49,605 nucleotides of DNA from Candidatus Zixiibacteriota bacterium (GTDB lineage: Bacteria > Zixibacteria > MSB-5A5 > GN15 > FEB-12), in NCBI GenBank assembly GCA_041742355.1, contig JBGSIV010000062.1:1-49605 (forward strand), read 5' to 3'. Positions 1-49,605 of this stretch are shown here, one piece after another. The translations under genes and the position numbers were made by a program. Below the pieces are notes generated by a model. The model saw nothing but the letters and a program-made list of their open reading frames with translations. It did no database searches and had not been told where the DNA came from. Within the stretch, counting starts at the first letter, position 1, and each line of letters starts with the position of its first letter.

Positions 1-2172
1 CTTTTCGCTGCGGCCGGTGACTGCCGCGACCTCGCCGCGGAACCGCTTGGCATCGAGCATGAACTCGATCGCCGTCATGCCGGTGATCGCTTCGAGCCGA
101 CGGACTCCGGAGGCGATCCCCGTTTCCATGGTAATGAAAAACGGACCGATTTGCGCTATATTTTCGACATGGGTTCCGCCGCAGAGCTCCCGGGAAAACT
201 CGCCGACCGATACGACACGCACTCTGTCGCCGTACTTCTCGCCGAACAGGGCCATCGCCCCGGTCTTGCGGGCTGATTCGATATCCATCAGGTCGGTGGC
301 CACCGGCGTGCCCTCAAGAATCCGCTCGTTGACAATCCGCTCGACTTCGCGAATTTCCTCGGGCGTCATCGGCTGGTGGTGGGAAAAGTCGAACCGCATG
401 CGATCCGGGCCGACATACGAACCCGATTGCCTGATATGGGTGCCGAGCACTTTGCGCAGCGCTGCGTGGGTCAGGTGCGTAACCGTGTGGTTGCGCATAA
501 TCGCCCAGCGCCGATCGCCATCCACGGTCGCAATCACCTCGTCGCCGACATGGAAGTCGGAAAGCGTGCCTTTCACCAGCACGGCTTCGTGCACGGAATA
601 TTCCCGGTAGCTGTGCATGGCATCAACCTGCACGACCGTGTCCGGGCGTTCGATCGTCCCGGTATCGTCGACCTGCCCGCCCGACTCGGTGTAGAACGGT
701 GTTTCATCGAGGATAATGCCGACCCGGTTGGGATCATTCCCCGGCCACGGAAACACGAACTGAATCTGCGCGGCCGCATCGAGCCGCTCGCGCACGAACG
801 TTGTCGGCGGGATCTGCAGATTCGCCTTGTCGAGGATCTCGTTGATCGAGGACACCTGGGCGTCGAACCGCGCCCCGGCTTTGGACTGGTTGCGCTGGCG
901 CTCCATCGCCGATTCGAAACCGGCGCGGTCAAGGGTCAGGCCCTTCTCACCAGCGATGATCTCGGTCAGGTCATACGGAAAACCGTAGGTGTCGTAGAGG
1001 CGGAATACATCCTCACCCGGGACGGCCCTTGAGCCCTCTTTGGCCAGCCGCACCGCAATCTTCTCAAACAGCTCCAGCCCCGTCTCGAGTGTCCGCCCGA
1101 ACGATTCTTCCTCGGCCTTGAGCACGTTTTCGATATGGCGCTGCTTCTCACGGATCTCCGGATACGCATCCCCCATTTCTGCGACCAGAACCGGCACCAG
1201 TCGGTAGATGAACGGCTCGTGCATGCCGAGATTGCGGCCGTGACGTGCCGCCCGGCGCAGAATGCGCCGCAACACGTACCCCTGGCCTTCGTTGGAAATG
1301 CCGGCGCCATCGGCGATAGCAAACGTCAGCGCCCGAAGGTGGTCGGCGATCACATGGTGCGACGCGACATGCTTCCTGTAATCGGACCCGGCAATCTCCG
1401 AGATCGCGCGGATAATGTTCTGAAAGAGGTCGATGCCGTAGTTCGTGTCGACCTGCTGCATGATAGCCGCGATGCGCTCGAGGCCGGCGCCGGTGTCGAC
1501 CGACGGCTTCGGGAGCGGCACGGTTTTCCCGTCGGGAGTCGTCTCGTACTGCATGAAGACGAGGTTCCAGATCTCGACAAAGCGATCCGTCTCGCCGTTG
1601 ACTTTGTCTTCCGGACCGTTGCCGAATTTCTCGCCCCGGTCGAAGTGGATCTCGCTGCACGGTCCGTTGGGCCCGATGTCCCCCATCGACCAGTAGTTGT
1701 CTTTCTTGCCGAAGCGAAGGATCCGCCCGTTCTTCAGTTCGGGAGCGATCTTCCCCCAGAGCTCGAACGCTTCGTCATCGGTTTCGTAGACCGATGCCCA
1801 CAGGCGATTCTTATCGAGTCCCAGGTCTTTGGTCACCCACTCCCAGGCGAACGCGATGGCCTCCTCCTTGAAGTAGTCGCCGAACGAGAAATTGCCGAGC
1901 ATCTCGAAGAATGTATGGTGACGGGCCGTGAACCCGACATTGTCCAGGTCATTATGTTTGCCACCGGCCCGGATACACTTCTGGGAACTGGTCGCCCGTG
2001 AATAGGGGACTTTGCGCTGCCCGGTAAACACGTCCTTAAACTGGTTCATCCCGGCGTTGGTGAACAGAAGGGTAGGATCGTCGAAGGGGATGACCGGGGA
2101 TGAAGGGACGACCCGGTGGTCGTGGCGGGCAAAGTAGTCCAGAAATGACTGGCGTATCGCTGATGTCTTAAT
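1..2172 (-). CDS. alaS: Alanyl-tRNA synthetase, 3' end runs off the window; probable ATT start at 2172 (alternative in-frame ATG at 2229)
   Basis: Manual translation of the minus strand gives IKTSAIRQSFLDYF...DDPTLLFTNAGMNQFKDVF, RHHTFFEMLGNFSFGDYFK, and editing motifs NHTVTHLTH and RELCGGTHV. Absent from the ORF track because there is no stop in the window. Confidence 0.97.
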   Translation of the reverse strand, partial: MKTSAIRQSFLDYFARHDHRVVPSSPVIPFDDPTLLFTNAGMNQFKDVFTGQRKVPYSRATSSQKCIRAGGKHNDLDNVGFTARHHTFFEMLGNFSFGDYFKEEAIAFAWEWVTKDLGLDKNRLWASVYETDDEAFELWGKIAPELKNGRILRFGKKDNYWSMGDIGPNGPCSEIHFDRGEKFGNGPEDKVNGETDRFVEIWNLVFMQYETTPDGKTVPLPKPSVDTGAGLERIAAIMQQVDTNYGIDLFQNIIRAISEIAGSDYRKHVASHHVIADHLRALTFAIADGAGISNEGQGYVLRRILRRAARHGRNLGMHEPFIYRLVPVLVAEMGDAYPEIREKQRHIENVLKAEEESFGRTLETGLELFEKIAVRLAKEGSRAVPGEDVFRLYDTYGFPYDLTEIIAGEKGLTLDRAGFESAMERQRNQSKAGARFDAQVSSINEILDKANLQIPPTTFVRERLDAAAQIQFVFPWPGNDPNRVGIILDETPFYTESGGQVDDTGTIERPDTVVQVDAMHSYREYSVHEAVLVKGTLSDFHVGDEVIATVDGDRRWAIMRNHTVTHLTHAALRKVLGTHIRQSGSYVGPDRMRFDFSHHQPMTPEEIREVERIVNERILEGTPVATDLMDIESARKTGAMALFGEKYGDRVRVVSVGEFSRELCGGTHVENIAQIGPFFITMETGIASGVRRLEAITGMTAIEFMLDAKRFRGEVAAVTGRSEK

Positions 2173-2821
2173 CGTGTCCTCCGTCGGTTGATTCGGTCGC
2201 GAGTGATTCGAACGCGGCCTGAGTGGCATCGAACGTAAAGCCGCGTCGAGCCAGGTAATTATACGACTTGCGCCGGGCCGTTTCAAGGTCAAACTGCCCG
2301 AACTCCCGCCAGCGGGCACGCAGCGCCCGCGTCGCCAGCGCGGTGGCATCCTCCGGCCCCAGAACGACATCGGCGACCTCGGAAGCCAGAAACCGGTCGA
2401 TGTGTTTGCTCTGCAGATGTCCGATCAGGTAGGCCCGGCCGCACGGTTTGCGGGCTACGAGGCTCCGGGCCAGCTGATACGCATACTGCGCGTCGTCGAG
2501 GATCCCGCGCTGCTTGAAGTTGGCAACGACCTCGCGCACGAGGTCGTCGGGGAACTCCTTGCGACGGAGCTTGAGCCGGAGTTCATCCACTGCATGAGGG
2601 CGCAACGCAATCAGCCGCGTGGCTTCGTTCCGGCAGGCATACCGCAGGGCTGCCGTTTCCAGTGCGGCCAGCTGTGATGGTGTTATTACCGTGCCGGCGG
2701 AGAGCCGGTACTGGTGCGCGGTCTCCAAATCGATCACGAGGGGATACTCAAGCGTGGAGATCTCGACGACTACCGCGACCCCCTGAAACCGTACCGCATT
2801 CAGCCTGATTTCTTCGATCAT
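2168..2821 (-). CDS. recX: RecX regulatory protein
   Basis: ELRLKLRRK...GILDDAQYA, GRAYLIGHLQSKHID and YNYLARRGF three-helix repeats; the usual recX-alaS adjacency. Confidence 0.88.
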   Translation of the reverse strand: MIEEIRLNAVRFQGVAVVVEISTLEYPLVIDLETAHQYRLSAGTVITPSQLAALETAALRYACRNEATRLIALRPHAVDELRLKLRRKEFPDDLVREVVANFKQRGILDDAQYAYQLARSLVARKPCGRAYLIGHLQSKHIDRFLASEVADVVLGPEDATALATRALRARWREFGQFDLETARRKSYNYLARRGFTFDATQAAFESLATESTDGGHD

Positions 2822-2899
2822 TGTCTCAAACCCAATTAATCGTATGTCACGCGCATGGAGTATTTATGAATGTTCGGGCAACCCAACTAAAGAAAAAAA

Positions 2900-2928
2900 T
2901 CTATGTTGATGTTATGGGGTGCCGATAA
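2900..2928 (+). promoter_or_regulatory. Candidate sigma28 (FliA/SigD-type) promoter TCTA-N17-GCCGATAA upstream of the DUF4388 operon
   Basis: Exact GCCGATAA -10 box at 2921-2928 in an AT-rich intergenic region, oriented toward 3177. The -35 match is weak. Confidence 0.4.
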
Positions 2929-3092
2929 GTACGTTATTGTCCCAATGGGTTGCTCTTTTTCTTACAAACTGCCATACTTCGCAGTTGACACATACTCACA
3001 AAATCGTTATTGTGGACAGGCAGTGACAGTGGCGTGTAACCTTTTACCAACAAGTAGGTTTCGCCGAGCCAACAATAAAAATAGCTAAGAAC

Positions 3093-3110
3093 TTACTGTT
3101 CATACAGTAA
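3093..3110. promoter_or_regulatory. Perfect inverted repeat TTACTGT-tcat-ACAGTAA, candidate operator
   Basis: 7-bp arms with a 4-nt spacer, about 65 nt upstream of the 3177 start. ACTGTTC also occurs as a direct repeat (3095, 3110). Confidence 0.4.
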
Positions 3111-3176
3111 CTGTTCGGCTGCGGAATCCCGGTCCGTGACCGGTGACTCTGGCAGATAAAACTTCGGGGAGCACGA

Positions 3177-4043
3177 ATGGATCTTGACCTGCAGGGAAAC
3201 ATCGAGCGTTTTACCCTTCCGGAAATTCTGCAGCTCATCGCCGCAGGACGCAAGTCAGGAACGCTCGGCATTCAAAAAGACGACTCCATCGTCATGGTGT
3301 ACTTCCGGGAGGGTATCATTATCTACGGCTACGGGCCGCGCCAGACCTACCATCTCGGCCAACTCCTCAAGGAACGCGGCACCATCACTGCCGAGCAGCT
3401 TGAGGAAGCGGTTCGCATCCAGGCCAAAACCGACAACAGCCGACGCCTCGGTGAGATCCTCGTCAACCGCGGTTTCATCGACCGCGCGGAACTGCAGGAT
3501 GTTATCCGCGACCAGGTGGAGAGCCTCCTGTACTCGCTTCTGATCTGGACCAGCGGTTCGTTCAAATTCTACGAAGACCAGTTCCCGACCGAAGAAGAGA
3601 TTGTCGTCGATCTGTCCGTCGAGAATGTTATCCTCGAGGGGCTCCGGCGCATGGACGAGATGAACATGGTGCGTGAGACGCTGCCGGACCTCGACGCGGT
3701 GTACACCATTTCGGCTGCACAGAAAGGCCGTACGCGCGATGTCGCCTTGCAGGCCGACGAATGGAACATCATGGCGCTGGTCGACGGCCACCGGACCCTG
3801 ACCGAGGTCTGCAAGCTGGCGCCGCTCAGCCGTGAGGACACGCTGAAAAAGCTCGCCCAGCTCAAACTGGCCGGGCTCATTACCAAGACCGACAAGCCCA
3901 AAGAAAAAGCCGTCGAAACGGGCGATCTTGAGAAGATGGTCAACCGCCTCGCCGGATTGCTCGAAGATTACGTGACCGAGAAGTCCGGCGACCGTGTGGC
4001 CAACCGTCGCATATCCCGCACTTTTCTGGAGCAGGTCGATTGA
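3177..4043 (+). CDS. DUF4388 (PATAN-like) protein with an inserted MshEN-like tandem motif and a C-terminal winged-helix-like segment
   Basis: N-terminus LQGNIERFTLPEILQLIAAGRKSGTLGI...VYFREGII and VENVILEGLRRMDE (DUF4388). HLGQLLKERGTITAEQLEEAVRIQ and RLGEILVNRGFIDRAELQDVIRDQ (MshEN repeats). GGGGAG RBS. Confidence 0.85.
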   Translation: MDLDLQGNIERFTLPEILQLIAAGRKSGTLGIQKDDSIVMVYFREGIIIYGYGPRQTYHLGQLLKERGTITAEQLEEAVRIQAKTDNSRRLGEILVNRGFIDRAELQDVIRDQVESLLYSLLIWTSGSFKFYEDQFPTEEEIVVDLSVENVILEGLRRMDEMNMVRETLPDLDAVYTISAAQKGRTRDVALQADEWNIMALVDGHRTLTEVCKLAPLSREDTLKKLAQLKLAGLITKTDKPKEKAVETGDLEKMVNRLAGLLEDYVTEKSGDRVANRRISRTFLEQVD

Positions 4044-4750
4044 GTCAGGAACGCGTTCTCAAATCACTGGAGCAGGTCCTCGAAGCTTTCCTGGACCGGG
4101 TGGTGGCGTACAAACAACCGCGACTGCAGGTGCTTGAGGGTATCAACCGGCTTGATGAGATCGCCCGCACCCCGTCGCAAAGCACCGAAATCACCGACCA
4201 GATCGGGGAGTGGTTCGCCGCGAATAACCGGCTGCTGTCCGATGATAATCTCCGGGCGGGCGATATCACCCGGATCGGGGACATTCTCGGCGAGATCAAG
4301 TTACGGTTGGATCTCGGCACCGATGCCCCGCCGGCAGTACGGAAGATTTCGTCCGAAATTGACCGTTGGCGTACGAACACCGGCAGGACCGAAAAAATCA
4401 CGTTGCATCGCCCTCCGGAGACGGTTCCGGCGCCACAATCCACCCCCGGTCCCACTGCGGCGCAGCCGAGACCGGTGGTCCCCGAAGACAGCGACTCGAT
4501 TGCCCGTTTTGACCGTTTCCTTAAGCACGCCATGGACTTATACACCGACTACGCGGGCAACAAGAAACACCTGCTCTCGGTTCTCGATGACCTGTTGACC
4601 GCAGCCGAATTGCGGCAAAACAAAGATGCCTTGATTTTGTCGGGCTTCCTCATATATTACCTCAAGCTCGGCAACTACAAAGTCGAACCGTTTGTAAGAC
4701 GGTTGAAGAAAGCTGAAGAGATCCTGAAAGGGGGCCGGAGCAATGCTTAG
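4040..4750 (+). CDS. Hypothetical protein, two helical domains joined by a Pro-rich linker
   Basis: 236-aa ORF with TTG start overlapping the upstream stop (TTGA); linker PPETVPAPQSTPGPTAAQPRPVVP; overlaps the next gene. Confidence 0.7.
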   Translation: MSQERVLKSLEQVLEAFLDRVVAYKQPRLQVLEGINRLDEIARTPSQSTEITDQIGEWFAANNRLLSDDNLRAGDITRIGDILGEIKLRLDLGTDAPPAVRKISSEIDRWRTNTGRTEKITLHRPPETVPAPQSTPGPTAAQPRPVVPEDSDSIARFDRFLKHAMDLYTDYAGNKKHLLSVLDDLLTAAELRQNKDALILSGFLIYYLKLGNYKVEPFVRRLKKAEEILKGGRSNA

Positions 4751-4973
4751 GCCCGAAGAGAAAGCCTATTGCCAGGCGCTCCTCGCTCTGAAGCGGAAAG
4801 ACTACGTAGGAGCCATGCGCTACTTTGACCAGGCGGCTCCCGGTTTTGCCGATAGCAAGGAATTCAACCTCTATCGGGAAACCACGCGCCTGTTACTTGT
4901 TGTTAAAGACAAGTTGGCGGAGTTGGCAAATGAGGATAGAATCGACATAGAGGAGGCCACGACCAATGGCTAA
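4743..4973 (+). CDS. Small hypothetical protein with a single TPR-like helix pair
   Basis: YCQALLALKRKDYVGAMRYFDQA; GGAG RBS; overlaps both neighbours by 8 nt. Confidence 0.65.
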   Translation: MLRPEEKAYCQALLALKRKDYVGAMRYFDQAAPGFADSKEFNLYRETTRLLLVVKDKLAELANEDRIDIEEATTNG

Positions 4974-5151
4974 AAGACAGAGCTTCAGTGACAAGGCGAA
5001 CAAGAAATCGCATCAGTCAATCTGCCCGGTGTGCGAGCAGCCGAGACAGTTTGTCAAGCACGTCAAGGCGGTCAAGAGCGGTAACGGTTGGAAATTCCGC
5101 GCCCAGAACGTCGGCGTGTGCAAATGCAACGAAAAGGAAGTCTACGCGTAA
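4966..5151 (+). CDS. Small basic Cys4 protein resembling DUF4295 / ribosomal protein bL38
   Basis: MAKRQSF...CPVC...FVKHVKAVKSGNGWKF...CKC; strong AGGAGG RBS; Lys-rich; followed by a terminator. Family match is by eye. Confidence 0.6.
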   Translation: MAKRQSFSDKANKKSHQSICPVCEQPRQFVKHVKAVKSGNGWKFRAQNVGVCKCNEKEVYA

Positions 5152-5173
5152 GTAGCGAATAGACGACTCTGCA

Positions 5174-5202
5174 GGACCCTCCGCGCAAGCGGGGGGTTTT
5201 CT
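5174..5202 (+). terminator. Intrinsic terminator
   Basis: GGACCCTCCGC-GCAA-GCGGGGGGTTT hairpin running into TTTTCT, after the 4966-5151 gene. Confidence 0.75.
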
Positions 5203-5245
5203 GTATGTGAACCGCCGCTTACTTGCGAAATGCCTGAGGGTCTCA

Positions 5246-5767
5246 ATGCACTGGCTTCGACTCACCTGGTGGATCTCACTGGCTGCCCTGATTGTGCAGG
5301 CCGCCTGGTACTGGCCGCGCCTGCCGGAACGCCTGGCCTCGCACTTCGATGCCTCGGGAACACCCGATGGCTACGCCTCCCGCTCCGAATTCATGCTCGT
5401 CTGGATCTTTGCCATCGTGCTGGTGAACGTTACTCCGCTGATCCTTGGCCCCCTGATCCGCAAGCTCCCGTCCCGGTTTGTCAATACGCCGAATCGCGAT
5501 TACTGGCTGGCTAACCCCGAACGCCGCGAACGCATGATCGCAATCGTGAACGCCATGATCTCCGGTGCGCTTCTCGGCGCAAATATCATTCTGCTGCTTG
5601 CGTTCCAGTACACCATCGACCAGAACATCGGGGACCGCTCGCTCCCCATCAGTATGATCTGGATCGGCGTCGCGGTGGAGATCCTGCTGTCGGTGGGGAG
5701 CGTCGCGTGGGGACTGATCAAGCTTGGCAACCCGCCCGATGACCGCCTGCCTACCGCACTTTCGTGA
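5246..5767 (+). CDS. DUF1648-family (SdpI-like) membrane protein
   Basis: LPERLASHFDASGTPDGY motif and NTPNRDYW; four hydrophobic segments; ATG at 5246 preferred. Confidence 0.8.
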   Translation: MHWLRLTWWISLAALIVQAAWYWPRLPERLASHFDASGTPDGYASRSEFMLVWIFAIVLVNVTPLILGPLIRKLPSRFVNTPNRDYWLANPERRERMIAIVNAMISGALLGANIILLLAFQYTIDQNIGDRSLPISMIWIGVAVEILLSVGSVAWGLIKLGNPPDDRLPTALS

Positions 5768-5831
5768 ATAGCAATGTCTGGATTGATGTACGGTCCCGAT
5801 CTCACAGTCCGGCTAGGAACAGATCGATCCC

Positions 5832-6839
5832 CTACGAGAGTTTCAGATACGGCACCGCGTTCGCGGTCAGATCTCCCGCGCCATCCTTCTGGAACCGATA
5901 GTACCCTGCTGCTGCAATCATCGCCGCGTTGTCCGTACACAGGGACAGCGGCGGGTAGAACAGCCGCTTCCCTTCGGTCTGCAGGCGTTCAGCCAGAAGC
6001 GACCGAAGGCGGCTGTTCGCCGCGACCCCACCGGAGATCGTCACATGATCGTGACCAAACTCCCGGGCCGCCCGCACGGTCTTCTCCGTGAGCACATCGG
6101 CCACCGCTTCCTGGAAAGCTGCGGCAATATCCGCCCTGTGGGCGGACAGATCTTCGGGGGGCAGCTTGCTCAGGTGCATCGCCACCGCCGTCTTCAGCCC
6201 GGAGAATGAGAACTGATAGCTGTCCTTATCCAGCCGCGCGCGGGGGAAACGTGTGTACTTCGGATTTCCCTGCTGTGCGAGCTTGTCCAGTTTTGCCCCG
6301 CCGGGGTAGCCGAGATCCATGACTTTGGCGACCTTGTCGTACGCCTCGCCGGCGGCATCATCGCGCGTGCGGCCGATAATATGGTATTCGCCGAAGCCGT
6401 TTACCTCCACCAGCATCGTATGGCCGCCCGATACAATCAAGGTCAGGTGGCGCGGCGACAACTCCGGGTGGGCGAGGATATTGGCGGCGAGGTGTCCCTC
6501 CATGTGGTTCACCGGGACAAACGGCTTGCCCGTGGCAAAGGCCAGCCCTTTGGCAAACGTAAGGCCCACGAGGAGCGGCCCGACCAACCCCGGTCCCATG
6601 GTCGCCGCGATCAACCCAATCTCTTCCAGCGCCACTCCGGCGTCGCCCAGCGCCTGGCGGTAAATCGGAACGACCGTCTTGAGGTGCTCGCGGCTGGCAA
6701 TCTCAGGGACGACCCCGCCGAACCGTGCGTGATCGGCCTGCGACAGGATCACATTCGACAGCACCTGGCGGCCATCGGCGATGACCGCCGCCGAGGTCTC
6801 GTCGCACGAGGTCTCTATGCCCAATGTCAGCATACTCAT
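5832..6839 (-). CDS. tsaD: tRNA N6-adenosine threonylcarbamoyltransferase TsaD
   Basis: LGIETSCDET, GGVVPEIASREH, NHMEGH, VSGGHT, DDAAGEAYDK, FSFSGLKT and CTDNAAMIA motifs. Confidence 0.98.
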   Translation of the reverse strand: MSMLTLGIETSCDETSAAVIADGRQVLSNVILSQADHARFGGVVPEIASREHLKTVVPIYRQALGDAGVALEEIGLIAATMGPGLVGPLLVGLTFAKGLAFATGKPFVPVNHMEGHLAANILAHPELSPRHLTLIVSGGHTMLVEVNGFGEYHIIGRTRDDAAGEAYDKVAKVMDLGYPGGAKLDKLAQQGNPKYTRFPRARLDKDSYQFSFSGLKTAVAMHLSKLPPEDLSAHRADIAAAFQEAVADVLTEKTVRAAREFGHDHVTISGGVAANSRLRSLLAERLQTEGKRLFYPPLSLCTDNAAMIAAAGYYRFQKDGAGDLTANAVPYLKLS

Positions 6840-6847
6840 TAGAATCG

Positions 6848-7774
6848 CTACTGCGGATTTCGTTCCACGAAACGGACCGTATCGGACGACGATCGCTTCA
6901 CGCGGAAATTGGAGGGGGCGTCGATCTTGATCGGCGCAATGCCGCTGGAGTCGCGCCGACGGTAATCGACCGAGGCCACGAGCGTATTGCGGTTGAGCAG
7001 TTCGATATCCTCGGGCGGGCCGGTCAATTCGATGTTGATCACCTGCGGGTGGATTGACACCAGGCGCCCGGCCGGGACATTATAGACCACCACCGGGATA
7101 TTTTCGAAGATCCTTGTCTTGATGGCCACCACTTCGACATCGACCACCACTGACTCCGGCTGGAGCGTGATGCCGTAGCCGAGGGGATGCACCAGCGGGA
7201 GAAGGAGGGAGAGGTCGTTGCGTACGCCGGTCACTTCGCGGGCGACGGTAGACACCGATCCCAGCCGACGCACCACCGCCTGCGCCCCGCGCACAGTCGC
7301 TTCCCGGGGGAAGGGCTCAAGGATACGGCTGACAGCGAACCCTTCGTCGGTTTTGATCGTCAAATCGACTTTGACGTCGACCTGCTTCTCGGCGATTTCA
7401 TCCACCAGCAGGTTGATGGAGGTCGGGGAAACCACGCCATCGATAGCGATCCGGCTGCCACCGACGGCGAGGCTCGTGTTGGCCGCCGACAGCCCCAGCG
7501 TGTGCCGGCCCACGCCGTATGACAGGGCGTGGATCCGCACGCCGTAGTCCCGCCAGGTCTGCCGCAGCAACTGCTTGCCCTTGGCCGATACGACCACGGT
7601 AATGGAATCGGGGGGGACATTGGCCAGCGTGAGGGAATCGTTCAGGACGATCTCGGCCACCGCCAGCCGGACCTCGTGGTTGTACACCTTCTCGGTAGCC
7701 ACGTGAAACCACAGCAGCAACCCCATGATAAGGGCCACCACTTTGAGCCAGAAGTTGTCGAGCAAAGCCTTCAT
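6848..7774 (-). CDS. YbbR/CdaR-like membrane-anchored protein
   Basis: N-terminal anchor NFWLKVVALIMGLLLWFHV followed by repeated beta-rich YbbR-like domains (PxxVxVxG patterns). Confidence 0.8.
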   Translation of the reverse strand: MKALLDNFWLKVVALIMGLLLWFHVATEKVYNHEVRLAVAEIVLNDSLTLANVPPDSITVVVSAKGKQLLRQTWRDYGVRIHALSYGVGRHTLGLSAANTSLAVGGSRIAIDGVVSPTSINLLVDEIAEKQVDVKVDLTIKTDEGFAVSRILEPFPREATVRGAQAVVRRLGSVSTVAREVTGVRNDLSLLLPLVHPLGYGITLQPESVVVDVEVVAIKTRIFENIPVVVYNVPAGRLVSIHPQVINIELTGPPEDIELLNRNTLVASVDYRRRDSSGIAPIKIDAPSNFRVKRSSSDTVRFVERNPQ

Positions 7775-7883
7775 ATGATCATGGTTCCCGGCCACCGGGG
7801 CACACCGCGACCCGGCAGACCAGTCAATAGTAATACATCCTCTGCCGGCAATCAATCTTAATTAGGAAAGGGATAAGGTACGC

Positions 7884-9356
7884 TCAGTCGACCCGCTCCG
7901 GGTTGTTCCAGAGAAAGCGGGTGAGGCCGCGGTCCGTGCCGATCCAGAGAAAGTCACCATCCATGATGAGGGAGTAGACGGTATTCGATGCCAGGCCGTC
8001 GTCGACCGTGAACTCCCGCTTGAACGGCTTTTCGTCCGAGTGGAAGAAGATCGTCAGACCCTTGTCTGAGGCGACCGCGGCGATGCTGTCGTTGACTGCC
8101 AGTGCCCGTGGGTGGATCTTCTGCGTGATATCGTGGAACGATTCCATCTCGGCGGTTTCGGTGTCCAGTTCAACCAGCCCCGCGTCAGAAACAAACCAGA
8201 GCTTTTTCCCCGCCTGCTCGATATCGTAGACATCGCTAAACAGCACGCTCTCGTCGTCGGTTAACCGTTGCAGCCGGGCCGTCCCCGGCGTCAGTCGGAA
8301 TGCCCCGCTGCTGGCGCCGACCCAGAGGTGCTCGCCAACCGCTTCGATATCCCAGATTCGCTGTCCGGTGAAAGTCGTCGGAAAGACCCAGCCGAGGGAA
8401 TCGATCCCGCCCGTGACCATCGAAAGCCCTTCGCTGGTGCCGATGTACACCGTGTCGCCGGTGACCTCCAGCGACAACACGTTTTCGTCGAGTAACCCCT
8501 GCTGTCGGCCGATGGTGCGCTCCACCTCGCCGGATTCGCCGTCGAGGATGTACACTCCATTCGGCGTCCCGACATACAGCCTGCCCTCTTCCTCTTTGAG
8601 GACGTTTATGTCGACGGGTGGAAATTCCGGCCCGACCCCTGTCTCGATGTACCGGAAGGTGCCCGAGTCCGGATCAAATCCCGTGATGCCGGTGCGTCCC
8701 GGATCGACCGCCGCTCCCCCGATCCACAGGTATCCGCTGTCCATCGCCAGAGCGTTGACGCGACGCTGAAGGAGGCCGTACGGCATCAGTTCGAGGATCA
8801 GGTTCCCGGTGCGCGCCCGCGCCGGACCATAGCCCCAAACTCCCATCCAGAGCATGCCGCTGCCGTCATCGAGGACATCATTGATGAACCAGCGGCGGGC
8901 ATGCTGATCGATCAGCTCTCCTCCCGACATGTAGTTGAATCCCGGCGGAGCGTGGAGAATTGTCGGGGCCGACGCCGGGCTGGTGACCGGATTGGATTCG
9001 GGCTGGTCATTGGTCGGGAACCATGTCTCCAGCGCTTCGTCGAACAGATACATTCCGCTGAATGTCCTGGCGTAGAGCCTCACGCCGAACTGGTCGACCC
9101 AGATCTGCTCGATATCGTCGGCGTCCATGCCGGGAATGTCCGGCAGCGGCTCCTCCCAGGTCTTCTCCATTTGATTGTAAACGATGATTCCTTCGGTGGT
9201 GGCGAAAAAGACGCGATCCATGGAGGCCGCTATGCTCCGGACATAGGAATAGTCGGAGTAGGTAACGGCCTGACCCTGCGGGTAGAGAGCCCCGACGGGG
9301 CATGCCACGGTCAGAGAGAGGGCGATGAGGATGAGTACCGGCCAGCGGCGGTTCAT
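7884..9356 (-). CDS. Exported beta-propeller protein (two-component-regulator-propeller-like repeats)
   Basis: Signal peptide MNRRWPVLILIALSLTVAC; repeats LWIGTDRGLTRF, LYVGTPNGVYIL and GLASNTVYSL; ATG overlaps the upstream stop (ATGA). Confidence 0.8.
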   Translation of the reverse strand: MNRRWPVLILIALSLTVACPVGALYPQGQAVTYSDYSYVRSIAASMDRVFFATTEGIIVYNQMEKTWEEPLPDIPGMDADDIEQIWVDQFGVRLYARTFSGMYLFDEALETWFPTNDQPESNPVTSPASAPTILHAPPGFNYMSGGELIDQHARRWFINDVLDDGSGMLWMGVWGYGPARARTGNLILELMPYGLLQRRVNALAMDSGYLWIGGAAVDPGRTGITGFDPDSGTFRYIETGVGPEFPPVDINVLKEEEGRLYVGTPNGVYILDGESGEVERTIGRQQGLLDENVLSLEVTGDTVYIGTSEGLSMVTGGIDSLGWVFPTTFTGQRIWDIEAVGEHLWVGASSGAFRLTPGTARLQRLTDDESVLFSDVYDIEQAGKKLWFVSDAGLVELDTETAEMESFHDITQKIHPRALAVNDSIAAVASDKGLTIFFHSDEKPFKREFTVDDGLASNTVYSLIMDGDFLWIGTDRGLTRFLWNNPERVD

Positions 9357-10555
9357 GCCAGACCGCCTGCCAGGGCATCGGCGACCGAAGCCGCCAGGAG
9401 CGCCGTGCCGATCGGCAGCGCCGCTTCGTCGGCAATGAATTCCGGCGAGTGCCACGGTTTGTCCGCTTTGATCTTCTTGTTCATGACACCGAGACGAAAC
9501 ATCGCTCCCGGGACGATTTCCAGGTAGCAGGCGAAATCCTCGCCGCCGAGCATCGGCTCGGTCGTATCGATTCTGCCCGCTCCGAAGAGGAGTTCCATAT
9601 TCCGGGCCAGCACGCGGTTTGCCCGGGCATCGTTGTAGAGCACCGGGTAATCGGCGATCAACGCCATCTCGATCTCCGCGCCCCGCGCTTTGCCGACGTG
9701 CCGGGCCACCCGTCCGATCGATTTGGCCAGGTTCTTCGCCGTCGTACGCGACAGAGTACGGGCGGTGCCGGTCAAACGCACCTCATCCGCGATAACATTG
9801 CGGGCCACCCCTCCCGAAATCTTCCCAAATGTAATCGCTACCGGTTCGGTCGGGTCGGATTCGCGCGAGACCACGGTTTGCAGCGACTGGACCACCTCCG
9901 CGGCGGTGACGATGGCATCCACGCCGGTATGCGGACGCGCGGCATGCGCGCTCTTGCCCCGGACAATGAGATCAAAATCGGTGACTGAAGCCATTGTCGC
10001 GCCGTCGCGCAGACCGATGCACCCGGTTGCCAGATGCGGCTCGACATGCAGGCCGAAGATGGCTGTGGCATGGTTGAGCGCCCCGCTGGCGATCATCGGC
10101 CGTGCGCCACCGGGCGGCATCTCTTCGGCCGGCTGGAATATAAACCGCACCGTGCCGTCCAACTGATTCCGCAGTTTGCTCAGAACCGCCACCACTCCCC
10201 AGACCGTGGCCATGTGCATGTCGTGCCCGCAGGCGTGCATGCACCCGGGAGTTTTGGAGGCGAAAGGCAGCCCGGTCTGCTCGGTGATCGGCAGGGCATC
10301 GATATCGCTGCGCACCACCACCGTCCGCCCCGGCTTGCGGCCCGAAAGCTCCACCAGCAACCCGGTCGCCGTCTGCACCGGGCAGAGCTGTACGCCCAGT
10401 TTCTTTACCGCTTTGGTCAGCACCTCGGTCGTCTGGTATTCCTCCATCGAGATCTCGGGGTATTGATGCAGGTGACGGCGCAGCTTTACTTGCTCGGCGT
10501 TAATCTTGTGCGTCTCGGCAAGGATCGCGTCTTTCAGGTTCGCTGCATGAGACAC
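9353..10555 (-). CDS. M20D-family amidohydrolase
   Basis: RRHLHQYPE, RSDIDALP, MHACGHD, FQPAEE, GGEDF and WHSPEF motifs. GTG start at 10555 inferred; the ORF-track N-extension overlaps nfi. Confidence 0.93.
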   Translation of the reverse strand: MSHAANLKDAILAETHKINAEQVKLRRHLHQYPEISMEEYQTTEVLTKAVKKLGVQLCPVQTATGLLVELSGRKPGRTVVVRSDIDALPITEQTGLPFASKTPGCMHACGHDMHMATVWGVVAVLSKLRNQLDGTVRFIFQPAEEMPPGGARPMIASGALNHATAIFGLHVEPHLATGCIGLRDGATMASVTDFDLIVRGKSAHAARPHTGVDAIVTAAEVVQSLQTVVSRESDPTEPVAITFGKISGGVARNVIADEVRLTGTARTLSRTTAKNLAKSIGRVARHVGKARGAEIEMALIADYPVLYNDARANRVLARNMELLFGAGRIDTTEPMLGGEDFACYLEIVPGAMFRLGVMNKKIKADKPWHSPEFIADEAALPIGTALLAASVADALAGGLA

Positions 10556-10568
10556 TGGTGACTCGCTA

Positions 10569-11285
10569 TTATGAGGTGTGAGGCGAGCCCACATCATCGG
10601 TCCGCCTGTTTTCGAGGTTCCGCTTGTGTTTATTAGCAAACAAGTGGGCCAGCCGCAAAGGTTCCGGCAGACGGAACCCGCGCAGGTTGCGCACGACGAT
10701 GTCGCGCGCGGTGGCCAGGTCGCACTTATGCCCTGGTGAAATGAAGATTGGCTTGACATGATCCTTCGATCGGTAAGCCCAGCCGACCTCCTGGCCACCG
10801 AGCATGATCGGTTCCGCACTCCCCTTGGAATCGCCCACCGGGCGATGCCGACCGGCGAGAATCCTCCGGCAACAGCCGATCGAGGGTACGTCGAACAGCA
10901 CCCCGATCTGGCTGGCCATGCCGCATCGCCTGGGGTGCGCCACGCCGTGGCCATGGACAATAATGACATCCGGGGTGGACTTCAGACGCTCCAGCGCTTC
11001 GGTGATAGCCGGCCCTTCACGGAAAAACAGGAGGCCGGGAATGTAGGGGAACGGCGCGCGCGCGCGTGCGACTGTTCTTTCCACTTCTTCGATATCGGGA
11101 AATCTCGTGACAACAGCGGATGCGTAGACGTACTCGGCCCCGACACCGTACGCTGTGTCAACTGCGGCAACCAATTCCGGATCGTGAATGAAATTGAGCA
11201 GACTGACCGCCTTGGCCGTTTCAGCCAGTCGAGCTTCCGCCTCGGCTCGGTCGACCGGCCAGTTGGTGATGGGCCGATGATCCAT
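10569..11285 (-). CDS. nfi: Endonuclease V
   Basis: FPYIPGLLFFRE (PYIP wedge), GHGVAHPRRCGMA, PIFISPGH and LPEPLRLAH. Confidence 0.93.
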   Translation of the reverse strand: MDHRPITNWPVDRAEAEARLAETAKAVSLLNFIHDPELVAAVDTAYGVGAEYVYASAVVTRFPDIEEVERTVARARAPFPYIPGLLFFREGPAITEALERLKSTPDVIIVHGHGVAHPRRCGMASQIGVLFDVPSIGCCRRILAGRHRPVGDSKGSAEPIMLGGQEVGWAYRSKDHVKPIFISPGHKCDLATARDIVVRNLRGFRLPEPLRLAHLFANKHKRNLENRRTDDVGSPHTS

Positions 11286-11347
11286 CCGTATTCCCCTCCA
11301 TATGATTACACCCTTTAAGGTGTACCCGCCAAGATTCCTCTCCGGGT

Positions 11348-11377
11348 AGGATATGTCCCCTGCGGCGGGCCTGTCAA
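11348..11377 (-). promoter_or_regulatory. Sigma70-type promoter for nfi, TTGACA-N18-TATCCT
   Basis: Perfect -35 at 11377-11372 and -10 at 11353-11348. Confidence 0.55.
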
Positions 11378-11394
11378 GCGCGCGGATCGAATCT

Positions 11395-12309
11395 TTAGCT
11401 TGTCGGCTGCGGCACGCGGAGGCGGAAATACCCCCGGTGCGGATAGTCTCTCACCAGTTCTTCGAGTTGCGTCTGATTCAGCCAGGGGAAATTGCGGTCG
11501 AGTGACACCAATGGGATATGGAAATCGCAGGCATCGGGAGCCGGACAGCCCGTGGCCACGGCGTAGAGGCGGTCGCCGGTATCGTTGACCAGCATGTTGA
11601 GGATGACGAAGGCCTTTCCGGTCTTGCCGCGATCATCATGGCCGATAAGGAGATCGCCGGGCAGGGCCTGGTCGCCCGGGAGAGAGTCGCCGTTGGCGGC
11701 AAGGCTCTGGTAGGTCTGGTGCTGCATTGCCATGTTGAGAAACCGATAGAACTCAAGCTCACTGGAATCACGCTCCAGGGCCGGCACCAGCCGAGGGCTT
11801 CCCAGCGGGGAGAGTACTTCCTTACCTTTCAGCCAGGCGCCGTAGTCGAGCGTATCCCCGTCCCCCTTGGTCACGATCTGCATGCCGAACTCGGTGCGAT
11901 TGCGGCGGCAGAATTCGGCCAGTATCCGCAGCGGGAAGCCAAGATCCGTGTAGGTGGGGCCGCGCCAGGGGATGTGCACTACCCGTGAAACCTCGTCCTT
12001 CTCGAATGCCTTGCCCCCTTTCCAGACTCCGACGGCTTTGTACTGGTGCCAGATGGGAATTCGGGCTACCCAGTTCTGGTACGGCGTGAGGGCCGAGGAA
12101 TCGGGGCGGGAGAACCCCTCCGGGAAGGTGAATTCGCTTTCAAACGTGTAGATTGTGTCGGTCATACTGATGAACGGGTACTGCTCGTGGTACCACGCTA
12201 CCAGCGGGTTGGTTGAACCGGTATCGGCATCCGGCATCGGGGGTTGGGCCAGAATCGCTCCGCCACAGAGCGCCAGCGTCGCGGCAGCCGCCAACACAGT
12301 CAGTTTCAT
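11395..12309 (-). CDS. Exported DUF4846-like protein
   Basis: Signal peptide MKLTVLAAAATLALCGGAILA; FPEGFSR...YQNWVARIP and LPGDLLI...GKAFVILNM segments resemble DUF4846; ATGA overlap with the CMD gene. Confidence 0.65.
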   Translation of the reverse strand: MKLTVLAAAATLALCGGAILAQPPMPDADTGSTNPLVAWYHEQYPFISMTDTIYTFESEFTFPEGFSRPDSSALTPYQNWVARIPIWHQYKAVGVWKGGKAFEKDEVSRVVHIPWRGPTYTDLGFPLRILAEFCRRNRTEFGMQIVTKGDGDTLDYGAWLKGKEVLSPLGSPRLVPALERDSSELEFYRFLNMAMQHQTYQSLAANGDSLPGDQALPGDLLIGHDDRGKTGKAFVILNMLVNDTGDRLYAVATGCPAPDACDFHIPLVSLDRNFPWLNQTQLEELVRDYPHRGYFRLRVPQPTS

Positions 12310-12650
12310 TCGCCGTTCATCTCCTTCCAGGCCCGGGCGGCGCGGCGGATATGCGGAATCGTAATCGAACCGCCAACCACCAGCCCGATCGACATCACTT
12401 CATCGAATTCGGCGTCGGTTACCTGGTGCTCCTTCGCCTTGATACAGTGGTAGAGGATGCAGTCATCGCACCGAAGAACCAGCGATGCCACCAGGCCGAG
12501 CAGCTCCTTGGTTTTGGCGTCCAGCGCGCCGTCGCGGTAGACCGCGCTGTCGAGGGCGAAGAACCGCTTGATCTCGAGGTTCTCCCGCTCAAGGACTATC
12601 TCGTTAAGCTTCTCTCGCTCGGCCTTAAACTGTTGTACCCGTTCCGACAT
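12306..12650 (-). CDS. Carboxymuconolactone decarboxylase / AhpD-like protein
   Basis: GALDAKTKELLGLVASLVLRCDDCILYH (CxxC); ATG at 12650 with GGAG RBS. Confidence 0.88.
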   Translation of the reverse strand: MSERVQQFKAEREKLNEIVLERENLEIKRFFALDSAVYRDGALDAKTKELLGLVASLVLRCDDCILYHCIKAKEHQVTDAEFDEVMSIGLVVGGSITIPHIRRAARAWKEMNGE

Positions 12651-12814
12651 ACTTTTCTCCGATCTTTTTAGGGGCCAATATAGGCAGGGGAGAGGTTCTC
12701 CGCAATCCCTGCCGTTGGAACCCGGTGGCTGCCTCGGGGCGACCCTTCTGCACATGAAAAAGCGCCGGCAATCGACCGACGCTCTCTACCATCCTCGCCG
12801 GGGGCAGGGCATGA

Positions 12815-13885
12815 TCAAATTGATTCTCCCCGCGAATCCCCTGTCACCCGACGTTCATGGGCCAGCAGCCACTGCTTCCGCCATATTCCGCCGCCATAGC
12901 CGCAGAGTGAGCCATCCGCCCGGATTACCCGGTGACAGGGTATAATCAGGGCCAGGCAGTTGCGTCCGTTAGCCCGCCCGACCGCCCGGACTGCCCGCTC
13001 GTTCTTTAACCGGCTGGCCATCTCACTGTACGACCGGGTTGCCCCTGGTGGTATTGTCTGCAGCAGCCTCCAGACTTCCTCCTCAAAAGAGGAGCCGTGG
13101 ACAACCACCGGCACGGTGAACCGCAGCGATTTCCCCTCGAAGTAGTCCTTCAACTCCGCTGCAATCCTGGATAGGTGCCGGTTATCTCCAGGCACAACGA
13201 CACTCCCGGTGCGATGGCGAATATGCCCAATCTCGTTCTCCAGACCGCGGCGGTCGACAAACTCGAGCAGATGCAGGCCGTCGTTATCGGCCAGCGCCAG
13301 CATAGCCCCGAGCGGAGTATCGATCCACCGCGCGAACAGGCAGGCCACTTCCTCCGCCTTGCTCGGCTGAGTCCCGAAGACATCCTTAAAGGCTTCCAGA
13401 AATCCACTGGCCGATTCGTAGCCGTGGTCTATCTGCGCCCCAATCACCGATTCCCCGCCGCGGATCTCGTGCAGGGCCAGCCCCATCCGCCGCGCACGAT
13501 GGTAGGCGGCAAAGGTCATGCCGCAGTAGCGCTGGAACTGACGGCGGGCGGTCGACGGGTCTATGCCCAGCGCCCGAAGCTGTGCCCCGGTGACCTTACC
13601 GGCCGGCTCCTGCTCGACCAGCTCACGCAGTTTGCGCACCAGTTCGGGCGCCTGCTTCTCGTTTTCCAGTGGCTGGCACCGGGCGCAGGGGCGGTAGCCG
13701 GCATACAGGGCATCCTTTGAGCTGGGGAAATACTCGACATTCTCAGGTTTCGGCTTTCGGGCCGGGCAGGTCGGCCGGCAGAATATCCCGGTCGTCCTGA
13801 CCCCGACATAGAATACGCCCTCAAAGGTCGTGTCGCGATTCACCAGGGCGCGGTACATGACAGTCGACGACGGCAATCTCTCCAT
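12815..13885 (-). CDS. ada: Ada: bifunctional methylphosphotriester repair/transcription activator and O6-methylguanine-DNA methyltransferase
   Basis: TTGIFCRPTCPAR...YRPCARC Zn site, AraC-type HTH, and RAVGRANGRN...PCHRV active site. Confidence 0.95.
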   Translation of the reverse strand: MERLPSSTVMYRALVNRDTTFEGVFYVGVRTTGIFCRPTCPARKPKPENVEYFPSSKDALYAGYRPCARCQPLENEKQAPELVRKLRELVEQEPAGKVTGAQLRALGIDPSTARRQFQRYCGMTFAAYHRARRMGLALHEIRGGESVIGAQIDHGYESASGFLEAFKDVFGTQPSKAEEVACLFARWIDTPLGAMLALADNDGLHLLEFVDRRGLENEIGHIRHRTGSVVVPGDNRHLSRIAAELKDYFEGKSLRFTVPVVVHGSSFEEEVWRLLQTIPPGATRSYSEMASRLKNERAVRAVGRANGRNCLALIIPCHRVIRADGSLCGYGGGIWRKQWLLAHERRVTGDSRGESI

Positions 13886-13982
13886 ATAGACTCCTCAGCT
13901 TCGTGTTCATCGCTACGAAGCAATAATAGAGAACACCGCTCGGGGCTGCTTCCGAAATTGAGGCATCGAATTAAATCTCCAC

Positions 13983-15047
13983 TCAGCAAATGCGCGGCAG
14001 TTGTTCGCCCACCGGCATGTCGATAATCCGCTCGGCACCCAGCCGGGTGCGCAGCGTGACTGTACCGATGCGGTCGGAATGTACTTCGCCGATCAGCGCC
14101 GCCTGGTTTCCGAGCGGATGATTGCGTATCACCGTCAGGGCCCGTTCGGCTGCTGCCGCCGAAACGACCGCGATTAGTTTCCCCTCGTTGGCGACATAGA
14201 GCGGATCGAGACCGAGCAACTCACACGCTCCGGCCACCGGGGGATCGATCGGCAGGCTGTCCTCGAACAGGCGGATGCCGACATCGGACGCCGCCGCAAA
14301 CTCATTGAGCACCGCCGCCACCCCGCCCCGGGTGGGGTCACGCATGGCGTGAATCTCCCCGCCGATTGTGGCAATCAACTCGGCCACGAGGCTGTTGAGC
14401 GATGCCGTGTCGCTGGCAATCGAGGTTTCGAACGCCAGCCCCTCGCGTTTGGAAAGCACCGCCATACCGTGGTTACCTATCGCGCCGTTGATGAGGATCC
14501 TATCCCCCGGCTGGAGATTGTCGACTCCGATTCGATAGTTGTGTTCGATTACGCCGATTCCGGCGGTATTGATAAAGAGCTTATCCCCTTTTCCCCTGTT
14601 TACCACTTTCGTATCGCCGGTGACAATTTGTACGCCTGCCGCTACCGCCGCCCGCTGCATCGACTGGACGATCTTTTCAAGATCCTCCAGCGGCAACCCT
14701 TCCTCGATTATAAATCCTGCGCTCAAATACAGCGGCCTCGCGCCGTTCATGCACACATCGTTAACTGTTCCGTTCACGGCCAGATCGCCGATATCCCCGC
14801 CGGGGAAGAAGAGCGGGTCGACTACGAACGAGTCGGTCGAGAAAGTCAACCGCTGGCCGTTAATCTCGAGCGTGGCCTGGTCATCCCGGCGTCGAAGGAT
14901 TGGGTTATCGAATGCTTCGATAAACAACCGCCCGATCAGGTCGTTCATCAGCTTGCCGCCGGAGCCGTGCGAGAGCTGGATTGTCGAGTGTGCCGTGATC
15001 GGCAGGGGGCAGGCGGGGAATTCGTCGGGGTTGATCCGGTCGGTCAT
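13983..15047 (-). CDS. hypE: Hydrogenase maturation protein HypE
   Basis: HGSGG, STDSFVV, GDTKVV, MRDPTRGG, ANEGK and C-terminal LPRIC. Confidence 0.97.
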   Translation of the reverse strand: MTDRINPDEFPACPLPITAHSTIQLSHGSGGKLMNDLIGRLFIEAFDNPILRRRDDQATLEINGQRLTFSTDSFVVDPLFFPGGDIGDLAVNGTVNDVCMNGARPLYLSAGFIIEEGLPLEDLEKIVQSMQRAAVAAGVQIVTGDTKVVNRGKGDKLFINTAGIGVIEHNYRIGVDNLQPGDRILINGAIGNHGMAVLSKREGLAFETSIASDTASLNSLVAELIATIGGEIHAMRDPTRGGVAAVLNEFAAASDVGIRLFEDSLPIDPPVAGACELLGLDPLYVANEGKLIAVVSAAAAERALTVIRNHPLGNQAALIGEVHSDRIGTVTLRTRLGAERIIDMPVGEQLPRIC

Positions 15048-15055
15048 GGCTCGCC

Positions 15056-16153
15056 TCACTTCTTGACAGGCACACGGTGATATTTGTAGTAGGCGGCGCA
15101 GGCGCCCTCGGTGGAGACCATGGTCGCGCCCAGCGGGTTCTGCGGGGTGCAGCGCGTTCCGAACATCGGGCAGTCAGTCGGCTTCTTCAGCCCTTGCAAG
15201 ACCTGTCCGCTGATGCATTCTTTCGGCTCGGCAACCTGGATTTCCTCTACGCCGAAAAGTCGCTCCGCATCGAACGCGGCGTACTCCGGGCGCAGCCGCA
15301 GGCCGCTCTGTGGGATAGTACCGATTCCACGCCACTTGCGATCGGAGACCTCGTACACACTGTCCACCAGTTCACGGGCGTGCACATTGCCAAACTGCTG
15401 CACTGCCCGTTCGTAGCGGTTTTCAACACACCCCTCGCCCGTCTCAAGCTGTCTTACTACGGCCAGCACGCCGCTCAAAATATCGAGCGGCTCGAATCCG
15501 GTAACCACTACCGGCACATGGTATTTCTCGGCGATGGGACGGTACTCGTCCCAGCCCATGACCGCGCAAACATGCCCGGCCGCGAGGTACGCCTGCACCC
15601 GATTCTGCGGCGAGTCCAACAGCGCCATCATCGCCGGCGGCACGAGCACGTGGGATACGAGCACAGAGAAATTTGGCAGCCCTTCATTTTTCGCCTGACG
15701 GACCGCGATTGCCGTTGCCGGTGTGGTCGTTTCGAATCCGACCGCGAAGAAAACCACCTGGCGATCGGGATTCTCACGCGCCATCTTTACTGCATCGAGG
15801 GGAGAGTAGACAAAGCGCACATCCCCGCCCTCGGATTTCACCGTGAACAGGTCCTTCTTCGACCCCGGCACCCGGAGCATATCGCCGAACGAGGTGAAGA
15901 TCACCCCCGGCCGCGCGGCAATCGCCACCGCTTTGTCGATCAACTCCAGCGGGGTCACGCACACCGGACACCCCGGGCCGTGCACCAGTTCGATCTGCTT
16001 TGGCAGGAGTTGGTCGAGGCCGTTGCGGATGATCGAGTGCGTCTGCCCCCCGCAGATCTCCATGATCACCCACGGACGGCTCACCGTCCGCTCGATCTCC
16101 GCGAGCACTGCTTTCGCCCGCGCCGGATCGCGGAATTCATCGAGAAACTTCAC
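15056..16153 (-). CDS. hypD: Hydrogenase maturation protein HypD
   Basis: [30 protein letters not shown] and C-terminal Fe-S cysteines. Confidence 0.98.
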
Positions 16154-16446
16154 GCCCCCTGATTCTCCTCTCCGGCATCTTTCAGCGGAAACCCGAAGGG
16201 GTCAAGGCCCTCTTCGGCATTCGCCGCTGCGATTTCGTCCCAAAGCTCCAGTGTTTTGCGGGCTTCCTCTTCGTCGACCACATTCAGGGCGAAACCGGCG
16301 TGCACGAGCACATACTGCCCGACCTGCACCTCCGGCACCGACACGAGGCAGGCTGTCTGCACGGTGCCGGCGTAGTCGATCCGGCCCATTTTCAGGCCGC
16401 CTTCGTCAAATATCTCAATCACTCTTCCCGGTATCGCCAGGCACAT
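16150..16446 (-). CDS. hypC: Hydrogenase maturation chaperone HypC
   Basis: MCLAIPG N-terminus and [18 protein letters not shown]. Confidence 0.96.
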
Positions 16447-16457
16447 ACTGCACTCCT

Positions 16458-18761
16458 TCAAAATCCTCTGTGACGGCTCACGGCGTCGGCAATTACCGCC
16501 TGCCCGAGCGCCAGACCGCCGTCGTTGGTCGGCACCTCGCTGTGGGTCAGCACGCGGAAGCCATCTTCGGTCAACCGCCGCACCATGTACTCGAAAAATA
16601 ACGCATTCTGGTATACGCCGCCACTCAATGCCGCGGTCCCGATTCCGGTGGTGATTCGGGCCGAGTGCGCCGCCGCGACAAACAACTCCGCCAGCGCGGT
16701 GTGGAACCGCAGCGCCGACTGCTCGACCGGCTCACCGGAGCGTATCCGGCGGACCATCTCACGGACCAGCGGCGCGAAATTGATCGGGCCGCCCGATTCG
16801 GGAATCGGTATCGCCTCGCCATGCGACAGTGTCCATCCGGCCTGAGTTGCCGCCATCTCCAGCGCAATTGCGGCTTGCGCCTCGTAGTTACTCTCGGTGC
16901 ACAACCCGATCAGGGCGGCCATGCCGTCGAACAACCGTCCGCAGCTGGAGGTCATCGGGCTGTTGAGCCCTCGCTCGATCATCAGCAAGACGGTATCGGC
17001 CTGCAGTTTCGGTATCCTATCGAACAGCGGCAGTTCAAAATGGCGGGCATCGGCGCCGTAGGCGCACCGAAGGTAACTGAGCGCCATTCGCCAGGGCTGT
17101 TGGATCGCGGCCGTACCGCCCGGCATTGCCACCGGTTCCAGCCAGGCGTACCTATTGAACCCGGCGGCATCGCCGATGAGTACCTCACCCCCCCAGATGG
17201 TGCCGTCGGTGCCGTAGCCGGTGCCGTCGAGGATAATCCCGATCGTCGGTTCGGTCACCGCGTTTTCAGTCATCACCGCGACCTGGTGAGCGTGATGGTG
17301 CTGCACCTCGATCACCGGACGTTTCGTCTGCGCTTTTGCCGATTTGGTCGACAGGTATTCGGGGTGCATGTCGCAGGCGATCAGCTCCGGTTCGATCTCG
17401 AGAACATTCTCAAGGTGATTTATGGCGTGTTCGAAGAAGCCGAGGGCGGCCGGATTGTCAAGATCCCCAATATGCTGACTCAGGAAGGCCTTGTCGCCGC
17501 GGCAGAGCGCCACGGTGTTCTTCAACTCGCCGCCGACTGCGAGGACATTTTTCGCCAGCGCCTGCGGCAAGTACACCGGCCGCGGTACAAAGCCGCGCGC
17601 TCGGCGCAGCACCCGCGGAGCGCCGACCAGATGCCGCATGATCGAATCATCACACCGCTGGAGAATCTCCCGATCGTGCAGCAGGAACAGATCGGCTATC
17701 CCGCCCAACCGTTCGAGCGCTTCGTCATTGTCGATCGCGATCGGTTCCTCGGAGAGATTCCCGCTGGTCATCACCAGCACATCGACCGGCCCCCGCAGGA
17801 GCAGATGGTGGACGGGGGTGTAGGGGAGCATGAACCCGTAGTACCGGTTGTCGTACACCACCGAAGGTGCGATTCCTGTTGTTCCGGTGCGTCGTCGCAA
17901 CAGCACAATCGGGCGAATGACGTCGAGCAGGAGCTTCTCTTCTTCGGGCGTAACCTCGCCGTACCGCCGGATCGTCTCGATCCTGTCGGCCATCATCGCG
18001 AGGGGTTTCTCCTGACGGTGCTTGCGTTCGCGCAGGCGCCGCACGGCCGCTTCATTCGCAGCATCGACCGCGAGGTGGAATCCGCCAAGGCCGCGTACGG
18101 CGAGTATTTTGCCCGCCTGCAGAGCGTCGATTGCCCAGCCGATCGGGTCTTCGACCTGCACTTCCGAGATGCCGTCATGCGCGATCAGGCGCGGACCGCA
18201 CACGGGGCAGGCTACCGGCTGAGCATGAAACCGACGGTCCCTCGGATCGTCGTACTCTTCCTCGCACTCCACGCACATGGGAAAGACCTTCATCGAGGTC
18301 AGCGGCCGGTCGTAGGGAATCCCCTCGACAATCGTGAACCGCGGGCCGCAGTTGGTGCAGTTGATGAAGGAGTAGCGGTAGCGGCGGTTCTTCGGGTCAT
18401 TCATCTCATGGAGGCACTCATGGCAAACCGCAATATCGGGGGGGATTAGTGTGTGCGCCGTTCCCCGGTGGTCGCTCGCCTCGATGTGAAACTCCCGGTC
18501 TCCACGTGCGGGGAGATCCTCGACCGTGCAGGTATCGATCCGTGCCAGGGGCGGAGCGTCATTCTCCAATTGATCGCGGAAGCGATCCAGAGCAGCCGGG
18601 AAACCTTCGACTTCGATCCGAACGCCGTGCGCGTCGTTGGTGATAAAACCCGTAAGCGACAACTCGGTGGCGAGACGGTAGACAAACGGACGGAACCCCA
18701 CCCCTTGCACGATCCCGTTGACCGTGATCCGCTGCCGCTGTCTATCGCCGTTGCTTTGCAT
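16458..18761 (-). CDS. hypF: Carbamoyltransferase HypF
   Basis: GIVQGVGFRPF acylphosphatase domain, CxxC zinc fingers (CTNCGPR, CPVCGP), QHHHAH, DGTGYGTDG and NDGGLALGQ. Confidence 0.98.
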   Translation of the reverse strand: MQSNGDRQRQRITVNGIVQGVGFRPFVYRLATELSLTGFITNDAHGVRIEVEGFPAALDRFRDQLENDAPPLARIDTCTVEDLPARGDREFHIEASDHRGTAHTLIPPDIAVCHECLHEMNDPKNRRYRYSFINCTNCGPRFTIVEGIPYDRPLTSMKVFPMCVECEEEYDDPRDRRFHAQPVACPVCGPRLIAHDGISEVQVEDPIGWAIDALQAGKILAVRGLGGFHLAVDAANEAAVRRLRERKHRQEKPLAMMADRIETIRRYGEVTPEEEKLLLDVIRPIVLLRRRTGTTGIAPSVVYDNRYYGFMLPYTPVHHLLLRGPVDVLVMTSGNLSEEPIAIDNDEALERLGGIADLFLLHDREILQRCDDSIMRHLVGAPRVLRRARGFVPRPVYLPQALAKNVLAVGGELKNTVALCRGDKAFLSQHIGDLDNPAALGFFEHAINHLENVLEIEPELIACDMHPEYLSTKSAKAQTKRPVIEVQHHHAHQVAVMTENAVTEPTIGIILDGTGYGTDGTIWGGEVLIGDAAGFNRYAWLEPVAMPGGTAAIQQPWRMALSYLRCAYGADARHFELPLFDRIPKLQADTVLLMIERGLNSPMTSSCGRLFDGMAALIGLCTESNYEAQAAIALEMAATQAGWTLSHGEAIPIPESGGPINFAPLVREMVRRIRSGEPVEQSALRFHTALAELFVAAAHSARITTGIGTAALSGGVYQNALFFEYMVRRLTEDGFRVLTHSEVPTNDGGLALGQAVIADAVSRHRGF

Positions 18762-18806
18762 ACGCCGTGCTTCACTCTTTCCTGAGACTGCATGCGCTCG
18801 AGCGCG

Positions 18807-19490
18807 CTACCTTTGCTTCTTGCGCGCCACGAACCCCTGCAGCCACGCATACCACGCGTCGAGCCCCTGTCCGGTCCGGCAGGAAACGTCGAATATCTGC
18901 AGGTTCCCGTTTATGGACAGCGCGTTCTCCCGAACCCGTGCCATGTCAAAATCAGAACTCCCCAGCAGATCGATTTTGTTGATAACCATAACCGAGGACC
19001 GCCGGAACATCCCCGGGTACTTCAGCGGCTTATCGTCCCCCTCGGTGGTGCTGATCAGCACGACTTTCATATCCTCGCCGAGGTCGTAGCTCGACGGACA
19101 CACGAGGTTGCCGACATTTTCGATCACCAGCAGGTCGAGTGCCGCGAGATCGAACCCCTCGATCGCTCTGGTCACCATGCGGGCGTCAAGGTGGCAGGCG
19201 CCGCCGGTGACAATCGGCCGGACCATCCGCCCCCCCGCTTTTGTGAGGCGGTTGGCGTCGTTTTCGGTTTGCACATCTCCGGCCACCAGTGCCATGCGCA
19301 ACCGGTCGTTGAGCGCCGCGAGCGTTTTCTCCAACAGGCTCGTTTTGCCCGATCCCGGCGAGCTCACGAGGTTAAGCGACGCCACCCGGTATTCAGCCAG
19401 CCGCGCCCGTAGTTCGGCCGCTAACCGGTCGTTCTCTGAGAGGACTTTTTCTTTGACTTCAACTCGTTCCGGCATCTGTCTCTCCGTCAT
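18807..19490 (-). CDS. hypB: Nickel-insertion GTPase HypB
   Basis: SSPGSGKT, GACHLDA, ENVGNLVCP, EGDDKPLKYP and NKIDL. Confidence 0.97.
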   Translation of the reverse strand: MTERQMPERVEVKEKVLSENDRLAAELRARLAEYRVASLNLVSSPGSGKTSLLEKTLAALNDRLRMALVAGDVQTENDANRLTKAGGRMVRPIVTGGACHLDARMVTRAIEGFDLAALDLLVIENVGNLVCPSSYDLGEDMKVVLISTTEGDDKPLKYPGMFRRSSVMVINKIDLLGSSDFDMARVRENALSINGNLQIFDVSCRTGQGLDAWYAWLQGFVARKKQR

Positions 19491-19827
19491 CTATCTCAAT
19501 ATACGCGATCTCCAACTCATCCCCTTGCGTCATCGCAATATCCTGCCCACCGCAATCCGGACAGATAAACAGGTAATCCTCAATCACGAAGTTCCGGCTA
19601 CACGCGCGGCAGGTTCCCTGAACGGGAATGGTTTCGATGACCAGCTGCGTGGCGGCTAAGGGGGTATCGCGGACCGACGCCTCATAACCGAATTCCAGCG
19701 CATCCGGGACGATATCGGTTAATCCCCCTATCCGAAGTCCGATTTTGGACACACCACGGTATCCTTCGGACTGCATCTTCTTCAACACCGCTTCGACAAT
19801 CGATTGTGCAATACCAAGTTCATGCAT
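19459..19827 (-). CDS. hypA: Nickel metallochaperone HypA
   Basis: MHE N-terminus, CRAC...CPDC and GDELEI. Confidence 0.96.
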   Translation of the reverse strand: MHELGIAQSIVEAVLKKMQSEGYRGVSKIGLRIGGLTDIVPDALEFGYEASVRDTPLAATQLVIETIPVQGTCRACSRNFVIEDYLFICPDCGGQDIAMTQGDELEIAYIEIDDGETDAGTS

Positions 19828-19966
19828 ACGGCATCTCCGGGGACCGACTACCTCAGGGGACAAGAAACACATCGGGATACATCCCGGCAAGGTGAATCGG
19901 GATTGGCCGGGTGGATCCGCAATCCCCGCGCATGGCGCAGGAAGCTATGTCGACCCCACTCCACCT

Positions 19967-19975
19967 ATTATAACA
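19967..19975 (-). promoter_or_regulatory. Extended -10 element (TGtTATAAT), candidate hyp operon promoter
   Basis: Exact TGnTATAAT on the minus strand, 140 nt upstream of hypA. Confidence 0.5.
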
Positions 19976-20176
19976 ACTCAGGACAGTAGCCGGCGGTTTT
20001 TCGGAGGCGATCTCTGCGATCTATCGCGAACGACTCGATTTCTCTGGAAGATCGGGGGATTATCGGGTATCTTCTCCACGATAACGCAGCCGCGGGCCGG
20101 TGACAACCAGCCTGCGGCCTGAACCCGGGATTACAGCCGACGCGTCGGGCATTGCCAGGCGCAAACAGCAGGAATT

Positions 20177-20803
20177 ATGTCACCAGAACTGACTGCCCTC
20201 ATCGTGACCGCGGCTTCAATCGGCCTGGTCCATACCCTCCTTGGCCCTGATCACTATCTCCCGTTTGTCGCTCTCGCAAAGGCGAATGGCTGGTCGACTC
20301 TGAAGACCACGACCATCACCATTCTCTGCGGCCTCGGCCATGTTCTCAGTTCGGTCGTGCTCGGATTGCTGGGCGTCGCCCTCGGCACCGCGGTTGGCCG
20401 CCTTGAGTGGATTGAATCGATCCGGGGAGACTTCGCCGCCTGGGCGTTGATCGCCTTCGGATTGGTCTACCTGGCCTGGGGAATCCGCCGTGCCCGCAAC
20501 AGCCATGGGCACACCCACCGCCAGGCCAACTCGGCGTGGGTGCTGTTCATCGTCTTCGTGCTCGGACCGTGCGAACCGCTCATTCCGATCCTTATGTACC
20601 CGGCCGCTCGATTCGGCACCGGTGCCACCGTACAAGTGGCAGCCGTGTTTTCGGTAGTGACGATCACGACCATGGTCGGTTCGGTGCTGCTGCTGGTCCG
20701 GGGGCTGCGCTTTGTCGCCCTGCACCGGTTGGAGCGCTATGCTCATGCGATGGCCGGGGGCGTAATCCTCGCCTGCGGTATCGCTATCCAGTTCGGGTTG
20801 TAG
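20177..20803 (+). CDS. UreH/RcnA/NiCoT-like nickel/cobalt transporter
   Basis: HTLLGPDH metal motif, GLGHV, HGHTH loop, GPCEPLIP and six hydrophobic segments; divergent from the hyp operon. Confidence 0.75.
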   Translation: MSPELTALIVTAASIGLVHTLLGPDHYLPFVALAKANGWSTLKTTTITILCGLGHVLSSVVLGLLGVALGTAVGRLEWIESIRGDFAAWALIAFGLVYLAWGIRRARNSHGHTHRQANSAWVLFIVFVLGPCEPLIPILMYPAARFGTGATVQVAAVFSVVTITTMVGSVLLLVRGLRFVALHRLERYAHAMAGGVILACGIAIQFGL

Positions 20804-21052
20804 CTGCCGGCGTGCAAGGGAGAACGCCGGGAGTGAAACCGACCCGCAGGGCAGGTTCTGACATGTTAGCGGTCCCGTCAACCGACTGGCTGACGGCCTA
20901 GGTGCCTGGGCGCAGCAACTCCGCGTGGATCTTCCCCAACGGCTTCACAGCCTTGTGCGTACCTCTTCGAGTTACAGCTACTCACAGAACGGTCGCAGGC
21001 CTCGGACGAACTTGATGCCGGGCGAACCACCAATCGAAAGACTGGCCGCCGT

Positions 21053-22897
21053 ATGAGCAAAGACGTGCACGGAACCGGCTCCCCCCGGAGCAGCCTCACG
21101 CCGGGAACGACCATCTCCCACTATCAGATCCTGCGCCCCTTGGGCGCAGGGGGGATGGGCGAGGTTTACCTGGCAACCGACATTTCTCTCCAGCGTCCGG
21201 TGGCGCTCAAACTGCTTCTCCCGGAACTCTGCGACCAGCCGAATCCGAGAAAACGGTTTGTCCGTGAGGCACAGACGGTTGCTTCGATCGACCACCCTAA
21301 TATCATCGGGATCCACGACGTAGGTGAACACCTCGATCGCCCGTATTTCACGATGCCCTATGTGAATGGCCGCACGCTCGCACAGTATATTCAGGCAGGC
21401 CGACCCTCGCTGTCCGACATGCTGGATATTGCCCTCGCTATCTGCACCGGCCTGCAGGCCGCGCACGACCGAGGTATCATCCACCGCGACCTGAAACCCG
21501 GCAATATTATGATCGATCAGTCGCGTCACATCTTCCTTCTGGACTTCGGGCTGGCTATCGCAGACGGCTGGCCGGCTGAGGAGACTGCAGAGGACACACT
21601 GACCAGGCTGACGCTGGCCGGCGTTCCGGTCGGCACGGTGGCATACATGGCGCCGGAACAGCTCCGCGGTCACCCTCCCTCGACACAGGCCGACATCTTT
21701 GCCCTCGGCGTCACGCTCTTCGAATTGGCGAGCGGAGTGTATCCGTTTACCGTCGGTTCACTGGCGCTGACAGCCTCCAGTATTCTGCGCGACGAGCCCA
21801 GATCACTGTTGGAGCACAACCCCTCAGTTCCTCCTGACTATATTCGCATCGTGGGCCGCTGCCTGAAGAAGGATCCCGGCCGGCGCTTTCAGACTGTTCA
21901 TGATGTCCGCAATGAGCTTGAGGATTTGAAGGAATCGCTGGGGCGGGAACACCCGGCGGTCGGGTTATCGGCTTCTCTGGACGCCCGACCGGGCAAACTC
22001 GCCGAAAAGGAGTTTCCCATCGGCGCCGATCTCGTTCGTTCGCTCGCCACGCGGACGCCGCGGATGATCGGAGACGTCCTCACCTACCTCGACAACGAGA
22101 TCGCCTCCGACACGCTGGTGATCTACCTCCACGGGATGGGTCTCGACGAACGTTCCCTCGCAGAGGTGCTGCGGAGTATCCCCTGCCGGGCTATAGCGCC
22201 GTCACTTTACGGATTCGGCCTTTACGCCCGGCACCGGATTCCCCTGCCCCTTGCGGACCACTCAATCCTGATTCGCGCGCTGATGGCCCATGTCATGCAG
22301 GACATCGTGCCGCAAAAGGTGCTGCTGGTCGGGGTATCCTCCGGTTCCGACCATGTCCTTCAGATGTTGAGTGCGGATCGCAGCATGGCGGACGAAATCG
22401 CCGGCCTGCTGCTCATGGGGTGCAACCTCGATCTGCGGACCTGCTTCAACTCCCAGATCTTCGCGAATCTATACGCAGAGAGTCCGGCTGAGACGCTTGC
22501 CGCCGTCCGCGCCGCCGGGGAACGTCTGGCCACCCTGGAGGAATGGCTGTTGGTGCACGCCTACCTGGTGCAAGTGATGCAGAAATTCGCCACCGACATT
22601 GAGGCGTTGCGGCAGTATGCCGCCGACATTGTCCAGCCGATACAGGCCAGAGGCCTTGACCAGTTTGTCGACTGGTACCGGCTTTCCTGTGAATCGGTCG
22701 CGGCCGTTCGATTTGTCTTCTTCGTCGACGAAGCCGCACCGCTCAACGATTTGCTGCAACGGCACCTCGACACCGGCGTGCTCGGCGAACACGGCGTCGA
22801 ACGGACCATAATCCGCGAGCCGCTGGCGCACATGGAGTTGCTCTCACCCTATGTCATTGTGCGGCATACGCTCAAGATGCTTTCCGAAATTGAATGA
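21053..22897 (+). CDS. Hanks-type Ser/Thr kinase fused to a C-terminal alpha/beta-hydrolase domain
   Basis: Kinase motifs GAGGMGEV, VALK, HRDLKPGN, DFG and YMAPE; C-terminal YLHGMG, APSLYGFG and GVSSG nucleophile elbow. Confidence 0.88.
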   Translation: MSKDVHGTGSPRSSLTPGTTISHYQILRPLGAGGMGEVYLATDISLQRPVALKLLLPELCDQPNPRKRFVREAQTVASIDHPNIIGIHDVGEHLDRPYFTMPYVNGRTLAQYIQAGRPSLSDMLDIALAICTGLQAAHDRGIIHRDLKPGNIMIDQSRHIFLLDFGLAIADGWPAEETAEDTLTRLTLAGVPVGTVAYMAPEQLRGHPPSTQADIFALGVTLFELASGVYPFTVGSLALTASSILRDEPRSLLEHNPSVPPDYIRIVGRCLKKDPGRRFQTVHDVRNELEDLKESLGREHPAVGLSASLDARPGKLAEKEFPIGADLVRSLATRTPRMIGDVLTYLDNEIASDTLVIYLHGMGLDERSLAEVLRSIPCRAIAPSLYGFGLYARHRIPLPLADHSILIRALMAHVMQDIVPQKVLLVGVSSGSDHVLQMLSADRSMADEIAGLLLMGCNLDLRTCFNSQIFANLYAESPAETLAAVRAAGERLATLEEWLLVHAYLVQVMQKFATDIEALRQYAADIVQPIQARGLDQFVDWYRLSCESVAAVRFVFFVDEAAPLNDLLQRHLDTGVLGEHGVERTIIREPLAHMELLSPYVIVRHTLKMLSEIE

Positions 22898-22977
22898 GAG
22901 GGATTGCCGGTTCGGTCGGATCCCGAAGCCGTCAGATCTGATCCCCTCGAAACCCGCGCGAACGCTCAAAATCACGA

Positions 22978-23006
22978 TTGCGCGCGCCGCCCAAAGCGGT
23001 TAACTT
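22978..23006 (+). promoter_or_regulatory. Sigma70-type promoter for tRNA-Leu/tig, TTGCGC-N17-TAACTT
   Basis: Correct spacing, 15 nt upstream of the tRNA. Confidence 0.5.
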
Positions 23007-23019
23007 GTTGATTGATATA

Positions 23020-23103
<84 letters not shown>

Positions 23104-23284
23104 TTGACGGCAGCATTCCCCTTCGGCCGGCCGGTTTCCCCGGCGGGAAGGGGGAAGAATGGCCTACGGCCAGGTGCGTCAGCCCTGCGTCGTCGGCCCG
23201 AAGATACGGTTCAGTAGCCCGGTGTAGTGGCTGGGCACTCAAACGATGCCGCTGGCGCGGCAATGGTGGAAAGGTTAGACGCGC

Positions 23285-24568
23285 GTGAAGGTCGAAATCA
23301 AAGAACGTGAAGAACTCGTCCGTGAAATCTCGGTCGAAATCGAGCCGGCCGAAGTCACCCGAAAGCTGGAAGCCAAGTTCGAGGAGGTTCGCCGCGACGT
23401 GACCCTTAAGGGGTTCCGCAAAGGCCACGCCCCGATGAACGTTATCAAGGCGACTTTCACCGACGATGTCAGGGCCGATGTCGCCGAGGACCTGCTCAAA
23501 ACGACCTATCCCGAGGCAATCCGCCAGAAGGACCTCGCCGTCGCCGCGCAGCCGACCGTCACCCACCTCGATTATACCGAGGCCGGCGGGCTCACCTATA
23601 CCGCCGTGGTCGAGATCCTTCCGGTCATCGACAAGCTCGACCTGGACCGACTCGAGGTCTCCAGCTACGACCTGGAGGTCACCGACGACGAGGTCAATCG
23701 TGCCGCCGAAGAAATCCGAAAGATGCGCGCGGAGCAGCGGTCAGTTGACCGCGAGGTCCGCCCGACCGATATCGTCGTGGTCGATCTGAAGAAGACCTTC
23801 GATTCGAAAGGGGCAATCCCGGAGGACGAATTTTCCGATGCCGTGATTGAACTCTCGAACCCGGTTACGGTTACAGAGTTTAAGGAACAGATGCCGGGGC
23901 TCAAAAAAGGTGAGACCAAGGAAATCGAAGTCAAGTACGGGGACGATTACCCTGACGCCGCATTTGCCGGCGCCACGATCCGTTACGAGACGACCGTGAA
24001 AGATATCCGCGAGGAGTTGCTGCCGAACTTCGACGATCATCTTGCCAAGTCCACCGGCCAGGCCGAAACGGCCTTGGAGTTGCGCCTGAAAATCCGCGAG
24101 GATCTCAAGGCGCAGAAAGAACGCGAACTGCGCCGCTTCAACCGCAACGAAGTGGTCCAGCAACTGGTCGAACACAACAAGATTCCCGTTCCCGCCGGCC
24201 TGGTCAGCGAGTACCTCGACGCAGTCGTCGAGGATGCCCGGCGCCAGCAACCCGATATTGACGAAACCGAGGTCCGGAACGCCTACCGTGGCATGGCCGA
24301 ATCCAGTCTCCGATGGAACCTGCTGTCGAGCCACATCGCCCGGCAGGAGAATATTCAGGTTACGCGCGAAGATACCGACAAAGTGATTAAGCGGTTCGCC
24401 GAGAACTACCGCATCACCGAGCAGCAGGCCGCCGAGGCGCTGCAGCGTTCGGGGAAAGCGGCCAGTGTCCGCGACACGCTCATTGAAGAGAAAGTGCTTG
24501 ATTTCCTGATTTCGAAAGCGAAGGTTGTCAAGAGGGAACCGGAACCGGCCCCGACGAACAAGGACTGA
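23285..24568 (+). CDS. tig: Trigger factor
   Basis: GFRKGHAP ribosome-binding signature, FKBP-like middle domain, upstream of clpP. Confidence 0.96.
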
Positions 24569-24591
24569 TTACTCAAGGAATAAGGGAGACT

Positions 24592-25212
<621 letters not shown>

Positions 25213-25273
25213 GCCTGAGGAGTCGGGCAGGGGCCGCCGCCGACGGCCTCACCGATTCGGGAGACAATAGGAC

Positions 25274-26551
<1,278 letters not shown>

Positions 26552-26576
26552 GTCCGGCCATTTATCCTAACTAATT

Positions 26577-26608
26577 GATGCGGTAGGGTTTATACTCTAC
26601 CGCGTCTT
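26577..26608 (+). terminator. Hairpin after clpX, probable terminator
   Basis: GATGCGGTAGGGT-TTAT-ACTCTACCGCGTC stem with only a short U tail. Confidence 0.55.
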
Positions 26609-26637
26609 GCCGTGCGGCTTCCAGCCCGATTCTTTCC

Positions 26638-26669
26638 TCAAGTATCCCGGCTGCTCCAACCGATACTAG
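26638..26669 (+). promoter_or_regulatory. Sigma28-like promoter TCAA-N17-ACCGATAC-TAG
   Basis: Shares CGATACTAG and upstream TCAA with the sites at 39784 and 44865; 21 nt before the lipoprotein ATG. Confidence 0.55.
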
Positions 26670-26690
26670 TGATACTGGGAGGTATCGGCT

Positions 26691-27242
26691 ATGAGATTAC
26701 TCCCGCTTCTTGCCGCTGTTACGGTGCTGGCTGTTAGCCTCGCCTGCAGCGAGGCTCAGAACCAGACCAGCGTCCCTGTGTCCACCCAGCCCGCCGTCGT
26801 CGACACTCTCCGCGTGATCTTCGACGAACTGCAGCAGGCGGTGCTCCTGGGCCAGCCGGAACGGTTCCGCAACCTCCTCGACCCAGCCCAGGCCGACACG
26901 TTGCGCAAGCTGATTCGTAAGCACGGCTACCTGTCACTTCGGTCGTACATCGAGCGGCAGTTCGCCAATTGGCCCAACCTCGACACGCTTGAGCTGTATC
27001 AGATCAAGCAGTCGGGCGACTACGTGCGCCTGGCCTACAAGGGCCCGGGTTCCCACTTCGGCCACCGCCAGCCGTGGGTGCGCTACACGTTCCTGCTGTT
27101 CAAGCATCACCGGGAATCGTGGCGCCTCGCCGGGGTTAGCAGCATTGAGGCCGAGCAGTTCGACCCGTATGGCTACGGTTACGAACTGTCATACCACGAA
27201 ACCGATCTTCCGCCAAGGCTCCGTTTCCCGCGTTTATTCTGA
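26691..27242 (+). CDS. Putative lipoprotein of unknown function
   Basis: Signal peptide II with lipobox SLAC (MRLLPLLAAVTVLAVSLAC); GGGAGG RBS. Confidence 0.75.
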   Translation: MRLLPLLAAVTVLAVSLACSEAQNQTSVPVSTQPAVVDTLRVIFDELQQAVLLGQPERFRNLLDPAQADTLRKLIRKHGYLSLRSYIERQFANWPNLDTLELYQIKQSGDYVRLAYKGPGSHFGHRQPWVRYTFLLFKHHRESWRLAGVSSIEAEQFDPYGYGYELSYHETDLPPRLRFPRLF

Positions 27243-27307
27243 TTAGCCGTCAGGCCGGTCATTGAATTCCGGGCAGGGGAGAGGCGCGTCGGCCGCATTC
27301 CTCAGAC

Positions 27308-27346
27308 AAATGAAAACGGCCGGGAGCGTGAGGGCTCCCGGCCGTT
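27308..27346 (-). terminator. Intrinsic terminator of clpC, possibly bidirectional
   Basis: AACGGCCGGGAGC-GTGAGG-GCTCCCGGCCGTT perfect 13-bp stem with TTCATTT tail on the minus strand. Confidence 0.85.
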
Positions 27347-27383
27347 GGTATTGACGGGGGTAGTAGCTTAACGCCTGAGGCGC

Positions 27384-29852
<2,469 letters not shown>

Positions 29853-29927
29853 CGCGAACCTTCCTTGCGTCTATTGCAACTCTTTCTTACGCGGCTAAAG
29901 TGCACCAGTAAATACACCTTTCTGCGG

Positions 29928-30986
29928 CTAAGTGTTCCGCAGTTTCTCCCGGACCATCTGCGCTCTGACGAAATCTCGCCGGTTGTCGTCCATCTCGGAT
30001 CCATAAAACCGCTGGAGATGGGCCGGCTGCGACAGCAGCAGCATTTCGTTGATCTGCGCCACCGACAGAAAATCAATAATTCCCATCGCCTGGCCCAGAC
30101 GGACCGCCGACAGGAGGTTCATGACCTCCTCGGAGGTCAGCACCCGGGCGTGCAGGAGGATCCCGTACGCCCGCCAGATCTTGTCTTCGATCATCTCCGA
30201 GGCCTCGTCCACCAGCCGTTGACGGGCCGCGGCATCCTGCTCGATTCTCCCGCGCGTCCCGCGAACGATCTGCGTCAGGATGTCATCTTCCGTAATCCCC
30301 AGCGTGTTCTGGTTAGACACTTGGAACAGGTTCCCCAGAACATCCGAACCCTCGCCGTAGAAGCCCCGCACAATCAGGCCGCTTGTGGTGATCTGACGGA
30401 TCACCCGGTCGATATCGCGGGTCAGCACCAGTCCCGGCAGGTGGATCAGAACCGAGGCCCGCATTCCGGTACCCGCATTGGTCGGGCAAGCCGTCAGAAA
30501 GCCGAAATCGGGATCGTAGTCGTACTCGAGGTGCCGTCCCACCTCCGTGTCATACTGCTTGGCGAGGTCATATGCCCCGCGCGGATCGAGCCCCGATGTG
30601 AGTGCCTGAATGCGCAGGTGATCCTCTTCGTTCACCATTATGGACACCCGTTCCTGCGATCCGATAAACAGCGCCTTGGGCAGTTCACCGGTCAGAAAGC
30701 CCGGGGAAATGAGGTGCCGCTCAACCAGAAAATCCCGATCGAGGGGGGTGATGTCGGTGCCTTTGACGTACCGTCCGGCCGCCATGACCGATGATCGCGT
30801 GACGGTCGAGTCGACATAGTGGACGATGCGGTGCGCCGTTTCGCTATCGGCCGATGGCGGGTACTTGCAGCCGGCGATATTGCGCGCCAGCCGAACCCGG
30901 CTGGACATCACCACCGAGGCTTCCTCACCTTTTCCGGAAAGCCAGGTCGCGGGCATCTTGGCCATATCTTCAAACATCGTGTTCAA
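29928..30986 (-). CDS. mcsB: Protein arginine kinase McsB
   Basis: SSRVRLARN, LVERHLIS, NEEDHLRIQ, LTACPTNAGTGMRAS and RDFVRA. Confidence 0.96.
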   Translation of the reverse strand: MNTMFEDMAKMPATWLSGKGEEASVVMSSRVRLARNIAGCKYPPSADSETAHRIVHYVDSTVTRSSVMAAGRYVKGTDITPLDRDFLVERHLISPGFLTGELPKALFIGSQERVSIMVNEEDHLRIQALTSGLDPRGAYDLAKQYDTEVGRHLEYDYDPDFGFLTACPTNAGTGMRASVLIHLPGLVLTRDIDRVIRQITTSGLIVRGFYGEGSDVLGNLFQVSNQNTLGITEDDILTQIVRGTRGRIEQDAAARQRLVDEASEMIEDKIWRAYGILLHARVLTSEEVMNLLSAVRLGQAMGIIDFLSVAQINEMLLLSQPAHLQRFYGSEMDDNRRDFVRAQMVREKLRNT

Positions 30987-31004
30987 CGCATCCCTCTCAA
31001 TGGC

Positions 31005-31541
31005 TTAGCTTCGGGCTGTCGACGAGGATCCCTCGCGGATCGTCTTCAGCTTATCACGGAGTTCGGCAGCCCGCTCAAAATCTTCACCCTCGATTGCTTT
31101 GGCCAGCTCGCCCTCGAGACGCTCCTCTTCCTTCACGGGAATAGCCTCGTCATCCTGCCCCGGCAGCAAGAGCGGAATCGGGCGCTGGCCGCGGTGCAGC
31201 GACGCACCGTGGATCTTGCGCATGATCGGCTCCAGCCGGCCCCGGAACGTCTTGTAGCAGTCCCCGCAGCCGAACCGCCCCTGCCGGGTGAACATCGTAA
31301 AAGTCAGACCGCAGGTGGGACAGCTGATCTGCTCGCCGGTCTCGACGGGCAGAGGGTTGTGGGGCGACGCGGCCAGCCCGGTGAGAATGTCCGCCAGGGG
31401 AAACGGCACGTTCTCCAGCGGTGAGTGAAAACCACGCGCTGCCGCACACTGCTTGCAGAGGTTGAGCGTCGTCTTCTCGTTGTTGATGATCTGCGTCAGG
31501 TGAACCTGCGCCTCATTCTTTTTACAGTCCTGGCAAAGCAT
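31005..31541 (-). CDS. mcsA: McsB activator McsA
   Basis: Four CxxC motifs (CQDC, CKQC, CPTC, CGDC) and C-terminal UVR domain EDFERAAELRD. Alternative GTG start at 31559 overlaps the lolD stop. Confidence 0.95.
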   Translation of the reverse strand: MLCQDCKKNEAQVHLTQIINNEKTTLNLCKQCAAARGFHSPLENVPFPLADILTGLAASPHNPLPVETGEQISCPTCGLTFTMFTRQGRFGCGDCYKTFRGRLEPIMRKIHGASLHRGQRPIPLLLPGQDDEAIPVKEEERLEGELAKAIEGEDFERAAELRDKLKTIREGSSSTARS

Positions 31542-31555
31542 GGGCTCTCCACTGT

Positions 31556-32245
31556 TCACGGTTTTTCACACAGCCTGCCCTCGATAATCTCAAGGGTGCG
31601 GTGACAACCATCGGCCAGCTCCCGGTTATGCGTCGCTATGAGAAACGCGATATTCTGTTCGCGATTGAGTCGGAATAAGAGATCGTGCAGCATACGGCCC
31701 GTAGTTGTATCCAGATCGCCCGATGGTTCGTCGGCCAGAACAATCCCCGGATCATTCGCCAACGCCCTGGCGACCGCCACGCGTTGTTGTTCACCGCCCG
31801 AAAGCTGTGTCGGACGGTGGTTTACTCTATCCTTTAAACCTACCATCGCCAGCATCTGTTCCGCTTTCTTCCCCGCCGCGCTATGGCTCTTGCCGGCGAC
31901 CAGCATCGGAATCATGACATTCTCCACTGCTGAGAAATCCTCCAGCAGGTAGTGGAACTGGAAGACAAAGCCCACGTGTCGATTGCGGAACGCGGCCAGC
32001 TGGGTTTCGTTCTTGTCACCTAGGTAGGTTCCGCCGATCTCCACTTTGCCGCTGGTCGGACGATCCAGTCCGCCGAGCAGATGCAGCAGAGTCGATTTGC
32101 CTACCCCTGAAGCTCCTGTGACAGCAACCATCTCCCCGCACGGCATAGTCAGAGAGATCCCCTGCAACACATGCAGGGTGGCATCGGGAGTACGGAAATC
32201 CCGGTGTATGTCGGTGGCCCGCAAAATCGTTTCGCTGTTGTCCAT
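31556..32245 (-). CDS. lolD: Lipoprotein-releasing ABC transporter ATPase LolD
   Basis: GASGVGKST, FRNRHVGFVFQFHYLL, LSGGEQQRVA and LADEP; downstream of a lolC/E permease. Confidence 0.9.
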   Translation of the reverse strand: MDNSETILRATDIHRDFRTPDATLHVLQGISLTMPCGEMVAVTGASGVGKSTLLHLLGGLDRPTSGKVEIGGTYLGDKNETQLAAFRNRHVGFVFQFHYLLEDFSAVENVMIPMLVAGKSHSAAGKKAEQMLAMVGLKDRVNHRPTQLSGGEQQRVAVARALANDPGIVLADEPSGDLDTTTGRMLHDLLFRLNREQNIAFLIATHNRELADGCHRTLEIIEGRLCEKP

Positions 32246-32345
32246 TCTCGGTCTGCTTTACCCTGTAGCTGCCTCCGATGAGGGGTACACTACTATTTTC
32301 GCCATAATCCGGTAAACGTTTAGTATATCAAGCAATTTCAGTCAC

Positions 32346-33575
32346 TTACCGACGCAAAACCTCGACAACCGGCAGTCGCGACGCCTGGTGCGCCGGATAC
32401 AGCGCGGCCAGAAAACAGATCACGAACGTCGCCAGCCCGGCAATCAGAAAATCGAGGATGTGGGTTTCGATCGGGAGGTAGCTGATGAAGTAGATATCCG
32501 GAGGGAGACTGACTATCTGGTACCGATTCTGTATCCATGAGGCCGCGAGGGCCAGAATCCAACCGCCGATAACCCCCCCGGCGGCGATTGCTAACCCCTT
32601 ATATACAAATATCTTGCGAATCGAGGCCGGAGTCGAGCCGATCGTTTTGAGGATACCGATCTCGGCCCGCTTCTCCATCGTCAGCATGACTAGCGTCGAA
32701 ATGATCGAGAATGCGGCCACAAGGACAATGAGAATGAAGCCCAGGAATAGCACTTTCTTCTCGATTGCAATCCAGGCAAAGAGGTTGCGGTGGAGAATGT
32801 TCCACGGCACCACTTCGTACTCGAAGTTCAGCATCGAGTCGATAATCGGCCGGAGCTTCTCGGCCTGGTACACGTCATCCAGCCGCATGTGCACCGTGGT
32901 CACCGCATCGCCGGTGCGGAACAACTTCTGGGCAGCCGGCAGCGAAATGTAAGCCAGTTGGGCGTCGAATTCGAACATGCCGGTTTCGAACACGCCGGCA
33001 ATGTAAAACTTGGCCACCCGCGGACGGGTATTCTTCTTTATATCCTCACCCCGCAATGACCAGAGGAAGACTTCGCTTCCGAGGTAAGCTCCCAATCGAT
33101 CGGCCAGATTCTTGCCGATGATCATGCCGGGAATCGTGTCCTCCGCAGTCACCACCTCTTCGAATGTATACTCCCCGGCCACCACATTCTGAGCTATCAG
33201 TGAGGTCTTTGCCTCCTGGTCTGGATCGATTCCGCGGATAATGATGCCGTCGCCCATCGTCTGCGACGCGATCGCCGCTTTGTAGTAGATGAACGGCGAT
33301 GCCGCGGCGACCCCGGGGACCCTTTGGACCGAGTCGACCAGCTCACGATAATTGGTGATAAACTCCCCGGCGCGTACCGGGAATATGGAGATGTGGGAGG
33401 TGGTGCCCAACAGGCGGGTGCGAATCTCAGATTCGAAACCGTTGTGCATGGACATAACGAAACAGACTACAGCGACTCCGAGGGTCACCCCGAGAATCGT
33501 GATCCAGGTCGCGACCGAGATGAAAAACCGCCCCGATCGGAGGTAGCGCCGCGCTACGAATCGCTCATATCCCAT
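32346..33575 (-). CDS. lolE: Lipoprotein-releasing ABC transporter permease LolC/E
   Basis: FVARRYLRS, VMSMHNGFE, VAAFSIIST...EIGILKTIG, IYFISYLP and AALYPA. Confidence 0.9.
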   Translation of the reverse strand: MGYERFVARRYLRSGRFFISVATWITILGVTLGVAVVCFVMSMHNGFESEIRTRLLGTTSHISIFPVRAGEFITNYRELVDSVQRVPGVAAASPFIYYKAAIASQTMGDGIIIRGIDPDQEAKTSLIAQNVVAGEYTFEEVVTAEDTIPGMIIGKNLADRLGAYLGSEVFLWSLRGEDIKKNTRPRVAKFYIAGVFETGMFEFDAQLAYISLPAAQKLFRTGDAVTTVHMRLDDVYQAEKLRPIIDSMLNFEYEVVPWNILHRNLFAWIAIEKKVLFLGFILIVLVAAFSIISTLVMLTMEKRAEIGILKTIGSTPASIRKIFVYKGLAIAAGGVIGGWILALAASWIQNRYQIVSLPPDIYFISYLPIETHILDFLIAGLATFVICFLAALYPAHQASRLPVVEVLRR

Positions 33576-33905
33576 GCATCATTCCGTCCCTGGTGTTTTG
33601 CACCCGAAAGTCCTGTTGTCACACTAACGTATTATACCCCGCAGTCTGTCAAGAGCAATGTTTTTCGGGCAGTGTTTGTCCTGATGACGCCCCGCTTCCC
33701 TGCGTTTTCGCGCTCTGGCCGCTGCATCTCTTTCCGCTCGCGTGGCAAAGGGCAACGGGATAGCGGTATTCCCGGCGTGTGTTGCGGCCGGGCTCCCGCA
33801 CTCACAGGGTAACGTCTTGTGAATTCCGTCGCATGGCCGGAGCGACTCCGCGGCACTCGATCTTAACTCGACCCGTCGACGCCCGCAAAAGTGATTGCCT
33901 CGCGC

Positions 33906-33931
33906 GCAACTTCCTTCGATATTGGACCGTA
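33906..33931 (+). promoter_or_regulatory. Candidate ECF-sigma promoter GCAAC-N17-CGTA
   Basis: AAC in the -35 and CGT in the -10, as in many ECF promoters; 61 nt upstream of the VOC gene. Confidence 0.45.
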
Positions 33932-33992
33932 GTCAGAACATGAACTGAATTGCTCTACTATTACCACACAGTTGCAACAGAAGGAGTATCCT

Positions 33993-34349
33993 ATGGGCCA
34001 GCCGGTCGTGCATTTCGAGATCTCGGGCAGGGATTACAAGAAGTCGATCGAATTCTACAAGCACCTCTTTGATTGGAAAGTCGAGGAGTGGGCCGCTTTT
34101 CCGTACGGCATGGTGCAGCCGGAAGGGGAACGGTCGATCGGCGGCGGCATTGGGCCTGTCCAGGATGGTCAGCAGCCGAGTGTGACATTTTACATTATGG
34201 TTGATGATCTGCAGGCCTATCTCAACAAGGCCGAGCAGCTCGGCGGCCGGACTATCGTCCCACCGTCACCGATCCCCGGCGTTGGATCGATGGCGATGTT
34301 TTCCGATCCCGATGGCAACATTCTCGGGTTGTTCAAGTCGGGCGAGTAG
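33993..34349 (+). CDS. VOC / glyoxalase / bleomycin-resistance family protein
   Basis: PVVHFEI...FYKHLFDW, YIMVDDL and FSDPDGNILGL; AAGGAG RBS. Confidence 0.92.
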   Translation: MGQPVVHFEISGRDYKKSIEFYKHLFDWKVEEWAAFPYGMVQPEGERSIGGGIGPVQDGQQPSVTFYIMVDDLQAYLNKAEQLGGRTIVPPSPIPGVGSMAMFSDPDGNILGLFKSGE

Positions 34350-34376
34350 GTTTGCGGCACGCCTGCTTGGGAATTC

Positions 34377-34410
34377 CGCCCGCCACAGCGCTCGTGGCGG
34401 GCGTTCATTT
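34377..34410 (+). terminator. Intrinsic terminator after the VOC gene
   Basis: CGCCCGCCAC-AGCGCTC-GTGGCGGGCG followed by TTCATTT. Confidence 0.75.
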
Positions 34411-34485
34411 GTACCCGGGTGCGGTTGCGATGGCCCCGGTCTTTCTGGTCTATCGTACTGATTTTCAACGTCTTGCAGTTTCTCC

Positions 34486-34513
34486 TTGCCTTTCTGCCGC
34501 CAGTTTCTATATT
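34486..34513 (+). promoter_or_regulatory. Sigma70-type promoter for rpmA, TTGCCT-N16-TATATT
   Basis: Located 110 nt upstream of the rpmA ATG and just after a terminator. Confidence 0.5.
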
Positions 34514-34622
34514 TGAAGGCTGTTGTCGGCGGCAGTTCGATGCCGATGGAACAGCATGGTCGGCCACGCGCTTAAGCGTGGGTAGACGGAAAAAGAAGAT
34601 CGAATCGGAAATAGAGGTTACT

Positions 34623-34892
34623 ATGGCGCACAAGAAAGGCGTAGGCTCGTCAAAGAACGGCCGCGACTCACAGGGCCAACGGCGAGGCACCAAGCGGTAC
34701 GATGGCCAGGTCATTTCGGCCGGCTCGATTATCGTCCGCCAGTGCGGCACGCGCATCCGTCCGGGCGAAAACGTCGGTATCGGGAGTGACAACACCCTGT
34801 TTGCCAAGATCGACGGGATCGTGAAATTCCAACGCGTCGGCCGCGAACACAAACAGGTGTCGGTGCTGGAACTGGTCGAAGAGACCGTCTAA
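34623..34892 (+). CDS. rpmA: 50S ribosomal protein bL27
   Basis: [16 protein letters not shown]...[10 protein letters not shown]...[17 protein letters not shown]. Confidence 0.98.
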
Positions 34893-34911
34893 GCGTCCAA
34901 GTGCAAAATTG

Positions 34912-34952
34912 AAAGCCACCGGCGGTACTGCCTCCGGTGGCTTTTCTGTTTT
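34912..34952 (+). terminator. Intrinsic terminator after rpmA
   Basis: AAAGCCACCGG...CCGGTGGCTTT followed by TCTGTTTT. Confidence 0.85.
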
Positions 34953-34976
34953 GCGTTGTGCAAGGAACCTCGCACG

Positions 34977-35549
34977 CTACCGGCTTCCTCCCCTGGCACG
35001 CTCCAGCCCGTCATAATCAACCAGTGCCGCGACCGCCTGCAGGTCGGCGACCTCCCGCACCCCTTCTCCCTGCACGATCACCAGCATCCGATCCCCGAGG
35101 CGGACATAGATGATCCCCAGCGCGATATCACTCTCGCCGTACTGGATAATCTGGGTGGCGCGCCGCCCCCCGATTTCGATCGATTCTTCGGTCGTGCCGG
35201 GATCGAGGTACCCGAGCATCGGCAGGAACGGCTCCAGTTCAATTCGGCTGCGCCCGCCGTCGGCAATGGTCACCGCAATGAAGCTCTGTTCCCCTTCGGG
35301 GGTTTCGCGGACGTAGTTGCGGCGCGCGCTTGAAAAACTGGCGGCGCGTCCGGTGTCAGCCTGAGTTCCCGCGGCGCGTGAACCGCCCTTAGCCTCGCCG
35401 GCCACGAATCCGCTGATTGAATCGGGAAGGAACTGGGCCAGTGTCGGCCAGTCGAGGGCGGCCTTCTGGGCACGCGCGGGCGCTGCCGACAGGACGACCG
35501 ATGCGGCCAGTGTCAGGCCGAAGAGCAAACTAATCCGGGTGTTCATCAT
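34977..35549 (-). CDS. Exported hypothetical protein
   Basis: Signal peptide ending AAPARA; AGGAG RBS before ATG 35549; LAQFLPDSISGF segment. Confidence 0.7.
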   Translation of the reverse strand: MMNTRISLLFGLTLAASVVLSAAPARAQKAALDWPTLAQFLPDSISGFVAGEAKGGSRAAGTQADTGRAASFSSARRNYVRETPEGEQSFIAVTIADGGRSRIELEPFLPMLGYLDPGTTEESIEIGGRRATQIIQYGESDIALGIIYVRLGDRMLVIVQGEGVREVADLQAVAALVDYDGLERARGGSR

Positions 35550-35671
35550 TCTCACTCCTGAAGCCGGGCTCTACGCTATAGGTATAATATTATATGCAGG
35601 GACGGACCGAACCAGACAAAAAAAGCGAATTGGGATTGCATCGGCGGTCGATCCTCCTATATTCGGCGGGT

Positions 35672-37873
35672 ATGAGTAGACTCCTCGACGACCTCAATGA
35701 ACCGCAGCGCGACGCGGTCTGTACGACCGAAGGACCGCTGCTGATTATCGCGGGCGCCGGTTCCGGCAAGACCCGGGTGCTCACCCGGCGGCTCGCCTAC
35801 ATCCTCACCCAGCGCCTGGCCCAGCCCCACGAACTCCTCGCGGTGACCTTCACCAACAAAGCCGCCGGCGAAATGAAGGAACGGGTTGCAGCGCTCCTCG
35901 GCGGCTCCATGATGGACATGAACGTGTCGACGTTTCACTCCTTCTGCGCCCGCTTTCTCCGGCGCGAGGGAGAAGCGATCGGATACGACCACGACTTCAC
36001 CATCTTCGACACCGCCGACGGCGAGACGCTGATGAAGAACTGCATCAAGTCGCTCGGCCTCTCCTCCAGCCAGTTCACGCCCAAGGCCCAGCTGCGGAAG
36101 ATCTCGGCGGCCAAAAACAAATTCATTTCGGCCGAGGCTTTCGCCCAGGCTGCCATCGGCTACTTCGAGCAGACCACCGCGAAGCTCTACCAGCTCTACC
36201 AGCAGCGGCTGCGTGAGTGCAACGCCATGGATTTCGACGACCTCCTCGTCAACTCCGTCGCCCTGTTGCGCAACCACGCCGACATCGGCGAACGCTACCG
36301 TCTCCGCTACCGCTACATCATGGTCGACGAGTACCAGGACACAAATCATGTCCAGTACCTTCTCTTGAAGTACCTCGTCGGCGAGCACAAGAACATTTGC
36401 GTGGTCGGCGACGAGGACCAGTCGATATACGGATGGCGCGGCGCCGACATCCGCAATATCCTCGATTTTGAGAAGGACTACCCCGGCGCGAAAGTGATCA
36501 AGCTGGAGACCAACTACCGTTCCACCGATGTCATCCTCGCGGCGGCGGCGGGTGTTATCCAGAACAACGAGGCGCGCAAGCAGAAGACCCTGCGCACCGA
36601 CCGCAAGGGAGGCGACAGGATCGGCCTGGTGCTGGTCGACTCGGCCGACGACGAAGCCATGCGCGTCGTCGATATTGTGCAGAAGGAACGCGCCGCCACG
36701 CAGCTGGCGCAAATGGTCATCCTCTACCGCACCAACGCCCAGTCCCGCGCTTTTGAAGAGCAGCTCCGGCGGCGTTCGCTCCCGTACCAGATTGTCGGGG
36801 GCATCTCCTTCTACCAGCGCAAAGAAATCAAAGACCTCATGGCGTATCTGAAGCTGATCTGCAATCCCAAGGATAATGTCAGCTTCGCGCGGGTCGTCAA
36901 CTACCCCAAGCGCGGCTTCGGCGAAAAGAGCATCGCGGATCTCGAGGAGATTGCCCGCCGCGCCAATCGTTCACTTTACGAGACGGCCGCGGCACCCGAC
37001 AGCGCAAGCGAACTGGGGAGCCGCCCGGCGCGACTGCTCCAGTCGTTCGTTGCCCTGATCGAAAAATACCGCGAACAACAGGACACGGTGTCGACCGATC
37101 TGCTCACCGCCGATCTGGTCAACGAACTGAAACTGCTGGAAGCCATCCGCAGCGACGACGATGAGGTTACCGCCGAAACCAGGATCGAGAATATCGAGGC
37201 CTTTATCGAAGGTGTCGCCGAATACAGCCGCCGTCATCCCGACGGCACGTTGTCGGACTACCTCGCCGAAATCTCGCTGTTCACCGATATCGATGCGTAC
37301 GACGAATCGGAGGATAAGCTGACGCTCATGTCGGTCCATTCCGCTAAAGGGCTGGAGTACGACATGGTCTACATCGTCGGCCTCGAGGAGGGATTGTTCC
37401 CACTGGCGCGGACGGTGTCCGAGCCCATGGAGTTGGAGGAAGAGCGCCGGCTGTTCTATGTCGGCGCCACCCGCGCCCGCAGGAAATTGTACCTGGCCTC
37501 GGCGACCAACCGTTTCCGCTTCGGTCAAATGGCCTCGATTCCGTCGCGCTTCATAAAGGAGATTCCCGAGCACCTGCTCGAGCGGGTCGACCTGCGCACC
37601 CAGCGTCACTACGAACTCGCCGCCGAATCCGAGCGCCCTGGATCGTTTTTTGGCTCATCTCCCGCGGCAAAGGCAACCGGCGGCGTGCATTATGAGTATG
37701 ATACCGAAGACAGCCTGCGTGCGGGGCGAATCGTGCAACACCCGACTTTCGGGCGCGGCAAGGTCATCAGTGCGGAGGGATACGGTGAGTCGTTGATGCT
37801 CGAGATCCTGTTCCAGGGGATCGGCGTGAAGAAGATCATGGCAAAGTACGCCAGGCTGACGGTGGTGGGCTGA
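35672..37873 (+). CDS. pcrA: UvrD/PcrA superfamily 1 helicase
   Basis: AGAGSGKT, TFTNKAA, VDEYQDTN, VGDEDQSIYGWRGA, NYRST, HSAKGLE, EEERRLFYV and a C-terminal HPTFGRG Tudor-like domain. Confidence 0.97.
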   Translation: MSRLLDDLNEPQRDAVCTTEGPLLIIAGAGSGKTRVLTRRLAYILTQRLAQPHELLAVTFTNKAAGEMKERVAALLGGSMMDMNVSTFHSFCARFLRREGEAIGYDHDFTIFDTADGETLMKNCIKSLGLSSSQFTPKAQLRKISAAKNKFISAEAFAQAAIGYFEQTTAKLYQLYQQRLRECNAMDFDDLLVNSVALLRNHADIGERYRLRYRYIMVDEYQDTNHVQYLLLKYLVGEHKNICVVGDEDQSIYGWRGADIRNILDFEKDYPGAKVIKLETNYRSTDVILAAAAGVIQNNEARKQKTLRTDRKGGDRIGLVLVDSADDEAMRVVDIVQKERAATQLAQMVILYRTNAQSRAFEEQLRRRSLPYQIVGGISFYQRKEIKDLMAYLKLICNPKDNVSFARVVNYPKRGFGEKSIADLEEIARRANRSLYETAAAPDSASELGSRPARLLQSFVALIEKYREQQDTVSTDLLTADLVNELKLLEAIRSDDDEVTAETRIENIEAFIEGVAEYSRRHPDGTLSDYLAEISLFTDIDAYDESEDKLTLMSVHSAKGLEYDMVYIVGLEEGLFPLARTVSEPMELEEERRLFYVGATRARRKLYLASATNRFRFGQMASIPSRFIKEIPEHLLERVDLRTQRHYELAAESERPGSFFGSSPAAKATGGVHYEYDTEDSLRAGRIVQHPTFGRGKVISAEGYGESLMLEILFQGIGVKKIMAKYARLTVVG

Positions 37874-38149
37874 CGCGATCGGCGAGAATCCGTCACTGCG
37901 GTGTTTTCCCACCGGTTTGCCTACGCGACAAAGTAGGGATCGCCCCCAGTGCGATTCTCGGGCCGGCAACCGTATGTAGTGTACCAAGAGCCCACCCCCG
38001 CCGCCTATCGCCCCTGCAACTTTCCGAATCTGCTTGTCAGGCGATAGCTTACAGAGTATACTGAGTTGGATGAAGGCCCAGCCCGGGTCCCCTGTCGAGT
38101 GCAAGCCGGGGCGACATCCCTGTCCGCGGGCTGGAATATGATCTCAAAG

Positions 38150-38177
38150 GGAACTTTCACGACCGGAGGCTTTGTTC
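38150..38177 (+). promoter_or_regulatory. Candidate autoregulatory ECF promoter GGAAC-N19-GTTC
   Basis: Resembles SigH/SigR-type GGAAC...GTT promoters, directly upstream of the ECF gene; the spacer is slightly long. Confidence 0.45.
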
Positions 38178-38223
38178 CTAAAAGTAAGCAATGGCTTGCT
38201 TTACCGGTCGGGATAGGATTCAG

Positions 38224-38841
38224 ATGGAACCCATGACAGACGGTAAAGCGAAAACAGGCGACGAGAAGAAGAGAGAACTCGAAAAGCGGAAAGCATTCGA
38301 GAGAGAAGCGCTGCCGCACATGGACGCTCTCTACCGCACCGCGCTTCGGATGACCAAGAACAGCAACGACGCCGAAGATCTGGTGCAAGAGGCGTACGTC
38401 AAGGCTTACCGCTTCTGGGATCGGTTCGAACCAGGGTCGAATTGTCGGGCATGGTTGTTCAAGATCATGACCAACATCTTCATCAACGATTACCGGTCCA
38501 AATCCCGTTCGCCGATGTCGGTCAATGTCGATGAGATCGACGACAGTTTCCTCTACGGGCAGCTGGCCGCAACCGCGCCCAGCGACAACCCGGAAAAGGA
38601 GCTGTTTGCGAAGATATTCGACGACGATGTCAAGCGGGCAATCGAAGAGCTGCCGGAGGATTTCAGACTCGTGGTTGTACTGTCTTTCCTTGAAGGATTT
38701 TCTTACCAGGAAATCGCCGACATCGCCGATCTTCAGTTGGGAACAGTAAAATCGCGCCTGCATCGGGGGAGAAAGCTGTTGCAGAAAGCGCTCTATGACT
38801 ATGCGATCAAAAACGGCTACATCAAGGACACGGCGAAATGA
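38224..38841 (+). CDS. ECF sigma factor (SigH/SigR-like)
   Basis: FEREALPHMDALYRTALRMT, DAEDLVQE, AWLFKIMTNIFINDYR and SYQEIA...GTVKSRLHRGR. Confidence 0.95.
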   Translation: MEPMTDGKAKTGDEKKRELEKRKAFEREALPHMDALYRTALRMTKNSNDAEDLVQEAYVKAYRFWDRFEPGSNCRAWLFKIMTNIFINDYRSKSRSPMSVNVDEIDDSFLYGQLAATAPSDNPEKELFAKIFDDDVKRAIEELPEDFRLVVVLSFLEGFSYQEIADIADLQLGTVKSRLHRGRKLLQKALYDYAIKNGYIKDTAK

Positions 38842-39641
38842 ATTGTCAGGAAGCTCTAAACCTGTTGTACGACATTATCGACAAAGAAGCCTCTGAAATC
38901 GATGTCAAGCAGGTGGAAGAACATCTCGAAAAGTGCAGCGACTGCTTTGAAAAGTACCGCCTCGAAGCCGAAATCCAGAACTTTCTTTCCGAGAAGTTCC
39001 GGAAAGCGAACGGCGAGGCGGCCCGCGATGCACTGAAAGCCAGGATCCTCGATCAACTCGACGAAGTCGATCACACGGGCACAGCGGCCAAAGGCCGGGA
39101 GAACCAGCGCCCTTTTAGGTTTGCCGCCACCGTCATGGTGGCGGCTGCTTCACTGGTCGTTCTCATCGGAGCCGGGGTTTACGGCGCGCGCCTCTACACG
39201 CACCAGACCCGGTTCGTCCCGCTGGAAAAATCCCACTGGTCTATGACCGCCTCGCTATCCGACGCAACCCTCCAGACCGCCGCCGACCGGCTTGTCGCCG
39301 AGGCCCGGGCCCGCTACGGTTACGATCTCCGGCCCATTATCGGCAATCATCGCCTCGTTTCCGCGCGCCTCGACACGGTGCTCGGAACCGAGCTGCTGCA
39401 TTACATCTATCTCGTCGAGGGGAGCAGTGTCTCGGTTTTCCTCGCGCCCGCCGCCTTCTTCGAGCAGGTCAACAACGACCGGCTTGAGGAGGTCGTACAC
39501 AACCAAATTCACTTCTTTGACCACGACTGCCGCGGCTGCCGGGTGGTTCTCCACCAGGTGGGTCGGGCTGTCGTCATCACGGCGTCGAGCGACCGCTCCG
39601 TCAACCTGCTCGAGTTTGTGCCTGGCCGCACGATCATCTGA
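38838..39641 (+). CDS. Zinc-binding (ZAS, zf-HC2) transmembrane anti-sigma factor
   Basis: MNC...HLEKCSDC (HxxxCxxC), one transmembrane segment (VMVAAASLVVLIGAGV), ATGA overlap with the sigma gene. Confidence 0.9.
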   Translation: MNCQEALNLLYDIIDKEASEIDVKQVEEHLEKCSDCFEKYRLEAEIQNFLSEKFRKANGEAARDALKARILDQLDEVDHTGTAAKGRENQRPFRFAATVMVAAASLVVLIGAGVYGARLYTHQTRFVPLEKSHWSMTASLSDATLQTAADRLVAEARARYGYDLRPIIGNHRLVSARLDTVLGTELLHYIYLVEGSSVSVFLAPAAFFEQVNNDRLEEVVHNQIHFFDHDCRGCRVVLHQVGRAVVITASSDRSVNLLEFVPGRTII

Positions 39642-39783
39642 CCGGTCCCCGGTTGTCTGGCTGTACTCCTCTGCATCGCATCCTGCTGCGACATTGCGCT
39701 TCCGAGCCGAATCACCGGTGCGTCCGGCGCCGATCGGACGGGACGGTACGCCTTGGAGTCGCACGCGACAAACGATCAACCCC

Positions 39784-39814
39784 TCAATAAGTTCACGCTT
39801 ACAGCCGATACTAG
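39784..39814 (+). promoter_or_regulatory. Sigma28-like promoter TCAA-N16-GCCGATAC-TAG
   Basis: Close match to the TAAA-N15/16-GCCGATAA consensus; ATG lies 7 nt after the -10 box. Confidence 0.6.
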
Positions 39815-39818
39815 GAGC

Positions 39819-40859
39819 ATGAAGTCGGCTGTCGCAACTACCGTCACACAACTGCTGCTGGGTGCCGCTGCAATTCTTGCCCTGGCAGGCGCCGTCGGCG
39901 CAGCCCAGGCGCAGCCAGACTCGGCTCAGATCGTACGAATCCTCGCCCTGCAGGATCAGTTGTACCGTGACCGTTTTGTGGCCGCGGAATCCCTCGCGGC
40001 CGACTTCACCACCGCATACCCCGATCATGCGCTCGGTTACCTGTTCAAAGCGATCACGCTGGTGAGCGCGATGTACGATGCCGAGGAAAGCTCGCGCGCC
40101 GATCACTTCCATGCCCTGCTTGATTCGGCTCAAGCTCTGGCGATTGATGCTGTGAAAACTGCCTCCGGAACCGAACGCGCCTGGGCCTTTCTTGTGCTCG
40201 GGCACGTTGAATCCTACCGCGCGGTGTGGGAAGTACGATTCGGTTCAAGATTGTCTGCGGCGCGCAAGGGGCGCGCCGGGGCGGCTCACTATCGTCGCGG
40301 CCTTGCTGCCGACAGCACCCTCGGCGACCTCTACTTCGGACTCGGCCTCTACCACTACTGGAAATCGGCCAAGGCGGGGGTGTTGCGGTGGATCGGTCTG
40401 GTTGCCGACGACAAGGAAAGAGGCTACGCGCAGTTGCAGCGAGCCGCAGCTCACTCGACCATTTCGCAACAGGCCGCCGGATCCGCCCTCATCTGGGTCC
40501 ACTTCGACCGCAACGAATGGGATTCCGCGATCATACTTTGCAACGAGTTGCTGGAGCGCTACCCTGAGAACCACAGCTTTCTGTGGCCGCTGGCGAAAGC
40601 GCATGCGGGTGCCGAACGTTTTGCTGAGGCGGCCGCGATCTATGCCCGACTGCGTTCCCACTACGCCGACAATCCCGGCAACTACCACAACCTGATCGAG
40701 TGCGACTACCATCTTGCCCGGTGCTACGATCGACTCGATCGCCCCGAGGCACTCGCCCGGGCGACCGACCAGGCTGCTGGGTACCTCGATCACCTGTCCA
40801 CGGATATTCGTGACCGCCAGAGTGAACGCATCCGCTACCTTAGCGAGGCGGAGGACTGA
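39819..40859 (+). CDS. Exported TPR-repeat protein
   Basis: Signal peptide ending AAQA; TPR-like repeats DLYFGLGLYHY, WPLAKAHAGAERFAEAAAIY and YHLARCYDRL. Confidence 0.78.
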   Translation: MKSAVATTVTQLLLGAAAILALAGAVGAAQAQPDSAQIVRILALQDQLYRDRFVAAESLAADFTTAYPDHALGYLFKAITLVSAMYDAEESSRADHFHALLDSAQALAIDAVKTASGTERAWAFLVLGHVESYRAVWEVRFGSRLSAARKGRAGAAHYRRGLAADSTLGDLYFGLGLYHYWKSAKAGVLRWIGLVADDKERGYAQLQRAAAHSTISQQAAGSALIWVHFDRNEWDSAIILCNELLERYPENHSFLWPLAKAHAGAERFAEAAAIYARLRSHYADNPGNYHNLIECDYHLARCYDRLDRPEALARATDQAAGYLDHLSTDIRDRQSERIRYLSEAED

Positions 40860-41007
40860 CCCTCGTCCGCGTACCGATAAGCCGATTTGGCTCGAGCCTA
40901 CCGAAGAACAAAAGGACGTGAGAGAAGCTGGCAGGGTGCGGCGGTAACGGCCAGCGGCTGCGTTTTTTCTGGACGCAGTCGGGGTATGCGATAGTATCTT
41001 ATGGCCC

Positions 41008-41409
41008 ATGAAAGCCGGCAGCGCATACGCAGGTGGATGGAAAGCGGCTTACTGGCTGCTCTTGCCCTTATGGATCGCGGGTGCAGCCATGAACATGGCG
41101 CGCATCGACGGGGGCTTTTTCACCAATTATCTGGCCGACCTGGCCTTTCCACCGTGGTACTATATCCTGATCAGGAGAGAGCAGACCCTGGGTCTTCCGG
41201 CGCTGAAGACGCTTCGCTGGTTCGGCCTTTCGAGAGAGCGGGCGGCGGCGGCGATGATCCTCGCGGGTGTGGTGCATGAAGCTGGGCAGGGGGCAGGCGT
41301 GGTTCCCGGCACGTTCGACTGGTGGGATATAGCCGCGTACGCGATCGGGCTGGGGATCAGCTATACCTGTGATACGAAGCGGGAAGTCGCGGTCACGCAG
41401 AGCAGTTGA
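41008..41409 (+). CDS. Small membrane protein
   Basis: 133 aa with four hydrophobic segments; YLADL, HEAGQ and GTFDWWDIAAYAIG motifs. Confidence 0.7.
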   Translation: MKAGSAYAGGWKAAYWLLLPLWIAGAAMNMARIDGGFFTNYLADLAFPPWYYILIRREQTLGLPALKTLRWFGLSRERAAAAMILAGVVHEAGQGAGVVPGTFDWWDIAAYAIGLGISYTCDTKREVAVTQSS

Positions 41410-41506
41410 TCGACCGGCATGCAGGGAGTCGGTTCCCGCTTTCGCCGGATGCTGAACACCCGAAAGCCGCCGGCGAATCTGCCTGAATGTCCCACCCGCT
41501 CAGCCG

Positions 41507-43714
41507 CTAAAACAGCTTTCCCGCGTGCAGCCGCTCGTCGAGCAGCCGGCAGCCTTCCATCAAAATAGACTCATTCGACTCGGTCGTGTTGGGCGCCGGC
41601 AAGCCGTCACGCGTGATCGGCTCTACGGTCCAGTGGCCATCGGTCCAGCCAATCGTCTCGTATACTGCCTCCGCCCCTGTGAGACCTTTGTACTCGGCGA
41701 ATATGATTGCGCCGTGATCGAGGTAGAGCGTCAACCGTTCGTCGGTACCCTGCCCGTTGGCGCCGGTGACGCCATAAGTGATCCGTCCGGGAGGCAGATC
41801 GCCCTTCTTGCCATTGCCCTTTGAGGCATTGCCGGACACAACCGTGATACGGGCGGTTTTGCGGCTCGGCCCGAGCGCCTGAAGCAAGTCGATCAGGTTC
41901 ATGTCGGCAAGGCGGCCGCTGGCGCCCGCCCGGCGATCTTCAGCGTCGCGCGCCTGCTGCCTGGCCTGGATCATCACCTGGATCTTCTGCATCTTCACCA
42001 CCAGCAGGTCGAGCGAGCCGTCGTTCGGCAGGACATCCTCGATCCCCTTCTCCAGCAGGCTCGTTACCGCCGATATCGTGGCGGTGTCGACCAACACAAA
42101 CGTCGGGGTGTGCTGGAGGTCGACATCGCGCTCGTGCAGGCGTTCGACAAATTGCGTGACTTTGCCGGCATCGCCGGGAATAGTCAGTACCACCATGTCC
42201 GGCCGGCTGCGCTTGAAGAGATCGACAAACGACTCGAAGTCCCCCGGTGTGATTGTGCGAAACCCCTCATTCTTCAGGCGCAGGTGAATCGGCGTGATCG
42301 ACGTCGGGCCGTCGGCCAGCAGCATAACCTGGGCTGCCTGCATCGAGGTCTGCTGGGCCAGCATTTCCTCCTGCAGCATGGCGACAAAAGCTTCGACCAC
42401 CTCGGCCATGAAAAGGCGGCCGGTGAGGTCGCGAAATTTCTTCTTGATAGCGTCAAACTTGTCCAGCAGCAGTCGTTCCGTGGAGGCGACATTTTCGCAG
42501 TAGATGTCGATGATCGTCAGGATATTGCCGCCGAGCGCCTCGATCGGAAGACGTTTCGTGAACTTGCCACCGAGATCCTTGTACATCGAGCGGAGCATTT
42601 CCACCACCACCGGCGGGTAGTTGAGCGACTGCAGCAGCCGGGTCGACAGCTTGATCGTAGCCCGATAGTCGCGGCCGGACGACGGAGCGTAGTGGAACTT
42701 CGCGATATCGTGGAGGTACGCCGCGCTGACTATCTGGAGCCGATCCTTGTCGGGTAGTCCGAGCTTGCGGCAAAGACGGTCGGCGTAGTGGCCTACCCGG
42801 CCGGAGTGATTCTCCGGCTGGCGCACGGCCGAGGACATCATCGTCGTAAACAGGTCGAGATTCTTGACCAGCAACTCGCTCTCGGTGGCGAACGCATCCT
42901 CGCTCAGCAGGAGTTTCGCGGCCGACTCGTAGTATCGCACGCGGGTGCGCGGCGAGATCTTACGCAGTCGGTCGATCAGATCGATATAGTCGCCGGGGAC
43001 CGTGTCCTTAATAAAGACGGTCCGGAATCGGCGGTTGCCGATCATTTCGATTGCGTCGTCGGCCGAATCGCTGATGACGACATCGAGGTCATCCCGTTCA
43101 AAAATTGATTGCAGCAGCGGGGCGCAATATTCTTCGTCGGTGACCAGCAGGACCGCCTCCCGCGGCGGGGCATCGGACTGGTCCGATGCTGGATCGATCG
43201 GGAGCTTGCCGGTTTCGGTCGCTTCATCGGGAATTTGCAGCGACAGGCTTTCGTCGAGCGAAATGTCCTCGCCGAGGTAGTACCGGGACAGGGCGACATC
43301 GAGGGGCAGTTCGGCGGCGACATAGAGCTTCACCTTGCGGCCGCGCGCCACGAACTTGAGTTCGTTGACGACCTCAGGATCGGTGGGATTTTCGCAGGCG
43401 ACCTTGAGCGTGTTGGACGGCGGGTCGAAGTCGAACGGCAGAAGCTTGCGGGCCAGCGCAATCCGTTTGGGGATCATCCCGATGACGACCTCCGAGATCT
43501 CCAGTCTCGACAGCACTACTCCCTCGCAGCCGAACTGAATCGTCAGCGCTTTGACCAGCCCCGCCTCGTCGATATAGCGGTGGTAGAGCAGTTGCGAGCC
43601 AACTTTGCCGCCATGGGCCTTCTGGCGCATGAGGGCTTCGCGGATCTGGACCTCGGAAACGAGGCCTTCGGCGATGAGGATTTCATCGAGGCGTTTGCGG
43701 TGTCCTGTGGTCAT
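41507..43714 (-). CDS. Multidomain signalling protein: MshEN/T2SSE_N - pseudo-REC - degenerate HD-GYP-like - pseudo-REC - DUF4388
   Basis: RLDEILIAEGLVSEVQIREALMRQ...KVGSQLL...LVKALTIQ and LKVACENP; VLLVTDE receiver fold; HSGRV...AAYLHDIAK; RPDMVVLT receiver fold; SGRLADMNLIDLLQAL...SILMEGCRLLDE. Confidence 0.82.
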   Translation of the reverse strand: MTTGHRKRLDEILIAEGLVSEVQIREALMRQKAHGGKVGSQLLYHRYIDEAGLVKALTIQFGCEGVVLSRLEISEVVIGMIPKRIALARKLLPFDFDPPSNTLKVACENPTDPEVVNELKFVARGRKVKLYVAAELPLDVALSRYYLGEDISLDESLSLQIPDEATETGKLPIDPASDQSDAPPREAVLLVTDEEYCAPLLQSIFERDDLDVVISDSADDAIEMIGNRRFRTVFIKDTVPGDYIDLIDRLRKISPRTRVRYYESAAKLLLSEDAFATESELLVKNLDLFTTMMSSAVRQPENHSGRVGHYADRLCRKLGLPDKDRLQIVSAAYLHDIAKFHYAPSSGRDYRATIKLSTRLLQSLNYPPVVVEMLRSMYKDLGGKFTKRLPIEALGGNILTIIDIYCENVASTERLLLDKFDAIKKKFRDLTGRLFMAEVVEAFVAMLQEEMLAQQTSMQAAQVMLLADGPTSITPIHLRLKNEGFRTITPGDFESFVDLFKRSRPDMVVLTIPGDAGKVTQFVERLHERDVDLQHTPTFVLVDTATISAVTSLLEKGIEDVLPNDGSLDLLVVKMQKIQVMIQARQQARDAEDRRAGASGRLADMNLIDLLQALGPSRKTARITVVSGNASKGNGKKGDLPPGRITYGVTGANGQGTDERLTLYLDHGAIIFAEYKGLTGAEAVYETIGWTDGHWTVEPITRDGLPAPNTTESNESILMEGCRLLDERLHAGKLF

Positions 43715-44796
43715 GATGCTCCGGCCGTTTCGTGTACGTGGTGTTCAGTCAGGGTGAGAAAGGGCGCAGGGTCGACCGCGACCCGGACCGCTTCTTCCGG
43801 TTTTATGATGCCGGCGTCCACGAGCGCTTTGAGGTGGTTGTCCAGAAGGCGCATCCCCTGCTTCCGGCTGGACTGAATGATATTCGGCACCTGATGGGTC
43901 TTCCCCTCGCGGATGAGATTTTTGACTGAAGCCGTGCGCGTGAGCAACTCGTAAGCAAGCACTCGCCCTGCCCCGTTGGCCTTGGTCAGCAGGTGCTGGG
44001 AAACGACCCCGGCCAGCGTGTCGGCGAGCATCACCCGGATTTGCTGCTGCTGGTTGGGGGGGAAGACATCGACCACCCGATCGATCGTAGCCGCAGCGCT
44101 GGTGGTATGCAAGGTGCCGAGCACCAGCAGGCCTGTTTCGGCAGCGGTCACTGCCTGGGCAATCGTCTCGGTGTCCCGCAGTTCCCCGACCATGATGACG
44201 TCGGGATCCTCGCGCAACGCGGCCCGGACGCCCGCCGCGAACGACTGGACATGCAGCCCGATCTGGCGCTGGGTGATCAGCGAGTTCTTGTTTACGTGGA
44301 TGTACTCAATCGGATCCTCGAGTGTCACGATGTGGCGAGAGAAATTCGTGTTGATGTAGTCGAGCATGGCCGCCAGCGTCGTGGTCTTGCCGGAGTTAGT
44401 GGGGCCGGTGACCAGGACCAGCCCGGCCCGGTGCTCGGCCAGGCGGGCGACAGTCTCCGCGAATCCCAGGGATTCAAGGCTCGGCGGGGAGTCGGGAATG
44501 AGACGTATCGACGCCGCGATACCCGATTGCATGCGGTAGATGTTAATGCGAAACCGGGCGCCGGCAGGAATGCCGTAAGCGGCATCGATATCCCCCTCCC
44601 GTTCAAACGCGCGGATCTGCTCATCCGAGAGGATTTCGTAGATCAGTCCCCTGATCGTCTCACTGGAGAGGCGCTTGTGGCTGGTCTTCTCCAGCTTGCC
44701 GGCCACACGGACCACAGGGACCGATCCGGCGGCGAGGTGGAGGTCCGAGGCGTTGGCGTCGCGGACAATCTGCAGGAGCTGGTCGATTTTGGCCAT
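43711..44796 (-). CDS. pilT: Type IV pilus retraction ATPase PilT
   Basis: ASDLHL, RFRINIY, GPTNSGKTTT, TLEDPIE, ALREDPDVIMVGELRD, GTLHTTSA and VKNLIRE (AIRNLIRE motif). Confidence 0.95.
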   Translation of the reverse strand: MAKIDQLLQIVRDANASDLHLAAGSVPVVRVAGKLEKTSHKRLSSETIRGLIYEILSDEQIRAFEREGDIDAAYGIPAGARFRINIYRMQSGIAASIRLIPDSPPSLESLGFAETVARLAEHRAGLVLVTGPTNSGKTTTLAAMLDYINTNFSRHIVTLEDPIEYIHVNKNSLITQRQIGLHVQSFAAGVRAALREDPDVIMVGELRDTETIAQAVTAAETGLLVLGTLHTTSAAATIDRVVDVFPPNQQQQIRVMLADTLAGVVSQHLLTKANGAGRVLAYELLTRTASVKNLIREGKTHQVPNIIQSSRKQGMRLLDNHLKALVDAGIIKPEEAVRVAVDPAPFLTLTEHHVHETAGAS

Positions 44797-44835
44797 GTAT
44801 GTCCATCGATGGGTGCACGGTTTCCGCTATCTCTC

Positions 44836-44865
44836 CTAGTATCGTCAGGATTGCCGGACTGTTGA
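44836..44865 (-). promoter_or_regulatory. Sigma28-like promoter TCAA-N15-GACGATAC-TAG upstream of pilT
   Basis: Minus strand reads ttcaacagtccggcaatcctgacgatactaggag, 40 nt before the pilT ATG. Confidence 0.58.
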
Positions 44866-44928
44866 ATGGGTAATCGTGGGGTGGAGGTGTGCAAGAGTTG
44901 AACAGGGGGATTCCGGGCGCCTTCTCTG

Positions 44929-45738
44929 CTAACGGCGCCCCAACTCCTCTCGCAACGCCCGGATCTCCTCCCGCAACTTGGCAAGTTGCTGCGCCCCCGC
45001 CACCTCAGTCTCGTCATCCTCGGCATCCCGGCCGATGAAAAACGTCGCCAGTACCGCCGTCACATACCCGAACACGGTGAAGCTGTACAGCGCCAGCAGC
45101 ACACACAGCACGCGCCCCTCCGGTGTTCTGGGCCAACCCTCCGAGCCCATTGTGGTCATGATCATCGCGGTCCACCAGACGGCCGTGCCGTAGTCCTCGA
45201 ACACCGGCCCCTCCGGGCCATCGTTCTCAAACGCATACATCCCCGCCGCACCGACGAGCGTCACGATGATCGTCAGCACCACCACATAGCCGAACCCCCG
45301 ACGCCCCATCGTCCGCCCCAACGCCCGCATCCCGCGATTGATCGAGCTGATCACTCGGACCAGGCGCAGCCCTCTTGCCACCGTGGCGGCCCGAGAAACG
45401 CGCGCCAGGCGGGCCAGGCGCAGCAAATAGAATATCCGAAACACGCGCAGGGCGGGCGCCACGAGCGCGATTCCTTTCAGCCAGTTGTGGCCGACATACG
45501 GCAGCTTGCGCGGCGCCAGCCAGAACCCCAGCAGATACTCCAGGAGGAACAATCCCCAGATGACGTAACCGGCAATTTCGAGAAACGGGTTGAGCCCCCA
45601 GATGACTTCGACAATGAACAGACCGAGCCAGATGAACGCCAGCACGATCATCGGGGTCTCGATCATGCGCTGAAGCTGTTCGAGCAGCGCCTCGCGTTCG
45701 GAGTCGAGCGCCTGAGTGGTATGGGGAGTCTCGTCCAC
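44929..45738 (-). CDS. 6TM voltage-sensor-type ion channel with an atypical pore filter
   Basis: S4-like LRVFRIFYLLRLARLARVSR; pore WWTAMIMTTMGSEGWPRTPEGR; C-terminal coiled coil. GTG start at 45738 inferred. Confidence 0.85.
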   Translation of the reverse strand: MDETPHTTQALDSEREALLEQLQRMIETPMIVLAFIWLGLFIVEVIWGLNPFLEIAGYVIWGLFLLEYLLGFWLAPRKLPYVGHNWLKGIALVAPALRVFRIFYLLRLARLARVSRAATVARGLRLVRVISSINRGMRALGRTMGRRGFGYVVVLTIIVTLVGAAGMYAFENDGPEGPVFEDYGTAVWWTAMIMTTMGSEGWPRTPEGRVLCVLLALYSFTVFGYVTAVLATFFIGRDAEDDETEVAGAQQLAKLREEIRALREELGRR

Positions 45739-45927
45739 GAATGTGTTACGGCCGGAATTGCAGCTACAGGAGGGGAGGGGTAAAGGACTTATGAGATTCC
45801 AGAGAAAGGTGAAGATTCGTCTGCCGGACAAGACGCTCCGCCAGGGAAGGACCTGGGGCCGACTAATGAGCAAAGACCAGGTCAATTTTATATTGCACCC
45901 GGCGGGCATTTCGCGCAAAATCTGTCA

Positions 45928-46293
45928 ATGCCGCGACGGGTAAAAAACAGCCGCCCTTTTTGGGCGCCACTGGCGGAGAATTTCAAGTCCCGCCTGACCT
46001 CGGAAGAGTCACGCCTGCGCCGCCAGCTGATGCGCTACGGGCTGTGGCTCTTCGGGGCGCTCTTTGTCTGGTCGTTGACGGTGGGAGACTACGGCATCCC
46101 CCGAATCATCCGCCTGCACATGGAGCATGCCGCTCTCCTTGAAGCCAACCGCCTGCACACGGCGGAACTGGCGGATGCGGCGAGGATTCGCCAGCTGCTG
46201 CAGTCTGATCCGAGCTACATCGAGTACATCGCCCGCACCCGCTACCGCATGGTCCGCCCCAACGAAGAGATTTACCGGTTTCGGGGGCAGTGA
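45928..46293 (+). CDS. FtsB/DivIC-like septum formation initiator
   Basis: Transmembrane segment then GDYGI, coiled coil, and DPSYIEYIARTRYRMVRPNEEIY (ExxAR...xxE motif). Confidence 0.82.
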   Translation: MPRRVKNSRPFWAPLAENFKSRLTSEESRLRRQLMRYGLWLFGALFVWSLTVGDYGIPRIIRLHMEHAALLEANRLHTAELADAARIRQLLQSDPSYIEYIARTRYRMVRPNEEIYRFRGQ

Positions 46294-46399
46294 GAGTCCG
46301 AGCGCTTCCGCAGGAGGCCTGACAGCCAGGCAAGGCACGACCGCTGAAGGCTCGTGCCAGCCATCTGCTCCATAAAAGACCGCCCGGGTTCCCTTCCCG

Positions 46400-46891
46400 C
46401 TATGACCGGCGGTACGTGCAGGTCATCATCTCGCTCCAGTTGCCGTCGGGGCCGAGGATGTTCCCGGTCAGCGTACGCTCGTTTTCGGAAATGAGGGCGT
46501 GGACGTCTTTGTACCGTGTGGTGCCTTCCGACATGGATCCATCGGGGCCGAAGACAGGTCCGTCGCACTCGAGCGACAACACCTTCTCACTGGCGTCGAG
46601 CGTTCCCTCGTACATCCAGAGGTAGGTCATCATCGATCCGATCCAGCTGCCGACAAAGCGCTGCTTGCGCTGGTTGAATCCAATGGTCAGCATGGTTTTC
46701 GCAATGCCGCCGCCGGGCATCTCTCCCTGGCCGTCGGCCACGATCCAGATCCCGCCGACCGAGCGGACGATCTCGTTCCCCCTGAGTTTGATCGGGGGTT
46801 CGCCCGGTGCCATGATAGCATCGATTTCGTATGTCCAGTCGCCGACCAGACGTTGCAACCAGGCGTGCTCTTTTTGCGGTTCCACTTTCAT
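46400..46891 (-). CDS. DUF1579-family protein
   Basis: PQKEHAWLQRLVGDW, FVGSWIGSMM and MMTCTYRR; GAGGAG RBS. Confidence 0.85.
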   Translation of the reverse strand: MKVEPQKEHAWLQRLVGDWTYEIDAIMAPGEPPIKLRGNEIVRSVGGIWIVADGQGEMPGGGIAKTMLTIGFNQRKQRFVGSWIGSMMTYLWMYEGTLDASEKVLSLECDGPVFGPDGSMSEGTTRYKDVHALISENERTLTGNILGPDGNWSEMMTCTYRRS

Positions 46892-47198
46892 GGGGTGCTC
46901 CTCAACAAGTAGGTCCGATTTCAGGTAAACCTAAGATCGCCAATCGGGCGGGCCGTTGCAATCACATTGTCGATTCTTTTGATCAACATTGGGAGCGTTG
47001 ACGCGGCAATGCCCAAGGACTTGCCACTTGGAAGTGGGGTCCCACCGTTGGAAGGAAATGTCGGTGTTGTTGCAGACCCTAGAAGTAATTTGGTAGATTG
47101 GTGTATGAGAGAGATCGATGTGAGGGTCATGGGGGCGACCGGCCGGTAGAAGAGACACAGGCAGTGACCGAACCCGGGGGACAGCAGGATAGGAAACC

Positions 47199-47981
47199 AT
47201 GGCCATAAAGACAACAGAAGCTATTGTCCTCAAAGCACATAATTGGTCCGAATCATCCCGAACCGTAGTCTTTTTCACGCGTGATTTCGGCAAACTGGCC
47301 CTGACCGACAAAGGGGGGAGGCAGATGACCAGCAAGCGGGGGCGGTTAGTGCCGTTCGCTCGGCAAGAGCTAACGTTCTACCACTCCGAGAAGGAGTCGG
47401 CCGGCTACCTGTCCGATGTCGCGCTGGTCAAAGCCTACCAGTTCGAGGGTGACGGTACTCTCGGGCGACTGGCTTTCGCCTCAGCCGGTGCCGAACTGCT
47501 CATGAATCTCCTCGGGGATCGCGAACCCCACCCGGCGCTGTACGATTACTATGTCTCGTTTCTCGAATTGGTCGAAACCGTCCCCAAACAGGCCCTGGCG
47601 CCGGTGTTCGTGACCTTTTATATCCGGCTGTTGTCGATGCTCGGTTACCATCCGTCGCTCGGGTACTGCGTCTCCTGCGGCGCGGCGGGCGAGAAATTGG
47701 TGGTAGGGGAAGGGGAGGTGCTGTTCTCGGCCGAGCGCGGCGGGATGGTCTGCGGCGCTTGCAAATCGGTCGGGGATTATTATATTCCGTTTTCGGCGGA
47801 GACCTACCGGCTGGTGCTGGCGTTGCAGGGGGCATCCCTCGCGCAGGCAGCCGGTCTGCCGATAACATACCGGGACGCAGTGCGGCTGATTGAGGCGCTG
47901 ACGAAATTCATGGCGTACCAGGCCGATATCCGCGGCGAGTTGAAATCCCTGACGTTTCTGGAGAAACTGAAAGGGAGTTGA
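47199..47981 (+). CDS. recO: DNA repair protein RecO
   Basis: TEAIVLK...ESSRTVVFFTRDFGK OB fold; LGYHPSLGYCVSCG...GGMVCGAC zinc finger. Confidence 0.93.
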   Translation: MAIKTTEAIVLKAHNWSESSRTVVFFTRDFGKLALTDKGGRQMTSKRGRLVPFARQELTFYHSEKESAGYLSDVALVKAYQFEGDGTLGRLAFASAGAELLMNLLGDREPHPALYDYYVSFLELVETVPKQALAPVFVTFYIRLLSMLGYHPSLGYCVSCGAAGEKLVVGEGEVLFSAERGGMVCGACKSVGDYYIPFSAETYRLVLALQGASLAQAAGLPITYRDAVRLIEALTKFMAYQADIRGELKSLTFLEKLKGS

Positions 47982-48148
47982 CGGACCGAACCGCAAGAGG
48001 CAACCGGCGAGTCGGGCTGATTGCGGCCTGACGATTTGAAGACGATATCAGGCGCCGTGAAGCCTGATCCGCAGCCGAATATTTCAAGCGTGACCGACGG
48101 GTTTGACCCGCGCGGCCGAACCCGATTCATAAGGAAAGCGACCGAACC

Positions 48149-49489
48149 ATGGGTGCTCAGAACAAAGCCGACGACACGATGGATAAACTGGTTTCGCTGT
48201 GCAAGCGGCGCGGCTACATCTTCCCCTCCAGCGAAATCTACGGCGGCCTGTCGTCGTGCTGGGACTACGGCCCGTTGGGCTCAGAGCTGAAGCGGAACCT
48301 CAAGACCGTCTGGTGGAATGCCATGACCCACCGCCGGGACGATGTCGAAGGCCTCGATGCTGCGATTTTCATGCACCCCCAAGTCTGGCACACGTCGGGC
48401 CACGTCACGGAATTCCACGACCCGATGGTCGACTGCAAGAAGTGCAAGGCCCGATTCCGGGCGGACAAGCTCGATATGGCGCGCTGTCCGCTAAAGCCGT
48501 CCAAGACCCCCCACGAGTGCGACGGTGAGCTGACCGAGGCCCGGCAGTTCAACCTGATGTTCAAGACCCACATGGGTCCGATGGAGGACTCCTCGAGCGA
48601 GGTCTTCCTGCGCCCCGAGACGGCCCAGGGGATCTACGTCAACTTCCTCAACGTCAAGAATTCCTCGCGGCAGAAGATCCCGTTCGGCATCGCCCAGATC
48701 GGCAAGGCCTTCCGCAACGAAATCACCCCCGGCAACTTCATCTTCCGCACGCGCGAGTTCGAGCAGATGGAAATGCAGTTCTTTGTCGCGCCGGGCGAGG
48801 ATGACAAGTGGATGGAGTACTGGCGGGAGCAGCGGTGGCAGTTCTACCTCGAGCTGGGGATCAAGGAGAGCAAGCTCCGCTGGCACCAGCACGGCGAGGG
48901 GGAACTGGCTCACTACGCCAAGGCCGCCTGGGACATCGAATACGAGTTTCCATTCGGCTGGCAGGAGCTCGAGGGAGTCCACAACCGGACCGATTTCGAT
49001 CTGAGCCGCCACATGGAGGCCACCAAGAAGGACCTCCGCTACAGCGACGATGTCTACACCGAGAAGTTCATCCCGTATATCATCGAAACCTCGGCCGGCT
49101 GCGACAGGAGCCTTCTGACTCTCCTGGTCGACGCGTACGACGAACAGGAGATCAAAGGAGAGACCCGCGTCTTCCTGCGGCTGTCACCGAAAGTGGCGCC
49201 GATCAAGGCAGCTGTCTTCCCGCTGGTGAAGAAAGACGGTATGCCGGAGTTCGCTGATAAAGTCTACCATGATCTAAAAAGGCACTTCAAAGTCTTCTAC
49301 GATGAGTCCGGTGCGGTGGGGCGGCGCTATGCCCGAATGGACGAGGCCGGCTGCCCGTTCTGCATCACTGTTGACGGCCAGACGCTCGAGGACGAGACCA
49401 TGACCCTGCGCGACCGCGACAGCATGGAGCAGAAGCGGATGAAGTCCGGGGAGATTATCGATTTCCTCAAAGAGAAGACGGCTGTCTGA
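48149..49489 (+). CDS. glyQS: Glycyl-tRNA synthetase, homodimeric (alpha2) type
   Basis: SSEIYGG...DYGPLG, FNLMFKT, LRPETAQG, FRNEITPGNFIFRTREFEQME, PYIIETSAG and the anticodon-binding domain. Confidence 0.98.
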   Translation: MGAQNKADDTMDKLVSLCKRRGYIFPSSEIYGGLSSCWDYGPLGSELKRNLKTVWWNAMTHRRDDVEGLDAAIFMHPQVWHTSGHVTEFHDPMVDCKKCKARFRADKLDMARCPLKPSKTPHECDGELTEARQFNLMFKTHMGPMEDSSSEVFLRPETAQGIYVNFLNVKNSSRQKIPFGIAQIGKAFRNEITPGNFIFRTREFEQMEMQFFVAPGEDDKWMEYWREQRWQFYLELGIKESKLRWHQHGEGELAHYAKAAWDIEYEFPFGWQELEGVHNRTDFDLSRHMEATKKDLRYSDDVYTEKFIPYIIETSAGCDRSLLTLLVDAYDEQEIKGETRVFLRLSPKVAPIKAAVFPLVKKDGMPEFADKVYHDLKRHFKVFYDESGAVGRRYARMDEAGCPFCITVDGQTLEDETMTLRDRDSMEQKRMKSGEIIDFLKEKTAV

Positions 49490-49508
49490 CGCTCAGAACA
49501 AACAACCC

Positions 49509-49538
49509 AACCCGCAGTCACCCGCCTGCGGGTTTATC
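49509..49538 (+). terminator. Probable terminator after glyQS
   Basis: AACCCGCAG-TCACCCGC-CTGCGGGTT followed by TATC. Confidence 0.65.
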
Positions 49539-49566
49539 TATGGAGATCTGTCGGGGGATTTCCCCC

Positions 49567-49605
49567 AAAAGAAGCGGCGCGTTCAGTCAATGCTGAACGC
49601 GCCGC
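49567..49605 (-). terminator. Terminator of a convergent gene beyond the window
   Basis: GCGGCGCGTTCAG-TCAATG-CTGAACGCGCCGC stem with TTCTTTT tail on the minus strand. Confidence 0.75.

Follow-up and report, generated by a model that had tools for sequence, protein, structure and literature searches.

Three CGATAC sites in the analyzed DNA of a Candidatus Zixiibacteriota bacterium are likely read by the sigma-28 factor FliA as part of a broad regulon, with a predicted core of late flagellar genes, pilus retraction motors, fliA and rpoN-hpf and with a putative sigma-28/sigma-54 circuit. The window, i.e., the whole stretch of 49,605 nucleotides from contig JBGSIV010000062.1, contains the following features:

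2900..2928, plus strand: fourth site, TCTA-N17-GCCGATAA, score 10.9, 248 nt 5' of the ATG at 3177
2985..3013, plus strand: sigma-70-type promoter TTGACA-N17-TATTGT, likely driving the DUF4388 gene
3177..4043, plus strand: DUF4388 protein carrying an MshE-type c-di-GMP motif as an insertion (profile matches), likely sigma-70 driven
26638..26666, plus strand: likely sigma-28 promoter of the lipoprotein gene; -35 TCAA 26638-26641, 17-nt spacer, -10 ACCGATAC 26659-26666
26691..27242, plus strand: predicted lipoprotein, 183 aa, NTF2-like fold (predicted structure and signal-like N-terminus)
38224..39641, plus strand: ECF sigma factor and zinc-binding anti-sigma (Pfam/NCBIfam), conserved upstream neighbours of the TPR gene
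39784..39811, plus strand: likely sigma-28 promoter of the TPR gene; -35 TCAA, 16-nt spacer, -10 GCCGATAC
39819..40859, plus strand: exported TPR protein (Pfam TPR); family also in Ignavibacteriota and Bacteroidota (ESM Atlas neighbours)
41507..43714, minus strand: MshEN-HD-receiver-DUF4388 protein (Pfam), overlapping the pilT stop
43711..44796, minus strand: PilT/PilU-family ATPase, accessory paralogue (TIGR01420, over cut-off)
44839..44865, minus strand: likely sigma-28 promoter of the pilT-MshEN operon; -35 TCAA 44865-44862, 15-nt spacer, -10 GACGATAC 44846-44839

A sequence-only reading had linked four motifs in the window to a sigma-28-controlled pilus regulon. All four motifs sit where it had placed them, including the three TCAA-led ones near start codons, and profile matches verified the PilT-family ATPase, the MshEN/DUF4388 proteins and the TPR protein. 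The 9-mer CGATACTAG occurs at 26661 (+), 39806 (+) and 44836-44844 (-), ending 21, 4 and 39 nt from the ATG codons at 26691, 39819 and 44796; the spacers between TCAA and the -10 octamers ACCGATAC, GCCGATAC and GACGATAC measure 17, 16 and 15 nt. Shuffled sequence contained the 9-mer 0.12 times on average and reached three copies in 0 of 100 shuffles. Genome-wide there are 14 copies, three of them in one window (p ~5e-4, uncorrected for the post hoc choice of window and word). The CTAG tail, regarded before as a signature, is present in just 5 of 119 top sites genome-wide and kept in orthologous upstream regions in 0/17 (pilT), 1/10 (lipoprotein) and 1/29 (TPR) cases; it was rejected as a sub-regulon tag and is incidental, outside the signal. 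Chance matches account for this tail and for the site at 2900. As an explanation of the motif as a whole, chance is barely credible against the shuffles, the spacing, the genome-wide enrichment, the matrix from other genomes and the conservation, which rules it out for the pilT and lipoprotein sites.

The genome encodes one FliA; its gene closes a flhB-flhA-flhF-flhG run, and no other match exceeds the TIGR02479 cut-off. Flagellin is also present. Searches of the window for the FliA and flagellin families, together with the scanned ORFs, bore out the earlier statement that it holds no sigma-28 or flagellar gene. The best solved structure match of FliA is Streptomyces WhiG (PDB 6pfv, E 9e-65). 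Promoter-reading residues in the Pseudomonas sigma-28 structure include R80, R82, L86, R97, S224 and Q228 (PMC12784957, partial text). These six, among them the -35 reader Q228 and the extended -10 reader R97, are identical in the alignment with FliA, and R40, S72, H100 and R101 differ (6/10). Motif, spacing and presence of FliA agree with a sigma-28-type promoter for three of the four sites.

The genome-wide motif matrix was TNAA-N15/16-GCCGATA(A/C), with a spacer of 16 nt in 68% and of 15 nt in 22% of sites. At a score of at least 16 this matrix gave 94 matches in upstream intergenic DNA (204/Mb vs 10-15/Mb elsewhere); wrong spacers gave 10-19 matches and shuffles 2-5 regions. An independent matrix built solely from rpoN and fliA sites of other genomes gave 84 matches at a score of at least 14 (182/Mb vs 12-13/Mb; wrong spacers 15-23) and recovered all three window sites. 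The motif is, as had been anticipated, commoner upstream of genes than elsewhere, and the enrichment is spacing-specific. Roughly 65-120 upstream regions of the genome would be marked by it; about 10-20% of the listed sites are expected to be false judging by wrong-spacer controls, and one (C121) sits within accB, miscalled intergenic. A strict pattern beat its reversed control, which is blind to spacing, in 116 of 121 genomes. One genome of another order (G055) had 30 strict-pattern sites vs 18 reversed, many inside genes or without a clear gene, and had only rpoN and the DUF4388 orthologue in common with the sites found here.

The predicted start position was also inspected. In columns beyond those of the matrix, 60 of 119 sites had a pyrimidine-purine step 7 positions past the octamer (offset 7) vs 19-34 at other offsets, and an in-frame ATG at this offset in 9/178 cases vs 0-4 elsewhere. 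Offset 7 equals +1 when the octamer spans (-15)GCCGATAA(-8) (PMC12784957, partial text). This sequence signature fits a predicted transcript start 8 nt after the octamer.

About 20 further sigma-70-family genes are present in the genome, and the one group-1/3-like sigma besides FliA is a short primary sigma. Reading of the motif by an ECF sigma or by this primary sigma, or an rpoN site that is mainly an ECF promoter with a conserved upstream TGAAC as its -35, is nevertheless very improbable. The motif agrees with the consensus for sigma-28 and lies upstream of flagellin, flgN, motA, cheW and fliA, and the primary sigma has abundant TTGAC-N17-TAnnnT promoters of its own (155 at spacer 17). A second element ending in TGAAC does lie 21-22 nt 5' of the rpoN -35 in 21/29 loci of the order; however, in this genome it is confined to rpoN, and it was not seen in other orders; the CCGATA box is retained there.

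Conservation was scored at a threshold of at least 12 in relatives, which are non-independent samples; orthologue counts for the window sites exclude two loci, L145 (unaligned) and L166 (upstream region too short). The pilT site (predicted +1 near 44831; scores a low 11.5 with the own and 14.0 with the independent matrix) was kept in 16/17 orthologues from three families, mostly 34-49 nt 5' of the start, and each control gave 0/17. At offset 7 the accessory pilT sites showed a purine in 16/16 and a pyrimidine-purine step in 3/16 cases. The gene is one of three pilT-family paralogues in the genome, has orthologues in 18/41 genomes of the order, and is immediately followed by the MshEN-HD-receiver-DUF4388 gene in 17/17 orthologous loci. 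Main pilT orthologues carried the site in 5/5 cases.

The lipoprotein site (scores 18.4 with the own matrix and 13.6 with the matrix from other genomes alone) was retained in 8/10 orthologues, with 0/10 for each control, and its 17-nt spacer belongs to a class that is rare genome-wide. The predicted +1 is A26674 with a T-A step, followed by a 17-nt leader with GGAGG. No Pfam family matched the protein. Its model (pLDDT 75; single-sequence fold poorer, pLDDT 52) had NTF2-like best structural matches (Z 7.7, rmsd 4.4, 109 aligned), and Foldseek returned nothing at E≤0.001 (best E≥0.004). Homologues number 21, every one with a named taxon being from Zixibacteria, and 10 of the 11 orthologues listed share the signal-like N-terminus with a Cys. 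Profile families, fold and co-occurrence with the accessory pilT gave no link to pili; the latter gene was found in 4 of 11 genomes with a strong lipoprotein match, which is about chance given 18/41. The site, stable at family level, would say only "same state", not "same machine".

The TPR site scored 22.8 (own matrix) and 19.4 (independent matrix). It was kept in 2/29 orthologues, both of the same genus (2/3 of that genus), to which it is restricted. The ATG at 39819 coincides with the predicted +1, so the TPR mRNA would be leaderless. The gene is third in an ECF-sigma cluster and occurs in 36/41 genomes of the order; the anti-sigma lies upstream in 23/29 orthologous loci, and the MshEN gene is arranged tail to tail with it in 11/29. 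Profile searches of the protein against pilus families gave no match.

The DUF4388 gene was found in 39/41 genomes of the order. The site at 2900 was rejected as a sigma-28 promoter: within 400 nt upstream a match was found in 3/28 orthologues vs 4/28 on the reverse strand. Kept instead is the sigma-70 pattern, in 28/29 loci including this one and in 0/29 on the reverse strand.

Further targets were sought among 119 sites scoring at least 15, from which 108 first genes went into a Pfam search; left out were rpoN, one duplicate, two genes of the window and seven that scored low or were partial. By hand count, 5 of these genes concern pili, 3 flagella or chemotaxis, 27 signalling or oxygen binding and 45 envelope, metabolic or housekeeping functions; 26 had no Pfam family. 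Genes in units with a site comprised pilins (6/16), pilus ATPases (3/6) and receiver proteins (18/51) vs 245/3371 overall. Late flagellar sites scored 18.4 (flagellin), 21.4 (flgN), 21.4 (cheW) and 14.2 (motA), and were kept in orthologues for flgN (13/18) and motA (14/16). A FlgM-like candidate in the flagellin operon remained below the Pfam cut-off (E 0.012). Chemoreceptor genes carried a site of at least 14 in 0/5 cases, unlike enteric sigma-28 regulons. A fliR-flhB-flhA promoter scoring 15.7 here was rejected, with at least 12 in 1/19 relatives. Likewise aspS was rejected as a core member (1/5 relatives, same genus; sigma-70 pattern 4/5); of the housekeeping candidates aspS, topA, mreB, glnS and PEPCK, this core test covered aspS.

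A pilus-specific regulon with the TPR protein and lipoprotein as pilus components, as the sequence-only reading had it, is quite improbable and largely refuted by this target list. Pilus genes are over-represented, as it had expected, both pilT orthologue sets keep the site, FliA persists where flagellar genes no longer flank fliA, and in Bdellovibrio FliA drives a Tad pilus operon (PMC5430801, partial text). However, pilus genes make up only 5/108 first genes, and no sigma-28 site precedes either of the two major pilin candidates (scores 7.7 and 0.0). The promoter therefore cannot assign the TPR protein or the lipoprotein to pili; the ECF synteny and the 2/29 orthologues of the former and the NTF2-like fold of the latter, together with the chance-level pilT co-occurrence, also argue against it. 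In Zixibacteria, sharing a sigma-28 promoter does not place a gene in pili or flagella.

Outside the window, on another contig, the motif lies 5' of rpoN-hpf. It was found there in 54/59 Zixibacteria from 18 families vs 1/27 other genomes, an outgroup of mostly distant taxa picked up by pilT-related loci. The rpoN site reached 12 in 28/29 genomes of the order and in 26/30 of other orders (controls 0-2); three of the four genomes missing it belong to one family (f7). The predicted start shows a pyrimidine-purine step in 35/54 rpoN sites. The -35 element lies inside the last lptB codons in 13/26 other-order sites (counted by eye) and is therefore partly fixed by coding. The fliA site reached 12 in 17/20 genomes of the order, all but one at exactly 17 nt; fliR, flhA, flhF and flhG gave 0-1 and flhB two real matches. 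In other orders a fliA self-promoter was found in 4/20 genomes. Sigma-54-type sites precede flgB (14/17) and flgF (16/18), with 0 for flgG, fliF and fliI, and in this genome GG-N10-GC precedes two pilins behind a sigma-54 activator. The flagellar-gene counts exclude one flhB row (L286) and three bEBP rows as artefacts.

Motif, spacing, upstream position, conservation and the sigma factor were observed; the circuit that we infer would run as follows. Sigma-28 would raise its own level and that of sigma-54. Together with its activators, sigma-54 would drive the flgB and flgF operons of the hook-basal body and also, in the present genome, both major pilin candidates. Once complete, the basal body would export the FlgM-like anti-sigma, which would free more sigma-28. 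Such a positive feedback loop would move cells into a state of motility or dispersal, with a joint rise of flagella, pili, many receiver proteins and a ribosome hibernation factor. It is predicted to persist even in lineages whose fliA no longer has flagellar neighbours. The regulon core has a fast-turning periphery, to which the TPR gene, aspS and many exported proteins belong. Basal rpoN expression probably also arises by read-through from lptB, so that sigma-28 would boost, not license, sigma-54.

Alternatively, the rpoN site may mainly raise hpf, with sigma-54 set by lptB read-through and no functional loop, which we consider rather unlikely. It is usually the activators that set the limit on sigma-54 activity, which would favour this possibility, as does the arrangement of the locus: hpf lies behind rpoN in 30/30 and 28/30 loci of two locus sets, and a terminator was found after hpf and none between lptB and rpoN. 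However, the promoter stands 5' of rpoN, none was seen in the gap before hpf (thresholds examined in this genome alone), and the site is retained across 18 families. This alternative is compatible with the promoter assignment and lowers the loop claim only.

Textbook flagellar cascades place sigma-54 above sigma-28, and the hierarchies of Vibrio, Pseudomonas and Campylobacter likewise do so. The system described here resembles these hierarchies and that of Legionella (PMC5655016, partial text) in its sigma-54-type sites at hook-basal-body operons, beside which an activator and a kinase are encoded, in its sigma-28 sites before flagellin, flgN-flgK and motAB, and in the FlgM-like gene of the flagellin operon. 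Unlike these four systems, it has a predicted sigma-28 arrow back to rpoN, many non-flagellar targets and chemoreceptor genes without sites. If kept phylum-wide, a sigma-28 promoter before rpoN would give the cascade an arrow running back and make it a feedback switch that couples swimming, twitching and ribosome hibernation.

The published precedent for an expanded FliA regulon is that of Bdellovibrio. In B. bacteriovorus TTAAG-N16-CCGATA precedes 92/140 attack-phase promoters, many of them non-flagellar (PMC3627812, partial text), and the regulon is similar in size to the present one, whose promoters are likewise mostly non-flagellar; there, too, FliA drives a pilus (Tad) operon (PMC5430801, partial text). 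In the present genome, by contrast, the site is found at type IVa motor genes and at rpoN-hpf. In Bdellovibrio rpoN (Bd0843) has reads in both phases (RPKM 169 and 271), pilT is barely expressed (5 and 19; PMC3627812, partial text), and one Bdellovibrionales genome has rpoN without a site. New is the motif before rpoN-hpf and fliA in Zixibacteria; the literature searched, mostly titles and opening parts of abstracts, contained no report of a sigma-28 promoter before rpoN or of Zixibacteria sigma-factor regulons. As in Chlamydia trachomatis with its late sigma-28 and sigma-54 regulons, a developmental switch would involve both alternative sigmas beyond the flagellar genes; the rpoN promoter of that organism is transcribed by the primary sigma and unbound by sigma-28 (PMC12282069, partial text).

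With somewhat less than even confidence we propose that a two-state life cycle in Zixibacteria has sigma-28 as its uppermost switch, made bistable by the loop, and that the link from sigma-28 to sigma-54 predates the flagellum and outlasts it, being retained in lineages that would have lost flagella. Sigma-28 would then drive itself, the pilus motors, the hibernation factor and sigma-54, and sigma-54 would build the basal body and pilin. This provides a concrete life-cycle hypothesis for an uncultured, widespread sediment phylum. A sigma-28-family factor without flagella, as Streptomyces WhiG or FliA of the non-flagellated Legionella oakridgensis (PMC5655016, partial text), appears likely in some Zixibacteria lineages; unlike those systems, the present genome is flagellated. 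Flagellar loss was judged from the genes beside fliA. Additionally, an Rfam scan of the window yielded a single tRNA and nothing else. Flagellin was found in 40/41 genomes of the order and FliA in 120/121 sampled genomes of the phylum, the latter count being only suggestive of an essential fliA.

The 9-mer CGATACTAG was found three times in the window (0.12 copies expected) and 14 times in the whole genome. As the sequence-only reading had claimed, the window copies at 26661, 39806 and 44844 (minus strand) are located near start codons and carry an upstream TCAA; TCAA precedes the -10 octamer at 17, 16 and 15 nt, and an ATG lies 21, 4 or 39 nt downstream, respectively. CTAG did not hold up as a signature of the motif, since of the 119 top sites 5 contain it, with 1.6 expected, and 2 of 56 orthologous regions retain it. 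Three of the 14 genomic copies lie inside an approximately 85-nt, REP-like repeated intergenic element with hairpins (G000:C57:14536-14620; C182:2830).

Upstream regions were defined from our own gene calls. The pattern T[CA]AA-N-.CCGATA peaked upstream of genes at spacers of 15 and 16 nt (12 and 22 sites) as compared to 0-2 sites at other spacers. An EM matrix of the motif, TNAA-N16/15-GCCGATA(A/C), yielded 94 matches scoring at least 16 in upstream intergenic DNA, corresponding to 204/Mb versus 10-15/Mb in other sequence classes; wrong spacers gave 10-19 matches and shuffles 2-5 regions. The proposed preference for DNA upstream of genes was thus confirmed and is spacing-dependent. To avoid circularity, a second, independent matrix was built exclusively from other genomes, with 57 sites that a plain pattern picked out in 79 of their rpoN and fliA loci. 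It gave 84 matches scoring at least 14 (182/Mb upstream versus 12-13/Mb; wrong spacers 15-23), with scores of 13.6, 19.4 and 14.0 for the lipoprotein, TPR and accessory pilT sites and 10.7 for the site at 2900. The excess over controls suggests roughly 65-120 sigma-28 promoters in this genome. Furthermore, a strict pattern exceeded its reversed control, which is weaker than a spacer shift, in 116 of 121 genomes.

A pyrimidine-purine step was observed at offset 7 after the octamer, in columns outside the matrix, at 60 of 119 sites (19-34 at other offsets), and an in-frame ATG at the same offset in 9 of 178 cases (0-4 at others); the TPR gene is among these predicted leaderless genes. In the Pseudomonas fliC promoter, (-15)GCCGATAA(-8) (PMC12784957), offset 7 corresponds to +1. 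The predicted transcript starts in the window are 26674 for the lipoprotein gene, 39819 for the TPR gene and about 44831 for the accessory pilT; before rpoN, the predicted start is located 8 nt past the octamer.

The 4.37-Mb genome (completeness 93.8%; the window is contig C62) encodes a sigma factor of the family presumed by the sequence-only reading, one FliA above the TIGR02479 cut-off, last after fliR-flhB-flhA-flhF-flhG, and also flagellin. Of 41 genomes of the order, 39 have a FliA above the cut-off, and FliA was present in 120 of 121 genomes of a phylum sample. Most of the nearest named homologues of this genome's FliA bear the label Zixibacteria or candidate division GN15, and its best solved-structure matches are WhiG and the sigma-28 factors of E. 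coli and Pseudomonas. Contact residues named in PMC12784957 were mapped onto an alignment with Pseudomonas sigma-28; R80, R82, L86, R97, S224 and Q228 are identical, R40, S72, H100 and R101 different. A FlgM-like gene, matching below the Pfam cut-off, lies within the flagellin operon. At about 285 aa, the apparent primary sigma factor (G000:C272:8257-9111) is short, and so it is in all listed relatives; TTGAC-N17-TAnnnT promoters are nevertheless abundant, with 155 upstream sites.

The sigma-28 site upstream of rpoN, the sigma-54 gene, was conserved across the phylum. In this genome it lies 62 nt ahead of rpoN, in the gap that separates lptB from rpoN-hpf, and scored 21.4; it reached at least 12 in 28 of 29 relatives in the order and in 26 of 30 genomes (14 families) of other orders; reverse-strand and in-gene controls gave 0-2. 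In 13 of the 26 other-order sites the -35 box falls within the last lptB codons. Outgroup rpoN loci (27, from genomes reached via a related-locus search with pilT; 16 with a FliA match) contained one site scoring at least 14, with a Zixibacteria-trained matrix that could miss variants. The genome concerned matches our genome by 70% in pilT and 78% in lptB, as near as Zixibacteria relatives, and we therefore infer that it belongs to Zixibacteria despite its record label; another outgroup genome, whose rpoN is just as similar (56%), lacked the site.

Within the order, 17 of 20 genomes have a sigma-28 site belonging to fliA itself, 17 nt ahead of the fliA start, and neighbouring genes are essentially without such sites; in other orders only 4 of 20 genomes have this self-site. 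Sigma-28 sites precede flgN (13 of 18) and motA (14 of 16). Sigma-54-type sites precede flgB (14 of 17) and flgF (16 of 18), and none were found before flgG, fliF and fliI. Two major pilin candidates of this genome, located behind a sigma-54 activator gene, have GG-N10-GC and lack a sigma-28 site.

Conservation was also determined for the window sites, which lie among the following features.

2900-2928: fourth site, 248 nt upstream of its gene
4966-5151, plus strand: 61-aa basic protein with two Cys pairs, last in the DUF4388 operon, hairpin after it
13983-19827: presumably hydrogenase maturation genes (from translations)
23022-23103: tRNA
23285-26551: genes which we take to be tig-clpP-clpX (from translations)
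27384-31541: genes assumed to be mcsA-mcsB-clpC (from translations)

The tRNA, protease and hydrogenase maturation genes are ordinary context. Family and structure searches with the 61-aa protein gave no convincing match; it may be a small ribosomal-type zinc protein.

The conservation expected from the shared motif was found for the accessory pilT site, scoring at least 12 in 16 of 17 orthologues from three families (controls 0), and for the lipoprotein site (8 of 10), but not for the TPR site (2 of 29, both within the genus) or the site at 2900 (3 of 28, as compared to 4 for the reverse strand). The latter was rejected as a sigma-28 promoter; TTGAC-N16/18-TAnnnT precedes the DUF4388 gene instead in 28 of 29 loci (own copy 2985-3013). 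An MshEN-HD-REC-DUF4388 gene always comes next after the accessory pilT in orthologous loci.

Target classes were counted by hand over 108 first genes with a family scan: 5 pilus, 2 DUF4388, 3 flagellar or chemotaxis, 27 signalling or oxygen-binding, 26 without family and 45 envelope, metabolic or housekeeping genes. Units that carry a site scoring at least 14 comprise 245 of the 3371 genes; against this background they contained 6 of 16 pilins, 3 of 6 pilus ATPases, 2 of 4 DUF4388 genes, 18 of 51 receiver proteins (stand-alone receivers 10 of 15), 3 of 21 sigma-54 activators and none of the 5 chemoreceptor genes. The main pilT site was kept in 5 of 5 genomes, the aspS site in 1 of 5. One ATPase count depends on a site that lies within accB, 270 nt upstream of a third pilT paralogue, which scored 20.3 and was kept at 14 or more in 3 of 5 orthologues (L366, G000:C121:45294-45560); it may be an internal promoter. 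Pilus genes are hence enriched, as a pilus-control regulon would have it, yet they make up only about 5% of the targets, and a common sigma-28 promoter therefore does not assign gene function in this genome. The earlier placement of the TPR protein and the lipoprotein in the pilus system is accordingly not supported. The TPR gene lies downstream of ECF sigma and anti-sigma genes (23 of 29 loci have the anti-sigma gene there), and its family reaches into Ignavibacteriota and Bacteroidota. The lipoprotein probably has an NTF2-like fold (best Z 7.7, a level possible for a common arrangement); its family (26691-27242 and homologues) has a strongly conserved YHETDLPPxLRFPRxF tail beyond this core.

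Motif, spacing, position, conservation and cognate factor are established here. FliA would read the predicted sites and thereby raise its own level and those of the pilus motors, of signalling proteins and of rpoN-hpf; hook-basal-body parts and pilin would be made by sigma-54 together with its activators, and export of the FlgM-like protein would free FliA, closing a positive feedback loop. Pili would form a feed-forward arrangement, the machine directly under sigma-28 and pilin via sigma-54. In biological terms, this is read most simply as a motile or dispersal state in which ribosomes hibernate. It is a fair alternative that the rpoN site serves mainly hpf, the ribosome hibernation factor, with sigma-54 supplied by read-through; the search for terminators found none in the lptB-rpoN interval and one after hpf.

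The regulon itself is of a known kind, and to this extent the shared-motif reading was right, though not in its pilus-specific assignment. In Bdellovibrio, FliA governs the attack phase globally (92 of 140 promoters; PMC3627812) and drives a Tad pilus (PMC5430801). Bdellovibrio differs in that rpoN reads occur in both phases (supplement of PMC3627812), Chlamydia in that sigma-28 does not bind its rpoN (PMC12282069); Legionella has the usual direction of hierarchy (PMC5655016). Literature searches of open-access text revealed no report of a sigma-28 promoter before rpoN; this site across the phylum is what is new here.

Flagellar genes were not always found beside fliA, and one published Zixibacteria genome is reported as non-flagellated (PMC3903129). 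At 12 of 20 other-order fliA loci no flhA match was present in the examined DNA, 3 of these ending at contig ends; genome G055, which shares its genus with one of them, has flagellar genes at that place. In genomes G071, G104 and G056, 2-3 of 49 query genes matched in 55 kb around fliA (csrA, fliW, an HDOD gene, one flgI), as compared to 10-15 within 15-20 kb in G064, G119 and G055. The rpoN site was kept in G071, G072, G078, G089, G042, G105, G091 and G045 and missing in G056. In G078, G104 and G089 (L408-L410), receiver, kinase and sigma-54 activator genes lie almost directly upstream of fliA and the structural genes between are missing; the cluster appears collapsed.

Additionally, a 109-aa gene without Pfam family lies between flgC and fliE (L364, G000:C207:16166-16495), in a weak sigma-28-independent context. 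A second element, TGT-N2-AAT-N3-TGAAC, single-copy in this genome, lies some 57-68 nt ahead of the predicted rpoN start (L181, G000:C214). In 21 of the order's 29 loci, its TGAAC begins 21-22 nt upstream of the -35 box for sigma-28. The element is a candidate operator or activator site, with its centre near -60.
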